A DNA stretch of 64,000 nucleotides from an uncultured Actinomycetes bacterium. GTDB lineage: Bacteria > Actinomycetota > Actinomycetes > Streptosporangiales > Streptosporangiaceae. The notes under the pieces were generated by a model. It had not been told where the DNA came from. It saw only the letters and a list, made by a program, of their open reading frames with translations, and did no database searches. The position numbers were made by a program, and so were the translations under genes. Positions 1 through 64,000 of the stretch are shown here, in pieces; positions within the stretch are counted from its first letter, which is position 1, and each line of letters starts with the position of its first letter. The stretch spans positions 6,898 through 70,897 of the forward strand of contig CAVWSA010000025.1 in the NCBI GenBank assembly GCA_963757545.1, in the 5' to 3' direction.

Positions 1-66
1 TACTGAACTAGACGGCTGGCGCATCATGGCCTTCTCTCTCAGGGCGGTGCGTGAGTCGGTCGCAGT

Positions 67-101
67 CCCTCACCCATGAGCTGATCCCTCATGGGTGAGG
101 G
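67..101 (-). terminator. GC-rich hairpin directly 3' of the minus-strand membrane-protein gene
   Basis: 67-80 CCCTCACCCATGAG and 88-101 CTCATGGGTGAGGG are exact reverse complements (14-bp stem, 7-nt loop). It lies 8 nt beyond the stop at 109-111. There is no U-tract, as is common in high-GC actinomycetes. Confidence 0.5.
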
Positions 102-108
102 CACGGCA

Positions 109-912
109 TCAATTCGCCGGATGCATGCGCTGCGAAGGCAGCGGTTCAGCGGGTTGTGGTTCAGGGTGCAGTGGGCCCAGCGGGCCTGGCTTGGTCAGCA
201 CCTCCTTCGCTTCGGCCATCGGGTCAGCTGGCGCGCGCAGCAGCGCGCTAGCGATCCTTGTGTGCAGCCGGGCGGTGCCCACCAGGACGTAGTTGAACAG
301 CAGGAACAGCACCAGGAAGACGGCTGCGGCGATCAGCGCCTGGTGCAGCGTTGCCCACGAACCAGCCCCAGGCCCCGGGCCCGCTCGGGCCGTTCGGGAA
401 GTAGCCGAACTGGAGGCCGGCGCTGGACTGCCCGTTGTTGAACGTGCCCGGGCCGGGGCCCAGTACCAGAGCGGCACGGTGATGCCGGCCAGCAGCACCA
501 GCCAGACCACCAGGACCGCCAGGTCGACCGCCCACAGCAGCGGGAACAGGACGAACAGGTAAGCGAAGTCGCGCCAGATGGCCGGGTCGGTCCAGCGGGT
601 GCGGACCTGGCCCAGGATGCCGGGCCGCTGGACCGCCCGGTACCCGCCATGGATCGGCTCGGCCAGCACTTCGCGCAGCCGCCAGCGCTCCGCGTTGGCG
701 CAGCCCCGGATGACCCCGGCCGCGGCGACCAGCAGCGGGATGCCGGCCAGCGTGATGCACAGCACGGCCGCGGTGAGCGTGGCCGCGAACACGGCGGTCC
801 ACAGCAGCCAGCCCCACACCAGGTAGGCGAGCAGGAACCAGGCCGCGCGCCAGGTGCTGCCCGCCACCAGCTGGTGCAGCGGGTTGCGGTACAGCGGCAG
901 CCGGGTACTCAT
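109..912 (-). CDS. polytopic membrane protein with an actinobacterial 'putative sensor' type domain (no kinase domain)
   Basis: Sub-ORF of track ORF 109..1257(-) starting at ATG 912 (MSTRLPLYRNPLHQLVAGSTW...). It has several TM helices (WFLLAYLVWGWLLWTAVFAATLTAAVLCITLAGIPLLVAAAGV; FAYLFVLFPLLWAVDLAVLVVWLVLLAGI; LIAAAVFLVLFLLFNYVLV). An ATGA overlap joins it to the upstream gene. Confidence 0.75.
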   Translation of the reverse strand: MSTRLPLYRNPLHQLVAGSTWRAAWFLLAYLVWGWLLWTAVFAATLTAAVLCITLAGIPLLVAAAGVIRGCANAERWRLREVLAEPIHGGYRAVQRPGILGQVRTRWTDPAIWRDFAYLFVLFPLLWAVDLAVLVVWLVLLAGITVPLWYWAPARARSTTGSPAPASSSATSRTARAGPGPGAGSWATLHQALIAAAVFLVLFLLFNYVLVGTARLHTRIASALLRAPADPMAEAKEVLTKPGPLGPLHPEPQPAEPLPSQRMHPAN

Positions 913-1181
913 CCCACATCCCGCATCAGCTGTTCGACCGCCCGCACATGCTCGGTCAGCTTGGCCAGCTCGGTGCGCAGTTCCTGCTGGTTGGCCACGG
1001 CTTCCTCGGCCAGCTTCCGGTAGTGGGCCATGGCCACCGCGTCGGCGCGGTGCGCCTGCAGCCGGAAGTACGACCACACGATGACGGCCGCTGCCGCGCA
1101 GATGCACAACGGGATGCCCAGGCCGATGAAGATGCCAGCCGTGGCACTGCTGTCCAGTGCGGCTAGGTGTCCGGCAATCAT
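909..1181 (-). CDS. small membrane-anchored protein with a charged helical tail (90 aa)
   Basis: Track ORF 909..1181(-). It has one TM helix (GIFIGLGIPLCICAAAAVIVWSYF) followed by QQELRTELAKLTEHVRAVEQLMRD. ATGA overlaps at both ends (909-912 and 1178-1181) suggest translational coupling inside the ArsR operon. Confidence 0.55.
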   Translation of the reverse strand: MIAGHLAALDSSATAGIFIGLGIPLCICAAAAVIVWSYFRLQAHRADAVAMAHYRKLAEEAVANQQELRTELAKLTEHVRAVEQLMRDVG

Positions 1182-1528
1182 CGGCCAACTCCGTCCGGGC
1201 CGGTTTCTCGGGTCTCCACGTCGTCCCCTTCCATGCTGCCGTTGCGCAGCGCTGCAATGATCGTTTCGGCGTTGAGGTGCAGGTCGAACGGCGCCAGCTC
1301 GAAGTACTTCATGGCCTTGCCGTCCGCCGACAGCTCCAGCTGGCCGGCCACCAGGCCTGCCTTCTCCAGCTTGTCCAGGTGCATGTAGAGCAGTGGCCGG
1401 GACATGCCGAGCCTGCGGGCCAGCTCGCTGACGTGCACCCGGCCGTCCCGCAGTTCCGCGACGATCCGCAGCCGGTGCGGATTCGCCACCGCGGTGAGCA
1501 CGGTAAGCAGCTCGTCACTGGTCAGCAT
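1178..1528 (-). CDS. ArsR/SmtB-family winged-helix transcriptional regulator
   Basis: The sequence LTVLTAVANPHRLRIVAELRDGRVHVSELARRLGMSRPLLYMHLDKLEKAGLV is a typical ArsR HTH. ATG 1528 is preceded by GGGGAG; the track ORF extends to GTG 1555. Confidence 0.85.
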   Translation of the reverse strand: MLTSDELLTVLTAVANPHRLRIVAELRDGRVHVSELARRLGMSRPLLYMHLDKLEKAGLVAGQLELSADGKAMKYFELAPFDLHLNAETIIAALRNGSMEGDDVETRETGPDGVGR

Positions 1529-1605
1529 GACTCCCCGAACGCAAGACTCTTTCACCTGTCATAAAAAACTTACACATGAAAGAGAGGGTGCGTCAAGGCG
1601 GGCTG

Positions 1606-1702
1606 GCAGCACATGACGGCGGGCGGGCCGGCCGCGGCACACGACAGCCGGCGGGCGGGGCGGCCGCGGCACACGACACCCGGCGGGCGGCGGCACATCG
1701 GC
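1606..1702 (+). repeat. imperfect ~30-nt tandem direct repeat (about 2.5-3.5 units) in the ArsR/phosphatase intergenic region
   Basis: Units: GCAGCACATGACGGCGGGCGGG / GCCGCGGCACACGACAGCCGGCGGGCGGGG / CGGCCGCGGCACACGACACCCGGCGGGCGG / CGGCACATCGG. The array ends 15 nt before the phosphatase start. Confidence 0.6.
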
Positions 1703-1716
1703 CAGGCCGGTACGCG

Positions 1717-2328
1717 ATGATGGTCGCCATGGGACAGCTGATCCTGCTCCGGCACGGCGAGACGGAGTGGAGCAAGGCCGGCCGGCACACCGGCCGTACC
1801 GACATCCCGCTCAGCCCGGAGGGGAAGGCAGCCGCCGCTGCCCTGGCCCCGGCGCTGGCCCGGCGGCACTTCCGGGCCGTGTTCACCAGCCCGGCCCAGC
1901 GGGCCAGGGACACCGCCGAACTAGCCGGCCTGGCCGACGCCACGGTCGACCCCGACTTGCAGGAGTGGGACTACGGCGGCTACGAAGGCCTGACCACGGC
2001 GCAGATCCGGGCACAGCGGCCCGGCTGGTATCTGTGGCGCGACGGCGTCATACCGAAGGACGCAGAGCATCCAGGTGAGAGCGTTGAGCACGTGGGGGTG
2101 CGGGCTGACCGGGTGCTGGCCCGGGTGCGGCCACTGCTCGCCGACGGGGACGTGGCGCTAGTCGCCCACGCGCACCTGCTGCGCGTGCTGACCGCCCGCT
2201 GGCTGGAGCTGGATCCGGACTGCGGCCGCCTGTTCCGGCTGGGCACCGGCACGCTGTCGGTGCTCGGCACCGAGCACGACTCCCCGGTCATCCTGTCCTG
2301 GAACCTGCCGCCGGTGGCCTTCGAGTAG
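1717..2328 (+). CDS. histidine phosphatase (phosphoglycerate-mutase-like) family protein
   Basis: Contains the LILLRHGETEWS catalytic RHG motif, and TSPAQRARDTAE and LVAHAHLLRVL follow. The start is taken at ATG 1717 (MMVAMGQL) inside track ORF 1576..2328. Confidence 0.85.
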   Translation: MMVAMGQLILLRHGETEWSKAGRHTGRTDIPLSPEGKAAAAALAPALARRHFRAVFTSPAQRARDTAELAGLADATVDPDLQEWDYGGYEGLTTAQIRAQRPGWYLWRDGVIPKDAEHPGESVEHVGVRADRVLARVRPLLADGDVALVAHAHLLRVLTARWLELDPDCGRLFRLGTGTLSVLGTEHDSPVILSWNLPPVAFE

Positions 2329-2344
2329 GCTCCGGGGCCCGCGG

Positions 2345-2689
2345 TCAGCGCGGCCGGGTTTCGTCCTCGATCCAGCTCAGGAACGTCGCCGTCCCGGCCA
2401 CGATGGGCGTGGCCACGATCTCCGGCTCGTCGTAGCTGTGCCGCTGGGTGAGGAAGTCGGCCAGTTCCTGGTACCGCGCGGCGGGCAGCTTGAGCAGCAG
2501 CAGCCATTCCTCGGCCCGCTCCAGGTCACCTTCCCACCAGAACGTGCTCACCACCGGCCCGGCCACCTGCGCGCAGGCGGCCAGCCTGGCCTGCACGGCA
2601 TCGCGGCCGAGTTCGATGGCTTCGGCCCGCGAATCCGTGGTGGTCTGCACCTGGAGGTACCGCACAGTCCGGGCGGCCGGGTCGGCCAT
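2345..2689 (-). CDS. cutA: divalent-cation tolerance protein CutA
   Basis: The sequence RLAACAQVAGPVVSTFWWEGDLERAEEWLLLLKL...HSYDEPEIVATPI matches the CutA1 fold signature. Start at ATG 2689 (MADPAA) within track ORF 2345..2842. Confidence 0.85.
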   Translation of the reverse strand: MADPAARTVRYLQVQTTTDSRAEAIELGRDAVQARLAACAQVAGPVVSTFWWEGDLERAEEWLLLLKLPAARYQELADFLTQRHSYDEPEIVATPIVAGTATFLSWIEDETRPR

Positions 2690-2807
2690 CGCCTCGCCCG
2701 CCGCCGTGCCAGCCGTGCCACCCTGACCCGCCACCTCACCGATGGTACGCCCCGGCCCCGGCAGGCGGCACGAGCCTGCCCCGGCCCACCGGGCGTGACC
2801 TGCGGTG

Positions 2808-3578
2808 TTACGGTTCAGCTCGGGGTGCGGCGGCCTGGCCACGGCCGCCGCCGAGGAAGGATTCCACGAAATCCGGGCTGGCCGACAGCTCGGCCGGGGT
2901 GCCCTCCATCCGGACCTCCCCGCCGCCGAGCACGTAGGTCCGGTCCGAGATGGCCAGCACGGCCCGGGCCCGCTGCTCCACGATGAGCACCGCGGCGCCG
3001 CTGGCGGCCAGCTTGTGCACGTGCTCGGTGAGCAGCACGGCAGCCACCTTGGGGGCCAGGTTGGCGGTCGGCTCGTCGAGCAGGAACACGCCGGGATCGA
3101 GCATCAGCACCCGGCCCATGGCCAGCATCTTGCGCTCGCCGCCGCTGAGCTTCCCGGCGCTGCGGCCCAGCATCTCGCCGAGCCGCGGGAACACCGCCAG
3201 CACCCGCTCGATGTGCCCGGCGATCTCCTTGCGGCGCAGCAGGTAGCCGCCCATCTCCAGGTTCTCCCGCACGGTCAGCGGGGCGAAGATGTCGTCCACC
3301 TGGGGCACGTAGCCCACCGCCGCCCGGGCCACCTCCTCGGGCGCGGCGTTGGTGAGGTCACGGTCCCCGACCCGGACCGTGCCGGACGACACCCGCACCA
3401 CCCCGACCAGGCTCTTCAGCAGCGTGCTCTTCCCCGAGCCGTTCGGGCCGACCAGGGAGACCACCTCACCCGGGCTGGTCTGCACGGTGATGTCCCGGAT
3501 CACCGGGTCACCGCCATAGCCCGCGGTGATGCCCTGGGCCCGCAGCGGCAGCCCGGTCAGCGTCAGCTCAGCCGACAA
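2808..3578 (-). CDS. livF: branched-chain amino acid type ABC transporter ATP-binding protein (LivF-like)
   Basis: Walker A GPNGSGKST, signature LSGGERKML and Walker B VFLLDEP. It overlaps the upstream gene by 11 nt. Confidence 0.9.
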   Translation of the reverse strand: MSAELTLTGLPLRAQGITAGYGGDPVIRDITVQTSPGEVVSLVGPNGSGKSTLLKSLVGVVRVSSGTVRVGDRDLTNAAPEEVARAAVGYVPQVDDIFAPLTVRENLEMGGYLLRRKEIAGHIERVLAVFPRLGEMLGRSAGKLSGGERKMLAMGRVLMLDPGVFLLDEPTANLAPKVAAVLLTEHVHKLAASGAAVLIVEQRARAVLAISDRTYVLGGGEVRMEGTPAELSASPDFVESFLGGGRGQAAAPRAEP

Positions 3579-5496
3579 GGTAGGCCTCCACGACCTCGCT
3601 GCGGCCGCGCAGCTGCTGCATGGTTCCCTCGGCCAGCACCCGTCCCTCGGCCATCACCACCACCGGGTCGCAGAACTCGTCCATGATCGCCAGCTCGTGC
3701 TCCACCATCAGGATGGTCATTCCCTCGGCGCACAGCGCCACCAGTTCCGCGCCGATCCGCCGGGCCAGGTTGGGATGCACCCCGGCCATCGGCTCGTCCA
3801 GCAGCAGCGTGCTGGGCTCGGCCATCAGCGCGCGCATGATCTCCACCAGCCGCCGCTGTCCCCCGCTCAGCTCCCCGGCATAGCTGTTGGCCATGTCCAC
3901 CAGCCCGAACCGCTCCAGCAGCCCGGTGGCCCGCCGCACCGCCGCTTCCTCATCTCCGCGCCAGTACCGCCGCCCGAGCAGCGCCCCGCGCAGCGAATCC
4001 CCCCGGTTCCCGGGTACCGCGGACAGCAAATTCTCCATGACCGTCAGCCGCTTGAACTCCGAGGCCAGCTGAAACGTCCGGACCAGCCCAACCCTTGCCC
4101 TCCTGAACGCCGGCACGGACGTAATGTCGTTGCCCTCGTAAATGATGTGCCCGGACGTGACAGACAACGTTCCGGCCAGCATGGCAAGCAGCGTCGATTT
4201 ACCGGCTCCATTAGGCCCAATCAGCCCGGTCAGCTGCCCCTTCCGCACCACAAAAGACACGCCATCGACGGCCCGGACCCCGCCAAACTCCCGCACCACA
4301 TCACGCGCTTCCAGCATCACGGGCGGCTGACCATGACCAGCCGTGCCATCAGCTGCACCGGGGTTTGCGCCGGAACTGCGCGCACCGCCGTCCGCCGAAG
4401 GCGACGGCGGGCGGGGCGAAAAGCGGGCGTCGCGTGGCCGCCCGTTACCGCCTCTCCTCGCGCGCCTCGGGCCGCTACGATGTCCGCCGGTCGAGGACCC
4501 CCGCCAGCCCGCGCTCGCCGCGCCAGCCGTCGCCGACCCCGCCAGACGAATAAACCGTTTCCGTTCAGGCAGGATCCCCTGCGGCCTAACCCACAGGAAA
4601 ATCACGATCAGCAGCCCGATCGCCACCCATTCCAGAGACGGGATCAGGTTGGGCGGCAGGTTATTGGACGTCGGGATGAACCGGGTGATCTCCTCGAACC
4701 CGACCGGCACCAGAATGGCCCCGAGCACCGCGCCAACATGGTTCCCCGCTCCGCCGATGATGACCGCCGCGAACAGCACGACTGTCTCCGCGTACCCCCA
4801 GGCGGCCGGCGACCAGGTGCTGATGTAGGAGACCAGGATCCCGCCGCTCAGCCCGGCGATGGCCCCGCCGATAACCAGCATCGCGGTGCGCAGCGAGAGC
4901 AGGTTCTTGCCCAGCGAGTCGGCCACCGTGTCGTTGTCCCGCATGGCCCGCAGCGACCGGCCATACGGCGAGAACGTGATCCGCCGGACGAACCAGAACA
5001 CTGCGCCGGTCAGCACGACGGCGCCCGCCCCGAACCCCCACTGGTACCCATTGGACGTGGTGGTGAAGCCGGACGCGGCGAACGGCGCCGGGATCAGCGA
5101 CAGCCCCGCGTCGCCGTTCAGCAGCGGCCGGTAGTTGGTCACCAGCAGGTTGAGCAGTACCGCGGTGACCAGCAGGCCGACCGCGGCGAAGTCGCCGCGC
5201 AGCCGCCGTCCGACCAGGAAGGTGAACGGCAGGGCCAGCACCCCGCCGACCACGGCGGCCCCGATCCAGGGCAGCGGGAACGGCAGGTTCCACCCGCCGA
5301 TGTAGGACTGGAAGCCGCCGTTGGCGTGGTCGCTGGGCAGGGCCAGGATCGCGGCCGCGTAGCCGCCGGCCGCCTGGAAGATGATGAAGCCGAAGTTGGT
5401 CACCCCGGACACCCCGAACTGCTGGCTGAGCCCGAGGCAGGCCATGGCGTCCACCGCCGCGTAGATGATCAGGTTGAGCGTGTAGTAGGAGTTCAT
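3568..5496 (-). CDS. fused Liv-type permease (LivM-like, N-terminal) and ATP-binding protein (LivG-like, C-terminal)
   Basis: Single 642-aa ORF. The N-terminal ~310 aa are polytopic permease (MNSYYTLNLIIYAAVDAMACLGLSQQFG...). A ~77-codon Gly/Arg/Pro/Ser-rich linker follows. The C-terminal part is MLEARDVVREFGGVRAVDGVSF...GPNGAGKST...LSGGQRRLVEI...LLLDEP. Confidence 0.85.
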   Translation of the reverse strand: MNSYYTLNLIIYAAVDAMACLGLSQQFGVSGVTNFGFIIFQAAGGYAAAILALPSDHANGGFQSYIGGWNLPFPLPWIGAAVVGGVLALPFTFLVGRRLRGDFAAVGLLVTAVLLNLLVTNYRPLLNGDAGLSLIPAPFAASGFTTTSNGYQWGFGAGAVVLTGAVFWFVRRITFSPYGRSLRAMRDNDTVADSLGKNLLSLRTAMLVIGGAIAGLSGGILVSYISTWSPAAWGYAETVVLFAAVIIGGAGNHVGAVLGAILVPVGFEEITRFIPTSNNLPPNLIPSLEWVAIGLLIVIFLWVRPQGILPERKRFIRLAGSATAGAASAGWRGSSTGGHRSGPRRARRGGNGRPRDARFSPRPPSPSADGGARSSGANPGAADGTAGHGQPPVMLEARDVVREFGGVRAVDGVSFVVRKGQLTGLIGPNGAGKSTLLAMLAGTLSVTSGHIIYEGNDITSVPAFRRARVGLVRTFQLASEFKRLTVMENLLSAVPGNRGDSLRGALLGRRYWRGDEEAAVRRATGLLERFGLVDMANSYAGELSGGQRRLVEIMRALMAEPSTLLLDEPMAGVHPNLARRIGAELVALCAEGMTILMVEHELAIMDEFCDPVVVMAEGRVLAEGTMQQLRGRSEVVEAYLVG

Positions 5497-5515
5497 CGGC
5501 GCTCACCTCCGGCCA

Positions 5516-6382
5516 TCATGCCCGCGCTCCGAGCAACCCGGTGGGGCGCACGCCGAGCATGACCAGCAGCGCCACGAACGCGACCACGTACTTGTAGTCA
5601 GCCGGGATGAACACCGCGCTCACCTCGGTGGCCAGCCCGATCACCACCGCGCCGAGCATCGCGCCGTAGGCCTGCCCGGGCCCGCCGAGGAACACCGCGG
5701 CCAGGATGAGGATCAGGAAGATGTCCGTGGAGGTGGCGTCGAAGCTGCCCGAGTCGATGGCGAACACCACCCCGGCCAGCCCGCACAGCGCCCCGGTGAT
5801 GGCCCAGGTCAGCGTGATCACCCGGCTGGCCCGGATGCCGCAGTTGCGGGCCAGCGACCGGTTCGCCGCGGTGGCCCGCATCGCCTTGCCCAGCTTGGTG
5901 TACCGGAGCAGGCCATGCACGGCCGCCATCACCAGCACGGCCAGCACCATGATGGCGACCTGGACGCCGGTCAGGTTGAGCCCGCCCGCCTGCAGCGTCG
6001 GGCCGTTGCTCATGGTGTAGGACACGGCGGTGCCGCCGGTCACCGCCTGCACGCCGAACTCGATGATGAGCGTCATGCCGAGCGACACGATGACCATGGT
6101 GATCGGCGCCGTGCCGCGCCGCTGGAACGGCGCGTACACGCCGACGTTGAGCAGCACCGAGATCAGCGCGCAGGCGGCCACCGCGACCAGCAGGCCGAGC
6201 CACACCGACAGCCCGGCCTGGTTGACCGCGTAGGCGATGTACGCACCGAAGATCATGATCGCGGCGTAGGCCAGGTTGAGCACGTCGGTCACCGCGAACT
6301 GGAGGGTGAACCCGACCGACGCGATGGCCAGCACGGCCGCGGTGACCAGCCCGAAGCCGAGGGATGCGACGAACAGGCTCAT
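5516..6382 (-). CDS. livH: Liv-type ABC transporter permease (LivH-like)
   Basis: MSLFVASLGFGLVTAAVLAIASVGFTLQFAVTDVLNLAYAAIMIFGAYIAY... is a typical LivH N-terminus. Start at ATG 6382 within track ORF 5516..6508. Confidence 0.85.
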   Translation of the reverse strand: MSLFVASLGFGLVTAAVLAIASVGFTLQFAVTDVLNLAYAAIMIFGAYIAYAVNQAGLSVWLGLLVAVAACALISVLLNVGVYAPFQRRGTAPITMVIVSLGMTLIIEFGVQAVTGGTAVSYTMSNGPTLQAGGLNLTGVQVAIMVLAVLVMAAVHGLLRYTKLGKAMRATAANRSLARNCGIRASRVITLTWAITGALCGLAGVVFAIDSGSFDATSTDIFLILILAAVFLGGPGQAYGAMLGAVVIGLATEVSAVFIPADYKYVVAFVALLVMLGVRPTGLLGARA

Positions 6383-6504
6383 CCGGCCGCCACTGCCCCC
6401 CGCCGGCGCGGACTGGCCGCGCCGGCCCGGCCGCCCGGCAGGCCGTGGCCGCCCCGGGGGGGTGGGGACGGCCACGGCCTGGGTACGCGGCGCCGGGACT
6501 GGCG

Positions 6505-7824
6505 TCAAGACAGCGCCCTGAGCTGGGCCGCGGTCAGGTTGCCGACCACGTTCACCGTGCCCGATGGGCTGTAGGTGTCGATCTGGAAGATCCCGGTCGA
6601 GTCGTGGTAGCTGTCGAAGTTGGTCGGCCCGCCCGGGCCCTCATACCGGATCGACTTGCCCGCCTTGAGCGCGCTGGCGCAGGCAGCGAACGAGTAGCAG
6701 ACGGTCGCGCCGGGCACGCCGTCCCCGATCTTGACGATGTCCGGCCCGTACACGCTGGGGCTGGTGCTCTTGGACATGATCATCGCCAGCGCGGCCAGGT
6801 TGATCCCGTCGTACAGGTGCACACCGCCCGGCGCGCTCAGGTAGGTGGTGAAGTCACCGGTGGCCCCGGGGACCTTGCCCTGCTGGGACAGCAGCGCGGT
6901 CTTGAACGCGCTGAACGCCGGCCCGTTCGACTCGACCACCAGGTTGTCCGCGTGGAACCCGCTGGCGAATGTGCTGGCGCCGACCGCCGCCGCGGCCGAC
7001 TTGAAGAACGCGGGCGAGATCGCGGCCGAGGTGCCGATGATCGGGATCATCTTGCCGTGGTTGAGCTGCTTGATCTCGGAGAACAGGGTCGGGTCGGCCG
7101 AGCCGAGCGCCTCGGTCATGATGGCGTCCGGGTGCGACTGGATGATCGCCTCGGCCTCGGTGCGGAACGTGGTCGCGCTCAGGTCGAGGGTCTGGTTGGT
7201 AGTCATCGTGATGCCGGCCTTCTTCAGCGCGCTGATCGCGGGCTGGATGAAGGTCTGCGACCCGATGTCGTTGCCGAACGCCAGGGCGATCCGCTTGTAG
7301 TGCAGTTCCTGGGCGATGGCCACCATCGCGTAGGACTCCTCCAGGTCTGGCGGGACCAGCCGGTAGAAGTACGGGAAGTGCACATGATCGAACTCGGACT
7401 GGCCGGTCATGCAGAACATGGCCGTCTTGTGCGAGTTGATGATCGGCACGACCGAGGCCGCCTCGTCCGAGGTGCAGCCGATCACCAGGGCCAGGCTCGG
7501 GGTGGACGCGAACATCTGGTTCACCGCGGGCACGGCGTCGGCCGGCTCACCGCGGGTGTCCACGCTCTTGCAGGTCAGCGTGTGCCCGAGCACCCCGCCC
7601 GCCTTGTTGATGGTCGCCGTCGCGCCGTAGCAGGAGGCCAGGTAGGTGGGGCCGAGCGCGGCGTCGGCGCCGCTGAACGGCGCCACGTCGGCGACGGTCA
7701 GCTTGCCCGACCCTGAGCCGGAACTGCTGCTGGACGACGCGGAACCACCGGAACTGCCGCAGGCGGCCAGCCCGGCCGCGAGCACCGCCGCGCCGAGGGC
7801 CGCGGTGATAGTGGTGAACTTCAT
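6505..7824 (-). CDS. ABC transporter substrate-binding lipoprotein (LivJ/periplasmic binding protein type I family)
   Basis: MKFTTITAALGAAVLAAGLAACGSS lipobox signal followed by a Ser/Gly linker and a PBP fold. Start at ATG 7824 is preceded by GGAGG. Confidence 0.9.
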   Translation of the reverse strand: MKFTTITAALGAAVLAAGLAACGSSGGSASSSSSSGSGSGKLTVADVAPFSGADAALGPTYLASCYGATATINKAGGVLGHTLTCKSVDTRGEPADAVPAVNQMFASTPSLALVIGCTSDEAASVVPIINSHKTAMFCMTGQSEFDHVHFPYFYRLVPPDLEESYAMVAIAQELHYKRIALAFGNDIGSQTFIQPAISALKKAGITMTTNQTLDLSATTFRTEAEAIIQSHPDAIMTEALGSADPTLFSEIKQLNHGKMIPIIGTSAAISPAFFKSAAAAVGASTFASGFHADNLVVESNGPAFSAFKTALLSQQGKVPGATGDFTTYLSAPGGVHLYDGINLAALAMIMSKSTSPSVYGPDIVKIGDGVPGATVCYSFAACASALKAGKSIRYEGPGGPTNFDSYHDSTGIFQIDTYSPSGTVNVVGNLTAAQLRALS

Positions 7825-7942
7825 TGTCCCCCTCCAAACCTTGGTGGAGTGAACCTTGGTGGAGTCACGCTGCTGGACTGACTGGCTGCCTGGTGGCCGG
7901 ATGGCCGGTTCGGCGAATGCGGCGGCGCGCGGACGGGGCGGG

Positions 7943-8848
7943 TCAGAACCCGCTCTTGAGCGGGCCGCCGGGGCGCCAGCGCCAGTCCGCGGGCGCGCCC
8001 TCCTCGGCGACCACCCGGTTCCGGATGGTGCCGAGCCCTTCGACGGTGATTTCGATGACATCCCCGGGCTGCATCCAGACCGGTGGCGTGCGGGCGAAGC
8101 CGACACCGCCGGGCGTGCCGGTGGCGATCACGTCACCGGGGACCAGCCGGGTGAAAGAGGAGAAGAACTCGACCGCGCTGGGCACGTCGACGAGCATCAG
8201 CGAGGTCCGGGCCGACTGCATCACCTGGCCGTTCAGCTGGGAGCTGATGGCCAGGTCGGTCACGTCCAGCTCGTCGGTGGTGACCACCTCCGGGCCGATG
8301 GGCATGCTGCCTTCGAAGTTCTTGCCCGCGGTCCACTGGCTGGCGGCCCGCTGCCAGTCCCGGGCCGACGCGTCGTTCAGCACGACGAAGCCCGCGATCG
8401 CGTCCAGCGCCTTGTCCGCGGTGATGTACCGGCCGCCCGCGCCGATGACGATGCCCAGTTCCGCCTCGTAGTCGAACCGCTCGGTGAGCGCGGGCTTGAC
8501 CAGGTCGGCGTACGGGCCGAGCACGCTGTCCGCGCCGCGGACGAAGGCGTCCGGCCAGGTCGGCACCTCCCGGCCGCCCTCCAGGGCATGCTCGCTGTAG
8601 TTCAGGCCCAGGCACAGGATGCGCGGCGGGCTGGGCACCGCGGGCGCGAAGTCGGCCTCGGCCACCTCGCGCCCGTCCGCGTCCTGCAGCGCCCGGACCG
8701 TGTCCATCGCGGGCAGCCCGGCACCGAGAACGTAGTGCAGCGAGGCGAACCGGGGATCTCCCGTCGCCTCGGCAGCGTCGACGTAGCCGGACCGGGCCCG
8801 GACGTGCAGCCGCGGTCCGTCGGGGGTGGCAATGGTGGCGAGCCTCAC
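7943..8848 (-). CDS. fumarylacetoacetate hydrolase (FAH) family protein
   Basis: Contains ILCLGLNYSEHA, FDYEAELGIVIG, GFVVLNDASARD and PGDVIATGTPGGVG motifs. GTG start at 8848 has AAGGAG upstream. Confidence 0.9.
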   Translation of the reverse strand: MRLATIATPDGPRLHVRARSGYVDAAEATGDPRFASLHYVLGAGLPAMDTVRALQDADGREVAEADFAPAVPSPPRILCLGLNYSEHALEGGREVPTWPDAFVRGADSVLGPYADLVKPALTERFDYEAELGIVIGAGGRYITADKALDAIAGFVVLNDASARDWQRAASQWTAGKNFEGSMPIGPEVVTTDELDVTDLAISSQLNGQVMQSARTSLMLVDVPSAVEFFSSFTRLVPGDVIATGTPGGVGFARTPPVWMQPGDVIEITVEGLGTIRNRVVAEEGAPADWRWRPGGPLKSGF

Positions 8849-8917
8849 GTGCCCGATCTCCTTAGTCGCGGGGATGCTGCTGCGGTCATCGGGCGCGGGC
8901 CGTCTGGCCGCGACATG

Positions 8918-9063
8918 GATTGGTTGAGCTATGCTGCACATTGGTTGTATACAGCGGATTGGTTGAGCATAGGTGCTGTCTCAGAAGAGGGTCAATAGGG
9001 TTAACGCGAAATTAGCGGCGTTCGCTAGTCACGGTCTGATCTCGATTGGTACGATTGGTTGAC
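8918..9063. promoter_or_regulatory. array of five ATTGGT-containing sites (candidate GntR operators) in the divergent FAH / GntR promoter region
   Basis: GATTGGTTGAGC at 8918-8929 and 8957-8968. ATTGGTTGTATACA at 8940-8953, which contains the palindrome TGTATACA. GATTGGT at 9044-9050 and GATTGGTTGAC at 9053-9063. The local G+C is clearly lower than in the flanks. Confidence 0.45.
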
Positions 9064-9855
9064 ATGGGGAACGCTGCCGGGGCCGCCACCCCGTTGCCGG
9101 CCCAGCTGAGATACCGGCTGGCCGAGCTGATCCTGGCCGAGTCGGCCCGGGCAGGCCTGGGACCTGGGTCCCGGCTGCCCACCGAGCGCAAGCTGGCCGC
9201 CGACATGGGCGCCACGCGCACCTCGATCCGGCAGGCGCTGGCCGTGCTCGAGGCGGAGGGCCACATCTCCCGTGAGGTTGGCCGGGGCACCTTCCTGCGC
9301 CGTACGCCGGGACCGGTCGGTGCCGGCGCCGACGGCCCCGGCGACGGGGCCGCCAGCCTGCCGGCGGCGGACGGGGCGGTCGCCGCGCCTGGTGGGCGGC
9401 CGGCCCGCGTCCCGGAGACGGCGGACGGCTTCGCGCCCGCGGATGTGATGACGATCCGGCGGCTGCTCGAACCGCTGGCCATGCCGCTGGTGGTGGCGTG
9501 GGCGACGGCTGCCGACTTCAAGGAGATGGACCGCTGCCTGGCCGGCGGGGGCCAGGCGCGCAGCTACGACGAGTTCGAGAACTGGGATCTCGCCCTGCAC
9601 CGCAGCATCATGGCGGCCAGTCACAGCCCGCTGCTCGGCCAGTTGTACGCGGTCATCGAGTCAGCCCGGCACGGGCACTCCTGGGGTGACATGAAGCGGC
9701 GCAGCGCGTCACAGGAACGCCGCGAGCGGTACCAGGCTGACCACGCCGAACTGGTCGCCGCGCTGCGCGCCCGGGACACCGGCCGGGCCACCGAAGCGAT
9801 GCGCGTCCACCTGGCCCGGGTAAACACCGACCTCTTCGGCGAATCCGCCCGTTAA
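9064..9855 (+). CDS. GntR-family (FadR-subfamily) transcriptional regulator
   Basis: N-terminal wHTH LPTERKLAADMGATRTSIRQALAVLEAEGHISREVGRGTFL. C-terminal FCD-like helices (DLALHRSIMAASHSPLL, ELVAALRARDTGRATEAMRVHL). An unusual ~55-aa Gly/Ala/Pro insert sits between the domains. The start could instead be TTG 9046. Confidence 0.85.
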   Translation: MGNAAGAATPLPAQLRYRLAELILAESARAGLGPGSRLPTERKLAADMGATRTSIRQALAVLEAEGHISREVGRGTFLRRTPGPVGAGADGPGDGAASLPAADGAVAAPGGRPARVPETADGFAPADVMTIRRLLEPLAMPLVVAWATAADFKEMDRCLAGGGQARSYDEFENWDLALHRSIMAASHSPLLGQLYAVIESARHGHSWGDMKRRSASQERRERYQADHAELVAALRARDTGRATEAMRVHLARVNTDLFGESAR

Positions 9856-9865
9856 TTTCGCCGCC

Positions 9866-10031
9866 GAGGCGGGGCGCGCCGCAGGCGTGTCCCCCCGAGC
9901 CGGCGAAAGGGGGTGCCGCGAGCCATCTCGCCGGCCGAGGCGGGGGTGCGCCGAAGGCGTGCCCCCGCCGAGCCGGCGTTCGGCGCGAAGCGGCGATCGG
10001 GGGGCTCCGGGGGGTCGTCCCCCCGGGCTAA
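9866..10031 (+). repeat. GC-rich structured dispersed repeat, family 1, copy A (1.5 tandem units)
   Basis: 9937-10031 is about 90% identical by eye to 54402-54496, and 9866-9912 repeats its first half. It ends with the hairpin CCGGGGGGTCGTCCCCCCGG (10007-10026) plus GCTAAC, abutting the stop codon at 10032. Confidence 0.8.
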
Positions 10032-10655
10032 CTAGTAGCCGCCGCCACTGCCGTAGCCGCCGGAGCCCATCGACGAGCTGGCCTTCGGGCTCGGTGACGA
10101 GCCAGCGCCCATCATCAGCGAGTTGGCCGACACGGCGTCGATCGCGTTCACCCGGAGCGCGTGCCAGACGCCGCCCAGCCCGTTGCCCTTGACCTGGCCC
10201 GGCGCGGTGTCACCGGCATAGGTGTACAGCGGGTGGCCCTTGTAGGTGGCCTGCACGATCCCGCCGGACCGGTTGATGAAGCCGAGCTTGCCGGTCAGCC
10301 GCACTCCCATGGCGGCCATCGGCTTGCCGGTCAGCGGCGGCCAGGCGGTCGCGCAGCCGCCGGTGCAGGCCGAGGTCATCGCGGTGTCCTTGGCGTACCA
10401 GTACAGCGTGAAGCCCTTGGAGTCGGCCAGCACCGGGCCGATGCCCGTCTTGACCTTCATCAGGCTGGCGGTGCTGGACGACATCATCCCGGAGCTACCG
10501 CTCTTGCTCTTGCCGGCCATGCCCGACGTGCTCGACTTGGTGGACATGGACGAACTATTGCCGCTCGCCGAACTGGGCGTAGTGCCGCTGCCACACGCGG
10601 CCAGCAGCAGCGCGGGTATGGCCAGCACCGCGGGCGTCCATCTGCGGTAACGCAT
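10032..10655 (-). CDS. secreted lipoprotein with two COG4315 / 'secreted repeat of unknown function' type repeats
   Basis: Signal MRYRRWTPAVLAIPALLLAACGSG, then a Ser-rich linker. The repeats are GPVLADSKGFTLYWYAKDTAMTSACTGGCATAWPPL and GHPLYTYAGDTAPGQVKGNGLGGVWHAL. Confidence 0.8.
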   Translation of the reverse strand: MRYRRWTPAVLAIPALLLAACGSGTTPSSASGNSSSMSTKSSTSGMAGKSKSGSSGMMSSSTASLMKVKTGIGPVLADSKGFTLYWYAKDTAMTSACTGGCATAWPPLTGKPMAAMGVRLTGKLGFINRSGGIVQATYKGHPLYTYAGDTAPGQVKGNGLGGVWHALRVNAIDAVSANSLMMGAGSSPSPKASSSMGSGGYGSGGGY

Positions 10656-10807
10656 CGAACCTCTCCGCTCATCGAGAAGGGGGCGGACATTCATTCCCCC
10701 TGAGCACGTAACGCTAGATCCGGTCGTTCAGCCGCAGCAGCGGAATGGGCATTACGTCTTTCTTACCGGTGTTCCGGCTGGCCCGTAACTGGGGGTGGCC
10801 GGGCCAC

Positions 10808-11842
10808 TCAGCCCGCGGCCGCGATCCGGCCGGCCAGCCAGGCCAGCGACATCGGGTACCGGTAGTCGATGCCCATGTGGGTGGCGTCGAACAGCTCGAA
10901 GTGGATCACGTCGTCGGCCACCCCGGCGCCGCGCAGCGCCTCGCGGAACGCCGTCGCGCCCAGGTCGAGGAACCATTCGTCGCGCTTGCCCGCGTCGATC
11001 CAGATGCTGCCCAGCCCACGTAGCGCCGCGGTGTACCGCGGCACCATCCGGACCGGGTCCCAGTCCAGCCAGCGCTGCCACACCGCGGGCCGGAGCTGCC
11101 CGGTCAGCGGCTCGAACGGCAGCTCCACCGTGCCGTCCTCGCGGGCCGAGAAGCAGGCCGACACGCCGAGCAGCATGAGCAGGTCGTGGTCGGCTTCCTT
11201 GGTGAACGAGGTGCGCGACTGGAAGTCCGCCCACCACTTCCAGATGTCCCCGTCGTAGTCCCGCAGATGCCGCGCGGACTTGCCGAACTCCGGGATGTAG
11301 CACAGCTCGTAGAGCGAGTCACCGGCGTGCGTGGCCAGCGCACCGAACAGGTCGGGGCGCAGCATCGGGGTGATCATCGCGCCGAAGCCGCCGCTCGACT
11401 TGCCCATGATCGCCCGGTGCGCGGCCGCGTCCAGCGTCCGGTAGTGCGCGTCCACCCAGGGCACCACCTCGTTGCACAGGTAGGAGTGGTACCGCCCGGT
11501 GCCCGGCGAGTCCACGAACTGGCTGCCGCCGTAAGCGGTCCACGCGTCCACGTAGACCACGATCGTGCCCGGTGCCTGCCCGGACCCGAACACCGCGTCG
11601 GCCGTCTCCGGGAACGGCTGCCGGTACGGCGACCGGTTCTGCCACATCGCGATGTGCCCGGTGTAGCCCTGGATCACGTACACCGTCGGGTAGCGGCGAC
11701 CCGGGTCCGCGTCGTAACCGGGTGGCACATACACCCACAGCGGCCGCTCCGCCGGGTCACCCAGCGGGTTGCCCCGCAGCAGCTCACTGGTGATCACGTG
11801 CTCGTCGATTCGCCCCGCCAGATCGGCAGACCAGGGCAGCAT
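10808..11842 (-). CDS. alpha/beta-hydrolase esterase (enterochelin-esterase / esterase-D-like family)
   Basis: Contains YPTVYVIQGYTGH and the nucleophile elbow GKSSGGFGA, with a conserved THAGD. Start at ATG 11842 (MLPWSADL). Confidence 0.85.
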   Translation of the reverse strand: MLPWSADLAGRIDEHVITSELLRGNPLGDPAERPLWVYVPPGYDADPGRRYPTVYVIQGYTGHIAMWQNRSPYRQPFPETADAVFGSGQAPGTIVVYVDAWTAYGGSQFVDSPGTGRYHSYLCNEVVPWVDAHYRTLDAAAHRAIMGKSSGGFGAMITPMLRPDLFGALATHAGDSLYELCYIPEFGKSARHLRDYDGDIWKWWADFQSRTSFTKEADHDLLMLLGVSACFSAREDGTVELPFEPLTGQLRPAVWQRWLDWDPVRMVPRYTAALRGLGSIWIDAGKRDEWFLDLGATAFREALRGAGVADDVIHFELFDATHMGIDYRYPMSLAWLAGRIAAAG

Positions 11843-11898
11843 CGGGCCTCCTTCTTGGCGCACAGGTAGCGGACCGCGCTGGGACCTACGGTAGAGGA

Positions 11899-14208
11899 AT
11901 GAGCACCGAGCAGGCTGAGCGAGACCCGGTGGAGCTGCACTTCGCCGAGATGGCCAGCACCCTCAATGGCCGTGTCAGCCCGGGGGGACGACCCCCTAGC
12001 CCGCTGCGGCCTGCCGCCGCGCTAGCCGACGGCACCGTGCGCCGGCCGCCCGGTGCCGCCCCCATCCGGCCGGGGTCGGCGCTCACCGGCCAGCAGTGCC
12101 TGGACCTGTTCGACGCCCAGCTGGCCAGCCGGCACCTGGACGTGGCCGCGCGCTGGCTGCGCGCCCGTGGCGCCGGCCACTACACGATCGGCTCGTCCGG
12201 GCACGAGGGCAACGCCGGCGTCGCCGCCGCGCTCCGGCTCACCGACCCGGCGCTGCTGCACTACCGGTCCGGGGCGTTCTACCTGGCCCGTGCCCAGCAG
12301 ACCAGCCCGCCGCACGACGGCGTGCGGGATGTGCTGCTCGGCCTGGTGGCCGCCACCGAGGAGCCGATCGCGGGCGGCCGGCACAAGGTGTTCGGCAGCC
12401 AGGCGCTGAACGTGATCCCGCAGACCTCGACCATTGCCTCGCACCTGCCCCGGGCCATGGGGCTGGCCTTCGCCCTGGACCGGGCCGCCCGGCTGGGCCA
12501 GCGCGCGGCCTGGCCGTCCGACGCGATCGTGGTAGCCAGCCTGGGTGACGCGTCGCTGAACCACTCAACCGCGGCCGGGGCGATCAGCACCGCCGCGTAC
12601 TGCGCGTTCCAGCACCTCCCGCTGCCGCTGCTGATGGTGGTCGAGGACAACGGTCTCGGCATCAGCGTGCGGACCCCGCCCGGCTGGGTCGGCACGGCCC
12701 TCAAGGCCGTGCCGGGCATCGGCTACTTCCACGCCGACGGCGCCGACCTGGCCGCGGTGTATGACACCGCGCAGGCCGCCGCGGCCTGGGTCCGTGACCG
12801 GCGCTCCCCCGCGTTCCTGCACCTGGATGTGGTCCGGTTCGGCGGCCACGCGGGCTCGGACGTGGAGAGCGGCTACCGCACCCCGGCCGACCTGGCCGCC
12901 GACCTGGCCGCGGACCCGCTGCTCGGCACCGCGCGGCTGCTGGTCAGCGCCGGGGTGGTCACCCCGGCGGAGGTGATCGCCCGGTACGAGCAGTCCCGTG
13001 CCCACGTGCTCGGCCTGGCCGGCCAGCTGGCTGATGCCCCGCGGCTGGCCTCCGCCGAGCAGGTGATGGCCCCGCTCGCCCCGCACCGGCCCGACCAGGT
13101 TTGGGCCGGCGCATGCCTCAGCGCGGATCCGGCCAGCAGGCATAACGCCTTTGCCGGGCGGCTGCCCGAGCAGGCCGGCGGGCTGACCCTGGCGCAGTCG
13201 GTCAATGCCGCGCTGACCGATGCGCTGGCCGCCCGGCCGGGCATGCTGGTGTTCGGCGAGGACGTGGCCCGCAAGGGCGGCGTGTACGGGGTGACCCGGG
13301 GCCTGCTCGACCGGTTCGGCGCCGCCCGGGTGTTCGACACCCTGCTCGACGAGTCGTCCATCCTCGGCCTGGCCCTGGGCGCGGGGCTGGCCGGGCTGCT
13401 CCCGGTGCCGGAGATCCAGTATCTGGCCTACCTGCACAACGCGGCGGACCAGATCCGGGGCGAGGCGGCCACGCTGTCCTTCTTCTCCCAGGGCCAGTAC
13501 CGCAACCCGATGGTGGTGCGCATCGCCGGGCTGGCCTATCAGCGCGGCTTCGGCGGGCACTTCCACAACGACAACGCGGTGGCCAGCCTGCGTGACATCC
13601 CGGGCCTGCTGATCGCCTGCCCGGCCCGGCCGGACGACGCGGCGGCCATGCTGCGCACCTGCCTGGCCGCCGCGGAAACGGACGGCCGGGTATGCGTGTT
13701 CCTCGAGCCGATCGCGCTGTACCACACCCGGGACCTGGCCGAGCCCGGGGACGGCGGCTGGCTGGCCCGCTATGACTCGCCCGCCGCCTGGCCCGCCGGG
13801 CATGTCCCGGTCGGCCGCGCGTGCTGCCACGGGGACGGGCGTGACCTGACCATCGTCACGTTCGGCAACGGCCTGCCGATGAGCCTGCGGGTGGCCGCCC
13901 GGCTGGCCGCCGACGGCATCGGCTGCCGGGTGCTCGACCTGCGCTGGATCGCGCCGCTGCCCGCCGACGACATCCTGCGCGAGGCCAGCGTCACCGGCCG
14001 GGTGCTGGTGGCCGACGAGACCCGGCGCACCGGCGGGGTCTCCGAGGCGGTGCTCACCGCGCTGGCCGACGCCGGGTTCGGCGGCCGGGTCGCGCGGGTC
14101 ACCAGCGCGGACAGCTTCATCCCGCTGGGTGAGGCGGCCAACCTGGTGCTGCTGTCCGAGGCGGCCATCGAGTCGGCCGCCCGGCGGCTGGCTGCGCTGC
14201 CTGGCTGA
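11899..14208 (+). CDS. thiamine-diphosphate-dependent 2-oxoacid dehydrogenase E1 component, fused alpha/beta subunits
   Basis: The alpha-like half has YTIGSSGHEGNAGVAAAL...SLGDASLNHSTAAGAISTAAY. The beta-like half has LTLAQSVNAALTDALAARPGMLVFGEDVARKGGVYGVTRGL...VFDTLLDESSILGLALGA. No E2 or E3 gene lies nearby. The first ~46 codons contain a repeat hairpin, so GTG 12037 is an alternative start. Confidence 0.85.
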   Translation: MSTEQAERDPVELHFAEMASTLNGRVSPGGRPPSPLRPAAALADGTVRRPPGAAPIRPGSALTGQQCLDLFDAQLASRHLDVAARWLRARGAGHYTIGSSGHEGNAGVAAALRLTDPALLHYRSGAFYLARAQQTSPPHDGVRDVLLGLVAATEEPIAGGRHKVFGSQALNVIPQTSTIASHLPRAMGLAFALDRAARLGQRAAWPSDAIVVASLGDASLNHSTAAGAISTAAYCAFQHLPLPLLMVVEDNGLGISVRTPPGWVGTALKAVPGIGYFHADGADLAAVYDTAQAAAAWVRDRRSPAFLHLDVVRFGGHAGSDVESGYRTPADLAADLAADPLLGTARLLVSAGVVTPAEVIARYEQSRAHVLGLAGQLADAPRLASAEQVMAPLAPHRPDQVWAGACLSADPASRHNAFAGRLPEQAGGLTLAQSVNAALTDALAARPGMLVFGEDVARKGGVYGVTRGLLDRFGAARVFDTLLDESSILGLALGAGLAGLLPVPEIQYLAYLHNAADQIRGEAATLSFFSQGQYRNPMVVRIAGLAYQRGFGGHFHNDNAVASLRDIPGLLIACPARPDDAAAMLRTCLAAAETDGRVCVFLEPIALYHTRDLAEPGDGGWLARYDSPAAWPAGHVPVGRACCHGDGRDLTIVTFGNGLPMSLRVAARLAADGIGCRVLDLRWIAPLPADDILREASVTGRVLVADETRRTGGVSEAVLTALADAGFGGRVARVTSADSFIPLGEAANLVLLSEAAIESAARRLAALPG
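11973..11997. repeat. family-1 hairpin-only copy C (inverted orientation)
   Basis: GTCAGCCCGGGGGGACGACCCCCT matches the reverse complement of the 3' end of copies A and B (GTTAGCCCGGGGGGACGACCCCCC). Confidence 0.6.
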
Positions 14209-14349
14209 GCGCGGGCGGCGGGGCGGGTACCCGTTGTTCACTGGGCGGCCATTGTCCGGTTACCCCGTTGCCCACCGATTTGCCCGATTACTAATCCCGG
14301 CGTTGCCGTTGTCCCAATAAACCGGGCGGCGCGTGTCTATGCTGCTCAC

Positions 14350-15993
14350 GTGGGGATTCCGGGGATACCACGAGGGCGCCTCGGCCATCCGTCATGGCTG
14401 ATCGCGGCGCTGGATTCCCGGCCGGAACTGGCGAGCGCGGGACGGCTGGCCGGCCGCCTGGTCAATCGGGCTATCGCGCTGGCCGCCGCCCGGGTAGAGG
14501 AATCGCCGCTGCGCCGTGCGCTGCTCACCCATCTCGGCCCGCAGGCCGCGAGCTGGCCAGTGCTGACCGCGTCCTGGCCGGCGTTCGATCAGGTGAACGT
14601 CCAGCTGGGCGTCGAGGCCTGGCTGGCCGGCCCGGGGCGGACCCACGATCTCCTCGGCGTCACCGGGGCCCGGTACTGGCAGTCCGGGCTGGCCGACCTG
14701 CTCAGCGACGGGCCGCCCGACCCGCTGCTCGGCTCGCCCGGGGTGGGCAGTGTTACCACCGAGCCGCGTCCGGCCGGGCCGGGCGGGGTCACCCATCCCT
14801 GTGTCAGCTGCGGCGTCTACCTGATCGAGGACGGTGACGGCCGGTTCGCGCTGCTGCTCCGCGGCCCCGAGGACGGCAGCCCGGACGAACCGGTCCGGCT
14901 CCAGGTAGCCGGGGCCAGCCAGGCCCGGGCCGGCCAGCTGCTCGACGAGATACGGCGGCTGGCCGCCGAGCACAACGTCTACCGGGGTCAGGTCATCTCG
15001 TTCGACGCGGAGGACTGCGCGGCGGCCGGCAGCCGGCCGGCGTTCCTGGCCCGGCCGCGGATCGGCCGGGCCGACGTGGTGCTGCCCCGGGATCTGCTCG
15101 ACGGCATCGAGCGGCAGGTGGTCGGGATCGCCCGGCACGCCACCGCGCTGCGGGCCAGCGGACAGCACCTCAAGCGGGGCGTTCTGCTGCATGGCCCGCC
15201 CGGGACGGGCAAGACGCACACGGTCCGTTACCTGCTCAGCCAGCTGCCTGGGGTGACCGCCATCGTGCTGTCCGGCGGGTCGCTGCCAGCCATCGGGGAG
15301 GCCTGCTCGATCGCCCGGGCGCTGCAGCCGTCAGTCGTCGTGGTCGAGAACGTGGATCTGCTGGCCGGGCCGGGCGAGGCGGTCCGCGGGCATCCGCTGC
15401 TGGCCCGGCTGCTGAACGAGATGGACGGGCTCGGCGCCGACGCCAACGTGACGTTCCTGCTCACCGCCAGCCAGTCGGACGTGCTGGAGGACGCGCTGGC
15501 CGCGCGGCCAGGGCGGATCGACCACACCGCGCGGCTGCCGCTGCCGGACGCGGCGGCCCGGCGCCGGCTGGTCCGGCTGTACCAGGGCGGGCTGCACATC
15601 GGCCGGGCCAGCGCGATGACCGTGGTGGCCCGCACCGACGGAGTGACGGCCTCGTTCATCAGGGAACTGCTCCGCCGGGCCGCGCTGCACGCGGCCATGC
15701 ACGCGGACGGCACGCGGGCCGCCCGCACTCCCCCGCTGAACGGCTCGGCGCCGCACGCTGAGCCGGTGGCCCACGGTGTGGCCACCGCGCCGGGGATACC
15801 GCTGCGGGTGACCGCCCGGCAGCTGAACCGGGCGCTCGACGAACTGCTGGACAGCAGCCACGACCTGACCCGGGTGCTGCTCGGCAGCCGCCCGGCGCAC
15901 GGCGCCGACGCGGTCATCCGCCCTGTCCTCCCCCGCCTCCGCCCAACACCGACCCCCACCCCGTTACCCCCGGCCAGCACCCCCCACCGCTAA
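14350..15993 (+). CDS. AAA+ ATPase with an uncharacterised ~270-aa N-terminal domain
   Basis: Walker A GPPGTGKT, Walker B SVVVVENVD and arginine-finger region ARPGRIDH, followed by an AAA lid. Pro/Thr-rich tail RLRPTPTPTPLPPASTP. Confidence 0.85.
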   Translation: MGIPGIPRGRLGHPSWLIAALDSRPELASAGRLAGRLVNRAIALAAARVEESPLRRALLTHLGPQAASWPVLTASWPAFDQVNVQLGVEAWLAGPGRTHDLLGVTGARYWQSGLADLLSDGPPDPLLGSPGVGSVTTEPRPAGPGGVTHPCVSCGVYLIEDGDGRFALLLRGPEDGSPDEPVRLQVAGASQARAGQLLDEIRRLAAEHNVYRGQVISFDAEDCAAAGSRPAFLARPRIGRADVVLPRDLLDGIERQVVGIARHATALRASGQHLKRGVLLHGPPGTGKTHTVRYLLSQLPGVTAIVLSGGSLPAIGEACSIARALQPSVVVVENVDLLAGPGEAVRGHPLLARLLNEMDGLGADANVTFLLTASQSDVLEDALAARPGRIDHTARLPLPDAAARRRLVRLYQGGLHIGRASAMTVVARTDGVTASFIRELLRRAALHAAMHADGTRAARTPPLNGSAPHAEPVAHGVATAPGIPLRVTARQLNRALDELLDSSHDLTRVLLGSRPAHGADAVIRPVLPRLRPTPTPTPLPPASTPHR

Positions 15994-16142
15994 CCGACCC
16001 CTTCGGACCTGCATCAGCTCGGTGCGTTGTGCCCCACCAGCGAGGCATTTCTGCACCGCACTTACGCGTGCGGCACACGGACGCGCCACACCAGTCACAT
16101 CAGCCCCAGCCCAGACGCGGCTAGGGCTCGCACCGCGTCAGC

Positions 16143-16182
16143 GCGGTGAGAAAGCGGTCACCGGCGACCACAAACTCACCGC
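16143..16182 (-). terminator. imperfect palindromic hairpin 3' of the DUF397 gene; degenerate copy of the 46248-46291 palindrome
   Basis: GCGGTGAG...CTCACCGC outer stem plus a GGTC/GACC inner stem. 16156-16182 matches 46264-46290 at 25 of 27 positions. Confidence 0.45.
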
Positions 16183-16184
16183 CC

Positions 16185-16391
16185 TCATGCCACAGACTGA
16201 CCGTCGCGCAGCTGCGCGGTGAATGCCCGCCACTCATCGGGGGTGAAGACAAGGGCTGGGCCGGACTGATCTTTCGAGTCGCGGACGGCGACGATGCCGG
16301 GCAGGTTGCGGGCGACCTGCACGCAGGTTGACCCGTTCGCGCTGTGCGTGCTGGTGCGCCACTGGGCGCGGCGCAGATCGTGAGCGTCCAC
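16185..16391 (-). CDS. DUF397 domain protein
   Basis: WRTSTHSANGSTCVQVARNLPGIVAVRDSKDQSGPALVFTPDEWRAFTAQL is the canonical DUF397 pattern. Confidence 0.85.
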   Translation of the reverse strand: MDAHDLRRAQWRTSTHSANGSTCVQVARNLPGIVAVRDSKDQSGPALVFTPDEWRAFTAQLRDGQSVA

Positions 16392-16433
16392 TTCCGTGCC
16401 TCCTCTCTGGCCTGGAGGCGTGTTCCCGCCAGG

Positions 16434-16590
16434 TCATTTGATGCTATCGGCTGCGCTGGCCAGGAATTCTGCTGATTTCTGGCCCGGGAGAGCCAGGGCG
16501 CGAAGCCGGTCGAAGGCCATGCCGTAGCGGTACACCTCAGCGTCCTGCTCGACGTACAGCGCTGGATCTCCGTCGTGAATGGCCACACCC
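16434..16590 (-). pseudogene. C-terminal remnant (~50 codons) of an XRE-HTH/DUF5753-type regulator, the usual DUF397 partner
   Basis: Only ...AIHDGDPALYVEQDAEVYRYGMAFDRLRALALPGQKSAEFLASAADSIK looks protein-like. Upstream of ~16590 the same frame is antisense to the plus-strand HTH gene. Confidence 0.5.
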
Positions 16591-16919
16591 TGCGTCGGCT
16601 CCGGCGTCAGCACGGCCTGTCCCGGGAACAGCTGGCCACCAAGGCCGGCCTCAGTCTCGCTACCGTGGCCAGGCTCGAACGGAAGCCCTGGAGCACTTGC
16701 CGGTCCCGCACAGTCGCCCGGCTCGCCGCCGCCATCGGAGAACAGCCCGTCACCCTGAGCGCCGGAACCGCTGACGTGATCGCGGCCTTCGACCAAGCAG
16801 AGATGGACTTCGGACCGGACGGCGGGTTCCGTTACGACGGCGGCCGGGACCTCTCCCGGCTCGCCGAACAGGCGAAGGCTGATGACTTGGGCGTCGAGAA
16901 GACCGCACTGGACACCTAG
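16575..16919 (+). CDS. XRE-family helix-turn-helix protein (114 aa)
   Basis: LRRLRRQHGLSREQLATKAGLSLATVARLERK is a Cro/C1-type HTH. GTG start at 16575. Confidence 0.6.
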   Translation: MNGHTLRRLRRQHGLSREQLATKAGLSLATVARLERKPWSTCRSRTVARLAAAIGEQPVTLSAGTADVIAAFDQAEMDFGPDGGFRYDGGRDLSRLAEQAKADDLGVEKTALDT

Positions 16920-16945
16920 AGTTCCTATGCATAGACTTACGCAGT

Positions 16946-17306
16946 ATGAACCGTGAACGCCTCAAGGGGCACCTCGATCTGCTGCTGCTGGCCGTGCTCG
17001 CGGCCGGGCCAGGCGCATGGCTACGCGGTGATCTCGGCCCTGCGCCAGCGCAGCGAGGGCACTTTCGACCTGCCGGAAGGCACCGTGTACCCGGCGCTGC
17101 ACCGGCTGGAGGACGCCGGGCTGCTCAGCAGCAGCTGGGCCGACGCGGAAGGCCGCCGCCGCCGGGTGTACGCGCTGACCACCCAGGGCGCCGCCGCGCT
17201 GACCACCGAGGAGAGTGAGTGGCGGCGGTTCGCGCGTGCGGTTCAGGCGGTGACCAGCGGCCCCGGCCTGGCCGGCGGCCCGATCGTGGCTGGGGGGATG
17301 GCGTGA
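16946..17306 (+). pseudogene. PadR-family transcriptional regulator, one frame change near 17012
   Basis: The N-terminus MNRERLKGHLDLLLLAVLAAGP is in frame 16946. The rest (HGYAVISALRQRSEGTFDLPEGTVYPALHRLEDAGLLSSSW) is in frame 16953. The length is 3n+1. This could be a sequencing error. Confidence 0.75.
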
Positions 17307-18109
17307 GCGACAGGGAAATGAACGGCCGGGACGATGCGGTCGAGGAGTACCTGGACGAGCTGTACACCAAGCTGCGCGGCTCACCCCGGCAGGGACGGCG
17401 GCTGCTGGCCGAGGCCGAGGACCACCTGCGCCAGGGCGTGGACGAGGGGCTGGCCGGCGGGCTCACCCTGCCGGAGGCGCAACAGCATGCCGTGTCCAGT
17501 TTCGGCTCGGTGCGGGCCGTGGTCCGGGCGCACGACAGCCGGCTGCGCCGGGTGCCCGGTACGGCGGTCCTGGTCGACCTGATCATGTCCGGCTGGAAGC
17601 TGGGCTCGATCGGGCTACTCGCGGTCGGCGCCAGCGGCCTGGTCGTGGCGGCCATGAACGTGCTGTTCGGCCGGCCGTTCGTGGCGGCGGTGACCCCCGG
17701 CATCCGGCTGCCCGCCGCGTCCTGCCGGTACTGGCTGCACATCTGGCCCGGCGCGCACAGCTGCGCCCAGGCGTACATGCTGGAGAGCAGCAGCGACGCG
17801 GTCTCGCTGCGGCTCGGCGCCGGCCTGCTCGGCCTGCTCCTGCTGGGCGGCTACTACCTGGCCCGGCGCCGGGGCTGGTCGCCGGGTGTGCTGCCGGACG
17901 CGTTCACCCCGACCATCGCGGTGACGGTGTTCGGCATGGCCGGCCTCGGCCTGGCCTGGCTGGCCGCGATGAACGGCGGCGGCCTGGTCGCGGTGCGCGG
18001 GATCACCGGGCCCGGCTGGTATCTCAGCGGCGCCATCGTCGCGCTGGCCCTGGCGGCCGGCTACGGCCTGCAGCTGCAGCGCACGCTGCTCCGGCACGCC
18101 CGCCGCTGA
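17303..18109 (+). CDS. PadR-associated membrane protein (N-terminal cytoplasmic helical domain plus ~5 TM helices)
   Basis: GTGA overlap with the PadR stop. VEEYLDELYTKLRGSPRQGRRLLAEAEDHLRQGVDE resembles the DUF1700/HAAS-type prefix. TM segments follow. Confidence 0.7.
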   Translation: MSDREMNGRDDAVEEYLDELYTKLRGSPRQGRRLLAEAEDHLRQGVDEGLAGGLTLPEAQQHAVSSFGSVRAVVRAHDSRLRRVPGTAVLVDLIMSGWKLGSIGLLAVGASGLVVAAMNVLFGRPFVAAVTPGIRLPAASCRYWLHIWPGAHSCAQAYMLESSSDAVSLRLGAGLLGLLLLGGYYLARRRGWSPGVLPDAFTPTIAVTVFGMAGLGLAWLAAMNGGGLVAVRGITGPGWYLSGAIVALALAAGYGLQLQRTLLRHARR

Positions 18110-18152
18110 CCGCCTGCCGCCCGCCGCTGACCGGACAAGAGCCGGCCGCCTG

Positions 18153-18941
18153 CTAGCCGCCGTGGGCGGCGAGCAGGTGGCTGGTCAGCGCGACGGTCAC
18201 CTCGCCGGGCTGGGACACGTTGGCCAGGTGCGCCGCACCGCGGATGACCCGGAGCCGGGCACCGGGGATGGCCCGGGCGATCACCGCGCCGTGCCAGGGT
18301 GGGGTGGCCGGGTCCTCGCTGCCCGCGATGACCAGGGTTGGCGCGGTGATGGCGGGCAGCACGGGCCGCAGGTCCATGCCCGCGATCGCGTCGCAGCAGC
18401 CCGCGTAGCCGACCGGGTCGACGCTGCTGCTCATCGTGGCCACGAAGGCGGCCGGGGTGGCCGGGTCATGGGCGGCAAAGGCCGGGGTGAACCAGCGGCC
18501 CACCACCTGCCCGGCCAGCGGCGCCAGCCCGCCGGCCCGCACCTTGGCCGCCCGGTCGGTCCAGAACGCCCGGTCCGGGAAGCAGGCCGAGGTGCAGCAG
18601 ACGGCCAGCGCGGCGATCCGGTCCGGCGCGTGCGCGGCCAGCCACATGCCGACCATGCCGCCGAGCGAGACACCGCAGTACGACACCGGCCCGGTGCCCA
18701 GCTCATCGAGCAGCCGCAGCACATCCCCGCCCAGGTCGGCAATCGTGTACGGACCGGGCGGGACGGGCGAGCCGCCGTGCCCGCGATGCTCGTACTGGAC
18801 CACCCGGAAGTGCCGCCGCAGCGTGGCCAGCTGCGGCTGCCAGAGCTCGCCGGTCGTGCCCAGCGAGTTGCCCAGCACCAGCACCGGCGCGTCGGCCGGC
18901 CCGTCGTCCACCGTGAAGGCCAGCCGCACCGGCTCAGACAT
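18153..18941 (-). CDS. pcaD: 3-oxoadipate enol-lactonase
   Basis: Alpha/beta hydrolase with LVLGNSLGT, nucleophile GVSLGG and AAHLANVSQP. It sits inside the pca cluster. Start at ATG 18941. Confidence 0.85.
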   Translation of the reverse strand: MSEPVRLAFTVDDGPADAPVLVLGNSLGTTGELWQPQLATLRRHFRVVQYEHRGHGGSPVPPGPYTIADLGGDVLRLLDELGTGPVSYCGVSLGGMVGMWLAAHAPDRIAALAVCCTSACFPDRAFWTDRAAKVRAGGLAPLAGQVVGRWFTPAFAAHDPATPAAFVATMSSSVDPVGYAGCCDAIAGMDLRPVLPAITAPTLVIAGSEDPATPPWHGAVIARAIPGARLRVIRGAAHLANVSQPGEVTVALTSHLLAAHGG

Positions 18942-19509
18942 CGAAGAACACTGTTTCGCCGTCGCCCTGCAGCCGGATGTCGAAGCGGTAGCTGTCCTGC
19001 GCACCGGGCTCGGCGGTGGCGATCAGCGTGGCCCGGCGGTCCTGGTCGGCGAGGCTGGCCAGCACCGGGTCGGCCGCGTTGGCCGCGGCCTGGTCGGCGA
19101 AGTAGATCCGGGTGACCACCCGGTCGAGCAGGCCGCGGGCGAACACCGACACGTCCAGGTGCGGTGCCTCGGTCCCGCCGTCCGGGCTGGGCAGCGCGCC
19201 GGGCCGCAGGGTGATGATCCGGTAGCTGCCGTCGGGCCCGGTCGGGGACCGGCCGAAGCCACGGAACCCGGTGCCGCCCGCCGGGGCGCCGCGCGGGTCG
19301 TCGGGATGATCGAATCGCCCGGACGGGTCGGCCTGCCAGGTCTCGATGAGCCCGTCCGGCACCGGGTCGCCGGCCCCGTCGGTCAGCCGGCCGGTGATCG
19401 TGATCGCGCCGGGGGTGCCCTCGGCCACCACGTACGGGCCATCCGGCCAGGGCAGCCCCATGCCGAGGAACGGCCCGACGGTCTGCGACGGGGTGAGCCC
19501 ACCAGTCAC
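18934..19509 (-). CDS. pcaG: protocatechuate 3,4-dioxygenase alpha subunit
   Basis: VTGGLTPSQTVGPFLGMGLPW...HLDVSVFARGLLDRVVTRIYF. GTG 19509 overlaps the reconstructed pcaH stop (GTGA). Confidence 0.85.
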   Translation of the reverse strand: MTGGLTPSQTVGPFLGMGLPWPDGPYVVAEGTPGAITITGRLTDGAGDPVPDGLIETWQADPSGRFDHPDDPRGAPAGGTGFRGFGRSPTGPDGSYRIITLRPGALPSPDGGTEAPHLDVSVFARGLLDRVVTRIYFADQAAANAADPVLASLADQDRRATLIATAEPGAQDSYRFDIRLQGDGETVFFDV

Positions 19510-20248
19510 CGGGCACCGTCCTGCGCCTCGAACGGGGTCGCGCCGGTGCCGCGCAGCACGATGTCCCAGGTGTAGGCGAGCGCCCAGTCCGGCTCGGTCA
19601 GGTCGATGCTGAACTGGGAGATGAGCCGCTGCCCGGGCCTTCGGGTCGGGGATCGAGTTGAAGATCGGGTCGTACGGGAACAGCGGGTCGTCCGGGAAGT
19701 ACATCTGGGTCACCAGGCGCTGGGTGAACGCCCGGCCGAACATGGAGAAGTGGATGTGCGCCGGCCGCCAGGCGTTGTAGTGGTTGCCCCACGGATAGGA
19801 ACCCGGCTTGATCGTGATGAACCGGTACCGGCCCTCCGAGTCGGTCACGCACCGGCCGACCCCGGAGAAGTTCGGGTCCAGCGGCGCCGGGTGCTGGTCC
19901 ACCTTGTGGTGGTAGCGGCCCGCCGCGTTGGCCTGCCACACCTCCAGCAGCGTGTCCGGGATCGGCCGCCCGTCGCTGTCCAGCACCCGGCCGGTCACGA
20001 TGATCCGCTCGCCGAGCGGCTCACCGGCGTGCTGCCTGGTCAGGTCGGCGTCGGCCGCGGTGACCCGGTCCGGGCCGAGCAGCGGGCCGGTGATCTCGGT
20101 CAGCCGCTGCGGAAGCAGCACCAGCGGCTGGTGCGGTGCGCGCAGCGCGGTGGACCGGTAGCCCGGGGAATCCAGCGGCGGGTGCACCCCGTCCCCCGCC
20201 CGCGGGTAGGACGGCAGACTGGAGATCGGCCGGCGGGTGGGTGGTCAT
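19506..20248 (-). pseudogene. pcaH: protocatechuate 3,4-dioxygenase beta subunit, two +1 frame changes (about 20200 and 19632)
   Basis: MTTHPPADLQSAVLPAGG / VHPPLDSPGYRSTALRAPHQPLV...RPAHIHFSMFG...IFNSIPDPKAR / QRLISQFSIDLTEPDWALAYTWDIVLRGTGATPFEAQDGAR lie in three frames. The length is 3n+2. Both extra bases fall in G runs. Confidence 0.8.
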
Positions 20249-20262
20249 CAGGGTGCTCTCCC

Positions 20263-21070
20263 TCACACGCTCGTACTGTTTGCCTGAAGCTGGCGCAAGG
20301 CGGCGAGTTCCGCGGCGGTCGGCGGCGCAAGCATCTGCCAGGGAATCAGACACCGCGAGTTCCCAGCCCGTCCGGGCCCGGACGTCCGGCACCGTGACCC
20401 CGGGGTAGATCCCGGTCAGGGTCAGCTCGCAGCTGGCCGGGTCCGGCTCGAGGATGCCGAGGTCGGTGATGACCTTGCGGGGGCCCGCCCCGGTCAGGCC
20501 GCGGCGCTCCCGGTAGCCGGGCCCGTCGCCGAAGCCGACCGAGGTGACGAAGTCCACCCGGTCCACGAAGGACCGGCGGCTCTGCCGGACCACCACGATC
20601 ACTTCCCGGCAGGACGCGGCGATCTCCGGTGCCCCGCCCGCGCCGGGCAGCCGCACCTTCGGGTCCGCGTAGGACGCGCCGATGACGGTGGTGTTGATGT
20701 TGCCGAACCGGTCGATCTGCGCGGCACCCAGGAAGCCGATGCCGATCCGGCCGGGCTGCAGCCAGTAGTTGAAGATCTCCGGGACGCTGACCACCGCGTC
20801 CGCGGTCTCGGCCAGGATCCCGTCGCCGATGGACAGCGGCAGCCGGCCCGGCTTGGCCCCGATGGTGCCCGACTCATAGATCAGCACCAGGCCCGGCGCG
20901 TGCGTGGCGCGGGCCAGGTTGGCCGCGGCGCTGGGCAGGCCGATGCCGACGAAGCAGGTCATGCCGTCGGTCAGCGCCCGGGCCGCGCACGCGGTCATCA
21001 TCTCGTCCGCGGTGAACGGGGACCGGTCCGCCGCGCTGGCCGGTGCCTCCCCGCGCCCGGTGGCGGTCAC
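20263..21070 (-). pseudogene. pcaJ: CoA-transferase subunit B (probable 3-oxoadipate:succinyl-CoA transferase by context), one frame change near 20338
   Basis: FVGIGLPSAAANLARATHAPGLVLIYESGTIGAKP...AAQIDRFGNINTTVIG. The C-terminus QMLAPPTAAELAALRQLQANSTSV is in the +1 frame. The length is 3n+1. Confidence 0.75.
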
Positions 21071-21936
21071 GCGTCACGCCCCGTCTCGGCGGGCGCAGCA
21101 CCGGCCAGCGAGCCCGAGGTGGCCAGCACCTCGTCGGCCAGCCACTGGCTGAACCGGTCCCGGTCCCGGCTGATCTCATCCCAGGCCTGGTAGTAGTCGT
21201 TGTCCCGGGCGGTGAAGCCGAGCGCGTACGAGGGGTGCGACCCGCCGGGAACTTCCGCCACGTAGTCCACCACCCAGGTGGGCAGCACGATCGCCCCCGG
21301 CTGCGGGGCAAGCTGGTCCACGATCTCCTCGACCGTCACGACCGAACGCCGGGCGCTGAGCACGGCTTCCTTCTGCACCCCGGTGATCCCCCAGAGCTGC
21401 ACGTTGCCGGCCCGGTCGGCGCGCTGCGCGTGGATGACCGCCACGTCCGGGTTGAGCGCGGCCACCGCGGTCAGCCGCTCGCCGGTGAACGGGCAGGTGA
21501 TGGGGCGGATGGCGGGCTGGCCGTCCAGGCCAGGCAGGCCCTCCAGGCCGGTTCCGCTGTACCCGCGCAAGATGGCGAACGGCATCCCGGACGCACCCGC
21601 CACGTACCGGTTGGCCATGCCCGCGTGGCTGTGCTCCTCCAGCTGCAGCGGCCCGGGCCAGCTGTTCTCCACCGCGTCGCGGAACCGGTGCAGCGAGCCG
21701 ACGCCGGGGTTGCCGCCCCAGGAGAAGATCAGCCGGCTCGCGCAGCCAGCCCCGATGAGCTGGTCATAGATCAGGTCCGGGGTCATCCTGACCAGGGTCA
21801 GGTCGCGCCGCCGCTGCCGGATCACCTCGTGCCCGGCGGCGAACGGGATGAGGTGGGTGAATCCCTCCATGGCCACCTGGTCGCCGTCGTGTACCGCGCG
21901 GGCGATGGCCTCAGCCAGTGAAACGATCTCCGCCAT
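21067..21936 (-). CDS. pcaI: CoA-transferase subunit A (glutaconate-CoA-transferase-like type; probable 3-oxoadipate CoA-transferase by context)
   Basis: MAEIVSLAEAIARAVHDGDQVAMEGFTHLIPFAAGHEVIRQ...IHAQRADRAGNVQLWG. 4-nt overlap with subunit B. Confidence 0.8.
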   Translation of the reverse strand: MAEIVSLAEAIARAVHDGDQVAMEGFTHLIPFAAGHEVIRQRRRDLTLVRMTPDLIYDQLIGAGCASRLIFSWGGNPGVGSLHRFRDAVENSWPGPLQLEEHSHAGMANRYVAGASGMPFAILRGYSGTGLEGLPGLDGQPAIRPITCPFTGERLTAVAALNPDVAVIHAQRADRAGNVQLWGITGVQKEAVLSARRSVVTVEEIVDQLAPQPGAIVLPTWVVDYVAEVPGGSHPSYALGFTARDNDYYQAWDEISRDRDRFSQWLADEVLATSGSLAGAAPAETGRDA

Positions 21937-22056
21937 ATCCTCCTGCCCCGGACCGCGTATCCCCGGACACCATAATGGCCACGTGGTCGCGATAAGTACA
22001 GCCGTTCGTCATACGGACACCGCAGTCCGGCCCCGGCCGGCCCCGATCGGCCCGGC

Positions 22057-22434
22057 TCAGGCTGTCTCGGCGAGCACACGCTGCGCGATGGCGAAGGCCC
22101 GGTTGGCCGCCGGGACCCCGGCGTAGATGGCCGCGTGCAGCAGCACCTCGCGGATCTGCTCGGCACTGAGCCCGTTGCGCAGCGCGGCGCGCAGGTGCAT
22201 GGCCAGTTCCTCTTCCTTGCCCAGCACGACGAGCGCGGTCAGCGTGATCATGCTCCGCTCAGCCCGGGTCAGCCCGGGCCGGGACCACACCTCGCCCCAC
22301 GCGTACCGGGTGATGAAGTCCTGGAACGGGGCGGTGAAGTCGGTGGTCCCGGCCACCGCCCGGTCCACGTGCGCATCGCCCAGGACCTCCCGGCGGACGG
22401 TCATTCCCTGCTCGTGTCGCTCCTCGTCGTTCAT
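22057..22434 (-). CDS. pcaC: 4-carboxymuconolactone decarboxylase
   Basis: The CMD domain reads FITRYAWGEVWSRPGLTRAERSMITLTALVVLG...EVLLHAAIYAGVPAA. ATGA overlap with pcaB. Confidence 0.85.
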   Translation of the reverse strand: MNDEERHEQGMTVRREVLGDAHVDRAVAGTTDFTAPFQDFITRYAWGEVWSRPGLTRAERSMITLTALVVLGKEEELAMHLRAALRNGLSAEQIREVLLHAAIYAGVPAANRAFAIAQRVLAETA

Positions 22435-23831
22435 GGCCGGCCATTCTGCTCGGTGCGCGCGTGCGCGGCCAGCGCGGCGGTCACGAACTCGCCCGCCGCG
22501 CCCAGGTAACCGGCCGGGTCGAGGGCCTGCTCGACCTGCCCGGGCGTGATCCCGGCCGCGGCCAGCGGCCTGCTTCCGGCCCGCCCAGCAGGCCGTCGCG
22601 CAGCGACTGGCCGGCCGCCGCGGCCCGCGCGCTGGCCTGGGCGACCAGGTCGTGCGCCCCGGCCCGGCCGAGGGCCGGGGCGAGCAGCGCCGCGACGTGC
22701 TCGGCCAGCGGGAAGCCACCCGCGGCGTCCAGGTTGGCCCGCATCCGGGCCGGGTCGGCGCGCAGCCCGGTCAGCATGTCCACCGCCCAGGACGCGGCCG
22801 ACCCGGTGAGCCGGAGCAGGTCGCTCAGCGGCGCCCACTCCGCGTGCCACGCCCCCGCCGCACGCTGGTGCTCCTGCTCGGCCGAACTGGCCAGGGTGGC
22901 CAGCAGCCCGGGCACCTGCTTGGTGCAGCCGAGCACCGCGATGGCGGCCACCGGGTTCTGCTTGTGCGGCATGGCCGACGAGCCACCCCGGCCGTCCCCG
23001 CCGCGCTCGTGGACCTCGGCCACCTCGGACTGGGCCAGCAGGGTCACGTCCCGGGCGATCTTGCCGAGCACGCCGGTGACACCGGCGCACGCCGCGCCGA
23101 TCTCGATGATCCGCAGCCGGTCGGTGTGCCAGGGCATCGTGGGCACGGCCAGGCCGAGTTCGGCGGCCAGCCGGGCAGCCACCTCCGGCCCGGCGCCGCC
23201 CAGCGCGGCCAGCGTGCCCGCCGCCCCGCCGAACTGCACCGCGAGCCCGGCTGGTGGCCACCCGGGCCAGCGCACCGCGCGCCTCGTCCAGGCCGGTCAG
23301 CCAGCCCGCCGCGACCAGCCCGAAGGTGACCGGTACCGCCTGCTGCAGCAGGGTGCGGCCGATCATCAGCGTGTCCCGGTGCGCGGCGGCCAGGCGGGCC
23401 GCGGCGGCGGCCGCGGCGGCCAGGTCGGCGGCCACCGCGGCCAGTGCCTGCCGGGCCAGCAGCATGGCCGCGGTGTCGAGGATGTCCTGGCTGGTCGCGC
23501 CCTTGTGCACGGCGGCCGCGGCGTCCGGCGGCAGCCGCCGGCCCAGTTCCCGGGCCAGCGCGGGCACCGGGTTGCCGGTGAGCGCTGCCTGCTCGCCCAG
23601 CCGGGCCGGGTCGAACGCGCCGGCCCGGGCCGCCTCGGTCACCGCCGCGCCCGCGCCCGGGGCGGCCAGCCCGGCCGCTTCCAGGGCCCGGGCCAGCCCG
23701 GCCTCGGTATCCAGCATGGCCTGCAGCCAGGCCCGGTCCGAGGTGTCCACCTGGCCGCGGCTGAACACGCCGTCGAAAAGCCCGCCCGGAGTCTGCACCG
23801 CCCCACGATAGCCCGGCGGATTCGTCATCAC
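22431..23831 (-). pseudogene. pcaB: 3-carboxy-cis,cis-muconate cycloisomerase with a compensating pair of frame changes (+1 near 23249, -1 near 22573)
   Basis: The N-terminal part (HKGATSQDILDTA) and the C-terminal part (LAAAGITPGQVEQALDPAGYLGAAGEFV) are in the frame of ORF 22431..23831. The central ~680 nt (LAVQFGGAAGTLAAL...GSSAMPHKQNPV...) are in the frame of ORF 22481..23275. Confidence 0.8.
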
Positions 23832-23892
23832 CCGGCCAGGAAATCACCTCAGCCATGCAACGCTACGTAGTCATCTGGTTCTCATAAGTGAT

Positions 23893-24450
23893 GTGACCGG
23901 GGAGGTAGCGATCCTAGACACGACCGAGACGAGCCAGGCCGGGACGTCCAGGCAGCAGGAGTTCGGCCAGTTCATGACCGCACGCTGGCCGGGCCTGGTC
24001 CGGCTGGCCTATGGCCTGACCGGCGACCGGTGGCTGGCCGAGGACGTCGCGCAGGCCGCGCTGGCCAGCGCGTACGCGGCCTGGTGGCGGGTCCGCCGGG
24101 CCGACGATCCGGACGCCTACGTGCGCCGCATCCTGATCAACACCAGCCACCGGCGGTTCCGGCGGCACCGGGTCGCCGAGCAGGCGCACCAGCCGGCGGA
24201 ACTCCCGGACGCCGCGGTAGCCGACCCGGCCGAGCTGATCGGCCAGCGCAGCGTGCTGCTGGCCGCGGTGCGCGAGCTGCCCGCCCGGCAGCGCGCGATC
24301 GTGCTGCTCCGGTACTGGGACGACCTGAGCGACGCGCAGGTGGCGGCCATCCTCGGCTGCTCGCCGGGCACGGTGCGCAGCCAGGCGTCCCGGGCCCTGG
24401 CCAAGCTGCGCGGCAGCGCCGCGCTGGCCGACCAAGGAGGAAGTCAGTGA
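23893..24450 (+). CDS. ECF (SigE-type) RNA polymerase sigma factor
   Basis: Region 2 is LAEDVAQAALASAY. Region 4 is LPARQRAIVLLRYWDDLSDAQVAAILGCSPGTVRSQASRALAKLR. Confidence 0.85.
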   Translation: MTGEVAILDTTETSQAGTSRQQEFGQFMTARWPGLVRLAYGLTGDRWLAEDVAQAALASAYAAWWRVRRADDPDAYVRRILINTSHRRFRRHRVAEQAHQPAELPDAAVADPAELIGQRSVLLAAVRELPARQRAIVLLRYWDDLSDAQVAAILGCSPGTVRSQASRALAKLRGSAALADQGGSQ

Positions 24451-25684
24451 CCAGTCCCGACGAGCAGGTACTCCGCCAGCGGCTGCACCACGAGCTGGCC
24501 GCGCTGCCCGCCCCGGCCGCCCCGGTGGGCGCGGCCATCCGGCGCGGCACCATGCTGCGCGGCCGGCGCTGGGTGGCCGCGGCGTCGGGGCTGGCCGCGG
24601 TGGCCGCCGTGGCCGTGTCCGTCCCGCTGCTGTCCGGCCGGGCCCAGCCCGCGCGCGGCTGGCCCGCGACGCCCAGGTCAGCCGGGCCAGGCAGGCCACC
24701 GCGGGCCAGCACCGGCCCGCGCCGGTGCTGACCGGGACCGCATTCGCCGCGGGCACGGCAGCAGGCCGGCCCTGGCAGCTGTCGGTGCGCAACATCGCGG
24801 ATCCCGGCGCCCGCTGCCTACCCACCATCATGCTCAACGCCACCGACGGGTATCTGCCGTCGCCCGGTGCCGGGGTTGCGGGCGGTATCGCCAGCCTGGC
24901 CTTCCTGACCAACGTGCCCGGCCAGCCCGCTACGGGTTACGCCGCGCTGCGTGTCTCGCCGGCCGTCACCCGGCTCACCGCCGGGCTGCGGGACGGCCGC
25001 ACCCTGGTGCTGCATCCGGTGACCATCGAGGCGTGCGGGCAGCGGCTGCCGCTGGCCGGGTTCAGCTACCCGCGGTCCGGGGTGGCCACGATCACCGCGT
25101 TCGCCGGAACCCAGGTGCTGGCCCGGGTCACCCCGCCGGCCAGCCTGTTCAGCCAGCCGGCCGCCCCGGCGGGCGGCTACGCCGCAGCGGGCACGCCGGG
25201 CTCGGCCGGATCCACGCTGCGCCTGGTGCCCGGGGTCTGGCAGCAGCTGTGGCGCACGCCGCGCCCGGTGGCGGCCGGGACGGTGGCGTCCGGGCAGCTG
25301 GGCGGCACCCGGTGGCGGATCTCCGTCCAGCTCGGCGCGGCCGGTGACTGCTTCCTCGGCGCCACGTTCGGCGGGCAGGTGGCCACTCAGGCCACCGACT
25401 GCGTGCCGATCGCGGTCCCGCCACGAACCGTCACGCTGCAGCGGTTCCCGATCCAGCAGCGCACCGGGCTGACCGGCTACGCCGGGCTGGCCAGCCCGCA
25501 GACCGCGTACCTGGTCGCCAGGCTGTCCGGTGGCGGCTCGCTGCGGGTCCAGCCGGCCCAGGTCGGCGGGCGGCGCTACTTCGCGCTGGCGTTGCCGGCC
25601 AGCCGGACGCTGACCCAGGTCACCGGATATGACTGGGCCGGGCGGGCGTTGCGTATGGTGCGGTTTCCCATCTCCGCCAGCTGA
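24447..25684 (+). pseudogene. putative single-pass anti-sigma / sigma-associated membrane protein with a large extracytoplasmic domain; probable frame change near 24650 (alternatively two genes)
   Basis: GTGA overlap with the sigma gene. The N-terminus VTSPDEQVLRQRLHHELAALP plus the TM helix WVAAASGLAAVAAVAVSVPLL is in frame 24447. The ~320-aa remainder (track ORF 24725..25684) is in another frame and has no signal of its own. The length is 3n+2. Confidence 0.5.
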
Positions 25685-25734
25685 GCGATGGGCGGGCTGG
25701 TCACGCCGCCGGACGGGGGCCTATCGTCTCCTGT

Positions 25735-27094
25735 ATGACCGTGCAATCATCGCTTTCCGGCGGCCCTGGCCTGGCTCAGGTGCGCCGCCTCGTCACCGAG
25801 ATCCCCGGGCCCTGCTCGCGCGAGCTGCTGGCCCGCCGCGAGGCCAGTGTGGCCCGCGGGGTCAGCCACGTCCTGCCGGTGTTCATCACCGCGGCGGGCG
25901 GTGGCGTGCTCATCGACGTGGACGGCAACTCGCTGATCGACTTCGGGTCCGGCATCGCCGTGACGTCGGTGGGCAACAGCGCGCCCCGGGTGGTGGCCGG
26001 CGTGCAGGAGCAGGTCGCGCGGTTCACCCACACCTGCTTCATGGTCACGCCGTACGAGGGCTACGTGGCCGTGTGCGAGGAGCTGGCCCGGCGCACCCCC
26101 GGTGACCACGACAAGCGGTCCGCGCTGGTCAACTCGGGCGCGGAGGCGGTGGAGAACGCGGTCAAGATCGCCCGGCACGCCACCGGGCGCCCGGCCATCG
26201 TGGCGTTCGACCACGCCTACCACGGCCGGACCAACCTGACCATGGCGCTGACCGCCAAGAACATGCCGTACAAGGACAAGATGGGGCCGTTCGCCGGGGA
26301 GGTCTACCGGATGCCGATGGCCTACCCGTTCCGCTGGCCGGGTGGCCCGGAGGCGTGCGCGGCGAACGCGCTGGATGTGATCACCGGGCTGATCCACACC
26401 CAGGTCGGCGAGGACAACGTGGCCGCGGTGCTCATCGAGCCGATCCAGGGCGAGGGCGGTTTCGTGGTACCGCCGGACGGGTTCCTGACCGGGCTGGCCG
26501 CGTTCTGCCGGGAGAACGGCATCGCTGCTGATCGCCGACGAGATCCAGAGCGGGTTCTGCCGGACCGGTGACTGGTTCGCCTGCGACCGCGAGGGGGTCG
26601 TGCCCGACCTGGTCACCACGGCCAAGGGCATCGCCGACGGGCTGCCGCTGGCCGCGGTGACCGGGCGGACCGAGATCATGGATTCGGTGCACGTGGGCGG
26701 GCTCGGCGGCACCTACGGCGGCAACCCGGTGGCCTGCGCGGCCGCGCTCGGCGCGATCGAGACCATGGCGGCCGAGGATCTCGCCGGGCGGGCCCGGCGG
26801 ATCGGCGACATCATGCTGCCCCGGCTGCACAAGCTGGCCGAGGCCAACCCGGTCATCGGGGATGTCCGCGGCCGCGGCGCGATGATCGCCATCGAACTGG
26901 TCCGGCCCGGCACGCTGGAGCCCGCGCCGGCCGCGGCGGCCCAGGTGGCCAAGGCCTGCCACAGTGCTGGCCTGGTCGTGCTCACCTGCGGCACGTTCGG
27001 CAACGTGCTGCGCTTCCTGCCGCCGCTGGTGATCGGCGAGCAGCTGCTCGAAGAGGGCCTGGGCATCCTGGAGGACGCCTTCGGCACGCTCTGA
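25735..27094 (+). pseudogene. gabT: 4-aminobutyrate aminotransferase, one +1 frame change near 26524
   Basis: ORF 25735..26571 ends ...FCRENGI. ORF 26600..27094 and its upstream frame continue LLIADEIQSGFCRTGDWFACDREGVVPDLVTTAKGIADGLPL (PLP lysine). The length is 3n+1. Confidence 0.85.
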
Positions 27095-27243
27095 GGCCAC
27101 GCCGCCCGGGCGGCGGCCCGGCCATGCGCGGGAGCGGACAAAACCTGGTGCGAACTTGCGCACAGGCGTCATATGGACGGGCCCGCGGAGCTGGTGTTCT
27201 GCTGGGTTCACCGCGTTAAATCGTGGCTCAGCGAGGAGGCCCC

Positions 27244-28075
27244 GTGCGCATCCAGTCCCCCGCGGAGTCCCCCGTCCCGTCCGCTCCCGCCCGGCCTGGT
27301 TAGCCCTCATTGCGGCTAGCGCCTTGCCCTGCCGCTCGCCCTGGCCCCCGCGGCCAGCGCGAGCTCGGTCAACTACGTGGCGCTCGGTGACTCCTACTCC
27401 TCCGGGGTGGGCGCGGGCAGCTACACCAGCTCCAGCGGGTCCTGCGACCGGAGCACGGACGCCTACTCGCAGCTGTGGGCCAACGCCAACGACCCGGCTT
27501 CGTATGTCTCGGTGGCCTGCTCGGGCGCGACGACCTCGACGGTGATCAGCAGCCAGCTGTCCGCGCTCAGCACCGCGACGACGCTGGTGTCGATCACCAT
27601 CGGCGGTAACGACATCGGGTTCAGCAGCGTGATGGAGACCTGCGTGCTGGAAGGGTGGGACTGCGTGAGCGCGGTGGACAACGCGGAAAGCGAGGCCGAG
27701 AACCAGCTGCCCGGCGAGCTGGACTCGGTGCTGGCCGACATCAAGGCCGACGCGCCGAACGCCCGGGTCGTGGTGCTCGACTATCCCGAGCTCTACGACC
27801 TGTCCCGGTCGTCCGGCTGCATCGGGCTGAGCACCAGCAACCGCACCGCGCTGAACCAGGGCGCGCAGATCCTGGACAGCGAGATCCAGGCGGCGGCGGG
27901 CCGCTACGGCGACGTGTTCGCCGACGCGGCGAATCAGTTCGCCGGGCACGAGATCTGTGACTCGTCGAGCTGGCTGCACTCGGTCAATGTCCTCGATATC
28001 AGCGAGTCCTACCATCCGACCGCGGCCGGCCAGGCTGACGGGTACTACCCGGTGTTCAGCGCGGCGGCCGGCTGA
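27244..28075 (+). pseudogene. secreted SGNH/GDSL hydrolase, two frame changes within the signal-peptide region (about 27262 and 27325)
   Basis: GAGGAGG precedes GTG 27244 (VRIQSP...). The signal pieces RSRPAWLALIAASAL / ALPLALAPAASA are in different frames. The mature part has GDSYSSG, ITIGGNDIG and SYHPT blocks (track ORF 27377..28075). Confidence 0.75.
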
Positions 28076-28138
28076 GCTGATGCCGGGGCCCGGGTCCGCG
28101 CGGGGGCTGGCGGACCCGGGCCGGGGTAGGACGGACTC

Positions 28139-28961
28139 ATGCCTGTTCTCGTCGGCACATCCGGCTGGCAGTACCGCGACTGGCGCGGCTTGCTCTACCC
28201 CGAGGGGGTGCCGCAGCGCCGCTGGCTGGAGCACTACGCCAGCCAGTACGCGACGGTGGAGAACAACAACAGTTTCTACCGGCTGCCCAGCCGGGACACG
28301 TTCGCGGCCTGGCGGGACCGGACCCCGGACGGCTTCGTGATGGCGGTCAAGGCGAGCCGCTACCTCACCCATATCCGGCGGCTGCGCGACCCGGCCGAGC
28401 CGGTGGCCCGGCTGCTCGGCGCGGCGGCCGGGCTGGGCCCGCGGCTCGGCCCGGTGCTGCTGCAGCTGCCGCCGAACCTGGCCGCCGATCCGCCGCTGCT
28501 GGCCGCGTGCCTGGCCGAGTTCCGGCCGGCGGGCGAGGCCGCGGGCACCGGCCCGGTCCGGGTGGCGGTGGAACTGCGGCACGAGTCCTGGTGGGCCGGC
28601 GACGCAGGCGAACGAGGTGCAGCGGGTGCTGGCCGGGCACGACGCGGCGCTGTGCTGGGCGGACCGGCTGGGCCGCCCGGCCAGCCCGCTGTGGCGCACG
28701 GCCGGCTGGGGTTACCTGCGGCTGCACGAGGGCGCGGCCCAGCCGTGGCCGCGGTACGGCCGGGTGGCGCTGCGGTCCTGGGTGGAGCGGATCCAGGACG
28801 GCTGGCCTTCCGCGGCGGACGTGTACGTGTACTTCAACAACGACCCGGGCGGCGCGGCCGTCCGCGACTCGGTCACGTTCGCCGAGCTGGCCCGCCGGGC
28901 CGGGCTGACCGTCACCCGGACGCCGCCGGCCGGCCAGCTGTCTCAGCCGGCCGGCGGCTGA
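28139..28961 (+). pseudogene. DUF72 family protein, one frame change near 28600
   Basis: MPVLVGTSGWQYRDWRGLLYP...VELRHESWW is in frame 28139. EVQRVLAGHDAALCWADR...YVYFNNDPGGAAVRD is in frame 28617. The length is 3n+1. Confidence 0.8.
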
Positions 28962-29128
28962 CCGGTGAGCAACATCGGTGCCCCCAGGCCGCAAGCGTTC
29001 GCGCGTCACGGGCCGGCTCAGGTAACGATCCGATTGTCGTTCTTGCATTGCCGCTAGGTAAGGAGTGAGCATAGTCGCAGCCCCGCCCGGCGCCCCGGGG
29101 ACGGGCACGGGCAAGCGAGGGGTGGGGG

Positions 29129-31833
29129 ATGGGCAGGCTCGCCTGGTGGCAAGCGCGGTTCCGCCCTGCCCGCACGCTGGCGCTGATCGCCGGCCTGCTG
29201 GTCGCGGCGGCCGCGTTCACCGTGCTCACCGCGGCGTCGCGGACCGCGCAGCTGCGCACGACCGGCACAGTGTCGGCGAACTTCCGGCCCGCCTACGACA
29301 TCCTGGTCCGGCCGAAGGGAGCCAGGACCGCGCAGGAGAACCAGACCGGCACCGTGCAGCCGGACTTCCTGTCGGGCATCTATGGCGGGATCACGATGGC
29401 GCAGTACCACCAGATCCAGCGGATCCCCGGGGTCCAGGTCGCCGCGCCGATAGCGATGGTCGGCTACGCGCAGCTCAGTGCCGAAATGTTCGAGCCGGTG
29501 CCCGCCGCCGCGCTAGGCCGGTCCGGCCCCCGGCTGTACCGGATCTCCACCACCTGGGTCAGCGACAACGGCGCCAGCCGCGTCACGCAGCCGCCGGGAT
29601 ACCTGTACGTGACGCCGCTACGACTCACCGGCGGTTCCAGCAGCAAGTCGGGGCCAGGGCTGCGTTCCGGATGCGGGGCGGCCAGCATCCCGCCACCGGG
29701 AACGAACCCGTTCGGCACGGCCGCGCAGTCCTACCGACTGTGCTGGTCCCGGGTGAACCAGAGCGACATGCCGCCGGCACTGGGCGCGGCCAGTCCCACC
29801 AAGGCAGGTTACTTCGTCGAGTGGACCGTCCCGATGCTGATCGCGGCTATCGACCCGGCCGCCGAGGCGGAACTGGACGGGCTGAACAAGGCGGTCGTCT
29901 CCGGCAGGTACCTGACCGAGAACGAGAGCGCCCGCGGCTCGATATTGCCGGTCCTGCCGGTACTGGCCTCCTCCGCCAGTGGCATGAGCGAGTACGCGCA
30001 GACCACCTTGCAGCAGCTGGCCGCCCGGCTGCGAAGCCTGACGTGAACGCGGCCTGGAAGAGCGCGCGGGCGTCGGCTCCCGGCCGCACGGTGGCCACCG
30101 TGCGCACCACGGCCCAGCAGGCCTACAACGCCGTGCTCAAGGAGCCCGGGACGGCTGTCCTGGGAAACCTGACTGGCACTCCGGTGGCCGGCTACTGGTC
30201 GGTCGGCCCGGTGGCCTACCAGCGCACCCCAGCCGGAGCGCTGGCACCGCGTCAGGTGGTCAACCGCCGGTCGGTCTGGGACACCGGCAGCCTGGCTTCG
30301 GTCGCCATGGACGACGAGAACAGCCAGTACCGGACGGTGACCTCGCACATCACGTCGGGCGGCGGCTTGCCGTTCGCCCTGATCAAGATCAGTGGTGTCT
30401 TTGACCCGACCAGGATCAGGTCGTTTTCCCCGTTGTCCCGGGTGCCGCTGGGCGCCTACCAGCCGGTGACCGCGGCGCCGGCGACCCCGGCCAGCCGCCG
30501 GGCGCTGCACGGGGGCGACCTGCTGCCCAGCCAGAACCTGGGTGGCCTGGTCAGCCAGCCGGTGAACCTCGATCACCACCTTGTCGGCGCTGCCGAAGCT
30601 GGAGAACAGCCTGGTGCTACCGCGGCGTGCCGGCCGCCGATCCGATCAGCGTGATCCGGGTCCGGGCCGCGGGCGTCACCGGGCCGGGTGCGCTGTCGCG
30701 GGAGCGGATCAACGCGGTCGCGCAGCAGATCGCCCAGCGCACCGGCCTGGATGTGGACGTCGTGGCCGGCTCCTCGCCGTCCCCGGTGACCATCGACCTG
30801 CCCGCGGGCAGGTTCGGGCCGCCGCCGCTGACGCTGTCCGAGAACTGGGTGAAAAAGGGCGTGGCGGTGGCGATCCTGAACGCGGTGGACAAGACCAGCG
30901 TGGTGCTGTTCACGCTGATCCTGGTGGTGTGCGTGCTGTTCGTCGGCAACGCCGCCACCGCGGCCGTGCGCGGGCGGCGGCGCGAGCTGGGGGTGCTCGC
31001 CGCAGTCGGCTGGCGCCGGTCGCGGCTGTTCGCCACCGCGCTGGGCGAGCTGGCCGGGATGGGGCTCGCCGCCGGGCTGCTGGCCGCGGCCATCGCGGTG
31101 CCTCTATCGGCCGGGCTGGGCCTGCGCGCCTCGCCCGGACGGGCACTGCTGGCGGTGCCCGTCGCGATGGCGGTGGCCGTCGTGCCCGCCGGGCTGAGCC
31201 AGGCCTGGCTGGCCGCCCGGGCCGACCCGGTCAGCTCGGTCCGGCCGCCGGTACTCGGCGGTCCGCCGCGCGCACCAGCCTCGGCGGGATCACCTCCCTG
31301 GCGCTGCTCAACGTGGCCCGCACCCCCGGCCGGACCCTGATCGGGGTGGCCAGCCTGGCCGTGGGCATCGCCGCGCTGACGATGCTGGCCGCGGTCACCT
31401 TCGCCTTCCGCGGCGTGGTCGTCGGATCGCTGCTCGGCAACGCCGTCACCGTCCAGGTCCGGGGACGTTGACTACGCCGCGGCCGGGGCGACGATCGCCC
31501 TGGGCGTGCTGGCCGTCGCCGACGTGGTGTTCCTGAACATCCGGGAGCGGGCGGCTGAGCTGGCCACCCTGCGCAGCTTCGGCTGGCGGGATACCGCGCT
31601 GGCCCGGCTGGTGATCACCGAGGGCACGATCATCGGGGTGCGTCGGCTCGCTGGCCGGCGCCGGGCTCGGGCTGGCCGCCGCGGCCTGGTTCGCCGGGCA
31701 ACTGCCCGCCCGGCTGCTGGCCATCGCGGTCGCCGCGGTGGCCGCCGGGATCATCATCACCGCCGCGGCCACCCTGCTGCCCGCCGCGCTGCTGCGCCGC
31801 CTGCCTCTCGCCCACCTGCTGGCGGAGGAGTAA
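29129..31833 (+). pseudogene. large (~900 aa) ABC-transporter permease with two FtsX-type domains, about six frame changes
   Basis: The pieces lie in ORFs 29129..30046, 29065..30654, 30581..31471, 30627..31340, 31506..31850 and a final frame ending LLRRLPLAHLLAEE. Frame switches are near 30040, 30573, 30620, 31265, 31468 and 31640. No ATPase partner is adjacent. Confidence 0.75.
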
Positions 31834-31864
31834 CGGCATCAGCCAGCTAGGCTGGGCAGCCCAG

Positions 31865-33369
31865 TCAATTGCTGACCGGGAAGCCGAGGTTGACCCCGCC
31901 GTGGCTCGGGTCGAGCCAGCGTGAGGTGACCGCCTTGCCCCGGGTGTAGAAGTGCACCCCCTCGGTGCCGTACACGTGGGTGTCGCCGAACAGCGAGGCC
32001 TTCCACCCGCCGAACGAGTAGTACGCCATCGGCACCGGGATCGGCACGTTCACGCCGACCATGCCCGCCTCGACGTCGAACACGAACCGGCGGGCCGCTC
32101 CCCCGTCGTTGGTGAAGATGGCCGTCCCGTTGCCGTACGGGTTCTCGCCGACCAGCCGGACCGCGTCGTCGTAGCTGGCCGCCCGGACCACGGACAGCAC
32201 CGGGCCGAAGATCTCGTCGGTGTAGCAGCCCATCCCCGGGGTGACGTGGTCGAGCACGCTGGGCCCGAGCCAGAACCCGGCGTCGGCCCCGCCGATCACC
32301 GGGTGCACCCGGCCGTCCACGGCCAGCGTGGCGCCCTCGCGGACCCCGGAATCCAGGTACGACGCGACCTTGTCCCGGTGCGCCGCGGTGACCAGCGGGC
32401 CCATCTCGGACCGCTCGTCGTTGCCCGGCCCGACCCGCAGCCGGGCCACCCGCTCTCTGATCTTGGCCACCAGCTCGTCGCCGATGGCGCCCACCGCGAC
32501 CAGCACCGAGACGGCCATGCACCGCTCACCCGCCGACCCGAAGCCGGCCGACACGGCCGCGTCGGCGGCCAGGTCCAGGTCGGCATCGGGCAGCACCACC
32601 ATGTGGTTCTTGGCCCCGCCCAGCGCCTGCACCCGCTTGCCGGCCGCGGTCCCGGTCTCATAGACATAACGCGCGATCGGGGTCGATCCCACGAAGCTGG
32701 CCGCGCGGACGTCCGGGTGGGTGAGCAGCGCGTCGACCGCTTCCTTGTCCCCCTGGACCACGTTGAACACGCCGTCCGGCAGGCCCGCCTCGGCCCACAG
32801 CCGGGCCAGCAGCAGCGAGGCCGACGGGTCCTTCTCGCGACGGCTTGAGCACGAACGTGTTGCCGCACGCGATGGCCAGCGGGAACATCCACATCGGCAC
32901 CATGGCCGGGAAGTTGAACGGGGTGATGCCGGCCACCACGCCGAGCGGCTGCCGGATCGAGTAGGCGTCCACGCCGGTGGACACGTTCTCCGAGAACCCG
33001 CCCTTGAGCAGGTGCGGGATGCCGCAGGCGAACTCCACCACCTCGAGGCCGCGGGCCACCTCGCCGGCCGCGTCCGAGGTGACCTTGCCGTGCTCGGCGC
33101 TGACCAGCGCGGCCAGCTCACCGGCGTGCGCCACGAGCAGCTCGCGGAACCGGAACAGGATCGCGGTCCGCCGGGCCAGCGACACGCCGCGCCAGCCGGG
33201 GAACGCCTTGGCCGCCGCGGCCACCGCGTCGCCGACCACCGCGGCCGAGGCGAAGTTGACCGTGCCGGTCACCTGGCCGGTGGCCGGGTCGTAGATGTCA
33301 CCGTGCCGCTCGGCGCACGCCGGTCCAGCGGCTGGCCGCCGATCCAGTGGCTGATGTGCCTATGCTCAT
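31865..33369 (-). pseudogene. mmsA: CoA-acylating methylmalonate/malonate-semialdehyde dehydrogenase, about three frame changes (about 33350, 33305, 32838)
   Basis: ATG 33369 is preceded by GAGGAGG. HISHWIGGQP / DIYDPATGQVTGTVNFASAAV...FPLAIACGNTFVLKPS / EKDPSASLLLARLW...FGSAGERCMA (catalytic Cys)...NVPIPVPMAYYSFGGWK are spread over three frames. Confidence 0.8.
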
Positions 33370-34666
33370 CTGCCGGCCTCCTCGCTCGACCGCGCGCAGC
33401 GCGTCGGCCAGGATGCCCAGGCCCTCCTTGGCGTCGGCCTCGGACAGGTTCATTGGCGGGGCCATCCGCAGCGCGTGCCCGTACAGCCCGCCCTTGCCGA
33501 TCAGCAGGCCACGCTCCCGCGTCTCGGCCAGCATCCGGGTGGCCAGCGCCGGGCTGGGCGCCCCGGTGGCCGGGTTCGACCATGTCGATGGCGAACATCA
33601 GGCCCTTGCCGCGCACCTGGCCGACGGCCGGCAGCGCCGCCGCGGCCTCGCGCAGCCCGCCGATGATCATGCCGCCCAGCTGGGCGGCGTTGTGCTGCAG
33701 GTCATGGTCGAGCACGTAATCGAGGGTGGCGTTGGCGGCCGCGGTAGACAGCGGGTTGCCACCGAACGTGGAGATGCCGTTGCCGGGCAGCCCGTCCATT
33801 AGCGCGCCGCGGGCGATCACCCCGCCGATGGCGAAGCCGTTGCCGAGTCCCTTGGCGAACGTGATGATGTCCGGGGTCACGCCGTGCGCGCCGATGCCCC
33901 AGAAGTGCTCGCCGGTGCGGCCCCACCCGGTCTGCACCTCGTCCGAGATGAGCAGCGCGCCGCGCTCCCGGAGCACCGCCGCGTACTCGCCGAGCAGCCC
34001 GTCCGGCGGCATGGTGAACCCGCCGACGCCCTGCACCGGCTCGGCGATGAGGCAGGCCACGTCGCCGGCGGTCGCGGTGCTGAGCACGTGCCGCAGGTCC
34101 TGCACACAGGCCGCGGTGTACTGCGCGTCGTCCAGCCCGGCGAAGGCGGGCAGCTGCCGGTCGGTGCCGTGCAGGTAGTGCACGTTGAACGGGGCCAGCT
34201 GGGAGGGCTTCCACGCGCCGTTGCCGGTGATGGCGACCGCGCCGAACGAGCGGCCGTGGTAGCTGTTGCGCAGCGCCAGCACCTGGTTGGACCGGCGGGC
34301 CGCGGTGGCCAGCATCAGCGCCGTCTCGTTGGCCTCGGTGCCCGAATTGGTGAAGAACACCTTGGCGTTCTCGATGCCGGACAGCCGGGCCAGCTTCTCG
34401 GCCAGCTCCACCTGGTGCCGGATCAGGTACAGCGTCGAGGTGTGCACGATGCCGGTGTCCAGCTGGTCCTGCACCGCCTGGCGTACCTCAGGCACGTCGT
34501 AGCCGAGCATGTTGGTCAGGATCCCGCAGAAGAAGTCCAGGTAGCTGCGGCCGGAGGAGTCGGTGACCCGGCTGCCGCTGCCGCTGGTCAGCTCGAGCGG
34601 CTCGTCGTAGTAGAGGCCGACCCAGTTAGGGATGACGCGGCGGTGCCGCTCAAGGAGTTCGGACAT
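33366..34666 (-). pseudogene. class-III (omega-type) aminotransferase, frame change near 33570; 3' end inferred
   Basis: MSELLERHRRVIPNWVGLYYDEPLELTSGSGSRV...NSGTEANE...ISDEVQTGWGRTGEHFWG...ITFAKGLGNG (PLP Lys). The C-terminus MLAETRERGLLIGKGGLYGHALRMAPPMNLSEADAKEGLGILADALRAV is in another frame. The end is placed at the TGA of an ATGA overlap with mmsA, which needs one more correction near 33385. Confidence 0.7.
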
Positions 34667-34778
34667 GACCCTCAGTCTGCCCGGCGCCCGGCCGCCCGGG
34701 CCCCGGCATAGTGTCAGGAATCTGGCCTGGATCTTGACACTATGATCGAACTGGGCGGGCCAGCTGGGAGGTGGCCGA

Positions 34779-36430
34779 ATGCCGACGGTGGCCGAGGTGC
34801 TGCGGCTCACGTGGTGCAGCGCGGCCTGCCCCGGGTGCTGGCGGCCGCGGGCCAGCTGGACAAGCCGGTCCGCTGGGTGCATGTGATCGAGCTGCCGGAC
34901 GCGGCCCGGCTGCTGCACGGCGGGGAACTGGTGCTCAGCACGGGCATCGCGCTGCCCGACGAGGGACCGCAGCTGGACGCGTACGTGGCCGGGCTGGCCG
35001 GGGTAGGGGCCAGCGCGCTCGCCGTCGAGCTGGGCCGCAAGTACACCGGCGGGCTGCCGGCCGGCTTCGTGGCCGCGGCCGAGGCAAACCGCCTGCCGTT
35101 GATCGTCTTCCAGCATGAGGTCCCGTTCGTCGAGATCACCGAGGCGGTGCACGCCCGGATCATCAGCGACCAGCTGGACCAGTTGCGCACTTCGGCCCGG
35201 CTGCACGAGGTGTTCACCGATCTGGCCGTAGCCGGCGCCGGGCCAGCCGAGATCCTCCGCCAGGCCAGCCTGCTGGCGGGCCTGCCGCTGCTGCTCGAGG
35301 ACCTGTCGCATCACGTGCTGGCCGTCGAGCCGGCCGGGACCGACCCGGCCCAGCTGCTGGCCGGGTTCGAGGCCCGGTCCCGGGCCGTCCCGCCGTCCCC
35401 CCGGACCGGCTATCACGAGGGCTCCGGCTGGCTGGTGACCACGGTCGGCGCCCGGGGCGAGGACTGGGGCCGGGTCATCCTGGTCTGCGACGGCCCGCCC
35501 GGCCCGGTGGACACCGTGCTGGTCGAGCGGACCGCCACCACACTGGCCCTCGGCCGCCTGCTGGCCCGGCAGCAGGAGAGCCTGGAACGGCAGGCCCACC
35601 GCACGCTGATCAGCGCGATCCTGGCCGGCCCGGACGCCGATCCAGACGAGGTGGCGGCGCAGGCCCGGGCGCTCGGCGTGCCGGTTACCGGCCGCCAGCT
35701 GGTCACCGCGGTGCTCAGGTCGCCGGATCAGGGTGCCGGGCTGCTGGCCCAGGCCAGGGTGCTGGACCTGGCCGAGGCGGTGGCCGATGCCTGCCGGGCG
35801 GAACGGATCCCCGCGCTGGTCGGCTCGCTGGATGACGTCCGGGCCGGCGCGGTGCTGTCGGTGCCCAGCGCGGCCGACCCGGATCGGCTGCTGGGCCAGG
35901 TGTGCGAGGCGGTCCGCCGCGGGCTGGCCCGCCGGGCCAGCCGGCCCTACGGCATGCCGGGCGGCGACCCGGTGATCGGCGCGGGGGCCCCGGTCAGCAC
36001 CGTCGCGCAGGTGCGGCGCTCGCTGCTGGAAGCCCGGCAGGTGGCCGACGCGGCCGCCGAGGCTGGGCCGGGGACCGATGGCCGGCCGTTCTACCGGCTG
36101 GCCGACCTGCGGCTGCGCGGCCTGCTCTTCCTGCTCGGCGGGGACCCGCGGCTGGCCACGTTCGTGGACCGGGAACTTGGCCCGCTGCTCCGCTACGACG
36201 CGGCGCACGGCACCAGCCTGACCGGGGTGCTGGCCACCTACCTGGCCACCGGCGGCAACAAGGCCGAGACGGCCGCCCAGGCCCATCTGGCCCGGCCCAC
36301 CCTGTATGACCGGCTGCGGCACATCGAGCGCATCCTCGGCGTCGACCTCGGCTCGGCCGAATCGCGCGCCTCGCTGCACGTGGCCGTGCTGGCCCGGCAG
36401 CGGGCCCGCGGGACCCGGCCCGCCGGGTAG
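34779..36430 (+). pseudogene. PucR-family transcriptional regulator, one frame change near 34805
   Basis: ATG 34779 gives MPTVAEVLRL, then the frame of ORF 34742..36430 follows (VVQRGLPRVLAAAGQLDKPVRWVHVIELPD...). C-terminal HTH AETAAQAHLARPTLYDRLRHIERILG. The length is 3n+2. Confidence 0.75.
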
Positions 36431-36465
36431 CGAACCCCGGCCGGCCGGGCGGTTACCCGTGCCGG

Positions 36466-37966
36466 TCAGCCTTCCGGGTCGATGCCGTCGAACGCTGGCA
36501 CCCGCACCGTGCGATGGCCTGGCCTGCCGCCCAGGATCACCTGGCGCAGCGACACGTCGTTGCTGGTGTCCGTCTCGTACAGGACATGCTCCGGGTTGGC
36601 CCGGATCTCGATGTAGTACGTGCCGTTCGGCAGGTGGGTGATGTTGAACGACTGGCCGGCCACCGACTGGAAGTAGGTGTCAGCCCAGCCCAGCGGCAGC
36701 TCCTCCTGCACCCACAGCGCGGTCGGTGAGCCGCACTGGCCGCCGAAGCCGAGGAACGACGGCTGCCACACCGCGCCGGGCAGCAGCAGGTCCACCGGGT
36801 CGGTCGGCGCGATGCAGAAGCCCACCTTGCGGCTCGGCACGACCAGCTGCTGAGCCGAATTGAGCAAGGCGTACTGCGCGAACTGCTGGAAGTGCCAGTG
36901 GTTGTGGCCGTGCTTGGAGTCGAACCCCATGGTCCCGGCCCGGGCCCGGCCGATGACGTGCCCGCCCTGCCAGAAGTACTGGTACGCCTTCATGGTCGGC
37001 GAGCCGTTCGACCGGAACCCCTCGACATCGAGTGGCCCGTTACCGCCGATCGACACCGTGGCGCCAAAGTCCAGCTGACTCGGAGGCGGGGTGCTTCTTG
37101 GTCGCCCGGATGTTATCGACCGAGATCCCCCAGGACGGCAGCGGGACCAGGTCCGGTAGCGAACTGGCCGGCGGGCTGGCCAGCGTGCGCACCGCCGGCA
37201 AGGTGGGCAGCGCCCGGCTCCGCGGGATGGCCGGGCGGCCGCGGGCGCCGAGCGGCCCGCAGCACCCGGACGCCTTCACCACGGTGACCTTCACCGTGGC
37301 GGTGGCGTCGGCCGGGGTGATGTGCAGCAGCCGGGTGTACGGCGCCAGGATCGTCTCGGTCACCTTGTATGTGCCCAGGTTGAGCCGGTAGCCGACCGAG
37401 TTCTCTTCCAGCGGGTCCACCGCCCAGCCCTTGGCCACGCCCCAGACCAGCGACTTCGGGAACGGGTCGGCCACGCATTCCTGCGGGTAGGGCGAGGTGG
37501 CCGGGCTGTCCGGGGAGGCGCGCTCCGGGTCATAGCTGTCCGGGCAGAAGCCGACTTTCGAGCTGTCCAGCACCTTCCCCCGGGTCGTCGCCACCGTGAT
37601 CTGGAGGAAACGGCGCAGCTGGGACGGCACCCGCCCGATAAGCGTGGCCGGGAACGGCACCTGCTGCACCCCGCCGCCGGGCAGGTGGATGATCTGGGTC
37701 AGGGTGAGCGGCGAGGTGTAGCTCGCCCGCTGCACGTCGAACTCCAAGGCGGAGCCGAGCGACGCGGTCCAGATGCCCGGATCCATGAACACCACGTGAC
37801 CAAACCTGGGCAGCTTGACGCTGTTCTGCGCCGGGATCAGCTTCAGCTGCGGCCCGGCTGGGGTACTGGCCGCCGCGCCCGGCAGCCCGGGCGCGGTGAC
37901 CGACACGGCTGTTAATCCGGCCACCGCCACGGCCGCGGCGCGCAGCCGCAGTCTTGCTCTCGTCAT
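36466..37966 (-). pseudogene. secreted lysyl-oxidase-like (LOX catalytic domain) copper amine oxidase homologue, one frame change near 37076
   Basis: Signal MTRARLRLRAAAVAVAGLTAVSVTAPGLPGAAAS. The C-terminal domain has KHGHNHWHF (His-rich Cu site), RKVGFCIAPTD, GWADTYF and FNITHLPNGTYYIEIRANPEHVLYETDTSNDV. These parallel human LOX HSCHQHYH, HKASFCLEDT, CYDTY and [31 protein letters not shown], recalled from memory. Confidence 0.7.
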
Positions 37967-38078
37967 GGCAACTCCCCGTTCCGCCCCGGCCGCTAACCCA
38001 GCCGGAACTCGTGATGTGGCCCCCCTTACCGGGAACGTAATGCGCACATCACGGAAAGGCCAGGGTGGCTCGCCGCGG

Positions 38079-41000
38079 TCAGCCAGGCCCGGTTTTGCGC
38101 AGCGATGGCCGCGTGGTGCGGCTCAGCTCGGTACCCGGTTCCGGCGGCGCTGGCGGCGGTCCGGCTGGCGGCGCACCGGCGGACGGCTCGGCTGCCGGCG
38201 GCGGCGCGGCTGGCGGCTCCGCGGCCGCGACCGCCCGCTGGTAGGCGTCGCGCAGCCGGGCCACCTCGGCCTGCGGGTTCGTGGAACCAGTTGGTGGACC
38301 ACAGCCGGTGGAAACTCCAGCCGAGCCGCTGCAGGTGCTCGCCGCGCAGCCGGTCCCGGTCGCGGACGCTGCCGCGAGGCGTGGTAGGACGCGCCGTCGG
38401 TCTCGATGGCCAGCACCATCCGGCTGACGTCGTCCGGGTGGGTGGCGGCGAAGTCGACCCGGTAGCCGCCGACCCCGTACTGCGGCACCACGGTGATCCC
38501 GCACGCGGCCAGCCGGTCCCGCACGTCGGCCTCGAAACGGGTTCAGCTCGGAGCGGCCCGACGCCTCGGCGCACGTGCCGCCCGGACCCGGCGTACTCCA
38601 GGTAGTCGGCCAGCAGCCGGGCACCGGCCTTGGTCACCCGGTCCGGGTCCACATCGTGCTGGAGAACGAGCTGACCAGGGTGAGCCGGTGCTTGGCCCGG
38701 GTCGCGGCCACGTTCAGCCGGCGCTCGCCGCCGTCGCGCAGCAGCGGGCCCCACTGGTACCGCATCCGGCCGTCCGGGTGCTTGCCGTACCCGATGGACA
38801 GGATGATCGCGTCCCGCTCGTCGCCCTGCACGCGCTCCAGGTTCTTGACGAAGAACGGCTCGGCCGTGTCCTCGGCGAAGAAGGCCTCCAGGTCGGGGTG
38901 CGCGGCCAGCGCGTCGCGCAGCGCCGCGTCGATCCGCTCCGCGTGCTTGATGCCGAGCGCGATCACGCCGAGCGACTGCCGCGGCTGGGTCCGGGCGTGC
39001 TCCAGGATCAGCTCGACCACCTTGTCCACCTCGGCCGTGACCGACACCTCCTGGCCCCGCTCCGGGCCCTGCGCCGACCACCACGTGGCGCAGGCAGTCG
39101 TCGCGCAGCACGCCGGGGAACGTGGTCAGCGCGCCGCCGTAGATGTGCGCGTTGGAGAACGCCACCAGCCGCTCGTCCCGGCTGCGGTAGTGCCAGGTCA
39201 GCGGCGCGGTCGGGAGCAGCGGGCGGAGCGCGTCGAGCACCGACTCGAAGCCCGCGCCGAACGAGACCAGGCTCTCGTCATCGTCCGGCTCGGCCGCCGT
39301 CGCCGTCATCGCCGAACTGGCGGAAGAAGTTGGTCGGCGGCAGCTGCCGGTCGTCCCCGGCGACCACGATCTGGTGCCCGCGCATGACGGACGGGATCGC
39401 GTCGGCCGGGACGATCTGGCTGGCCTCGTCGAAGATGACCACGTCGAACAGCCGGGTCGGCGGGCAGCACCTGGCTGACCATCAGCGGTGACATGGCCCA
39501 GCACGGCTTGAGCGCGAACAGCACGTCGCTGGTCTGGTCGAGCAGCCGCCGCAGCGGCAGATGGCCGGCGGCGCAGCGCCGCCTGCTTGCGGATGACCCG
39601 GGCCTGCAGCGGGTGCCGGTCCTGGGCGTCGCGCAGCCGGTCCGCCCAGGCGCGGCGGACCCGGCCGGCGTTGGCCGCCAGGTGCGCTATGTCCCGGACC
39701 CGGAAGTCGCTGGCGATCTCGTCCAGCGCGCCGCCGCGGTGCGCGGCATAGCCGCGGATCGCGGACCCGCATCTGATCCAGGATCGAGCGAGTACCACGC
39801 GTATCGAACGCGGCGGCGGCCAGCTCCGGGCCCGGCCTCGCGGCGGGCCAGCTCGTCCAGCAGCGGGCCGAGGCCCAGCTCGGCGAAGCCCGACGCGAGC
39901 TGGTACAGCCGGGGCAGCTGCCACGCGGTGTCCTGGTCCGCGGCCAGCTCGGCCAGCTGGACCGCGGGATCCTCGCCGGCAGCGAGACGTAACCGCGCAG
40001 CAGGCCCAGCTGCGCGTCGCAGTGCGCGCCGATCTCGGTCAGCTCCGGATAGCTGGCCGGCAGCCGGGGCAGGCCCTGCGTCGGTGCTCAGCTCGCGCCA
40101 CTGGCCCGAGCTCGGCCGGCGGCCGGCGCGGAGCTGCTGGTGCAGCTCCTCGCGGGGCGGCTCGGCCGTCGCCGATGGCCAGCGCGCGGGCCTGCTTGCG
40201 CAGCGCCCGGCGATCCAGGAAGCTCAGCCCGGCCCCGTCGCCCGTCGCGGCGGCCAGCCGGTCCGGGCCGGCCGCGTACACGGCTGGCCCGAGGTGACCG
40301 CAGCGGTCTGCGCGACCGCCGCGTACAGCCGCAGCACTGGCCACCGCGTCCGGGTAGCCGCGCGGCGGCCGCAGCCCAGGTCTCCGCCGCCGCGCGGGCC
40401 ACCCGGTGCAGCAGCGCGGGCAGCTCATGCGAGCTGAGCCGGGCCACGATGTCGCACGCCTGGCGGGCCTGGTCCGGGGTGCGCAGCGCGGCGCCGTACC
40501 ACGGCGTGCTGCCCGGGCGCAGGGTGAAGCCACCCAGGTGGGCGAACTCGCGCAGCTCGTCCCGGATCTGGTCGGCCGCCTCCCGGGTGATCTGCTCCGG
40601 CCCGGCCAGCCGGACCGGGGTGCGCGCTTCGTCCGGCCCGCCGAGCAGCGCGGCCTGCACCTCGAACGGGGTCAGCCCCCACGGCTTGTGCACGTCGTGC
40701 AGCGCGGTCGCGTGCTGGCTGAGCCGCTGCTGCCGGTCCACCAGGCGGCGGTGCAGGTCGGTCAGGTCCGGCGCCGGCGGTGCGCTGCGCTTCATCCAGG
40801 GTGTCGCCCAGGTCACGGGCGATGCGCAGCCGGTCCCGGGTGCCTTCGTGGATGTCCAGCACCATGCCGCCCAGGCCGACTCCCTTGAGCCGGGACAGCA
40901 CCGCGTCGATGGCGGCCCGTTTCTCCGCGACGAACAGCACCTTGCGGCCCCGGGCGACCAGGGTGGCGATCAGGTTGGCGATGGTCTGGCTCTTGCCCGG

Positions 41001-42026
41001 TGCCGGGCGGCCCGTGGATGACCAGGCTGCGCCCGGCCAGCACCGCGCCGATCGCGCTGCGCTGCGAGGAATCGGCGTCCAGCACCGAGTAGTCCTCTTC
41101 GGGGGAATCCAGCAGCGGCCCGCTGGCCTCGCCGATGGCCGGGTCGGCCGCGCCCAGGGATTCCTGCGCCTCCGGGTCGCCGGCGATGGCCGCCACCACG
41201 TCACTGTCGTCCAGTAGCTCGGCCGCGGCTCTGCAGGTCCCGCACCATGGGCAGCTTGGCGTAGGTGAACGTGCCGATCACCTGCGCGGTCGGTGATCGC
41301 GAAGCCGGGGACCTCGGCCGCCTCGGCGGCCCGGCCAGCAGCGGGCCGACCCGGCTGGCCGCGCTGCTCGGCCAGTTCCTCGGTGGCCGCGCCGAACACG
41401 CTGGCCAGCTTGTAGCAGCAGGACCGGGTTGACCTCATAGCTCGTCGTCCAGCACCAGCTCGAAGTCGTCGTGCCGGGCCCGGGTCGGCGTGATGGTCAG
41501 GCCGCGCAGCAGCACCGGCGCGGCCGGCTCGAGGAACAGCTCGTCCCAGCGCGCGATGCCGATGGCCAGGTAGCCGGCCCGGATGCCGCGCTCCTCCAGC
41601 AGTTCCCGGGCCTTGCGGTGGATGACCTGGACCCGGCGGATCGCGTCGGCCCGTGCGTCGACGTCGTGGAACAGCCGGGTCAGCCGGGTCGAGCCGGTGC
41701 GCAGGAACCGGTCCAGCGCGGCCGGGTCGGCGGCGGCCAGGTCCAGCGTGCCGGCCCGGCGGTCTTTGTAGTAGAGCAGCGTGTTGCGGCCGCCCAGGTC
41801 GGTCAGCGCGGCGACCCAGCGGGCCTGCGCCGCCGCGATGAGCTCGGCGCGGCGCCGGTCGGCCGGGTCACCGCCATCCGCCGGGTCACCGCCATCCGCC
41901 GGTCGCGCCGTCCGCCGGCTCGCGCCATCCGCCTCGGCGCCATCCGCCTCGCGCCATCCGCCGCTCAGCATCAGCCAGCCGCTCGCCGTCGTCCGCCTGC
42001 TCGCTGTCGTCCCGCTGCTCAGCCAT
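38079..42026 (-). pseudogene. DUF4011 + superfamily-1 helicase (AAA_11/AAA_12) + DUF559/Vsr-like endonuclease protein (~1300 aa), heavily frameshifted
   Basis: Recognisable blocks, in order:
- LTDLGGRNTLLYYKDRRAGTLDL (DUF4011)
- [41 protein letters not shown] (Walker A)
- [12 protein letters not shown], then HQIVVAGDDRQLPPT
- WHYRSRDERLVAFSN
- VQGDERDAIILS and [16 protein letters not shown]
- VDFAATHPDDVSRMVLAIETDGASYH...DRDRLRGEHLQRLGWSFHRLWSTNW (DUF559-like)
The blocks are spread over at least ten frame switches, and an in-frame TGA lies at 41435-41437. The start is ATG 42026, or ATG 41971. Confidence 0.75.
41865..41966 (-). repeat. coding tandem repeats in the helicase N-terminus: (ADGAE)x3 and (PADGGD)x2
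   Basis: On the plus strand, GGGTCACCGCCATCCGCC occurs x2 (41865-41900). GCGCCATCCGCCTC-type 15-nt units occur x3 (41917-41966). Confidence 0.5.
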
Positions 42027-42494
42027 GGCTGGTTCTCCGTCCGTGCGGTCAGCGGGTAGCTAACTTGCCCGCTGCGCCCGATCCATTCCATTCCTCCGCG
42101 GCCAGCTGAAAATTCCTCTGGCCGGTCCGGATGGGCCGCACGCCGTGCCTGGTCAGGGGGTTCACCGCAATCACCGGGGCGCGGCCATGAGGCAGCCCCA
42201 ATCCGCCTCGCCGCGGCATGGCGGGCCGGGGTTCCGGTTGGCGGCCCGCACCCGGACGGCCGGCTGCGTTCAGCACGCCAACGGTTCCAGCTCGCACCCG
42301 GGCAACACCGGCTGCGGCACAGCGATATCTAATGGCCGGGCAGAATCCCAATCCGGCCCGCACACTTACTGGCCGACCCCATCCCGGCATAGTTACTTTG
42401 CCAAACTTTGCCGTTCTGATCAGGCGGATACGGCGCTGACCTAACGGTTTCCCGCTATACGCGGGGATAGAATTCCGGTGCGACACGACGCAAC

Positions 42495-43043
42495 ATGCCA
42501 GGGAGACAACGTATTTGGTTCTGCATCTTTTTTCGCGGCTTTCTGGGCCACACGGGAAAGAATGCAGACAATTCCTGGCTGCTCCAGACTGACGGATCAG
42601 GATACGGGGGACATCTTGACCGGCAAGTGGATAAGGCCGGTGTCGCGGCCCGGGAAGGCGTCGCCACCACGGGCTGGAACGTGACCGCCGTTACCACGGG
42701 GTTCCTGTTCGGCACCATCCCGCTGCCAGCTCCGCCTTCGCCCGCCACGACATCGCTCACGACCAACGGCAGCGCGAGCGTATTCGGCAGCAGCACGGGC
42801 CCGAGTGCTACCTGCGCCACGGGGTTGACGTGCACGGCGCCGACCAACGTGAACACCTACCGGGTGTCCATCGGCACCACGACACCGCTCACCATCTTCG
42901 ACAACACCAGGGGCGGGCTGGGGTCGATCAACATCGGCGCACCCGGCACCGATCCGGTGGGCTGGTGGCTGAACGTGCCGGCGAGCACCCTGGCCGGCAC
43001 GTACACCGGCACGGTCACCCTGGTGGTCAACTCCGGGCCATAA
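42495..43043 (+). CDS. hypothetical protein; only the C-terminal ~130 aa look protein-like (beta-rich, WxL-like ending); possibly a 5'-truncated remnant
   Basis: Track ORF 42495..43043. The sequence reads TTGWNVTAVTTGFLFG...TYRVSIGTTTPLTIFDN...GWWLNVPASTLAGTYTGTVTLVVNSGP. No signal peptide appears in any frame upstream. The 5' part lies in a low-GC stretch. Confidence 0.3.
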   Translation: MPGRQRIWFCIFFRGFLGHTGKNADNSWLLQTDGSGYGGHLDRQVDKAGVAAREGVATTGWNVTAVTTGFLFGTIPLPAPPSPATTSLTTNGSASVFGSSTGPSATCATGLTCTAPTNVNTYRVSIGTTTPLTIFDNTRGGLGSINIGAPGTDPVGWWLNVPASTLAGTYTGTVTLVVNSGP

Positions 43044-43394
43044 GGTCCACGCGGACCGAAGCCGCAGAAGTTAGGACCCGCCGCAGGCCACCTGCCTGGG
43101 GCGGGCCCCGACGTCCGCGCCACCTCTCAGCCTGCTGGGTCGATTCCGTTCCCGGCTGGAGCCATCGCAGGCAACCGCGCAGCGGCCTGAAATTTCACCT
43201 GGGCGATTCCCGGCGGGTGGCTCGTCACGGCAGGTCACCGGCACCGCGCGGATGAGCGGGCGGGACCGCCGCCTGGCCGGCTGGAGGGGGCCTGGTTACG
43301 GTGTGGGCGCGCGGTGCCCCCGCCTCTCCGCGGGGCCGCGGCGCCCGATCCCGGGCCGCCGACCTGGCTCCGCCGCCGCCACCGGAGCGCAGCC

Positions 43395-46215
43395 ATGACG
43401 ACGAAGACCCGTAACCCCAGCCTCCGCAGCCGGTTAGCGGCCCGCCCCGGGCCCCGGCTGGCCACCCGGTCCCGGCACCGGGCAGCGGCCCGCGCCCGGC
43501 GGCCGGCCGCGCTGCTCGCCGCGGGCGGCCTGGCCGCGGCGCTGCTCAGCGCGGTGGCCGCGGCGCCGGCCCAAGCCGCGACGCTGCCCGACACCCCGGG
43601 CTACAGCCTGCCGCTCGCGCTCCAGGAGTCGCTGTACTTCTACGACGCGCAGAAGTCCGGGCCCGGCCCGGACCGACGGCGACCAGCCGCTGCCCTGGCG
43701 CGGCGACTCCGAGCCGTCGGACAGTTGCGTACCGCTGCAGCCAATGGCCAACCATGTGGGCACCAACATGTCGGCCGCGTTCATCGCGGCCAACAAGTCC
43801 GTGCTCGACCCGGGCAACACCGGCTGCGTGAACCTGTCCGGCGGCTTCCACGACGCCGGCGACCACGTGAAGTTCGGCCTGCCGCAGTCCTATGCCGCCG
43901 CCGTGCTGGGCTGGGGAATGTACGAGTTCCCGCAGGCCTACCAGGCCACCGGCACCTGGGCGCACGCCATGGACGAGATGAAGTGGTTCAGCGACTACTT
44001 CCTCCGGTCCACGTTCCTGAACTCGTCCGGCCAGGTGGTCGCGTTCGCCTACCAGGTCGGCGAGGGGGGGGTGGACCACGACTACTGGGGGCCGTCCGAG
44101 CTGCAGAGCGCGACCACCTACCCGCGGCCGGCCTACTTCGCGACCAGCCAGACACCGGCCGCCGACCAGACGGCCAGCGCGGCGGCCGCGCTGGCCGTCG
44201 AGGCGATCCTGACCGCCAGCAGCAACGCCAGCTACTCGGCCAAGTGCCTGCAGTACGCCGAGGCGCTGTACACGTTCGCCCGGGCCAACCCGGGCACCGG
44301 CTACTCCGGCGGCTTCTACCCGTCCAGCGGGTACGTCAGCGAAGAGGCCTGGGCGGCCGACTGGCTGTACCTGGCCACCGGGAACTTCAGCTACATCAAC
44401 GACATCATCGCGACCAACGCCAGCGGCGCGTTCACCGGCTATCTCAGCAACATCATCACCAGCCCGGGATCGACCTGGCAGAACACCTGGGTGATGAGCT
44501 GGGACTCGCGCTGGGGCGGGGTGTTCTCGGTGCTCGACCCGATCGTGCAGGGAAACGCGAACGTGCCCGCCGCGACCCAGGCCGACATCCACTACTTCGA
44601 CAAGTGGCAGGTGCAGTACTGGTCGCACGTACCGCACGACAGCAGCAACGACACCAACTTCATCGCCACCACGCCGGCCGGGTTCTCCTACCTGACCAGC
44701 TGGGGCTCGGCCCGGTACAACACCGCCGCCCAGCTGGAGGCGCTGGCCTACCGGAAGAACTTCCCCACCGACCCGGACAGCGTGCTGTTCAGCAACTGGG
44801 CCATGGGCCAGATGAACTACCTGATGGGCGACAACCCGGCAAGCTGGTCCTACATCGTGGGCTTCGGCTCGAACGTGCCCGGGGTGGGATCCGAGGTCGG
44901 CGGCAGCGCGACCGCGGCGACGCATCCGCATCATGGTGACGCGCAGGGCTCGCTGACCAACAGCCAGAGCGACCCGGCGACCGACAAGCACATCCTGTGG
45001 GGCGCGCTGGTCGGCGGGCCCAGCTCGGCCGACCAGCCGGACGACGTGACCACCGACTTCGTGCTGAACGAGGTAGCGGTGGACTACAACGCGGCCTTCG
45101 TCGGCGCGCTGGCCGGGCTGTACCAGTACTACGGGCAGAGCCAGCCGATGACGAATTTCACCCCGCCCACCGAGCCGCAGGGCAACTGCGCCGAGTACCA
45201 GCAGACCTGCTCGGCCCCGTACTACGCCACGGCCACCCTGAACCAGGACAGCAACCAGGGCACCCAGCTCACCGTGACCATCAACAACATGGCCGACGAG
45301 CCGCCGCACCGGCAGTCCGGGATGAGCGCCCGGGTGTACTTCGACATCAGCTCGCTGCACGCGCAGGGCCAGGACATCAGCGACATCTCCACCCCGGTGT
45401 ACTACGACGCGGCCGACCAGATCGACGGCACGGCCACCTCGGTCAGCGCGCCGGTGCAGTGGGGGGACGCGAACAGCTGCGTCTACTACGTCACGGTCAA
45501 CTGGGGCAGTGACCAGATCGGGCTGCCGCCGTCCCGGGCCTTCGAGTTCGGCATCGACGCGGCGATCGGGCCGCAGTACAAGTTCTACTGGAACTCGGCC
45601 AGCTCCCCGTTCATGACCGGCCTGGCCGCGGGCACGTACGCGTCCACCCCGGACCCGTACATCCCGGTCTACATCAACGGGCAGCTCGCCTACGGGCAGA
45701 CGCCGTCGCTGACCGCGGACGAGGGCTGCGGTTCGTCCGGCAGCGGCGGTGGCGGCACCCCGTCGGTGACCGCCGAATACGAGGCGTCCAGCACCGCGGC
45801 CAGCACGTCGACCATCAGCAACCAGATCGAGCTGGTCAATGACGGCACCTCGGCCATCCCGCTGGCCGACCTCACGGTGCGGTACTGGTTCACCGAGGAC
45901 GGCACCGGCCCGCTCGACTACGTGTGTGAGTACGCGCCGGTCGGCTGCGCCAACATCACCGGCACGTACGCCGCGGTCAGCCCGGCGGTGACCGGCGCCG
46001 ATCACTACCTGCAGCTCAGTTTCGGCAGCGGGGCCGGATCGCTGGCGCCCGGCGCGAGTACCGGCGGCATCCAGAACGAGCTGTTCCAGAGCAGCTACGC
46101 CACGATGACGCAGACCAACGACTACTCGTTCAACGCGGCCGACACCAGCTTCACCGCCAACCCGGACATCACCGTGTACAACAACGGCACCCTCATCTAC
46201 GGCACCGAACCCTAA
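43395..46215 (+). pseudogene. GH9 endoglucanase with CBM3c-like and C-terminal CBM3 modules, one frame change near 43670
   Basis: The signal and start (MTTKTRNPSLRSRLAARP...AAPAQAATLPDTPGYSLPLALQESLYFYDAQKSG) are in frame 43395. The rest is in frame 43744: LSGGFHDAGDHVKFGLP, DHDYWGP, NEVAVDYNAAFVGALAG, then a CBM3c-like module, a Ser/Gly linker, and CBM3 (LADLTVRYWFTEDGTG...NDYSF...IYGTEP). The length is 3n+1. Confidence 0.85.
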
Positions 46216-46247
46216 TTCTGCTTAACGCCAGTACCCGCGACTCAACA

Positions 46248-46291
46248 GCGCGGTGACTTTGTGGTCGCCGGTGACCACAAACTCACCGCGC
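46248..46291. terminator. bidirectional palindromic terminator between the convergent cellulase and PL4 genes
   Basis: GCGCGGTGACTTTGTGGTC (46248-46266) pairs with GACCACAAACTCACCGCGC (46273-46291): a 19-bp stem with one mismatch and a 6-nt loop. Confidence 0.6.
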
Positions 46292-46311
46292 TGATGAATT
46301 CCGTCGCCGGG

Positions 46312-48036
46312 TCAGTACATTTCGATGCAGTCGTAGCTGACGGCCGGGCTGAGCCAGTCGCTCAGCGCGCTGGACCCGCTGATCACGGTGATCGTCATCG
46401 TGTTGCTGCCGGCCAGGAACGCGCTGGCCGGCACCGGGTAGCTGTACAGCGTGTTGTTGCCCCGGTAGGTGCCGATGGTCAGGCTGCGCGACGACGGCTG
46501 GCTGGACGGCGACGGCGCGGCCGACGTCCAGTTGTTCACGGTGATCTGCGGCCGTCCGCCGGCGTACGCGGCGGTGATCCCGATCCGCACGGTGCGCGCC
46601 GCGACCTGGCTGGACGACAGGGTGAACTTCACCGTGGTCGGGTTGTTCACGTCCTTGAACTGGTAGGCCGGGAAGTCCGCCGCCGAGCTGCTGCCCACCG
46701 TGTAGGTGACCGGCCCCCAGCTCGCCATCCGGCTGTCCGACGGGTGCATCCAGGTCAGGTTGGCCCAGTTCAGGAAGCCGCTCGGGGTGCCGTCCCAGGT
46801 GCCGATCCGGAACACCGGCGCGGCCGGGGTAAGCCAGGCCGAGTCGATGTTCTGCCCGGTCGTCTCGGCCCCGGCGGAGACCGTCACGGTCCGGGTGGCG
46901 ACGGCCAGCTCGCCCTGGTACAGCGTCTGGGTGTACGTGCCCGGCTTCATCAGCGGGCTGGCGAAGTCACCGTTGGACTGCGGCGTGGCCCAGTACTGCG
47001 CGGCCGGGTTGGCCCAGCCCACCGTGACCGCGGCGCCGGCGGTCACCCCCGAGGCCGCGCCGACCACATAGCCGCGGCCGGCCGGGGCGACCGAGCCGGT
47101 GAAACCGAAGTCGTACATAAAGCTCATGTCCGGCGCGGCCGGCGCGCTGGTCCCGCCGACCAGCAGCGCGTACGGCCCGTACAGCACGCCCAGCCGCTGC
47201 GCCTCGGTCTGGTTGTGCGCCGACCACAGGTAGTTGTACAGCTGGCTGTCCGTGCTGCCCTGCTGCTCGATGTCCCGGAAGAACGGCCCGCCCGCGCTGC
47301 TCTCCCGGTTGCCGTAGGCCATCCACACGCCGATGCCGCTGCCGGTGACACCGCGCACGGTCAGGTTCATCGCCTGCCGGTTCGAGTAGTACTTGGACCG
47401 GGTCTGCCCGTCCAGCAGGTAGATGTCGGTGGACTCGATCGCCGTCCCGCCGTTGATCTCGGCTGGGGTGTACACCGTGCTGATCACGCTGGCGTTCAGC
47501 CGGCTGATCCAGCGCAGCTCGCCCGCCCCGGCCGAGTTGACGTACGTCGCCAGGTAGATGTTGTTCTGGCCGCTCACCGCGACCAGGTAGTGGATCAGCG
47601 TGCCGCTGCCATACCAGTCGGTCACCGACTCGGTGATCACGATGTAGTTGCCGGTCTGCGTCGCGGTGACCGTGGCCCCGGCGCCCAGGCCCGACTCCAC
47701 CTGCGAGAACGAGGTCTGGTCCTGCAGCTCGGTGCCGTTGTAGCTGAGCGAGGTCATGTCGCCGTCCGACTGGCTGATCTTGAACGTGAGCCCGGCCCCG
47801 GTGCTCACCGTGTAGTAGCCGCCGCTGCTGGTGTAGCCGAACGCGGTGGCCGCGCTGGCCGGCGCGATCCGGCCCGCCACCGCGTCCGCCGCGGTGCCGG
47901 CCAGCCCGAGGGCCAGGCCGCTGGCGGCGGCGCCAGTGAGGAACCGGCGCCGCCCCAGGCGGCGGGGCCCGGGCGATGCGCTCTGTTGGTCCGGGGGGAC
48001 GACCCCCCTGGACCCCCCGGGAAAGCTGAACGTCAT
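46312..48036 (-). CDS. rhamnogalacturonan lyase (PL4 family) with a Tat-type signal
   Basis: RRRFLTGAAASGLALGLAGTAADA. The overall resemblance to RhgB-type lyases (FGYTSSGGYYTVSTGAGLTFKISQSDGDMTSLSYNGTELQ..., C-terminal beta-sandwich modules) is judged from memory. ATG 48036 is preceded by GGGGAGGGG. Confidence 0.75.
   Translation of the reverse strand: MTFSFPGGSRGVVPPDQQSASPGPRRLGRRRFLTGAAASGLALGLAGTAADAVAGRIAPASAATAFGYTSSGGYYTVSTGAGLTFKISQSDGDMTSLSYNGTELQDQTSFSQVESGLGAGATVTATQTGNYIVITESVTDWYGSGTLIHYLVAVSGQNNIYLATYVNSAGAGELRWISRLNASVISTVYTPAEINGGTAIESTDIYLLDGQTRSKYYSNRQAMNLTVRGVTGSGIGVWMAYGNRESSAGGPFFRDIEQQGSTDSQLYNYLWSAHNQTEAQRLGVLYGPYALLVGGTSAPAAPDMSFMYDFGFTGSVAPAGRGYVVGAASGVTAGAAVTVGWANPAAQYWATPQSNGDFASPLMKPGTYTQTLYQGELAVATRTVTVSAGAETTGQNIDSAWLTPAAPVFRIGTWDGTPSGFLNWANLTWMHPSDSRMASWGPVTYTVGSSSAADFPAYQFKDVNNPTTVKFTLSSSQVAARTVRIGITAAYAGGRPQITVNNWTSAAPSPSSQPSSRSLTIGTYRGNNTLYSYPVPASAFLAGSNTMTITVISGSSALSDWLSPAVSYDCIEMY
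47989..48023. repeat. family-1 hairpin copy D, inside the 5' coding end of the PL4 gene
   Basis: CCGGGGGGACGACCCCCC (47991-48008) followed by TGGACCCCCCGGG. It is translated as ...GGSRGVVPPD... in the Tat n-region. Confidence 0.55.
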
Positions 48037-48046
48037 CGCCCCTCCC

Positions 48047-49539
48047 CTACAGGCCCGGGTAACTCGGGAACGAGCAGGACGGCACGCTGCCGCTGCCGGT
48101 GAACGAGGTGACGGTCACGTCCGTGCCGGACGGGGTGATGTTGCTGTTGTACGTGCGGATGCTGGCGTACTCGGCGCTGGTGCTGGTCGCGTCGAGGCTG
48201 ACGTTCTCCAGGGTCAGCCCGAGCAGGTGGCTGGAGTTGTAGCCCTCCAGCACGGACTGGGCGCTGGACGCCGAACTGACCGCCTTCAGCCCGTCCACCA
48301 CGATGTTCTCGAAGTACGGCGTGGTCGAGCCGTTGCCGGATGAGTAGAACGGGTTGAACTCCAGCGCGTGCTTGACCCCGGTCAGGCAGTTGCTGTCGTA
48401 GGTCACCCCGTTGACCGTGCCGCCCTCGCTGGACGTGGTCTTGATCCGCAGCCCGTTGTTGTCGCTGCTCACGTTCCCGGCCGAGTCGGTCCCGCTGACC
48501 GTGTTGTTCTCGACCAGGATGTTGCTCACCCCGTACTGGGTCTGGCTGCCGATGGAGATCCCGTGCGTGCCGTAGAAGTGGCTGTTCTCGATGGTCATGT
48601 TGGACGCGGCGGCCGAGTTGGTCTTGATCGCGATGCCGTCGTCGCCGTCCTGGATGTAGGAGTCGTTCACGGTGACGTTGGACGCGCTGTCCGGGTCGAT
48701 GCCGTCGGTGTTCCGCGCCGTGGCCGGGGTCTTGATCCGCACCCCCCACACGGTGAGCCCGCTGCCGCCCTCGAAGTAGATGTGGAACAGCGGCGCGTTG
48801 ATCAGGTCCACGTCGTACACGGTGAAGTTGTTCACGTCGTGCGCCTCGATCAGCCGCGGGTTGTTCTGGTCGTCACCATCGGTCTTGGCCGTGTTGGACA
48901 GCGTCCACCAGCTTCCGCTGGTGCCCAGGATGTCCTGGTCACCCCGCCCGTTGATGGCGCCCTGGCTGCCGCTCGGGCTCTGCGTGCCCATGATGGCGGC
49001 GTTCGACCCGGTCACGTTGATGAACGGCTTGCAGCCGTTGCCGCTGGACGCCACGGTGCCGCAGGTGGCCTGGCCGGACACCTGATAGTTGGCCGGGTTG
49101 CGGGACGCGTACAGCGTGGCGCCCGCGTCGAACGAGCAGGGTCACGCTGGCGGGCAGCGACAGCGGGCCGGACAGGAAACTGTTGTCGCTGCCGCTGGGG
49201 GCCAGCACGACCGCCTCGCCGGTGCCGCTGCAACTGTTCAGCGCGGACTGGATCCGCGAGGTGTCCGGCGGCGCGGCCTCGGCGCTGCTGCTGAACTGCT
49301 CGTTGCTGGTGGCCAGGGTGGCGCTCAGCGTGGCGCAGGTGGCCGGGACGCTGGGCTGGGCCACCGCGCGGCTGTCCCCGGTGGCCAGGGCCAGGCTGGC
49401 CGCCGCGCGGCTGGCCAGGCCCGGCCGGGTGGCTGGCCGCCGCGGCCGCGGGCAGCGCGAAGCCTGCCACGGCAGCGATGAGAGCGCTAACAACTGTGCT
49501 GATGGCTAACTGGCGGGGACGGACGGGAGGGTGTTTCAC
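48047..49539 (-). pseudogene. GH28 endo-polygalacturonase (PehA-like), two frame changes (about 49435 and 49130)
   Basis: GTG 49539 gives the signal VKHPPVRPRQLAISTVVSALIAAVAGFALPAAAAA. Then come ATCATLSATLATSNEQF...SRIQSALNSCSG...FLSGPLSLPASVTLLV and the core in ORF 48047..49081 with NTDGIDP, GDDGIAIK, THGISIGS and RIKT. Confidence 0.8.
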
Positions 49540-49840
49540 GGGGACAGTCCTCTCAGGCGGGCCTCTGCGAGCGGGCGGCGGGGCGACAGCGGCCTCCACG
49601 GGCCGGCCAGTGCTCTGCGGCCCGGCCGGCCGGCGCGCCCCGCTCCCGAGGGCTGTCCCGCCGAACGCTACGGACCCGCTGGCCCCCGGGCAAGAAACTC
49701 CCGGCTCTTCGCCAGCCCGGCCGCATCCACGCAGGTCAGCGAGGCCGTGGCCGGCCCGCGGATGAAAGGAACATGAAACCCGCAGCGGCCAGCCAGCCGG
49801 CCATCCGACGGTCTCCGCTGCGGTCGCCGGTTGCCGCCTC

Positions 49841-49885
49841 TAACTCCGGAGAGTTATCGTGTTATTACTTATTGTGCTGGAGTTC
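49841..49885. promoter_or_regulatory. sharply AT-rich 45-nt island with inverted repeats, ~300 nt upstream of the GH28 gene
   Basis: TAACTC-CGGA-GAGTTA (49841-49856). AACTCCGG (49842-49849) faces CTGGAGTT (49877-49884). The sequence between them is TCGTGTTATTACTTATTGTG. Confidence 0.3.
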
Positions 49886-50022
49886 GCCGCCGGGTCGCCG
49901 CCCGGCCGGCTGGCACCTACCGGGCTGCCCGCCATCCGCTCCGCCTCAGCCGTCACTGAGCGCGGAGCGGATGGCGGCCAGGTCGCCCTCCACGTCACGG
50001 GTAGAGGTGCGCGCCGGCCGCA

Positions 50023-51483
50023 CTAGGAGACTGGGCGCAGCGGCTCGGGCAGCAGCTGTGCGGGGAAGTCCTGGTAGGTCACCGGGATCAGCCAGCGCCG
50101 GATGGCGGTGGCGCCGACCGAGGTGAACCCCGGTGCGGTGGTGGCCGGGAACGGGCCGCCGTGCTGCTGGGCCCAGGTGACCGCGACCCCGGTCGGCCAG
50201 CCGTTCCACACCACCCGCCCCGTGGTGCGGGTGAACACGTCGGCGACCTGGGCCGCGGCCGCCAGGTCGGTGGCCGAGTCCGGGTCGCCGTGGATCACCC
50301 CGGCCAGGTTGCCGCCCAGCCGGGCCAGCACCGGCAGCAGGTCCTCCGCTGACTGGTAGGTGATGACCAGCCCGGCCGGGCCGAAGTGCTCCTCGGCCGT
50401 GCCGGGCAGCCCGGCCGCGAACTGCTCCAGCGTGGTGCCGAAGACGTGCGGGGTGGCCGCCCACGGCCCCTCCCCCGGCTGCCCGTCGGCGATCGGGCTG
50501 ACCGCCGGGCTGGCGGCCAGCTCGTCCACGGCGGCCTGGTAGGACTCGTGGATCCGGCCGGTCAGCATGGGCGCGCCCGCGGATCCGGCGACCGCGTCCG
50601 CGATCGCGCCGCGCAGCCCGGGGTCGTCGGGCACGAACATCAGGCCCGGGTTGGTGCAGAACTGGCCCGCGCCCAGGGTGAGCGACCCGGCGTACCCGGC
50701 GGCGATCTCGGCCGGCCGGGCGGCCGCCGCGCCGGGCAGGATGACCACCGGGTTGACCGAGCCAAGCTCGCCGAAGAACGGGATCGGCACCGGGCGTTCC
50801 GCGCAGATCCTGGCCAGCGCCAGCCCGCCGCGCACCGACCCGGTGAACCCGGCCGCGGCGATGGCCGGGTGCCGCAGCAGCCGGATGCCGGCCGGCACGC
50901 CGTACACGACGGCGAACGTGCCCGGCGGCGCGCCCGCCCCGGCCAGCGCCCCGGACACGATCTCGGCGGTCAGCACCGAGGTCTGCGGATGCCCCTCGTG
51001 CGCCTTGACCACCACCGGGCAGCCGGCCGCCAGCGCCGACGCGGTGTCCCCGCCCGCTACCGAGAACGCGAACGGGAAGTTGGACGCGGCGAACACGGCG
51101 ACCGGGCCGATCGGGTGCATCATGTGCCGCAGCCCGGGCACCCCGCTGCCCGGCGGGCTGGTGATCACGTCCAGGTAGCCGCCGTCGGCCAGCACATCGC
51201 AGAACATCCGGAGCTGGCCGGTGGTGCGGGCCACCTCACCGGTCAGCCGGGTGCTGCCCAGCGCGGTCTCGGTGTCGGCCAGCGCGGCCAGTTCGGCGGC
51301 CCGTGCGTCCAGCGCGTCGGCCACCGCGGCCAGCGCCTTAGCCCGCCCGGCCGGGCCGGCCCCGGACCAGGCCGCGAGTGCCCCGGCCGCCGCCGTGGCC
51401 GCCGCGTCCACCGCGCTGTCGCTGGTCTCGGCCACCGGCTCGCCGGTGGGCTGGCCGGTCCGCGGGTCGAATCCCTGGATCAT
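50023..51483 (-). CDS. NAD(P)-dependent aldehyde dehydrogenase (alpha-ketoglutaric-semialdehyde-dehydrogenase-like)
   Basis: FAASNFPFAFSVAGGDTASALAAGCPVVVKAHEGHP, FFGELGSVNP, GAGQFCTNPG (catalytic Cys). Start at ATG 51483 (MIQGFDP) within track ORF 50023..51654. Confidence 0.85.
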   Translation of the reverse strand: MIQGFDPRTGQPTGEPVAETSDSAVDAAATAAAGALAAWSGAGPAGRAKALAAVADALDARAAELAALADTETALGSTRLTGEVARTTGQLRMFCDVLADGGYLDVITSPPGSGVPGLRHMMHPIGPVAVFAASNFPFAFSVAGGDTASALAAGCPVVVKAHEGHPQTSVLTAEIVSGALAGAGAPPGTFAVVYGVPAGIRLLRHPAIAAAGFTGSVRGGLALARICAERPVPIPFFGELGSVNPVVILPGAAAARPAEIAAGYAGSLTLGAGQFCTNPGLMFVPDDPGLRGAIADAVAGSAGAPMLTGRIHESYQAAVDELAASPAVSPIADGQPGEGPWAATPHVFGTTLEQFAAGLPGTAEEHFGPAGLVITYQSAEDLLPVLARLGGNLAGVIHGDPDSATDLAAAAQVADVFTRTTGRVVWNGWPTGVAVTWAQQHGGPFPATTAPGFTSVGATAIRRWLIPVTYQDFPAQLLPEPLRPVS

Positions 51484-51554
51484 GAAATTCCGTCCTGTCG
51501 CTGCTGAGCCAGCCGGGGCACCGGCACGCCGGTCCACCCTATGCGCGGCATTTC

Positions 51555-51650
51555 TTTGCGCCTCCGGGGGGCTGGACCCGCCGACTTCCCTCCTCGCTCG
51601 TTCCTTGCTCGTCAGTCCAGTCAGCGGCGCCCCCCTTCGGCGCGGGGCCG
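51555..51650 (+). repeat. GC-rich dispersed repeat, family 2, copy E1
   Basis: Its reverse complement aligns at roughly 85-90% (by eye) with 52755-52860. It contains the CE8 stop codon (51621-51623) and the last ~10 codons. Confidence 0.7.
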
Positions 51651-54377
51651 CCATCCGCCCAGGTAGTCAGCCACCGTGTACTGCGCCGCCTGCGCCGCGG
51701 TGAGCTGCGGCACGTCCGCGGCCACGACGGCGCCCGGCCCGGCGTTCTGGTACTCGTAGAACCGGGCGTCCTGCCACGGGAACGGCGGGCTGGTCCAGTT
51801 CTGCCACTGCTCCGGGTTGATCGCCGCGGGCAGGTAGGTGTCCCGGATGGTGATCTGGCCTACCGGGTTGGTCACCCCGGTATGCCGCCACGGCCGGCCC
51901 AGGTAGTAGCTGGCCGCGGCCAGGTTCCCGGGGCTGTTGATGATGCGGCTGTTGGTGATCAGGTAGCCATACGGCTGCTCCAGCCCGGTGTCCGGGGCAC
52001 TTACCGTGCCCCCCGGGTGGCCCAGAATGTCGATGGTGTCGTGGTCGAACACGGCCGTGCCCGAGCCACACAGGAAGTCCACCTGGCCGGAGATGTAGTC
52101 GTCCAGGTAGAGCTGCCGGGCGGGCGGCGGCGTGGTGCTGCCCGGCGGCGACGTGGCGGGCGGCCCGCCCGGGGCGAAGCACTCGGCCGGGGTGAACGGG
52201 TCCGCGTACGAACTGGCGAACACCGTGTCCTGGATGCCGAGCAGCCGGTCCCGGGCGAACACCACCCGGTCGGCCACCGTCTTGACCGCCACCGCCTGCG
52301 GCGAGGTGATCTGCGGGTTGGCCGCCGGGTCGAAGGAGTTCTGCACGGTGATGCCGTAGGCGGCGAACCCGTTGCCGGCCACCGACAGGGTGGCGCTGCA
52401 GTCGGTGCCGTACTGGTTGCCGTTGGGCGCGACCGTGCCGTGCGCGATGTCGTCCACCAGGACGACGTCGCGCGGGTTCCCAGTCGCCCCGGCCAGCGTG
52501 ATGTCCGGCTCGGAGGCGGGCACGTAGATCTGGCCCCAGTAAGTGCCCGGGTCGATCCGGATCGTCACCGGCCCGCTACCCGGCGGGATCGCGTCCAGCG
52601 CTGCCTGCACCGAGGCGAACGTCCCGGGCCGACCGCTCTGCGACACCACCAGCAGGTGGTGCCTCCCCGCGACGCCGGCCCAGGCCGGCCCCTGCGCCGC
52701 GAGGAGGGTCAATAAGGCCGCCGCGCCAAAGGCGCGCGCCGCCGTCTGGACTGCCGCGCCGAAGGGGGGCGCCGCCGACTGGACTGAGGAGCGCGGAGCG
52801 AGGAACGAGTGACAAGCGACGAGGGAAGACGGCGGGTCCAAGCCCCCCGGAGGCGCAAAGCAAGCAGAGTACGAGCGAACAAGCGACGAGGGAAGACAGC
52901 GCAGTGAAGGGGGAATGGGGAGGTGGGCGGGGCGCCGGAGGCGCCAAATCATGACTGTCACCGGGGTGCCGCCGACGGTCACGTCCTCGACGACCAGGTT
53001 GGAGATGTACTGGGCCGAGTTGGCCACGGTGGACGTGGTAATGGTGAGGTCGTCCAGGGTGACGGTGCCGACCGGGTCGGTGGCCGACGCGCCGACGATC
53101 GACCACACTCCCTCGCAACTGCCCACCGTCCAGTCAGCCAGCGTGATGCCGGTGATGTCGGGCGGGAAGTCCCCGGTCTGCCCGCTGTAGTTGCCCTGGA
53201 TCAGCAGCAGCGGGCCGCCGACCGTGCCGGCGTTGATCCGGTACACGTTGCTGTTGAGCGCGTAGCCGCCGCGCAGCGTGTTGGTCTTGATCCGGTGCCC
53301 GGCCTGCAGGTTGGCGCTGTTCAGGGTCAGGTCGCGGGCGTAGACGTTCCGCACCCCGCCGGTCATCTCGCTGCCGATGGTGATGCCGCCGTGCCCGTTG
53401 GCGAAGTTGCAGTTCTGGATGACCACGTTCTGGCTGGGCACGTTGACCCGGCGGCCGTCGGCGTCCCGGCCGGACTTGATCGCGATGCAGTCGTCGCCGG
53501 TGTTGAACGTGACCGAGTCGATGACCACCCCGTCGCAGGACTCCGGGTCGCAGCCGTCGGTGTTCGGCCCGGACGAGTTGATGCTCACGCCCTCGACCGT
53601 GACGTTGCTGCACAGGTTCGGGTTCAGGTGCCAGAACGGCGAGTTGATGAACGTGACGCCCTGGAGCAGCACGGTGTCGGTCAGGAACGGCTGGATCATC
53701 TGCGGCGGCAGGAAGTGCCCGGCGCCAAACACCCGCTGGGCGACCGGCACGTTGTCGTCGGCCATCTGCTCCAGTAGAGAGAAATCGGCGGTCTCCATGT
53801 CCTTCCAGTTCCACCAGTGGTTTGCGTCGGCCTGCCCGTTCAGCGTGCCCTGGCCGGTGATGGCGATGTTCCGCTGGCCGTAGGAGTAGACCGGCGGCGA
53901 GTAGTTCATCAGCTCGATGCCCTGCCACCGGGTGAGCACCACCGGCAGGTAGGCGTTCGGGTCCTGGCTGAACAGGATGACCGAGTCCGCGTTGGCCAGG
54001 TGCAGATCGACGTTGCTGAGCAGGTGGATGGCCCCGGTGAAGAACTGCCCGGACGGGACGATCACGTGCCCGCCGCCGGCCCGGTGGCAGGCGGCGATGG
54101 CCGCGGCGAACGCGGCCGTGCAGTCGGTGGTCCCGTCCCCGACGGCGCCGAACCGGGTGACCGGGAAGAACCGGCGGGGAAACCATGGACGGCGCACCGA
54201 GGCGACGATGCGGTCAGCGGCCCGGTCCATGGCCGACCAGGGACCAGACGGGCGGCTGGGCCGCGCGGTGGCAGCGCTAACATTTGCCGCGCCGGCCCAC
54301 AGCGGGCTGGTTAAGGCTCCGGCTCCGGCCAGTGCCGAGTAGCGGAGCATGCTGCGGCGGTTGAGGTCCTTCGACAT
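51621..54377 (-). CDS. single 918-aa ORF joining a Tat-signal GH28 exo-polygalacturonase-like module (54377 to ~52955) and a CE8 pectin methylesterase module (~52670 to 51621) through ~95 repeat-encoded codons
   Basis: GH28 part: MSKDLNRRSMLRYSALAGAGAL, NTDGCDP, GDDCIAIKSG, GHGGITIGSE, RIKT. CE8 part: QAVAVK, GIQDTVF, DFLCG, YYLGRPW. No in-frame stop lies between them. ATG 54377 is preceded by GGAGG. Confidence 0.75.
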   Translation of the reverse strand: MSKDLNRRSMLRYSALAGAGALTSPLWAGAANVSAATARPSRPSGPWSAMDRAADRIVASVRRPWFPRRFFPVTRFGAVGDGTTDCTAAFAAAIAACHRAGGGHVIVPSGQFFTGAIHLLSNVDLHLANADSVILFSQDPNAYLPVVLTRWQGIELMNYSPPVYSYGQRNIAITGQGTLNGQADANHWWNWKDMETADFSLLEQMADDNVPVAQRVFGAGHFLPPQMIQPFLTDTVLLQGVTFINSPFWHLNPNLCSNVTVEGVSINSSGPNTDGCDPESCDGVVIDSVTFNTGDDCIAIKSGRDADGRRVNVPSQNVVIQNCNFANGHGGITIGSEMTGGVRNVYARDLTLNSANLQAGHRIKTNTLRGGYALNSNVYRINAGTVGGPLLLIQGNYSGQTGDFPPDITGITLADWTVGSCEGVWSIVGASATDPVGTVTLDDLTITTSTVANSAQYISNLVVEDVTVGGTPVTVMIWRLRRPAHLPIPPSLRCLPSSLVRSYSACFAPPGGLDPPSSLVACHSFLAPRSSVQSAAPPFGAAVQTAARAFGAAALLTLLAAQGPAWAGVAGRHHLLVVSQSGRPGTFASVQAALDAIPPGSGPVTIRIDPGTYWGQIYVPASEPDITLAGATGNPRDVVLVDDIAHGTVAPNGNQYGTDCSATLSVAGNGFAAYGITVQNSFDPAANPQITSPQAVAVKTVADRVVFARDRLLGIQDTVFASSYADPFTPAECFAPGGPPATSPPGSTTPPPARQLYLDDYISGQVDFLCGSGTAVFDHDTIDILGHPGGTVSAPDTGLEQPYGYLITNSRIINSPGNLAAASYYLGRPWRHTGVTNPVGQITIRDTYLPAAINPEQWQNWTSPPFPWQDARFYEYQNAGPGAVVAADVPQLTAAQAAQYTVADYLGGWRPRAEGGRR
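52716..52948 (-). repeat. GC-rich dispersed repeat, family 2, composite copy E2 (inverted relative to E1, with internal duplications and a family-1-like end module)
   Basis: A 33-nt unit GCCGCGCCAAAGGCGCGCGCCGCCGTCTGGACT / GCCGCGCCGAAGGGGGGCGCCGCCGACTGGACT occurs in tandem. ACAAGCGACGAGGGAAGAC occurs twice. GGCGGGGCGCCGGAGGCGCC (52926-52945) resembles hairpin 1 of family 1. Confidence 0.7.
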
Positions 54378-54401
54378 TGCGGTTACCTCCATCTCGTTGG
54401 C

Positions 54402-54496
54402 GAGGCGGGGCGCGCCGGAGGCGTGTCCCCGCCGAGCCGGCGATCGGCGCGAAGCGGCGATCGGGGGGTTCCGGGGGGTCGTCCCCCCGGGCTAAC
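54402..54496 (+). repeat. GC-rich structured dispersed repeat, family 1, copy B
   Basis: Full sequence: GAGGCGGGGCGCGCCGGAGGCGTGTCCCCGCCGAGCCGGCGATCGGCGCGAAGCGGCGATCGGGGGGTTCCGGGGGGTCGTCCCCCCGGGCTAAC. It fills the 119-nt gap between the dehydratase stop (54497) and the GH28 start (54377). Confidence 0.8.
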
Positions 54497-56230
54497 TCAG
54501 CGGGGGTCGGGCTCGGGATTCCGGCCGGCCCTGGCCAGGAACCCGAAATCACAGCCCTTGTCCGCCTGGGTCACGTGCTCGCTGTACAGCGCGCCGTAAC
54601 CACGCTCATACCGGGGCGGCGGCGGCCGCCAGGCGGCGCGCCGCCGGTGCAGTTCCGCGTCGCTCACCTCCAACCGGAGCGCCCGCTCCGGCACGTCGAG
54701 AGTGATCAGGTCGCCGGTGCGGGCCAGCGCGAGCGGGCCCCCGACGTAGGACTCCGGCGCCACGTGCAGCACGCAGGCCCCGTAGCTGGTGCCGCTCATC
54801 CGGGCGTCACAGATGCGCACCATGTCCCGGACCCCCTGGGCCAGCAGGTAGTCCGGGATGGGCAGCATGCCGTACTCCGGCATGCCCGGGCCGCCGAGCG
54901 GGCCGGTGTTCCGCAGCACCAGCACCGAGTCGGCGGTGATGCCCAGCGCCGGGTCGTCGATGGTGTCCCGGATCTGCTGGTAACTGTCGAACACCACGGC
55001 CGGCCCGGTGTGCTTGAGCAGCGCCGGGTCGGCCGCGATGTGCTTGATCACGGCGCCGTCCGGCGCCAGGTTGCCCCGCAGCACCGCGAGCCCGGCTTCC
55101 GGCGCCAGCGCGGTACTGGCGTTACGGATCACGTCCTCGTTGCCGACCTCAGCCCCGGCCAGCCCGTCAGCGAGGGAACGGCCGGTCACCGTCATCCGGT
55201 CGGGGTGCAGCGCGCCGGGGACCTTGGCCAGTTCGGCCAGCAGTGCGCGCAGGCCGCCGGCGTAGTAGAAGTCCTCCATCAGATATTTGCCGCCGGGGCG
55301 GATGTTGGCCAGCACCGGGACCCGGCGGGCGATCTCGTCGAAGTCGTCCAGGGACAGCGGCACGCCACAGCGCCCGGCCATGGCGATGAGGTGGATGACC
55401 GCGTTGGTCGACCCGCCCAGGGCGAGCACGGTGGCCACCGCGTCCTCGAACGCCTCGGCGGTGAGGATCCGGTCCGGGGTGAGGTTCTCCCAGGCCATCT
55501 CCACGATCCGGCGGCCGGTCGCGGTGGCCATCCGGTAGTGCGCCGAATCCACCGCCGGGATGGACGCCGCGCCGGGCAGCGTCATGCCCAGCGCCTCGGC
55601 CGCCGATGTCATGGTGGACGCGGTGCCCATCGTCATGCAGTGCCCAGGCGAGCGGGCGATGCCGTCGGCCAGGTCGGCCATCTCGCAGTCGCCGATCAGC
55701 CCGGCCCGCTTGTCGTCCCAGTACTTCCACAGATCGGTGCCGCTGCCCAGGGTGCCGCCGCGGTAGTTGCCGCGCAGCATCGGCCCGGCCGGCAGGTAGA
55801 TGGCCGGGATGCCCGCGCTGGCCGCGCCCATCAGCAGCGCCGGGGTGCTCTTGTCACAGCCGCCCATCAGCACCGCGCCGTCGGCCGGGTAGGACCGGAG
55901 CAGTTCCTCGGTGTCCATGGCCAGCAGGTTGCGGTACAGCATCGGGGTCGGCTTCTGGAACGTCTCGGACAGCGAGGCCACGCCGAACTCGGCCGGGAAA
56001 CCGCCCGCCTCCCAGATGCCCCGCCTGACCTGCTCGGCCCGTTCCCGCAGGTGCATGTGGCACGGGTTCAGCTCGGACCAGGTGTTGACGATCGCGATGA
56101 CCGGCTTGCCCCGATAGTCCACGGGGTCCGCGCCGAGCTGGCGCATCCGGGTGCCGTGGCTGAACGCCCGCATCCCGTCGCCGCCGAACCAGCGGTCGCT
56201 GCGGAGCGCTGACCCGGGAGGGCGGCTCAC
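54497..56230 (-). CDS. IlvD/Edd-family sugar-acid dehydratase
   Basis: LRSDRWFGG...NTWSELNPCHMHL...MGGCDKSTPALLMGA...SPGHCMTMGTAST...DARMSGTSYG. GTGA overlap with kdgK. Confidence 0.9.
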   Translation of the reverse strand: MSRPPGSALRSDRWFGGDGMRAFSHGTRMRQLGADPVDYRGKPVIAIVNTWSELNPCHMHLRERAEQVRRGIWEAGGFPAEFGVASLSETFQKPTPMLYRNLLAMDTEELLRSYPADGAVLMGGCDKSTPALLMGAASAGIPAIYLPAGPMLRGNYRGGTLGSGTDLWKYWDDKRAGLIGDCEMADLADGIARSPGHCMTMGTASTMTSAAEALGMTLPGAASIPAVDSAHYRMATATGRRIVEMAWENLTPDRILTAEAFEDAVATVLALGGSTNAVIHLIAMAGRCGVPLSLDDFDEIARRVPVLANIRPGGKYLMEDFYYAGGLRALLAELAKVPGALHPDRMTVTGRSLADGLAGAEVGNEDVIRNASTALAPEAGLAVLRGNLAPDGAVIKHIAADPALLKHTGPAVVFDSYQQIRDTIDDPALGITADSVLVLRNTGPLGGPGMPEYGMLPIPDYLLAQGVRDMVRICDARMSGTSYGACVLHVAPESYVGGPLALARTGDLITLDVPERALRLEVSDAELHRRRAAWRPPPPRYERGYGALYSEHVTQADKGCDFGFLARAGRNPEPDPR

Positions 56231-57327
56231 CGCTGCACCCGGGCGCTGCCCCCGCGCACCAGCGCCTCCACTTCGGCCAGGGTGGCCATGGACGTGTCCC
56301 CGGGCGTCGTCATGGCGAGCGCGCCATGGGCCGCCCCGTACTCGACCGCGGTGGTGAGGTCATCGACGGTCATCAGGGCGTAGATCAGCCCGGAGGCGAA
56401 ACTGTCGCCGCCGCCGACCCGGTCCAGGATGGCCAGGCCGCCGCGGTGCGTCGCCTCGGCGAACGCGCCGCCCGCCCAGGCGACCGCGCCCCAGTCGTTG
56501 GCCGAGGCCGACCGCACCGTCCGCAGCGTGGTGGCCACCACCTTCAGGTGCGGCAACTGTCCGGTCACCTCGCCGATCATCTGCTTGAACGCCGTGGCGC
56601 TGAGCGAGTCGAAGTCCGCCCCGGTGTCCGGCACGTGGAACCCCAGGCAGGCGGTGAAGTCCTCCTCGTTGCCGAGCAGCACATCGACGTGCTCGACCAG
56701 CCGGCGATTGACTTCCTGCGCGCGGGCCTGGCCGCCAATCGCCTGCCAGAGGCTGGGCCGGTAATTCAGGTCGTAGGAAACCACCGTGCCGTGCCGCTGG
56801 GCGGCCTGGGTGGCCTCGGCGACCACGTCCGCCGCCTCCGGCGAGAGGCTGGCGTAGATCCCGCCGGTGTGGAACCAGCGCACGCCGAGCGTGCCGAAGA
56901 TGTGCTCCCACGGGATGTCACCCGGCCGCAGCTGGCTGGCCGCGGTGTGCCCGCGGTCGGACACGCCCCGGGCCCCGCGCACGCCGAAGCCGCGCTCGGT
57001 GAAGTTGAGCCCGTTGCGGACGGTGCGCCCGACGCCGTCGAAGGCAGCCCAGCGGATCAGCGAGGTATCGACGCCGCCCTGCAGGATGAAATCCTCCACC
57101 AGCCGGCCGATGTCGTTGTCGGCGAACGCCGTCACCACCCCGGTCCGCAGCCCGAAACAGCGCCGCAGCCCGCGCGCCACGTTGTACTCGCCGCCGCCTT
57201 CCCAGACCTGGAATGAGCGTGCCGTCCTGATCCGGGTATCCCCGGGGTCGAAGCGCAGCATGACCTCGCCGAGGGAGATCTCGTCGAACCGGCATTCCTC
57301 GGCCGGCCTGGTCTCGATGAGAGCCAT
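56227..57327 (-). CDS. kdgK: PfkB-family sugar kinase, probable 2-dehydro-3-deoxygluconokinase
   Basis: GGGEYNVARGL near the N-terminus and DRVGGGDSFASGLIYAL near the C-terminus. It sits between the dehydratase and eda. Confidence 0.85.
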   Translation of the reverse strand: MALIETRPAEECRFDEISLGEVMLRFDPGDTRIRTARSFQVWEGGGEYNVARGLRRCFGLRTGVVTAFADNDIGRLVEDFILQGGVDTSLIRWAAFDGVGRTVRNGLNFTERGFGVRGARGVSDRGHTAASQLRPGDIPWEHIFGTLGVRWFHTGGIYASLSPEAADVVAEATQAAQRHGTVVSYDLNYRPSLWQAIGGQARAQEVNRRLVEHVDVLLGNEEDFTACLGFHVPDTGADFDSLSATAFKQMIGEVTGQLPHLKVVATTLRTVRSASANDWGAVAWAGGAFAEATHRGGLAILDRVGGGDSFASGLIYALMTVDDLTTAVEYGAAHGALAMTTPGDTSMATLAEVEALVRGGSARVQR

Positions 57328-57347
57328 GGGGTCCCTCTCCTAATCGG

Positions 57348-57980
57348 CTAATCGCCGCCCGCGATGGCCACGGCTTCCGCCGTCAGCTTGGTGATCTCGT
57401 CGAAGTTCCCGGCGCGCAGCAGGCCGGCCGAGGCCATCCAGCTGCCGCCGGCCGCCAGCACGGCGGGATGGCCGAGATAGCCAGCGAGATTGGCCGCCGT
57501 GATCCCGCCGGTCGGGATGAACCTCATCATCGGCAGCGGCGCGCTGAGCGCCTTCAGCATGGCCACCCCGCCCAGCGGCTCGGCGGGGAAGAACTTCACC
57601 GTCTCGATGCCCGCGTCGAGCGCGGCCATCAGTTCGGTTGCCGTCGCCACGCCCGGGAAGACCGGCACCGACCGGGCCTGGCAGTGCCGCACGACCTCCA
57701 GGCTCAGGCCCGGCGTGACGATGTAACGGGCGCCCGCGTCGATGACCCGGGCCGCCTGGGCGGCGTTCAGCACCGTCCCCGCGCCCACCACGATGCCAGG
57801 GTCGGCGGCCATGGCCCGGATCGCCGCCTCGGCCGCCGCCGTCCGCAGGGTGATCTCGGCGCAGCGCACGCCGCCGCGCTGCAGCGCCGCGGCGAGCGGC
57901 CGGGCCGCCCCCGGGTCGTCGATCACCACCACCGGGACCAGACGGGCCGCCGTGATGGCCGCGAGGACTTCCGTCATCAT
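57348..57980 (-). CDS. eda: 2-dehydro-3-deoxyphosphogluconate (KDPG) aldolase
   Basis: Contains VPVVVIDD, CAEITLRT, VGAGTVL, YIVTPG, VKFFPAEP (Schiff-base Lys) and IPTGGI. Confidence 0.9.
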   Translation of the reverse strand: MMTEVLAAITAARLVPVVVIDDPGAARPLAAALQRGGVRCAEITLRTAAAEAAIRAMAADPGIVVGAGTVLNAAQAARVIDAGARYIVTPGLSLEVVRHCQARSVPVFPGVATATELMAALDAGIETVKFFPAEPLGGVAMLKALSAPLPMMRFIPTGGITAANLAGYLGHPAVLAAGGSWMASAGLLRAGNFDEITKLTAEAVAIAGGD

Positions 57981-58023
57981 GCCTCCTGACGTGCCGGTTC
58001 ACGGTCAGCCCAGCGAGCGCATG

Positions 58024-58043
58024 CATACTACCATGGTAGTATG
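58024..58043. promoter_or_regulatory. perfect 20-bp palindrome CATACTACCATGGTAGTATG, candidate operator of the adjacent GntR regulator
   Basis: It lies in the 147-nt divergent region between eda (start 57980) and gntR (start 58128). A half-site-like ATAGTGGTAGTAG follows at 58052-58064. The region is locally AT-rich. Confidence 0.5.
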
Positions 58044-58127
58044 TTCAGGCAATAGTGGTAGTAGCGGCCATTAGCAGGGATGGTGGTGGCCAGCGGCGCG
58101 GCCCACGTGGCAGGAGCAGGAGCCCCC

Positions 58128-58922
58128 ATGGTGACATCGGACATCCAGCCGCCTGGACTGGGGCTTTCCAGCCAGCAGGCCCGGGAGTCCTCGGTGCGCG
58201 GGCAGGTGTACCGGCTGCTGCTGCGCGACATCGTGCAGTGCCGGGCCGAGCCCGGGCAGCCGCTGTCGGAGAAGGAGGTCGCCGCGGCCCTGGGGGTGAG
58301 CCGGACTCCGGTCCGCGAGGCGTTCCTGCAGCTGGCCGAGGACGGGCTGCTCATCATCTCGCCGCAGCGCGGGACGGCGGTGGCCAGGATCAGCACCCGC
58401 CAGGTCCGCCAGGCCCAGTTCGTCCGTGAGGTGCTGGAACGGGCGGTGCTGGCGCTGGACTGCCGGCACACCACCGCGGACGCCTGCGGCGGGCTGGACA
58501 GCGCCCTCTACGCGCAGCGTCAGGCCGCGCTGAGAAGGGATTACCCGGCGTTCTACGAGGCCGACGACCTGTTCCATGCCGAGCTCGCCCGGCTGAGCGG
58601 CTTCGACGGAATGGGCCGGCTGGCGGGCGGTGCCGGGGCCCACCTCAACCGGGTGCGCTGGCTCACCCTGCCCGAGCCGCATGGCATCGATGACGCCCTG
58701 GGCCAGCACGAGGAGATAGCCGCCGCGCTCAAGGCGGGTGACGCCCAGCGGGCCGACCAGGTGCTCACCGCGCACCTGCGCACCGTGCTCGGCATCCTGC
58801 CCGCGATACGCGAGCGGTTCCCCGGCTACTTCGACGGGGACGATGGCGACCTGCCCGCGCTGCCGGACACGGCGGGGCTGGCGATCGGCTGGCACGCCGC
58901 CCCGGGGCCGGGTGAGCAATGA
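58128..58922 (+). CDS. GntR-family (FadR-subfamily) transcriptional regulator
   Basis: w[46 protein letters not shown]-like C-terminus ([36 protein letters not shown]). ATG 58128 has AGGAG 5 nt upstream. Confidence 0.85.
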
Positions 58923-60136
58923 AAATCAGCGACACAAGGGTGATCGTCACCAGCCCGGGACGGAACTTCGTCACGCTGCAGGTGTCCACCAGCGACGGGG
59001 TGACCGGCGTCGGCGACGCGACGCTCAACGGCCGGGAGCTGGCCGTGGCCAGCTACCTGCGCGACCACGTCGCCCCGCTGCTGATCGGCCGGGATCCCCA
59101 GCGCATCGAAGACACCTGGCAGTACCTGTACAAGGGGGCCTACTGGCGGGGCGGCCCGGTCACCATGACGGCGATCGCCGCGGTGGACATGGCCTTGTGG
59201 GACATCAAGGGCAAGATCGCCGGCCTGCCCGTCTACCAGTTGCTGGGCGGGGCGGCGCGGGACGGCGTGCTGGCCTACGGCCACGCCAGCGGGAACGACC
59301 TGCCCGGACTGCTCGGCTCGGTGCAGCAGCATCTGGAGCTGGGCTACCGGGCGGTGCGGATCCAGAGCGCGGTCCCCGGTCTCGGCCCGATCTACGGCGT
59401 GGGCCGTGGCGTCACCCCCGGCCGCTACGAGCCCGCGGCCCGCGGCGGCCAGCCGGCCCAGGAGACCTGGGACTCGCGGGCCTACCTGCGGCACATCCCC
59501 GGCGTGTTCGAGAAGGTCCGGGAGCGGTTCGGCCCGGAACTGCCCCTGCTGCACGACGCGCACCACCGGCTCACCCCGCTGGAGGCGGCGCGGCTCGGCC
59601 GGGCCCTGGAGCCCTACGACCTGTTCTGGCTGGAGGACGTCACCCCGGCCGAGAACCAGGACGCGCTGCGCCTGGTCCGCCAGCACACCACCACGCCGCT
59701 GGCCATCGGCGAAGTGTTCAGCTCGGTCTGGGACTGCGAGCAGCTGATCCATGACCGCCTGGTCGATTACATCCGCGTCTCGGTGGTGCACGCCGGCGGC
59801 ATCAGCCACGTCCGGCGCATCTTCGGCCTGGCCGAGGTCTACGGGGTGAAATCCGGCTCCCACGGGGCGACCGACCTGTCCCCGGTCACCATGGCCGCCG
59901 CCCTGCATCTCGACCTGGCCATCCCTAACTTCGGCATCCAGGAGTACATGCGGCACGAGCCGGCCACCGACGAGGTGTTCCCGCACGCGTACCGGTTCCG
60001 CGACGGCTACCTGCATCCCGGGGACGAGCCCGGCCTGGGCGTGTCGATCGACGAGCAACTCGCGGCGAAGTATCCCTACGCGCCCGCCTACCTGCCGGTC
60101 AGCCGGCTCGCCGACGGCACGGTGCACGATTGGTGA
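58919..60136 (+). CDS. manD: enolase-superfamily D-mannonate dehydratase (ManD/RspA-like)
   Basis: [51 protein letters not shown]...[10 protein letters not shown]...[10 protein letters not shown]...FWLEDV. ATGA overlap with gntR. Confidence 0.9.
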
Positions 60137-60229
60137 GGGGCACGACTGGTGAGGGCACGACTGGTGAGGGCACGACTGGTGAGGGCACGACTGGTGAGGG
60201 CACGACTGGTGAGGGGCCACGACTGGTGA
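60125..60229 (+). repeat. 15-bp tandem repeat, 7 units (CACGA(T/C)TGGTGAGGG), seeded by the last codons and stop codon of manD
   Basis: The manD 3' end CAC GAT TGG TGA GGG is followed by six copies of (G)CACGACTGGTGAGG(G). Two units are 16 nt. The array ends 20 nt before the uxaC start. Confidence 0.9.
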
Positions 60230-60249
60230 ATCCGCAGCAAGGAGCGCTG

Positions 60250-61728
60250 ATGATGGATCCGGACCGCTTGTTCCCCGCCGACCCGGCGACCCGGGCTATC
60301 GCCCGCGACCTGTACGCCGAGGTCCGCGGCCTGCCGCTGATCTGCCCGCACGGGCACGTGGACCCGGCGCTGCTGGCCGACGACGCGCCACTGCCCAACC
60401 CGGCCGCGCTGTTCGTCGCGCCGGATCACTACCTCACCCGGATGCTGTACAGCCAGGGCGTGCCACCGCAGCGGCTCGGGGTGCCGGACCGCCACGGCCG
60501 GGTCCAGGTCAGCCCGCGCGAGGCGTGGCGCACGTTCTGCGCTCACTGGTACCTGTTCCGCGGCACGCCGAGCCGCCTCTGGCTGGAGCAGTCCCTCGCC
60601 GACATCTTCGGCGTGACCGAGCGGCTGGGGCCGAAGACCGCGGACGCGGTGTACGACGAGCTGACGGCGCGGATCGCCGAGCCCAGCTACCGGCCCCGGG
60701 CGCTGCTGCGACGGTTCGGCATCGAAGTGCTCGCCACCACGGACTCCCCGCTCGACAGCCTGGAGCAGCATGCCCGGCTGGCGGCGGACGGGCTGGGCGG
60801 CCAGGGCGGGCGGCCGGGGCAGGCCGCGCCGGAGGGGAACGGCCCGCGGGCCCGGGTCATCCCGACCTTCCGCCCCGACCCGGTCACCGACCCCGAGCGG
60901 CCCGGCTGGGCCGCGGCGGTCGCCCGGCTGGGTGAGCTGACCGGCGCCGCTACCGGCAGCTACGCCGGGTACCTGGACGCGCTGGCCCAGCGGCGCGAGG
61001 ATTTCAAGCGGGCCGGGGCGACCGCCACCGATCACGGCCACCCAACCGCACTCACCGCTGACCTGGATGCCGCGGACGCGGCCCGGCTGTACCAGCGGCT
61101 GCTGCGGGCCACCGGGCAGGACGGCGCGGACCCCGCCGATGCCGAGCTGTTCCGCGCCCAGTTGCTCACCGAGTCGGCGCGGATGTCCGTCGACGACGGC
61201 CTGGTGATGCAACTGCATCCGGGCGCGGTCCGCAACCACGACCGCTATCTCTACGCGGAGTTCGGCCCGGACTCGGGCGGTGACATCCCGGCCGCCACCG
61301 ACTACGTGCACGCCCTCCGCCCGCTGCTGGACCGGTTCGGTGACGACCCGCGGCTGCGGCTGGTGCTGTTCACCCTGGACGAATCGGACTACTCGCGGGA
61401 GCTGGCTCCGCTGGCCGGCGTGTACCCCGCCGTCTACCTCGGCCCGGCCTGGTGGTTCCACGACAGCCCGGAAGGCATGCGCCGCTACCGCGAGCTGACC
61501 ACGGAGACCGCGGGCTTCTACAACACCGTCGGGTTCACCGACGACACCCGCGCGTTCCCGTCCATCCCGGTGCGGCACGACGTGGCCCGCCGGGTCAACT
61601 GCGGTTTCCTGGCCCGGCTGGTCGCCGAGTACCGGCTGCCCATCGGCGAGGCCGCCGAGGTGGCCAGGGATCTCGCCTACCGGCTGCCGAAACGCGCCTA
61701 CCGCCTGGACGAAGGAGAAATCTCATGA
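60250..61728 (+). CDS. uxaC: glucuronate (uronate) isomerase
   Basis: MMDPDRLFPADPATRAIARDLYAEVRGLPLICPHGHVDPALL... AAGGAG lies upstream of ATG 60250. The track ORF 60130..61728 extends through the tandem repeat. Confidence 0.9.
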   Translation: MMDPDRLFPADPATRAIARDLYAEVRGLPLICPHGHVDPALLADDAPLPNPAALFVAPDHYLTRMLYSQGVPPQRLGVPDRHGRVQVSPREAWRTFCAHWYLFRGTPSRLWLEQSLADIFGVTERLGPKTADAVYDELTARIAEPSYRPRALLRRFGIEVLATTDSPLDSLEQHARLAADGLGGQGGRPGQAAPEGNGPRARVIPTFRPDPVTDPERPGWAAAVARLGELTGAATGSYAGYLDALAQRREDFKRAGATATDHGHPTALTADLDAADAARLYQRLLRATGQDGADPADAELFRAQLLTESARMSVDDGLVMQLHPGAVRNHDRYLYAEFGPDSGGDIPAATDYVHALRPLLDRFGDDPRLRLVLFTLDESDYSRELAPLAGVYPAVYLGPAWWFHDSPEGMRRYRELTTETAGFYNTVGFTDDTRAFPSIPVRHDVARRVNCGFLARLVAEYRLPIGEAAEVARDLAYRLPKRAYRLDEGEIS

Positions 61729-63281
61729 CCTCGGCACGGTCCCGGCTGCTCGTGCTGGCCGCGGATGATGACATCGCCGTCGCGCTGGACGACCTGGCGC
61801 CGGGTGAACGGCTGGACAACCCGTCCGGCGCACCGCCGGTGACCGTCCGCGGCCCGGTGCCGCGCGGCCACAAGATCGCCCTGCGGGAGGTGGCCGCCGG
61901 GGCGCCGGTCCACAAGTACGGCCAGATCATCGGCGTGGCGGCGGTGCCGATCCCAGCCGGGGAGCATGTGCATACGCACAACCTGGAGTTCGCCCCAGGC
62001 ATGCAGGGCGGCGCCGCCCCGGCGGGCGGCGCGGCGCCCACGGGCCCGGCCGCCAGCGGCCCCGCCGCGGCGTCCGGGCAGCTCCCCCCGCGCACGTTCG
62101 ACGGGTTCGTCCGGTCAGACGGGCGGGTCGGCACCCGCAACTACATCGGCATCCTGACCTCGGTCAACTGCTCGGCCACCGTGGCCAAACTGATCGCGCG
62201 GGAGGCCGAGCGCCGGCTGGGCTCCTTCCCCAACGTGGACGGCGTCGTCGCGCTCACCCATGGCACCGGGTGCGGCATGACCGTCACCGGCGAAGGGATG
62301 CGCCTGCTGCGCAGGACGCTGCACGGGTACGCCGCGCACCCTAACTTCGCCGCCATCCTGACTGTCGGGCTGGGCTGCGAGGTCAACCAGCTCGCCGACC
62401 TGGACCTGGCCAGCGGCCCCAACCCGGCTGCCTCCCTGACCATCCAGGAGGCGGGCGGCACCACCGCCGCGGTGCGGGCCGGGCTCGATGCGCTGGCGGA
62501 ACTGCTGCCCGCCGCGGACGCCGCACGCCGCACGCCGGTGCCGGCCAGCCGGCTGATCCTGGGCCTGGAATGCGGCGGGTCGGACGGGTACTCCGGCATC
62601 ACCGCCAACCCGGCGCTCGGCGCCGCCGCCGACCTGCTGGCCGGCTATGGCGGCACCGCGGTGCTGGGCGAGACGCCGGAGATCTACGGCGCGGAGCACC
62701 TGCTCATCGCCCGCGCCGCCGAGCCGGCCGTGGGCGACGCGATCAGGGAGCGGATCGCCTGGTGGGAGGCGTACGCCGCGCAGGACGCCGGCACGCTGGA
62801 CGGCAATCCCTCGCCGGGCAACAAGGCGGGCGGCATCACGACGATCACGGAGAAGTCGCTCGGCGCGGTGGCCAAGGGGGGTACCACGCCGCTGCGGGCC
62901 GTCTACCGCTACGCGGAGCCGGTCACCGAGCACGGCCTGGTGTTCATGGACACCCCCGGATACGACCCGGTGTCGGTGACCGGCATGGTCGCCGGGGGTG
63001 CGCAGGTGGTGTGCTTCACCACCGGGCGCGGCTCGGTGTTCGGCGGCAAGCCGGCGCCCAGCATCAAGCTGTGCTCGAACTCCGAGACCTACCGCCGGAT
63101 GACCGAGGACATGGACGTGAACTGCGGCGAGATCGCGGACGGCACCGCTACCGTGGCCGAGCTGGGCCAGCGCATCTTCGACCTGGTGCTGGCCACCGCG
63201 TCCGGACGGCGCACGGCCAGCGAGCTGCTCGGGTTCGGCGACGAGGAATTCACCCCGTGGCAGCTCGGAGCGGTCCTGTGA
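61725..63281 (+). CDS. uxaA: altronate dehydratase (UxaA/GarD family)
   Basis: N-terminal SAF-like domain (DDIAVALDDLAPGE...GHKIALREVAAGAPVHKYGQIIG). GTRNYIGILTSVNCS, GLECGGSDGYSGITANP. ATGA overlap with uxaC. A Gly/Ala/Pro-rich insert follows the SAF domain. Confidence 0.85.
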   Translation: MTSARSRLLVLAADDDIAVALDDLAPGERLDNPSGAPPVTVRGPVPRGHKIALREVAAGAPVHKYGQIIGVAAVPIPAGEHVHTHNLEFAPGMQGGAAPAGGAAPTGPAASGPAAASGQLPPRTFDGFVRSDGRVGTRNYIGILTSVNCSATVAKLIAREAERRLGSFPNVDGVVALTHGTGCGMTVTGEGMRLLRRTLHGYAAHPNFAAILTVGLGCEVNQLADLDLASGPNPAASLTIQEAGGTTAAVRAGLDALAELLPAADAARRTPVPASRLILGLECGGSDGYSGITANPALGAAADLLAGYGGTAVLGETPEIYGAEHLLIARAAEPAVGDAIRERIAWWEAYAAQDAGTLDGNPSPGNKAGGITTITEKSLGAVAKGGTTPLRAVYRYAEPVTEHGLVFMDTPGYDPVSVTGMVAGGAQVVCFTTGRGSVFGGKPAPSIKLCSNSETYRRMTEDMDVNCGEIADGTATVAELGQRIFDLVLATASGRRTASELLGFGDEEFTPWQLGAVL

Positions 63282-63378
63282 GCGCCGGCCGGGACCGGCC
63301 CGCGACCCCGGGCCGACAGGCCCGGGCGAGCGGACCGGTGGCGAAGCTCCGGGCGGCGCGAGCCGCTGGGGAGACACT

Positions 63379-64000
63379 GTGACGGAAGTCCCGGGGCCGG
63401 CCGGGGAGCGCCGGCTCAGCCTGGCCGGGCTGCCCCGGCTGCCGGCCGCGTTCCGCCCGGCCATCGACCCGCGGCAGCGCCGGGTCCGCATCGTGCACCT
63501 GGGCATCGGCGCGTTCCACCGGGCGCATCAGGCCTGGTACACCGAGGAGTGCGGCGACTGGGGCAGCTGCGGAGTGACCCTGCGCAGCCCCCGGGTGGCC
63601 GAGCAGCTCACACCACAGGACGACCTGTACACGCTGCTGGTGCGGGACGGTACGGAGGCCAGGCCCCAGGTGATCGGCGCGGTCCGTGAGGTGCGCTACG
63701 CGGGCGCCGACCCGTCGGCGGTCACCGCACGGATCGCCCAGCCGGAGGTGAGCATCGTCAGCCTCACGGTGACGGAGAAGGGCTACCGGCACGACCCGGC
63801 GACCGGCCGGCTGCGGCTCGGCGACCCGGAGATCGCCGCCGACCTGGCCGGGCGCCCACCGCAGACCGTGATCGGCCAGCTCACTGCTGGGCTGGCCGCC
63901 CGGGCCGCGGGCGGCGCCGGGCCCATCACCGTGCTGTGCTGCGACAACCTGCCCGCCAACGGGCCGGCCGTACGCGGCTTCGTGCTGGATTACGCCGAGG
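63379..64000 (+). CDS. mannitol-dehydrogenase-family oxidoreductase (fructuronate or tagaturonate reductase type), 3' end outside the window
   Basis: My own translation from GTG 63379 gives VTEVPGPAGERRLSLAGLP...VRIVHLGIGAFHRAHQAWYT...SLTVTEKGY...VLCCDNLPANG. It is not in the ORF track because the frame stays open to the window end. Confidence 0.8.
   Translation, partial: MTEVPGPAGERRLSLAGLPRLPAAFRPAIDPRQRRVRIVHLGIGAFHRAHQAWYTEECGDWGSCGVTLRSPRVAEQLTPQDDLYTLLVRDGTEARPQVIGAVREVRYAGADPSAVTARIAQPEVSIVSLTVTEKGYRHDPATGRLRLGDPEIAADLAGRPPQTVIGQLTAGLAARAAGGAGPITVLCCDNLPANGPAVRGFVLDYAE

Follow-up and report, generated by a model that had tools for sequence, protein, structure and literature searches.

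What kind of element ends where genes stop? In the 64,000-nucleotide stretch of DNA analyzed here (the window), two copies of a structured repeat that we call family 1, copies A and B, run up to the stop codons of minus-strand genes, and related hairpins are found inside the E1 and PL4 genes. We asked what the repeat consists of, how it is distributed and which of the known kinds of bacterial element it resembles.

Copies A and B consist of three hairpins and a tail that meets a stop codon

Copy A comprises two modules on the plus strand. M1 (9936–9977), delimited by HMM coordinates, folds and pair counts over 108 copies, contains an outer stem, tandem G.A pairs, an inner stem with G.T wobbles and a bulge, and a C-GAA-G triloop. 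M2 (9979–10031; nhmmer M2 match of 52.7 bits, supported by folds) contains a central GCGAAGC mini-hairpin, a G-run, the hairpin H2 (CCGGGGGG-TCGT-CCCCCCGG, core 10009–10024) and the tail GGGCTAA. The tail adjoins the TAG stop (10032–10034, minus strand) of a Lipoprotein_15-repeat gene (10032–10694) whose end, CTAGTAGCC, is kept in relatives that do not carry the repeat. An extra M1, a stem-enclosed imperfect hairpin, is located upstream on the same strand (9860–9904; nhmmer M1 match of 31 bits) and starts 4 nt past the TAA stop (9853–9855) of a gene identified by Pfam as GntR/FCD. In copy B, the HMM coordinates place M1 at 54396–54442 on the plus strand, 19 nt from the ATG (54377) of a GH28-pectinesterase ORF and just past its GGAGG ribosome-binding site. 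M2 (54444–54495, plus strand; HMM and folds) again consists of the central hairpin, H2 (core 54473–54488) and a tail, GGGCTAAC, which adjoins the TGA stop (54497–54499, minus strand) of a dihydroxy-acid dehydratase-family gene (54497–56230). The position of this stop is conserved in relatives without the repeat (site D14).

Both copies are present as described in an earlier sequence-only reading of the window, which estimated their identity at about 90%; we find 92%. Two of its structural assignments change. The supposed extra half unit at 9866–9912 turns out to be a second, complete M1, and the supposed direct repeat of CGGCGATCGG represents the two arms of the third, central hairpin with its GAA triloop, CGATCG being its own reverse complement. 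The placement of GCTAAC flush against both stops is correct for copy B, where it abuts TCA (54497–54499) exactly, but not for copy A, where the last C of GCTAAC is the first base of the stop CTA (10032–10034), giving a one-base overlap.

The unit is a mosaic that folds better on one strand

Across the family, the unit is a mosaic of about 100 nt made up of M1, the central mini-hairpin and H2, followed by the tail GGGCTA(A/G)CACnG. M1 is a long imperfect hairpin of about 22 bp with a GNA triloop, replaced in some units by a shorter alternative first hairpin. The central mini-hairpin has the form GCGNAGC (family consensus CGTTCGGCGCGNAGCGGCGATCG) and H2 the form G6-TCGT-C6, with one to five H2 copies per unit. 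Units are ordered head to tail as M1 + n x M2, tandem H2 arrays are direct, and within arrays C-TA-G marks the bounds of each unit. Terminal inverted repeats are lacking, and the 5′ leader of 19–33 nt between the left stop and M1 shows no conservation.

Pairing in M1 is well supported, with 85% of pair cells canonical over 108 copies compared to 34–48% in slid controls, and compensatory changes at pairs 15-36 (GC/AT/GT), 19-31 (GT/CG) and 5-46 (CG/TA). G.T pairs are plentiful (98 of the 108 copies at one pair) while A.C pairs are nearly absent, and the plus-strand fold is more stable than the minus-strand fold by 5–16 kcal/mol. All four folds have z-scores between −3.3 and −5.5. The strand-specific G.T pairs together with the GNA triloops suggest a folded single strand as the recognition target. 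Orthologous copies are 91.5–97% conserved compared to 83–94% for their coding flanks in five of five same-architecture pairs. This may reflect purifying selection for function instead of selfishness, though concerted evolution or recent insertion would account for it as well.

Family 1 is dispersed through a genus and docks on stop codons

To determine the extent of the family, we searched the 6.7-Mb, 72% GC metagenome-assembled genome (MAG) of the uncultured soil actinomycete that contains the window (G000). Genome-wide nhmmer returned 122 M1 and 171 M2 matches, which merge into about 174 loci, two of them copies A and B. The pattern G5N4C5 occurs 244 times in this genome and C5N4G5 only 7 times. 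Family 1 is thus a short GC-rich palindromic unit with many copies per genome, as REPs are described (PMC3733652), and the dispersed REP-like repeat postulated from the window alone is real. All 18 genomes sampled from the genus contain it, and matches to a pattern scan fall only in uncultured soil MAGs labeled Actinomycetes / Streptosporangiaceae. At the family level, a threshold of E <= 1e-30 proved overly stringent; at E <= 1e-8, 17 of the 79 other genera in the family also contain the H2-plus-tail module, and M1 is essentially restricted to the genus.

The tabulated distances to stops substantiate the strong preference for gene boundaries proposed earlier. At 34 of 54 loci the tail lies within 10 nt of the stop of the converging gene, compared to 12 of 66 loci at which the head is that close to a stop (Fisher p = 6e-7). 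Both counts are based on a crude codon-bias gene caller for which stops are reliable and starts are not. Tail-to-stop offsets cluster at +2/+3 and at +7 to +9, and the CTA of the tail is itself often the stop codon of the converging gene. Of 20 docked stops, 12 (60%) are TAG compared to 20% genome-wide (p = 1e-4), and at offsets 2–3 the figure rises to 8 of 9. The same docking is seen in 80 loci of other MAGs of the genus, with a sharp mode at +3, so that what was noticed at two stop codons holds for the family. In this, too, family 1 conforms to REPs as described, which are found mainly behind ORFs whose neighbors are convergent or unidirectional and carry a tag able to supply a TAG stop.

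Copies are gained and lost at small sites and are translated inside genes

Alignment of orthologous sites across five related species revealed sites where some species carry the repeat (filled) and others do not (empty). The empty sites correspond to convergent genes that overlap or are 0–3 nt apart, with sequences such as CTGCGTTAATCG, TGATTA, TCCTAACCG and TAGGCGTCA. Different species carry fills of opposite orientation at D1, D2, D5, D12, seg5, seg6 and seg7. The site of copy B is filled in G016 and empty in G002, G014 and G047, and the G002 orthologue of locus A carries three M1 modules. Several fills, among them seg10 and D1, are not clean insertions but take the place of 6–11 nt seen at the empty site. 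At D9, CTAG precedes and CTAA follows the fill, and the corresponding empty site contains CTAA only once; most other filled/empty pairs show either no target duplication or a replacement of 6–11 nt. Sister species thus differ by gains and losses of copies, identical small sites have been filled independently in both orientations, and the ancestral, empty sites are 0–3-nt gaps or overlaps between convergent stops or else tolerant protein linkers and termini. No mobilizing enzyme, clean TSD or TIR was found, and the family may therefore be called mobile only on the strength of differences in presence/absence and orientation.

About a quarter of the loci lie within ORFs and are translated. In the window, an H2 with a tail remnant lies reversed and in frame (..SPGGRPPSP..) at 11973–11997 on the minus strand, within the N-terminal linker of a fused E1 alpha/beta gene. 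The inverted H2 previously noted at the 5′ end of E1 is thus a genuine copy (H2 itself at 11982–11996) located inside the ORF. The linker holding it is hypervariable. Of 12 aligned genomes, the six closest share a conserved start ATG (11899), ribosome-binding motif and opening stretch of ~20 codons, all still recognizable in the others. At the same spot, G002 and G018 carry a fuller M2 while G046 and G014 carry none. The H2 reported in the Tat signal of the PL4 rhamnogalacturonan lyase was also confirmed and extends further than stated, comprising the 3′ part of M2 (G-run, H2 and tail; 47986–48019, minus strand) over codons 6–16. The in-frame insertion to which it belongs measures 45 nt; G000 and G047 have it, and G046 and G002 do not. 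Elsewhere, an in-frame fill splits the Aminotran_5 domain of a cysteine desulfurase into two stretches at a site that is empty in four relatives, and a gltB linker has received a clean in-frame insertion. As in RPEs, family 1 elements are therefore inserted cleanly and in frame into otherwise conserved, apparently functional genes (cysteine desulfurase, gltB, PL4 and E1) and are missing from orthologues.

Terminator, transposon and riboswitch readings of family 1

A position directly behind stop codons could indicate a selected RNA module, with hairpins functioning as factor-independent terminators or as barriers to 3′ exonucleases. H2 is a very stable GC hairpin located 0–8 nt past stops, the G.U-type asymmetry points to a structure formed by a single strand, and orthologous copies are better conserved than their flanks. 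At locus A, the ancestral terminator hairpin of G032, G047 and G002 has been lost and no structure other than the repeat remains between the convergent genes. However, copies in tandem gene contexts show no preferred orientation (44 loci co-oriented and 32 anti-oriented to transcription), and docked copies are antisense to the best-folding strand, presenting the adjacent mRNA with the weaker, C.A-mismatched one. Intrinsic terminators combine a GC hairpin with a U tract in one orientation; judged by sequence, family 1 would not qualify, as H2 is not followed by a run of T on either strand and both orientations are represented among the copies. The translated copies inside ORFs, the 30 loci in divergent promoter regions of G000 and the sister species with empty sites also argue against such a role, which we regard as improbable. 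The dedicated 3′-UTR module that had been suggested as one possibility is accordingly not supported by the two orientations, the antisense docking, the in-frame translation and the filled/empty sites. As general background, REPs of E. coli that lie within ~15 nt of a stop reduce expression via ribosome stalling.

A MITE moved in trans by a DDE transposase targeting TA/CTAG (IS630/Tc1) or YTAR (IS5) would explain landing on stops in a different way, since at 72% GC such targets are nearly confined to stop codons. The CTAG/CTAA at a fixed offset in the tail, the C-TA-G bounds of array units and the bracketed fill at D9 are consistent with this. In addition, G000 contains an intact IS630-like IS, present as two identical copies that both sit in C-TA-G, as well as IS4/IS5-type transposases. 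Yet the element possesses no terminal inverted repeats, and its ends match the IS630 TIR GTGTCGCGTG at only 4–5 of 10 positions. Most empty/filled pairs show no TA or YTAR duplication, the intragenic targets at seg10, seg1 and seg7 contain no TA, the conserved CACnG beyond CTAR is part of the element and not of the target, and no composite or parent element was found. We give this explanation little credence, and the strict MITE offered in the sequence-only reading is not borne out given that it would call for TIRs, a clean target duplication and a parent IS.

Several candidate sources of mobility were considered and rejected. The IS630-like IS was discarded as a parent based on a TIR unlike the element ends, and TIRs were not detectable for the other DDE_3 genes. 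Pairs of loci 0.3–4 kb apart enclose housekeeping genes with no nuclease or transposase among them, leaving no composite or autonomous element. Gene families recurring next to copies, considered as leads to a cognate enzyme, are only common paralogues (ABC ATPases, LuxR regulators and permeases). A model of units bounded by TA or CTAG fits the arrays and D9 and fails at most empty sites.

Classical REPs or REPINs are moved by RAYT (TnpA-REP, a Y1 HUH transposase), and CTAG/TTAG could play the part of the GTAG tag. The combination of a tetranucleotide tag and a GC palindrome mirrors GTAG REPs, and strand-specific hairpins with GNA loops would suit ssDNA recognition. Against this, neither G000 nor 38 of the 39 genomes searched in the genus contain PF01797, although 14 of those 38 have a completeness of 90% or more and control genomes were positive; a TnpB partner was not found and the units are not inverted doublets. 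Orientation shows no replication-strand bias either, following local GC skew at 82 of 174 loci and the gene-strand majority at 87 of 174. The RAYT reading is largely refuted and very improbable.

Guanidine-II (mini-ykkC) riboswitch hairpins, suggested by the GC stem and ACGA loop of the H2 reverse complement and by sub-threshold RF01068 matches in arrays (19–26 bits, E = 0.01–0.7), are for practical purposes refuted, as the best match reaches 26.2 bits compared to a gathering score of 32, and copies are found behind stops, within ORFs and in either orientation, and not in 5′ leaders of guanidine-exporter genes. An Rfam scan of the window gave no match at gathering thresholds or at E <= 1.

The motif CGCCGNAGGSG, which had been taken to link family 1 to a second repeat family and to the LivM/LivG linker hairpin, occurs 11 times in the window compared to 3.1 expected. 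It represents only a generic C-GNA-G triloop cap common to different hairpins, and the proposed kinship is not supported.

Family 1 is a new family within a known kind of bacterial repeat

Family 1 adds a new family to a kind of bacterial repeat that is already known and does not amount to a new kind of element. It shares with GTAG and CGTC REPs (Di Nocera et al., 2013; PMC3733652) and with the REP/BIME elements of enterobacteria a short GC-rich palindrome, tagged at one end by a conserved tetranucleotide and present in hundreds of copies mostly downstream of genes, between convergent or unidirectional ORFs. As in GTAG REPs, which supply TAG stops, lie between convergent or unidirectional ORFs and also occur inside ORFs (PMC3733652), the tag often provides a TAG stop and some copies lie wholly within ORFs, which reduces the novelty of these traits. 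Like BIMEs it forms mosaic combinations with other motifs, and like CGTC REPs (PMC3733652) it lacks a dedicated transposase. It differs in its tag (CTAG/CTAA, or CTAG/TTAG on the other strand, instead of GTAG or CGTC; an analogue of GTAG without being the same), in being a ~100-nt mosaic of three hairpins with direct H2 arrays in place of inverted doublets, and in its host, an uncultured genus of high-GC actinomycetes; the survey of PMC3733652 makes no mention of Actinobacteria. REPIN-RAYT systems of Pseudomonas and E. coli are similarly dispersed hairpin repeats with strand-specific single-strand structure and lineage-specific families, but family 1 occurs in a genus devoid of RAYT in 38 of 39 genomes and forms no inverted REP doublets.

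Two other kinds of repeat invite comparison. Rickettsia RPEs (PMC3733652, PMC3184786), as described there, are palindromic repeats lying in frame in functional genes, as seen here for gltB, cysteine desulfurase, E1 and the Tat signal peptide, whereas family 1 is unrelated in sequence and host phylum, mostly extragenic and stop-tagged at one end. MIRUs (Supply et al., 1997, as summarized in PMC3184786) also have an actinobacterial host, 40–100-bp GC-rich tandem units in intergenic regions of operons, unit ends overlapping adjacent gene ends and empty/filled sites between species. Family 1 has tandem arrays and a tail overlapping stops, with no consistent unit ORF or start-codon overlap; its sequence is unrelated, and the tetranucleotide direct repeats at filled sites and the frame coupled to flanking genes that this source gives for MIRUs are not seen. 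The guanidine-II riboswitch (RF01068) is matched by the stem and loop on the H2 reverse complement and differs in score, genomic context and orientation, as set out above.

Taken together, family 1 is likely to belong to the REP/BIME/RPE kind, as a mosaic palindromic repeat that is lineage-specific and non-coding, and it probably represents selfish or formerly selfish DNA. Such an element would enter, or would survive only, exactly at gene ends. Its CTAG/CTAA tail can be read as a stop on both strands, and a gene whose own stop was displaced would end within the tail, typically as ..nnG TGY TAG; otherwise the tail would be joined straight to the stop that the gene already had, in some cases following small deletions at CTA(G) microhomology. 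Docking on stops would thus be due to entry or survival at gene ends combined with a tail that bears stops on both strands. In the other two frames and in protein linkers, the GC-rich, stop-free body would be translated, giving rise to the in-frame intragenic copies. The mobilizing or copying machinery, presumably not a RAYT, would recognize a single DNA strand folded as ssDNA, and any effect as a terminator or as a barrier at RNA 3′ ends would be a by-product.

A further, rather unlikely possibility is that non-RAYT machinery recognizing the folded strand through its G.T hairpins and GNA triloops actively targets translation stops and gene junctions. If true, this would account for the repeated hits in two orientations on the same 0–3-nt gaps in sister species, for the rewritten C-terminal codons and stop of a neighboring gene and for the occasional replacement of an ancestral terminator.

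Implications for actinomycete genomes

For the annotation of these soil-actinomycete MAGs, the quarter or so of copies that overlap ORFs give rise to false fusions, false N- and C-terminal extensions, ambiguous starts and sub-threshold look-alikes of guanidine-II riboswitches. The filled/empty polymorphism between species that are 87–91% identical provides useful lineage markers in Microflora Danica and other soil MAG sets. More generally, family 1 illustrates that a tagged palindromic repeat can rewrite gene ends, adding a C-terminal ..Cys-stop or Pro/Gly/Arg-rich extensions, and can sit in essential enzymes and replace intrinsic terminators, in genomes without a RAYT gene. Such repeats are poorly described in this phylum, and family 1 sharpens the question of how REPs spread without RAYT, as in the case of CGTC REPs.

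Family 1 is a three-hairpin repeat with many copies in the host genome

Both copies of family 1 that the sequence-only reading placed in the window, at 9937-10031 (copy A) and 54402-54496 (copy B), are present; in HMM coordinates copy A spans 9936-10031, with an additional module ahead of it at 9860-9904, and copy B spans 54396-54495. The two copies are 92% identical. The folds of each copy bear out hairpins 1 and 2 of the proposed three-part make-up, but the 'direct repeat' CGGCGATCGG x2 between them is a third hairpin, its two units forming the arms of a central stem because CGATCG is self-complementary. The first hairpin (M1) has a CGCCGG/CCGGCG outer stem followed by a C-G pair, tandem G.A pairs and an inner stem with two G.T wobbles, one bulged base and a C-GNA-G triloop cap. 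The central hairpin has a GCGNAGC core, the second hairpin (H2) reads CCGGGGGG-TCGT-CCCCCCGG, and the tail 3' of H2 is GGGCTA(A/G)C; central hairpin, H2 and tail together are referred to as M2. All folds are far more stable than shuffled controls (z = -3.3 to -5.5), and the written strand is more stable than its complement by 5-7 kcal/mol as DNA and 11-16 kcal/mol as RNA. A strong hairpin is also found in the LivM/LivG linker region (window 4385-4410, CCGCCGTCCGCC-GAA-GGCGACGGCGG). Its suggested link to family 1 reduces to a shared C-GAA-G triloop cap, and the M1 and M2 models give no match there.

Using iterated nhmmer searches of the host MAG (G000; 6.66 Mb, 72% GC, 47 contigs, 80% complete), we identified 165 whole-unit matches, 108 of them near full length. 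The window corresponds to positions 6898-70897 of contig C25 of this MAG. Separate models returned 122 M1 and 171 M2 matches, giving a merged total of 174 loci, and the pattern G5N4C5 occurs 244 times compared with 7 times for C5N4G5. Architectures comprise M1+M2 (74 loci), M2-type only (38), M1 only (17), H2 only (16) and arrays of up to M1 + 5 x M2. Most 'M2-only' loci bear another, shorter first hairpin, GCGGCGGC-TT-GCCGCCGC, and a third unit type is present besides these two. Family 1 is therefore a mosaic superfamily with H2 and the tail in common. Elsewhere in this assembly, parts of contig C28 that carry CO-dehydrogenase/xanthine-dehydrogenase-like genes and their neighbours recur on C22 and C33, with a garbled C-terminus in the C22 copy; the likely cause is redundancy at strain level or long-read indels in the MAG.

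All 18 sampled genomes of the genus contain the full unit. All matches of an exact scan for the M1 pattern were to MAGs carrying the labels uncultured Actinomycetes (MFD isolates), Actinomycetes RYN_230 and Streptosporangiaceae SMAG. Within the same GTDB family, 17 of the 79 other genera contain the H2-tail module (query 55/71-109), at ca. 81-100% identity (E <= 1e-8); M1 is essentially restricted to the genus.

The M1 hairpin is maintained on one strand

Standard pairs occupy 85% of M1 pair cells across 108 copies compared with 34-48% in slid controls in which the 3' partner was shifted by 1-3 columns. Compensatory variation is observed at pairs 15-36 (GC 55, AT 29, GT 22), 19-31 (GT 64, CG 36) and 5-46 (CG 60, TA 19, TG 11). 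G.T pairs are plentiful, reaching 98 of 108 copies at pair 17-33, and there are few A.C pairs, so the hairpin is upheld on one strand only. Loops are GNA triloops, with the N of GCGNAGC free among A, G, C and T. Mini-hairpins of the d(GCGAAGC) type are exceptionally stable in DNA, and the resemblance of GCGNAGC to them is a hint, not proof, that the unit is recognized as single-stranded DNA. In 5/5 orthologous pairs of the same architecture the element is more conserved than its flanks (91.5-97% vs 83-94% identity). Constraint on structure, concerted evolution of the copies and recent insertion of nearly identical copies would each fit this.

The tail of family 1 docks onto stop codons

Genes were called with our own codon-bias ORF caller (6,205 in the host MAG), for which stops are unambiguous and starts approximate. 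Loci lie in tandem (76), divergent (30) and convergent (22) intergenic regions and inside called ORFs (45). The stop-codon docking claimed for copies A and B generalizes: at 34/54 loci whose tail faces a converging gene, the stop falls between -4 and +10 nt from the tail, whereas only 12/66 loci have a co-oriented stop within 10 nt of the head (tail vs head, Fisher p = 6e-7). With the final C of H2 as origin, stops peak at +2/+3, positions at which CTA of the tail itself serves as stop, and again at +7 to +9, where tail CTAAY is joined straight to the native stop, for example in copies A and B. The tail of copy B abuts the stop TCA (54497-54499) exactly as proposed; that of copy A instead overlaps the stop by one base, the final C of GCTAAC being the first base of the minus-strand CTA (10032-10034). 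Docked genes end in TAG in 12/20 cases compared with 20% genome-wide (p = 1e-4), including 8/9 at offsets 2-3. Docking is repeated in other MAGs of the genus, where among 80 8-kb loci 37 H2 hairpins have a converging stop within 400 nt; 16 of these lie within 10 nt of it, most often (nine cases) at exactly +3. Among the host loci, orientation shows no link to transcription direction (44 vs 32), to GC skew or to gene-strand bias.

Orthologous sites hold fills of differing architecture and orientation

Five sister species (87-91% DNA identity) were compared. Locus A lies between convergent GntR and Lipoprotein_15 genes, where sister genomes, with the exception of G018, carry a classical bidirectional terminator hairpin (CCCCTCCCGG..CCGGGAGGGG, also written AAAACCCCTCCCGGG-AGCAGG-CCGGGAGGGGTTC). 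The repeat is missing from this locus in G032, G047 and G018, represented by an M1-type piece only in G034, and present in G002 as three M1 + M2 units directly after the left TAA, with the terminator kept. In the host the terminator is lost and the repeat alone is left (window 9856-10031), its tail fused to the right-hand stop at a GGCTA microhomology. G046 and G014 hold another, unrelated insert of ca. 80 nt at the same spot. The copy B site is empty in G002, G014 and G047 (spacer ca. 40 nt) and filled in G016.

Empty sites of docked loci consist of convergent genes 0-3 nt apart or overlapping (D2, CTGCGTTAATCG; D4, TGATTA; D9, TCCTAACCG; D1, TAGGCGTCA). The same docked sites hold fills of differing architecture in different species, and fills of opposite orientation occur between species at docked loci D1, D2, D5 and D12 and at intragenic loci seg5, seg6 and seg7. 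In docked fills the tail points toward the gene end each time and the native stop is often swapped for ..nnG TGY TAG; at D7 a tail-supplied stop changes PERA* to PERPC*. Shared-site fills are far above chance expectation given ca. 170 loci and several thousand intergenic sites, which suggests a preference for certain sites, a very small number of permissive ones, or both. No consistent target duplication is seen at filled/empty junctions, and some fills replace 6-11 nt.

Copies inside genes are real and mostly near ORF ends

Filled/empty alignments across relatives confirm the hairpin-only copies noted inside the 5' ends of E1, a fused alpha/beta gene, and PL4, a rhamnogalacturonan-lyase gene with a Tat signal. 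E1 starts at ATG 11899 with the upstream motif GACCTACCGTAGAGGAATG, and its first ca. 20 codons are conserved in the closest 6 of 12 genomes and recognizable in the rest; the H2 piece sits in a hypervariable linker, in which G002 and G018 have fuller M2 units and G046 and G014 have none. In the more distant genus members G044 and G017 (L028, L029) the E1 N-terminal linker carries, entirely in frame, forward-oriented units in tandem that belong to a variant family (ATTTCCCTGGCCACGGGAGGCGCCCCCGGAGGGGGTGTCTCGCGGGGCC + H2 + CTAGCAGAG). In PL4 of G000 and G047 an extra 45 nt follow codon 2 in frame; G046 and G002 lack this insertion. Also in the window, at 51621-54377 (minus strand), is one 918-aa ORF with GH28 and pectinesterase Pfam domains, whose true start is ATG 54377 (GGAGG ribosome-binding site, Tat-type signal), not ATG 54392.

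A clean insertion in a cysteine desulfurase gene (seg10), filled in G000 and G014 and empty in G002, G046, G032 and G047, cuts the Aminotran_5 domain into two Pfam stretches. The gltB site, between the central and FMN domains, is empty in G014; G046 has only H2 there, G047 a double H2 and G000 the full unit. At this linker (G000 C32:373890-373975; L031, L033), G032 and G002 hold a different repeat, GGCGCGCCAGCTGGGCGCGAGTCTCTGGCTGG, in tandem in G002, where a 27-nt tandem repeat coding (A/P)GEPR lies just upstream; the linker is an insertion hot spot for several repeat families. Overall, 33/45 in-ORF loci lie no more than 30 codons from an ORF end. On each strand a single frame of the tail contains a stop, so that the other two frames continue through the GC-rich body, which is free of stops.

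Family 1 is related in kind to tagged REPs

PF01797, the RAYT/IS200 Y1 transposase family, is absent from G000 and from 38/39 genus genomes, with control genomes positive, and TnpB was not found. No composite element, repeat-bracketed gene or recurrent neighbouring gene family was found. Transposases of the host are of IS4/IS5 and IS630 type. An IS630-like IS of 1,142 bp, present outside the window in two identical copies (C23:296704-297845 and C38:232743-233884) with a TA duplication in a CTAG target, was apparently active recently; it was rejected as parent of family 1, its TIR GTGTCGCGTG being unlike the family ends.

Family 1 has no Rfam match in the window, even at E <= 1. Because H2 reads ACGA in its loop on the complementary strand, H2 arrays give sub-threshold Guanidine-II matches (<=26.2 bits vs a gathering score of 32; G000 C26:45257-45489 and C39:357925-358000; L204, L208), and such arrays are likely to cause false riboswitch calls in related genomes.

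Of the readings first offered, a REP-like element stands, and a MITE or 3'-UTR module is not supported. Among described systems, the tagged REPs reported by Di Nocera et al. (PMC3733652) come closest. REPs sit mainly between unidirectional and convergent ORFs, with some within ORFs, and CGTC REPs lack a dedicated transposase (PMC3733652). Family 1 also has in-frame insertion in common with Rickettsia palindromic elements and gene-end overlap in common with mycobacterial interspersed repetitive units (PMC3184786). Stop docking is real, but an already known property of tagged REPs; in family 1 it is accounted for by a CTAG/CTAA tail that brings a stop with it, together with insertion where gene junctions are extremely tight. 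Family 1 is a new family of a known kind, with a new tag, a three-hairpin mosaic structure, an actinomycete host and no RAYT.

Follow-up and report, generated by a model that had tools for sequence, protein, structure and literature searches.

Reading frames in a 64,000-nucleotide stretch of an actinomycete draft genome (the window; G000:C25:6898-70897) are interrupted many times between 16946 and 49539 and hardly at all on either side. Are these genes in decay, or is the deposited sequence at fault? A first-pass annotation had counted 35-40 frame switches at 16.9-49.5 kb. Our sequence comparisons indicate that the breaks are very probably consensus errors of the deposited draft assembly, mostly spurious single extra bases, and that the genes of the organism itself would be intact.

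The draft has 72% G+C and comprises 47 contigs totaling 6.66 Mb, with 79.8% completeness and 3.95% contamination. Its proteins have their named relatives in Streptosporangiaceae metagenome bins, and the nearest DNA-level relatives of one flank gene are long-read metagenome bins ('MFD...bin'). Because the window is G+C-rich and has long open reading frames (ORFs) in all six frames, we tracked the coding frame by codon usage, with a Viterbi model for which long ORFs of the same genome served as the training set. A frameshift-like junction was called where one coding segment directly meets another on the same strand but in a different frame, provided that no stop occurs within 45 nt in the upstream frame. 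Base-level events were placed with a frameshift-aware protein-to-DNA dynamic programme. The queries were the proteins of G002, a member of the genus that is ~90% identical and syntenic to window positions 1-56196, and P0001, an intact helicase orthologue of 1,279 aa. For the helicase, tblastn without frameshift handling was uninformative and was replaced by this programme. The same junction detector found only 6 junctions in the syntenic 58.5 kb of G002 (0.10 per kb). No Rfam family reached threshold anywhere in the window, and exact-protein look-ups of window positions 14350-15990, 18937-19509, 22060-22434, and 51624-52649 returned no match.

The deposited sequence does contain the frame switches, in larger number than first counted. 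Frameshift-aware alignment placed ~56 events in ~16 genes of the block at 16946-49539 (28 in one helicase gene and 28 outside it). All are one-base events, with 46 extra bases and 10 missing ones, and nearly all of the positions reported by the first-pass annotation were matched within a few bases. The Viterbi model called 32 junctions in the block, two in 1-16945, and none beyond 49539. If junctions were uniform along the window, the probability of two or fewer in the flanks would be 6e-8, which agrees with the uneven distribution described earlier. Both flanks had been described as clean. This holds for the right flank (49.6-64 kb), where we found no frame break (five genes to 56.2 kb were aligned to G002 proteins), but not for the left, where a minus-strand gene at 163-912 carries a compensating indel pair at 352 and ~452-458, supported by both the Viterbi model and alignment. 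A few ambiguous spots in the left flank (4450/4491, 7933, and 9315) lie in divergent or repeat segments. Within the block, frameshift-aware alignment found no break in PL4 or in the 2.4-kb body of the GH9 gene, as had been claimed.

At the left end of the block, a PadR-family gene (16967..17291, plus strand) has an extra A at 17011 (aligned at 17012) that is absent in G002 and in ERZ25039467:contig_43551, a metagenome contig closely related to the window. Comparison with the same two sequences identified the breaks in the genes that follow, up to the DUF72 gene. Three of these genes are on the minus strand. The pcaH gene (protocatechuate dioxygenase beta; 19515..20278) has extra bases at ~19631 and ~20217-20230 and is intact, at 246 aa, on contig_43551. 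The CoA-transferase gene (pcaI/J; 20275..21945) has an extra base at ~20333-20338; a difference at 21113 is probably a real difference in repeat length, and is doubtful as an event. In pcaB (3-carboxymuconate cycloisomerase; 22443..23777), a base is missing at ~22566-22567 and one is extra at 23246-23248, which corroborates the compensating pair proposed for this gene.

The next four genes are on the plus strand. The anti-sigma factor gene (24432..25678) lacks one base within 24499-24712, a break also indicated by the Viterbi model. The gabT aminotransferase gene (25735..27085) has an extra G at 26524 and, when read through, matches intact proteins of 452 aa at 97% identity; its 90% cluster has no same-strain protein among the members listed, the closest of which has 11 differences. 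The SGNH/GDSL hydrolase gene (27253..28072) has missing bases at 27253-27265 and ~27322-27323, and the DUF72 gene (28142..28922) has an extra G at 28604.

An FtsX-type ABC permease gene (29177..31830, plus strand) carries seven events relative to G002, in which the orthologue is 875 aa long. They are located at 30024, 30571, 30614, 31257, 31285, 31463, and 31641, and the first of them is also not on contig_43551. The segment at 30.2-36.3 kb was compared with G002 only, and the 12 events at 30.5-34.8 kb rest on this ~90%-identical genome. They include three extra bases (32837, 33318, and 33328) in an mmsA-type aldehyde dehydrogenase gene (31871..33367, minus strand), two extra bases (33387 and 33574) in a class-III aminotransferase gene (33375..34636, minus strand), and one missing base near 34810 in a PucR regulator gene (34779..36424, plus strand).

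Further to the right, G002 and ERZ25039458:contig_103464, another related metagenome contig, identify an extra C at ~37078-37081 in a lysyl-oxidase-like (LOX) gene (36478..37951, minus strand) and an extra G at ~43659-43661 in a GH9 cellulase gene (43458..46209, plus strand). Both genes are intact on contig_103464, at 499 and 939 aa, respectively. The GH28 polygalacturonase gene (48050..49482, minus strand) has an extra A at ~49130-49132 and at ~49416-49417; neither is present in G002 or in two independent contigs, and the gene is called at full length (496 aa) on contig_103464. We rejected programmed ribosomal frameshifting and transcriptional slippage as candidates, as every site is crossed in a single frame by the orthologues (G002, P0001, and sister contigs) and the sites have no common motif.

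The densest part of the block is a minus-strand gene at 38082..41990 encoding a DUF4011 / SF1 helicase (AAA_11, AAA_12) / MTES_1575 endonuclease-like protein. The earlier estimate was ~10 frame switches; alignment to P0001 revealed 28 events in 3.8 kb, 24 extra and four missing bases, all of one base. This places the helicase among the five densest junction hot spots of the genome. A rough read-through is 88% identical, over 97% of the length, to intact proteins of 1,277-1,283 aa, and reading across all 28 breaks gives 93.4% identity to P0001. The in-frame TGA at 41435, previously singled out as part of an 'ATGA' junction outside homopolymers, is a by-product of an extra base at 41441. G002 does not have the helicase region, and contig_103464 lacks the 23 of the 28 events that could be resolved against it.

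Exact-protein look-ups led us to three ENA metagenome contigs that are 96-99.7% identical to the window, and 38 of the 44 events that they cover are missing from them. ERZ25039458:contig_103464 aligns to window positions 36298-58038 at 98.98% identity and lacks 27 of 32 covered events. ERZ25039467:contig_43551 aligns to 10082-15971 at 99.8% and to 16557-30237 at 96.0% identity, and lacks the events at 17011, 19631, 20217, 20333, 22567, 23248, ~24499, 26524, 27323, 28604, and 30024. ERZ25039467:contig_60751 aligns to 48721-64000 at 99.73% identity and lacks those at 49132 and 49417; this comparison also showed the right flank to be free of coding indels. The first-pass annotation had reasoned that an independent assembly restoring all frames would point to an artefact, and had asked whether sister strains share the indels. 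The restoration is partial and most of the indels are not shared, which supports an artefact and argues against decay.

Taken alone, the lack of an indel in the assembly of another strain is equally expected from strain-specific mutation. The sister contigs also carry private breaks at places without a break in the window. On contig_103464, an ILVD_EDD gene is split in three, an aldehyde dehydrogenase is truncated, and UxaC is fused to the neighboring gene; on contig_43551, the gene calls for gabT and an abhydrolase are truncated to 212 and 163 aa, respectively. We take private one-base breaks in conserved genes, differing among three assemblies, as a sign of consensus error rather than mutation.

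The breaks were said to be confined to one block. This is correct within the window but not for the genome, in which the same detector found 3,956 frameshift-like junctions in 6.66 Mb (0.59 per kb), 2,807 of them insertion-like and 1,149 deletion-like. They occur in patches on every sizeable contig, and all large contigs have both hot spots and clean gaps. In 5-kb bins, the variance-to-mean ratio is 3.1, 251 of 1,309 bins are empty, and the counts of neighboring bins are correlated (rho 0.31). Junction-free gaps of at least 14 kb number 37, against 0.9 expected, and there are ~15 hot spots with at least 13 junctions per 4 kb. Outside the helicase, 15 junctions remain in 28.8 kb of the block; this density (0.52 per kb) is about the genome average and removes the grounds for regarding it as a special region. 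It is the flanks that are atypical, as two of the 37 unusually clean stretches in a generally error-rich genome. Essential genes are affected elsewhere: rpoB lies in two frames (split at ~C29:405853) and dnaE in three successive frames, while rpoC and secA are intact.

Base composition and contig structure are weakly related to junction density. The correlation with G+C content is weak (Spearman 0.26), and bins near contig ends hardly differ from the others (3.28 and 2.92 junctions per 5-kb bin, respectively). We also considered that hot spots represent accessory DNA at lower depth and dropped this as a general rule because the results were mixed across hot spots. The helicase island and a hot spot on contig C31 are not in G002, the densest hot spot (on C16) is core DNA with 88% identity, and a hot spot on C30 is present in G002 but more divergent.

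Could selection on a 32-kb block nevertheless have ceased in this strain, so that true frameshift mutations built up there? In favor of this, the deposited sequence does contain the indels, which are private to it, and dN/dS after frame correction is somewhat greater for the block (0.32) than for the flanks (0.20). Block genes without frameshifts have equally high values, however (e.g., 0.41 for PL4), and pooled dS to G002 is the same in the block (0.203) as in the flanks (0.202). Once the frames are followed, the reconstructed proteins are full-length and conserved relative to their orthologues, as the first-pass annotation had suggested checking, with no in-frame stop in 8,442 frame-corrected block codons. 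Natural pseudogene decay in bacteria is deletion-biased, and the block has the opposite bias (46 insertions to 10 deletions). Thus dN/dS is not near 1, nonsense codons and deletion bias are lacking, and the signal, which reaches rpoB and dnaE, is not confined to a dispensable region. Even with its 28 breaks, the helicase still matches an intact orthologue at 93% identity, and the sister assemblies have private breaks in other genes. Reductive pseudogenization of the Mycobacterium leprae type also produces many frameshift-interrupted genes. It differs from the pattern here, where essential genes are broken, nonsense codons are absent, insertions predominate, dS equals that of clean neighbors, codon usage is fully preserved, and the breaks are not common to populations 96-99.7% identical. 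Overall, we consider genuine regional decay extremely unlikely.

Two other explanations concern the nature of the errors and the helicase. The breaks had been described as bearing the classic signature of errors in G or C runs, and platform homopolymer error, as in 454, Ion Torrent, or older Nanopore data, would act as uniform random noise. All events are indeed single-base, and a few lengthen short runs of G or C (38541, 43661, and 19634). Yet of the 28 insertions resolved to the base against the near-identical contigs, only seven lengthen a run at all, and only two lengthen one that already had at least two bases. Insertions such as C[G]C and G[C]G are typical (for example, CC[G]CCC, GG[C]GGT, and GGCC[A]GGC). 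With a distribution this strongly non-uniform as well, we judge this explanation very improbable. An equally small probability attaches to a partly biological helicase hot spot, that is, real population-level indel microdiversity in a defence-like accessory gene of the soil population, or dense local DNA modification that perturbs base-calling. The gene is error-dense in two independent assemblies, its region is not present in G002, and strain divergence there is real: 67 of the 147 mismatches between the window and contig_103464 are in the helicase, and 45 of 65 are at third codon positions. On the other hand, the break positions differ between the two assemblies, the sister contig restores most of them, the frame-corrected gene has no stop codons, and other hot spots sit in core DNA.

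We therefore return to errors in the consensus and to why they would be patchy. The names of the nearest relatives and the Flye-style names of the near-identical sister contigs suggest that the genome is most likely a long-read metagenome bin of low coverage that received no short-read polishing. Consensus quality would then follow local effective read depth, giving dirty stretches on the kilobase scale, hot spots, and clean stretches. Where near-identical strains co-occur, depth may be pooled and the consensus clean; where strains diverge, depth may be split and polishing confused. The mismatches to contig_103464 are consistent with this mechanism. Apart from those in the helicase, 40 lie in the contig's own dirty ILVD patch, with 27 of 38 at third codon positions, and the third-position bias of mismatches in both patches points to real strain divergence. 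Indel-dense patches thus appear to coincide with sites where co-occurring strains differ, a correlation seen in a few patches only. The edges of the block give a divided picture. At the left edge, identity to contig_43551 falls from 99.8% to 96%, with rearranged junctions, and the window lacks positions 5888-8404 and 8787-10173 of that contig; at the right edge, no comparable change in identity or junctions relative to contig_60751 was found. The resemblance to consensus degradation by strain mixture (microdiversity) consists of the indel-dense patches on synonymous-biased divergence, in the helicase and in the ILVD gene of the sister contig, and of the left edge at a drop in identity; the right edge differs.

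Published experience with low-coverage Nanopore metagenome-assembled genomes is similar. Nanopore-only bins below ~40x still require short-read polishing because indels in the consensus cause frameshifts (Sereika et al. 2022, PMC9262707). In the MFD catalogue, long-read bins came from metaFlye assembly followed by one round of Medaka, and reduced coding density was noted among those of lower coverage (PMC12313526). As in these studies, single-base indels here fragment gene calls and lower completeness, independent assemblies of the same population have different error sets, and both the sister sequences and the nearest relatives with a name are metagenome contigs of the Flye type. This literature stresses homopolymers, whereas the insertions here are mostly outside them; the platform and coverage of the present genome are our inference.

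The observation carries no biological novelty and is a warning about data quality. The combination of a codon-usage frame tracker with exact-protein look-ups of sister metagenome contigs can separate artefact from decay without reads. The artefact should also be borne in mind for other findings in the window that depend on 'broken' genes. In any annotation of this genome, genes will be under-called and fragmented, among them the pca, gabT/mmsA, and pectin- and cellulose-degradation genes of the window, and claims of pseudogenes or 'gene loss' drawn from it would be wrong.

Comparison of the window with ERZ25039467:contig_43551, a near-identical and independently assembled metagenome contig, revealed a strain-variable locus at 15971-16557, which falls at the left boundary of the block rich in one-base frame-break errors. 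At this locus contig_43551 is longer than the window by about 3.9 kb, and its extra genes encode an AAA ATPase, DUF7779, a TIR_2 protein, DUF2442, and an intact XRE(DUF5753)-DUF397 pair. Of this content only fragments (16175-16556, 98%) are present in the window; the rest was either truly deleted or dropped when the assembly path switched from one strain to another. Across the locus, identity to contig_43551 steps from 99.8% at 10082-15971 to 96.0% at 16557-30237. This step in identity indicates that lineages have recombined here or that the contig is chimeric. Elsewhere in this assembly, rpoB (G000:C29:405286-408595) is split over two frames and dnaE (G000:C32:344567-347730) over three, and C47 holds a further dnaE-like copy that is likewise fragmented.

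Gene order was also compared with G002, a syntenic member of the genus. The FtsX-type ABC permease gene (29020-31839) is found in G002 on a different contig and on the opposite strand (C17:81478-84275), so it has moved or inserted relative to G002. Between the GH9 and PL4 genes (46214/46301), G002 is longer by about 5.5 kb.

Short, G+C-rich intergenic repeats, with a family core of about 110 nt, are located at 9855-10031, 51551-51650, 52721-52901, and 54390-54504. BLAST of two of these copies against this genome returned 105 and 138 hits, and dozens more in G002 (81-96% identity). Rfam at the gathering threshold gave zero matches across the window. The repeat resembles REP- or MITE-type elements.

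Mismatches to a second such metagenome contig, ERZ25039458:contig_103464, are concentrated in the helicase gene (38200-41990) and the ILVD gene (54530-56224). Both diverge by about 2%, whereas the surrounding DNA is at least 99.9% identical. Third codon positions account for 45 of 65 mismatches in the former and 27 of 38 in the latter, and this bias therefore marks real allelic divergence in both genes. The helicase (DUF4011, AAA_11, AAA_12, and an MTES_1575 endonuclease-like domain) lies in about 4.4 kb of DNA, within 38000-42900, that has no counterpart at the corresponding position in G002. Other metagenomes contain intact orthologues with 88% identity. The helicase is probably an accessory, defence-like gene.

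What the first reader, a model, noticed from the sequence alone, without database searches (positions are those of the whole stretch)
51555..52948. Inverted GC-rich repeats bracket the pectinesterase module and fuse it in frame to the upstream GH28 gene
E1 (51555-51650) and E2 (52716-52948, opposite orientation) share about 105 nt at roughly 85-90% identity by eye. Shared blocks include CGCCGAAGGGGGGCGCCGC-GACTGGACTGA and GAGGGAAG-CGGCGGGTCC-AGCCCCCCGGAGGCGCAAAG.

Together they flank exactly the CE8 core. The CE8 stop and its last ~10 codons lie inside E1. The ~95 codons linking GH28 (...EDVTVGGTPVTV) to CE8 (VAGRHHLLVVSQSG...) are encoded entirely by E2. That stretch includes the only signal-peptide-like segment (AARAFGAAALLTLLAAQGPAWA).

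No stop codon survives in frame, so two normally separate secreted enzymes read as one 918-aa ORF. There is no canonical start codon for a standalone, signal-bearing CE8. E2 also shows internal tandem duplications (a 33-nt unit x2, a 19-nt unit x2), which suggests an actively rearranging element.
Basis: seen in the sequence. Interest (0 to 1): 0.7.

Follow-up and report, generated by a model that had tools for sequence, protein, structure and literature searches.

The report
Palindromic repeat copies flanking a pectinesterase gene
Two copies of a small hairpin-forming repeat, found scattered through a group of uncultured soil actinomycetes, sit at either end of a pectinesterase gene; the apparent fusion to the neighbouring polygalacturonase gene comes from one extra base, not from the repeat.

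Summary
E1 (core 51554-51643, - orientation) and E2 (52719-52948, + orientation) are copies of one dispersed repeat, with 85 of 90 aligned bases identical.

The unit is 90-107 nt (about 117-119 nt with its end extensions). It has inverted ends and a purine-rich centre. It recurs in four uncultured actinomycete/Streptosporangiaceae genome bins and in soil metagenomes, with 44 full copies in the DNA held here. Its hairpin shows strong compensatory variation. Copies tend to lie directly after TGA stop codons.

In two orthologous loci without the repeat, GH28 and CE8 are separate genes that overlap by ATGA.
- The window keeps that ATGA, so the CE8 start codon survives at 52952-52950.
- E2 was inserted right after it, in frame (+204 nt), inside the signal-peptide coding region.
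- E2 has no stop in any frame on that strand.
- The GH28 stop is bypassed by a single extra base (52956), four bases before the ATG of the ATGA. This may be a real mutation or an assembly error; other genes in the window are also frameshifted.
- E1 marks a deletion of the neighbouring epimerase gene.

CE8 is not a mobile cassette. I read this as a new member of the REP/REPIN/RPE kind of repeat. Interest is modest.

The parts
51554..51643 (-). E1: one short-form (90-nt) unit of the palindromic repeat. With its CC prefix it reaches 51645. Its right-end extension (NARCAGAGC) is missing.
   Evidence: nhmmer with the family profile gives E=2.7e-18 over model positions 1-107. The RNA fold of this strand is -50.3 kcal/mol, z -2.85. 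It supplies CE8 codons AEGGRR and the TGA stop at 51621-51623.
52719..52948 (+). E2: a composite of one whole unit plus partial units of the same repeat. It is inserted directly after the ancestral ATGA and replaces codons 2-10 of the CE8 signal peptide.
   Evidence: Comparison with L019 and L020 shows a net +204 nt, or 68 codons. There are no stop codons in any frame on the - strand.
52720..52752 (+). E2 module a: a duplicated left arm (33 nt, 88% identical to 52753-52785).
   Evidence: (D1). The same left-arm duplications occur in L003, L011, L012, L024 and L039.
52756..52860 (+). E2 module b: one complete long-form unit (105 nt).
   Evidence: nhmmer E=3.6e-25 over model positions 1-107. It is nearly identical to the units in L002 and L003.
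52861..52901 (+). E2 module c: the right-end extension (CAAGCAGAG) followed by a partial second unit (centre and right arm).
   Evidence: D2: 52812-52834 / 52879-52901, 96%. L002, L011 and L012 have the same architecture.
52902..52948 (+). E2 module d: the variant block CAGTGAAGGGGGAATGGGGAGGTGGGCGGGG followed by a degenerate right end (CGCCGGAGGCGCCAAA).
   Evidence: The same variant block lies inside copies in L013 and L015.
52949..52952 (-). The ancestral ATGA stop/start overlap. ATG (52952-52950) is the conserved CE8 start. TGA (52951-52949) is the ancestral GH28 stop, now out of the GH28 frame.
   Evidence: L019 2525-2528 and L020 10001-10004 have the same TCATGA, where GH28 ends and CE8 starts.
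52956..52956 (-). The one extra base (GTGACAGTCATGA against GTGACGTCATGA in relatives). It puts GH28 in frame with CE8.
   Evidence: Direct comparison. GH28 relatives end ...PVTS*...PVTG* or ...PVVS*.
52953..54377 (-). GH28 polygalacturonase gene with a twin-arginine-type N-terminus (NRRSMLRY).
   Evidence: Pfam. tblastn with L019 and L020 GH28 gives 86-89% identity over residues 1-470.
51621..52718 (-). The ancestral part of CE8: the 3' half of the signal peptide (LLTLLAAQGPAWA) plus the mature pectinesterase, ending in the E1-coded tail.
   Evidence: 93% identical to P0121 (371 aa, stand-alone).
51483..51517 (-). Remnant of the last ~10 nt of the deleted NAD-epimerase gene plus the spacer before the aldehyde dehydrogenase start (ATG 51483-51481).
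   Evidence: Local alignment to L019 4467-4511 and L020. No epimerase match anywhere in the window.
54407..54497 (+). Copy of a second, unrelated GC-rich hairpin repeat between the dehydratase and GH28 genes. It is not part of E1/E2, but it is a third insertion in the same operon.
   Evidence: 95% identical to 9943-10033. The spacer is 49 nt in L020 and 120 nt here. The repeat is also present in L005, L007, L018 and L036.

Best explanation
**What E1 and E2 are.** They are two independent copies of a lineage-specific, non-coding, hairpin-forming dispersed repeat. The core is 90-107 nt, about 117-119 nt with its short end extensions. It resembles REPIN elements and the Rickettsia palindromic element. 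It is carried by a clade of uncultured Streptosporangiaceae-like soil actinomycetes.

**Anatomy of the unit.**
- The two ends are inverted copies of each other (GCGCCGAAGGGGGGCGCCGCCGACT ... AGTCGGCGGGTCCAAGCCCCCCGGAGGCGC).
- They flank a purine-rich centre made of GAGCGAG-like motifs.
- The whole unit folds into one long imperfect hairpin, and that pairing is maintained by compensatory changes.

**Where copies land.** They lie preferentially right after a TGA stop codon, on either strand, without an obvious target duplication. I infer, without proof, that a trans-acting enzyme moves them as a folded single strand, in the manner of IS200/IS605 or RAYT tyrosine transposases.

**Why copies end up inside ORFs.** The unit has almost no stop codons, so a copy that lands at a stop/start overlap becomes part of an ORF.

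**What happened in this window.**
1. E2 went in right after the ATGA that ends GH28 and starts CE8. It replaced about 27 nt of the CE8 signal-peptide coding region and happened to keep the frame.
2. E1 went in at the 3' end of CE8 and now supplies the stop codon. The sequence next to it, essentially the whole epimerase gene, was then lost.
3. Separately, one extra base 4 nt before the ATG of the ATGA moved GH28 out of register with its TGA and into the CE8 frame. This created the 923-codon ORF.

**Whether a fusion protein is made.** This is not known. The extra base could be an assembly error. If it is real, the locus looks like a decaying pectin-degradation operon rather than an engineered bifunctional enzyme.
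For: **Shown**
- Family and distribution. An exact 20-mer from the repeat is found at 17 loci in four genome bins. A 26-mer is found at 19 metagenome loci. A profile search gives 67 hits, 44 of them full length, in 316 kb. There are none in the orthologous loci L001, L019 and L020.
- Structure. On 36 distinct units, 23 pairs form in 99.5% of cells. Seven pairs show changes on both sides (31 cells). None of 500 shuffles reaches these values, and versions with the partners slid by 1-3 columns pair in only 37-58% of cells.
- Stop-codon adjacency. 10 of 21 distinct non-nested left flanks have a stop triplet within 6 nt, against a background of 9%. 6 of 21 read TGANN|unit, against a background of 1%. 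Reverse-complement stops cluster 9-12 nt after the right end. A crude gene model places most clusters 3-18 nt from a gene's stop.
- A second in-frame insertion after ATGA. In L005 the element (117 nt) sits between the ATG and the NPSTAF... of MenD. Gene calls P0246, P0247 and P0248 begin (A/G)TGACC|G(C/A)GCC. P0244, P0249 and P0250 carry repeat-coded C-terminal tails.
- Few stops. E2 has 0 stops in all three frames of the - strand. In five of the six reading frames, 28-35 of 37 distinct units are open.
- Orthologous loci. GH28 and CE8 are separate and overlap by ATGA. The 1-nt difference is seen directly. The stand-alone CE8 relatives are 347-401 aa with N-termini such as MKRAICLALASLLTLLAAPGTAWA.
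- The epimerase gene is present in L019 and L020 and absent from the window.

**Inferred**
- The transposition chemistry.
- The order of events.
- The consequences for expression.
Against: - No transposase or RAYT-like gene was found.
- Copy number looks like tens per genome, lower than for classical REPs.
- Neither E1 nor E2 has a canonical TGACC|unit junction. E1's left end abuts CCCCGC inside CE8. E2's outer right end lacks about 9 nt of the usual extension. Both junctions must therefore have been remodelled, or the copies arrived by another route such as recombination or repair.
- The enrichment next to stops could partly reflect selection (insertions elsewhere are lost) rather than targeting.
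- Compensatory changes could also arise from hairpin-templated repair rather than from selection on a function.
Confidence: 0.8

Rival explanations
1. The inverted repeats delimit a mobile or invertible CE8 cassette. On this view, E1 and E2 act like the ends of a composite element that brought the pectinesterase into the locus, or that can flip it as a switch.
For: The two copies are in inverted orientation. They bracket the CE8 coding region almost exactly, and they are 94% identical over the aligned core.
Against: L019 and L020 have CE8 at the same position and in the same orientation, between GH28 and the downstream genes, with no repeat. CE8 is 86-93% identical to those orthologues, similar to its neighbours GH28 (86-89%) and the aldehyde dehydrogenase (79-89%), so it was inherited with them. 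No inverted configuration was seen.
Confidence: 0.04
2. The 923-aa ORF is a real, selected bifunctional polygalacturonase-pectinesterase. The repeat-derived stretch serves as its flexible linker, and the whole protein is exported through the N-terminal twin-arginine signal.
For: The ORF is uninterrupted. Proteins carrying both GH28 and CE8 domains exist elsewhere, for example P0013, P0016 and P0022. The GH28 N-terminus has an RR motif.
Against: - In the sequence inspected (P0013), CE8 lies N-terminal to GH28, with a normal linker.
- The linker here has non-coding composition (GC3 0.76 against 0.95). It still contains the hydrophobic half of a signal peptide.
- The fusion depends on a single extra base. 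The window has other 1-nt frameshifts: GH28b and a helicase-like gene split over frames.
- The closest relatives keep two genes.
Confidence: 0.1
3. The element is chiefly a functional RNA or DNA signal that is kept at gene ends by selection. Candidates are a factor-independent terminator, an mRNA-stabilising hairpin, or an RNase III site formed by E2-E1 pairing. On this view it is not a mobile element.
For: There is strong covariation in the hairpin. Copies lie at 3' ends of genes, often between convergent genes. Copies are conserved at orthologous sites in different bins, for example L008/L018, L014/L032 and L016/L035. Within one transcript, E2 and E1 could form a duplex of about 95 bp (-209 kcal/mol, against -112 for shuffled controls).
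Against: - There is no T-run after the stem in either orientation, and no terminator-like site is called.
- No Rfam family matches.
- Both orientations occur relative to the upstream gene, as E1 and E2 themselves show.
- Nested and partial copies, presence/absence between close relatives, and insertions inside coding regions are the behaviour of a spreading element.
- The two views are not exclusive.
Confidence: 0.25

Closest known systems
REPINs / REP sequences with RAYT transposases (Pseudomonas, enterobacteria; PMC3116915, PMC3337134)
   Same: Both are about 100 nt, made of two inverted arms around a spacer, and fold into a hairpin. Arm mutations are compensated. Both are extragenic at gene ends, form clusters and partial copies, and persist at orthologous sites.
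   Different: No RAYT was found. No GTAG or CGTC tag was seen at the expected end. Copy number appears to be tens, not hundreds. The host is a high-GC actinomycete. The centre is a long purine-rich tract.
Rickettsia palindromic elements (RPE), cited in PMC3733652 as palindromic repeats inserted in frame within ORFs
   Same: Both are palindromic repeats of about 100-150 nt that are tolerated inside protein-coding genes as in-frame insertions. Here the cases are E2 in CE8, and the copy in L005 in MenD.
   Different: The sequence and host are unrelated. Here the in-ORF copies sit at the extreme N-terminus, right after an ATGA overlap, or form C-terminal tails, rather than lying in internal loops.
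IS200/IS605-derived miniature elements (own knowledge: single-strand 'peel and paste' transposition, insertion 3' of a short specific target, no target duplication)
   Same: Both have hairpin ends, no evident target duplication, and insertion immediately 3' of a short fixed sequence (here TGA or TGAC).
   Different: In IS200/IS605 the left and right ends each have their own hairpin, whereas here the two ends pair with each other. No TnpA was found. The target preference could also be a product of selection.
Classical MITEs such as Neisseria Correia elements (own knowledge)
   Same: They are of similar size, have terminal inverted repeats, are intergenic, and can be co-transcribed and form RNase III substrates.
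   Different: Correia elements duplicate a TA target and derive from a DDE transposon. No duplication is visible at the one site that can be reconstructed here (L005).
Mycobacterial interspersed repetitive units, MIRU (own knowledge)
   Same: Both occur in actinobacteria, lie between genes of one operon, and have reading frames that connect with the stop and start of the flanking genes.
   Different: MIRUs are direct tandem repeats of 46-101 bp without a long hairpin. There is no sequence similarity.

Membership tests
REP/REPIN-RAYT system | Two inverted REP arms separated by a spacer, folding as one hairpin | tested here: met
   Consensus structure of 23 pairs with 99.5% of cells paired. Single-sequence folds.
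REP/REPIN-RAYT system | Compensatory evolution between the arms | tested here: met
   7 pairs and 31 cells have changes on both sides. 0 of 500 shuffles reach this.
REP/REPIN-RAYT system | A cognate RAYT (Y1 HUH transposase) gene in the genome, usually flanked by the repeat | not testable with these tools
ORFs bracketed by copies in L006 and L016 gave no such domain. The source genome is not in the look-up.
REP/REPIN-RAYT system | Conserved GTAG or CGTC tetranucleotide tag at one end of the palindrome (PMC3733652) | tested here: not met
   The left end is (TGA)CC-GCGCC. The right extension reads NA(G/A)CAGAGC, with GTAG only in a few copies (L007, L026) and on the 3' side.
REP/REPIN-RAYT system | High copy number (hundreds per genome) | tested here: inconclusive
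   Exact 20-mer matches number 8 in each of the two best bins. Only exact matches could be counted, and the bins are incomplete.
Classical MITE (DDE-transposon derived) | Terminal inverted repeats | tested here: met
   GCGCCGAAGGGGGGC against GCCCCCCGGAGGCGC.
Classical MITE (DDE-transposon derived) | Target-site duplication flanking each copy | tested here: not met
   In L005 the inferred empty site is ATGA|ATCCG and the filled site is ATGA|CC...CAGA|ATCCG. No duplication is seen in the flanks listed. E1 and E2 show adjacent deletions instead.
Classical MITE (DDE-transposon derived) | A parent IS with matching ends | not tested
Rickettsia palindromic element-like 'coding palindromes' | In-frame insertion of the repeat into bona fide protein genes, with the ORF preserved | tested here: met
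   E2 in CE8 (+68 codons). MenD in L005 (+39 codons). Repeat-coded N- or C-terminal stretches occur in Pfam-bearing proteins P0244, P0246, P0248 and P0250.
Rickettsia palindromic element-like 'coding palindromes' | Sequence relationship to the RPE families | not tested
   No RPE sequences were at hand. The host and base composition make a relationship unlikely.
Known structured RNA family (Rfam) | Match to a curated covariance model at its gathering score | tested here: not met
   0 matches in the whole window. The only other hit was a chance-level match, E=0.59.
Natural bifunctional GH28-CE8 enzyme | Fusion conserved in relatives, with a linker of coding character | tested here: not met
   The closest GH28 relatives (P0001, P0002, P0004) and CE8 relatives (P0121-P0145) are single-domain. 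L019 and L020 have two genes. Linker GC3 is 0.76.

The most novel reading that the evidence does not exclude
The repeat could be a stop-codon-seeking, stop-codon-free mobile hairpin. On this reading, an undescribed single-strand transposition system in uncultured Streptosporangiales inserts exactly 3' of TGA. When it hits ATGA or GTGA overlaps, it is read through as new N-terminal or C-terminal peptide sequence. It would thereby repeatedly remodel protein termini and operon junctions, and inverted pairs such as E2/E1 would create ~95-bp dsRNA clamps around single genes.
Probability: 0.25. Interest if true: 0.6.

Novelty: new member of a known kind. Interest (0 to 1): 0.35.

Why it matters
For annotation, the case shows how a GC-rich repeat without stops, combined with a single indel, can produce a convincing but probably spurious two-enzyme fusion. 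Gene calls in related metagenomes show the same kind of artefact: a dehydratase-GH28 fusion, a CE8-epimerase fusion, and repeat-coded tails.

For biology, it adds a structured, stop-codon-adjacent palindromic repeat family in an uncultured actinomycete lineage, a group for which I found no described REP-like elements. It also gives two clean examples of such a repeat being absorbed in frame into the start of a gene.

It does not reveal a new kind of system.

Tried and rejected
- **Source genome.** An exact-protein look-up of the window's 923-aa ORF and of the dehydratase found nothing on record.
- **Other assemblies of the same junction.** A junction-specific metagenome scan (GGTGAC[N]GTCATGATTTGGCGCCTCCGG), meant to find assemblies with or without the extra base, gave 0 hits.
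- **Known RNA families.** Rfam at gathering score gave nothing. The permissive search gave only a chance-level snoRNA match.
- **Plasmids.** A BLAST of E2 against plasmid records gave no match.
- **Terminator or promoter consensus.** The scan over 51300-54600 found nothing.
- **Transposase next to copies.** ORFs bracketed by copies in L006 and L016 gave either no Pfam match or DUF3145 and a nucleoside hydrolase, so no transposase.
- **Assembly quality.** I tried to gauge it from a codon-position GC frame plot. The plot is noisy, and most candidate frame switches turned out to be ordinary neighbouring genes. Only the helicase-like gene at 38029-40038 looks split.
- **Protein search with repeat peptides.** A search with concatenated six-frame peptides of the repeat returned only 13 proteins. 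That is enough for examples but not for counting.
- **Cassette idea.** The idea that CE8 is a repeat-bounded cassette was rejected on synteny.
Full report
**1. The observation**

The region was read on both strands. The repeat finder on 51400-53100 reports a set of collinear inverted matches between 51551-51645 and 52721-52901. The longest is 59 nt at 85%. A gapped alignment of the cores (51554-51643 reverse-complemented, against 52756-52860) gives 85 identical of 90 aligned positions, plus a 15-column length difference. The 33-nt tandem duplication (52720-52785) and a second duplicated 23-mer (52812-52834 and 52879-901, 67 nt apart) are real. ORF 51621-54392 (-) is open for 923 codons and carries GH28 and pectinesterase domains.

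**2. What the repeat is**

*Distribution.* An exact 20-mer from the right arm was found at 17 places in four genome bins out of 185,579 species representatives. Two bins are labelled 'uncultured Actinomycetes bacterium' and two 'Streptosporangiaceae bacterium'. A 26-mer from the left arm was found at 19 places in JGI soil metagenomes. A profile built from 18 units finds 67 hits, 44 of them full length, in the 316 kb held.

*Anatomy.* Units come in a short form (~90 nt, like E1) and a long form (~105-107 nt, like the E2 core). The two forms differ by a 16-nt internal duplication. The ends are inverted copies of one another, and the centre is a purine-rich run of GAGCGAG-like motifs. A short extension (NARCAGAGC) follows the right arm, and CC usually precedes the left arm. 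The full element is therefore about 117-119 nt; it is exactly 117 nt in L005.

*Structure.* RNAalifold on 36 distinct units predicts one long interrupted hairpin. On that structure 99.5% of cells pair. Seven of 23 pairs show changes on both sides, in 31 cells, for example GGGGGGC/GCCCCCC against GGGGCGC/GCGCCCC and GCGCC/GGCGC against GAGCC/GGCTC. No shuffle out of 500 reaches any of the measures, and sliding the partners by 1-3 columns drops pairing to 37-58%. The hairpin is therefore maintained.

*Not a known family.* No Rfam family matches, and no plasmid record carries the element.

**3. Where copies sit**

Of 21 distinct, non-nested left flanks, 10 have a stop triplet ending within 6 nt (background 9%). 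Six read TGANN|unit exactly, mostly TGACC (background about 1%). On the right side, reverse-complement stops cluster 9-12 nt after the core, which is right at the end of the extension. A crude GC3-based gene model places most clusters 3-18 nt from a gene's stop, often filling the gap between convergent genes. Partial and nested copies are common. New left arms follow the internal ACTGAC/ACTGCC of a resident copy.

The unit is almost free of stop codons. In five of the six frames, 28-35 of 37 distinct units are open, and E2 has no stop in any frame of the - strand. Copies are consequently swallowed by ORFs:
- In L005 the element sits in frame between the ATG of an ATGA overlap and the NPSTAF... 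of MenD. The comparison with the M. tuberculosis MenD N-terminus MNPSTT is from my own knowledge.
- Several database proteins with real domains start MTEPKG, VTAPKG or MTEPEG. These read as (A/G)TGACC|G(C/A)GCC.
- Others end in repeat-coded tails.

**4. The locus compared with relatives**

The closest stand-alone CE8 (P0121, 93% identical, 371 aa) and another relative (P0125) led to two orthologous contigs, L019 and L020. Both lack the repeat. Both have the gene order dehydratase - GH28 - CE8 - NAD-epimerase - aldehyde dehydrogenase, with GH28 and CE8 overlapping by ATGA. At the junction the sequences read:

| Source | Sequence |
|---|---|
| L019 | ...GTG CCG GTG ACG TCA TGA AGAGGGCG... |
| L020 | ...ACT CCG GTG ACG TCA TGA GGCGCCCG... 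|
| Window | ...ACC CCG GTG ACA GTC ATG A TTTGGCGCC... |

. Four points follow.

(a) The ATGA is still there (52952-52949), so the CE8 start codon is conserved.

(b) E2 begins immediately after the ATGA. Homology to the ancestral gene resumes at CCTTA(T/C)TGACCCTCCTCGCGGCGC (52717 downward), so E2 replaced codons 2-10 of the signal peptide. P0121 reads MKRAICLALAS|LLTLLAAPGTAWA, and the window reads M-[77 E2 codons]-LLTLLAAQGPAWA. The net gain is 204 nt, so the frame is kept.

(c) GH28 runs on only because of one extra base (52956) between GTGAC and GTCATGA. Without it GH28 would end ...PVTS* exactly as in its relatives.

(d) The E2-coded stretch has no coding signature. GC at codon positions 1/2/3 is 0.68/0.68/0.76, against 0.60/0.50/0.95 for GH28 and 0.66/0.55/0.96 for CE8.

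**5. The E1 side**

Relatives read ...TGG CGG CCC CGC CTG ... stop. A short spacer, the epimerase gene (about 810 nt), another spacer and the aldehyde dehydrogenase follow. In the window, E1's left arm starts right after ...TGG CGG CCC C and supplies AEGGRR plus the TGA. E1's right extension is missing. Only about 10 nt of the epimerase 3' end plus the spacer remain before the dehydrogenase ATG. No epimerase homologue exists anywhere in the window. E1 therefore sits at a deletion junction.

Three further genes that lie between the dehydrogenase and the second GH28 in L020 are also absent. That second GH28 (48047-49599) carries a 1-nt insertion relative to L020.

**6. Is the fusion real?**

This cannot be settled here. 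The extra base is not in a homopolymer. The window holds at least one other 1-nt frameshift (GH28b), plus a helicase-like gene whose domains lie in different frames. A related metagenome contig shows an analogous frameshift 'fusion' of the dehydratase and GH28. Either the assembly has scattered indel errors or the pectin locus is decaying.

Either way, the repeat is a necessary condition for the long ORF, because it has no stops and keeps the frame, but it is not the cause of the lost stop. If the base is real, translational coupling at ATGA is lost. CE8 would then be made only as the C-terminal part of a protein whose linker still contains half a signal peptide. If the base is an error, CE8 starts at its own ATG with a 77-residue insertion ahead of the hydrophobic core of its signal peptide, and its export is doubtful.

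**7. Possible consequences of the inverted pair**

In one transcript, the E2 and E1 sequences are complementary over about 95 nt. The predicted duplex is -209 kcal/mol, against -112 +/- 6 for shuffled controls. Co-folding the two stretches gives -239 kcal/mol, against -143 for the two folded separately. Such a duplex would be an RNase III substrate, but local hairpins and translating ribosomes would compete with it. This is inference only. No inversion of the segment is seen relative to the orthologues.

**8. Mechanism of spread (inferred)**

Four features resemble single-strand transposition by Y1 HUH enzymes (IS200/IS605, REPIN/RAYT): hairpin ends, no visible target duplication at the one reconstructable site (L005), insertion immediately 3' of a fixed short sequence on either strand, and nested self-insertions. 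The literature found describes REPINs, RAYTs, REPs that provide stop codons, and in-frame palindromic insertions (PMC3116915, PMC3337134, PMC3733652). PMC3733652, which I searched for these terms, does not mention actinomycetes. I could not look for the enzyme. ORFs bracketed by copies in L006 and L016 are not transposases. Selection alone could also concentrate surviving copies next to stops.

**9. Verdict**

The sequence observation is confirmed. The claim that the repeats fuse the genes is partly right, because the linker is repeat DNA and has no stops. It is wrong on the cause (a 1-nt frameshift), on the missing start codon, and on the implied modularity of CE8. The repeat is an apparently undescribed member of a well-known class of bacterial palindromic dispersed repeats. 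Interest is modest.

Noticed in passing
window 54407-54497, 9943-10033, 9865-9906, 47991-48019: A second, unrelated GC-rich repeat of about 91 nt built of three hairpins (RNA fold -60 kcal/mol, z -3.5). Two copies are 95% identical, and there are partial copies. It also occurs in L005, L007, L018 and L036. Its GGGCTAAC end abuts the stop codon of the gene reading into it. The dehydratase-GH28 spacer is 49 nt in L020 and 120 nt here.
   Followed up: partly
window 48047-49599 (-), frameshift near 49100: The second polygalacturonase gene is split by a 1-nt insertion (CTCGTTCGAC against CTCAT-CGAC in L020). It is otherwise 90% identical at the DNA level.
   Followed up: yes
window 38029-40038 (-): In a helicase-like gene, the AAA_12 C-terminal half and the MTES_1575 nuclease domain lie in different reading frames. 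This points to further frameshifts, either a pseudogene or assembly error.
   Followed up: partly
window 50023-51483 to 48047 compared with L020 11681-16496: Relative to L020, the window lacks the NAD-epimerase gene and three further genes (a 389-aa unknown, DUF1707, and an alpha/beta hydrolase) between the aldehyde dehydrogenase and the second GH28.
   Followed up: partly
L005 3487-3606: The same repeat (117 nt) is inserted in frame between the ATG of an ATGA overlap and the NPSTAF... N-terminus of a MenD homologue. This is the same architecture as E2, with the element in the opposite orientation.
   Followed up: yes
L001 7525-10635 (protein P0002); protein P0166: Metagenome gene calls fuse the dehydratase with GH28 through a frameshift near the dehydratase 3' end, and fuse CE8 with the epimerase. 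These are further examples of neighbouring genes of this operon being read as one ORF.
   Followed up: partly
window 60138-60215: A perfect tandem array of a 15-nt unit (GGGCACGACTGGTGA), about five copies.
   Followed up: no
window 16120-16189 and 46227-46296: A 70-nt sequence present twice (74% direct, 88% as an inverted match). Each copy is internally palindromic around GGTCACCGG/GGTGACC. It could be a shared operator or another small repeat.
   Followed up: no
L008 717-807 vs L018 5186-5338; L014 vs L032; L016 vs L035/L031: Orthologous sites in different bins or metagenomes carry the repeat in different forms: short against long, or with extra partial units. The element therefore either persists and rearranges in place or re-inserts at the same target.
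   Followed up: no
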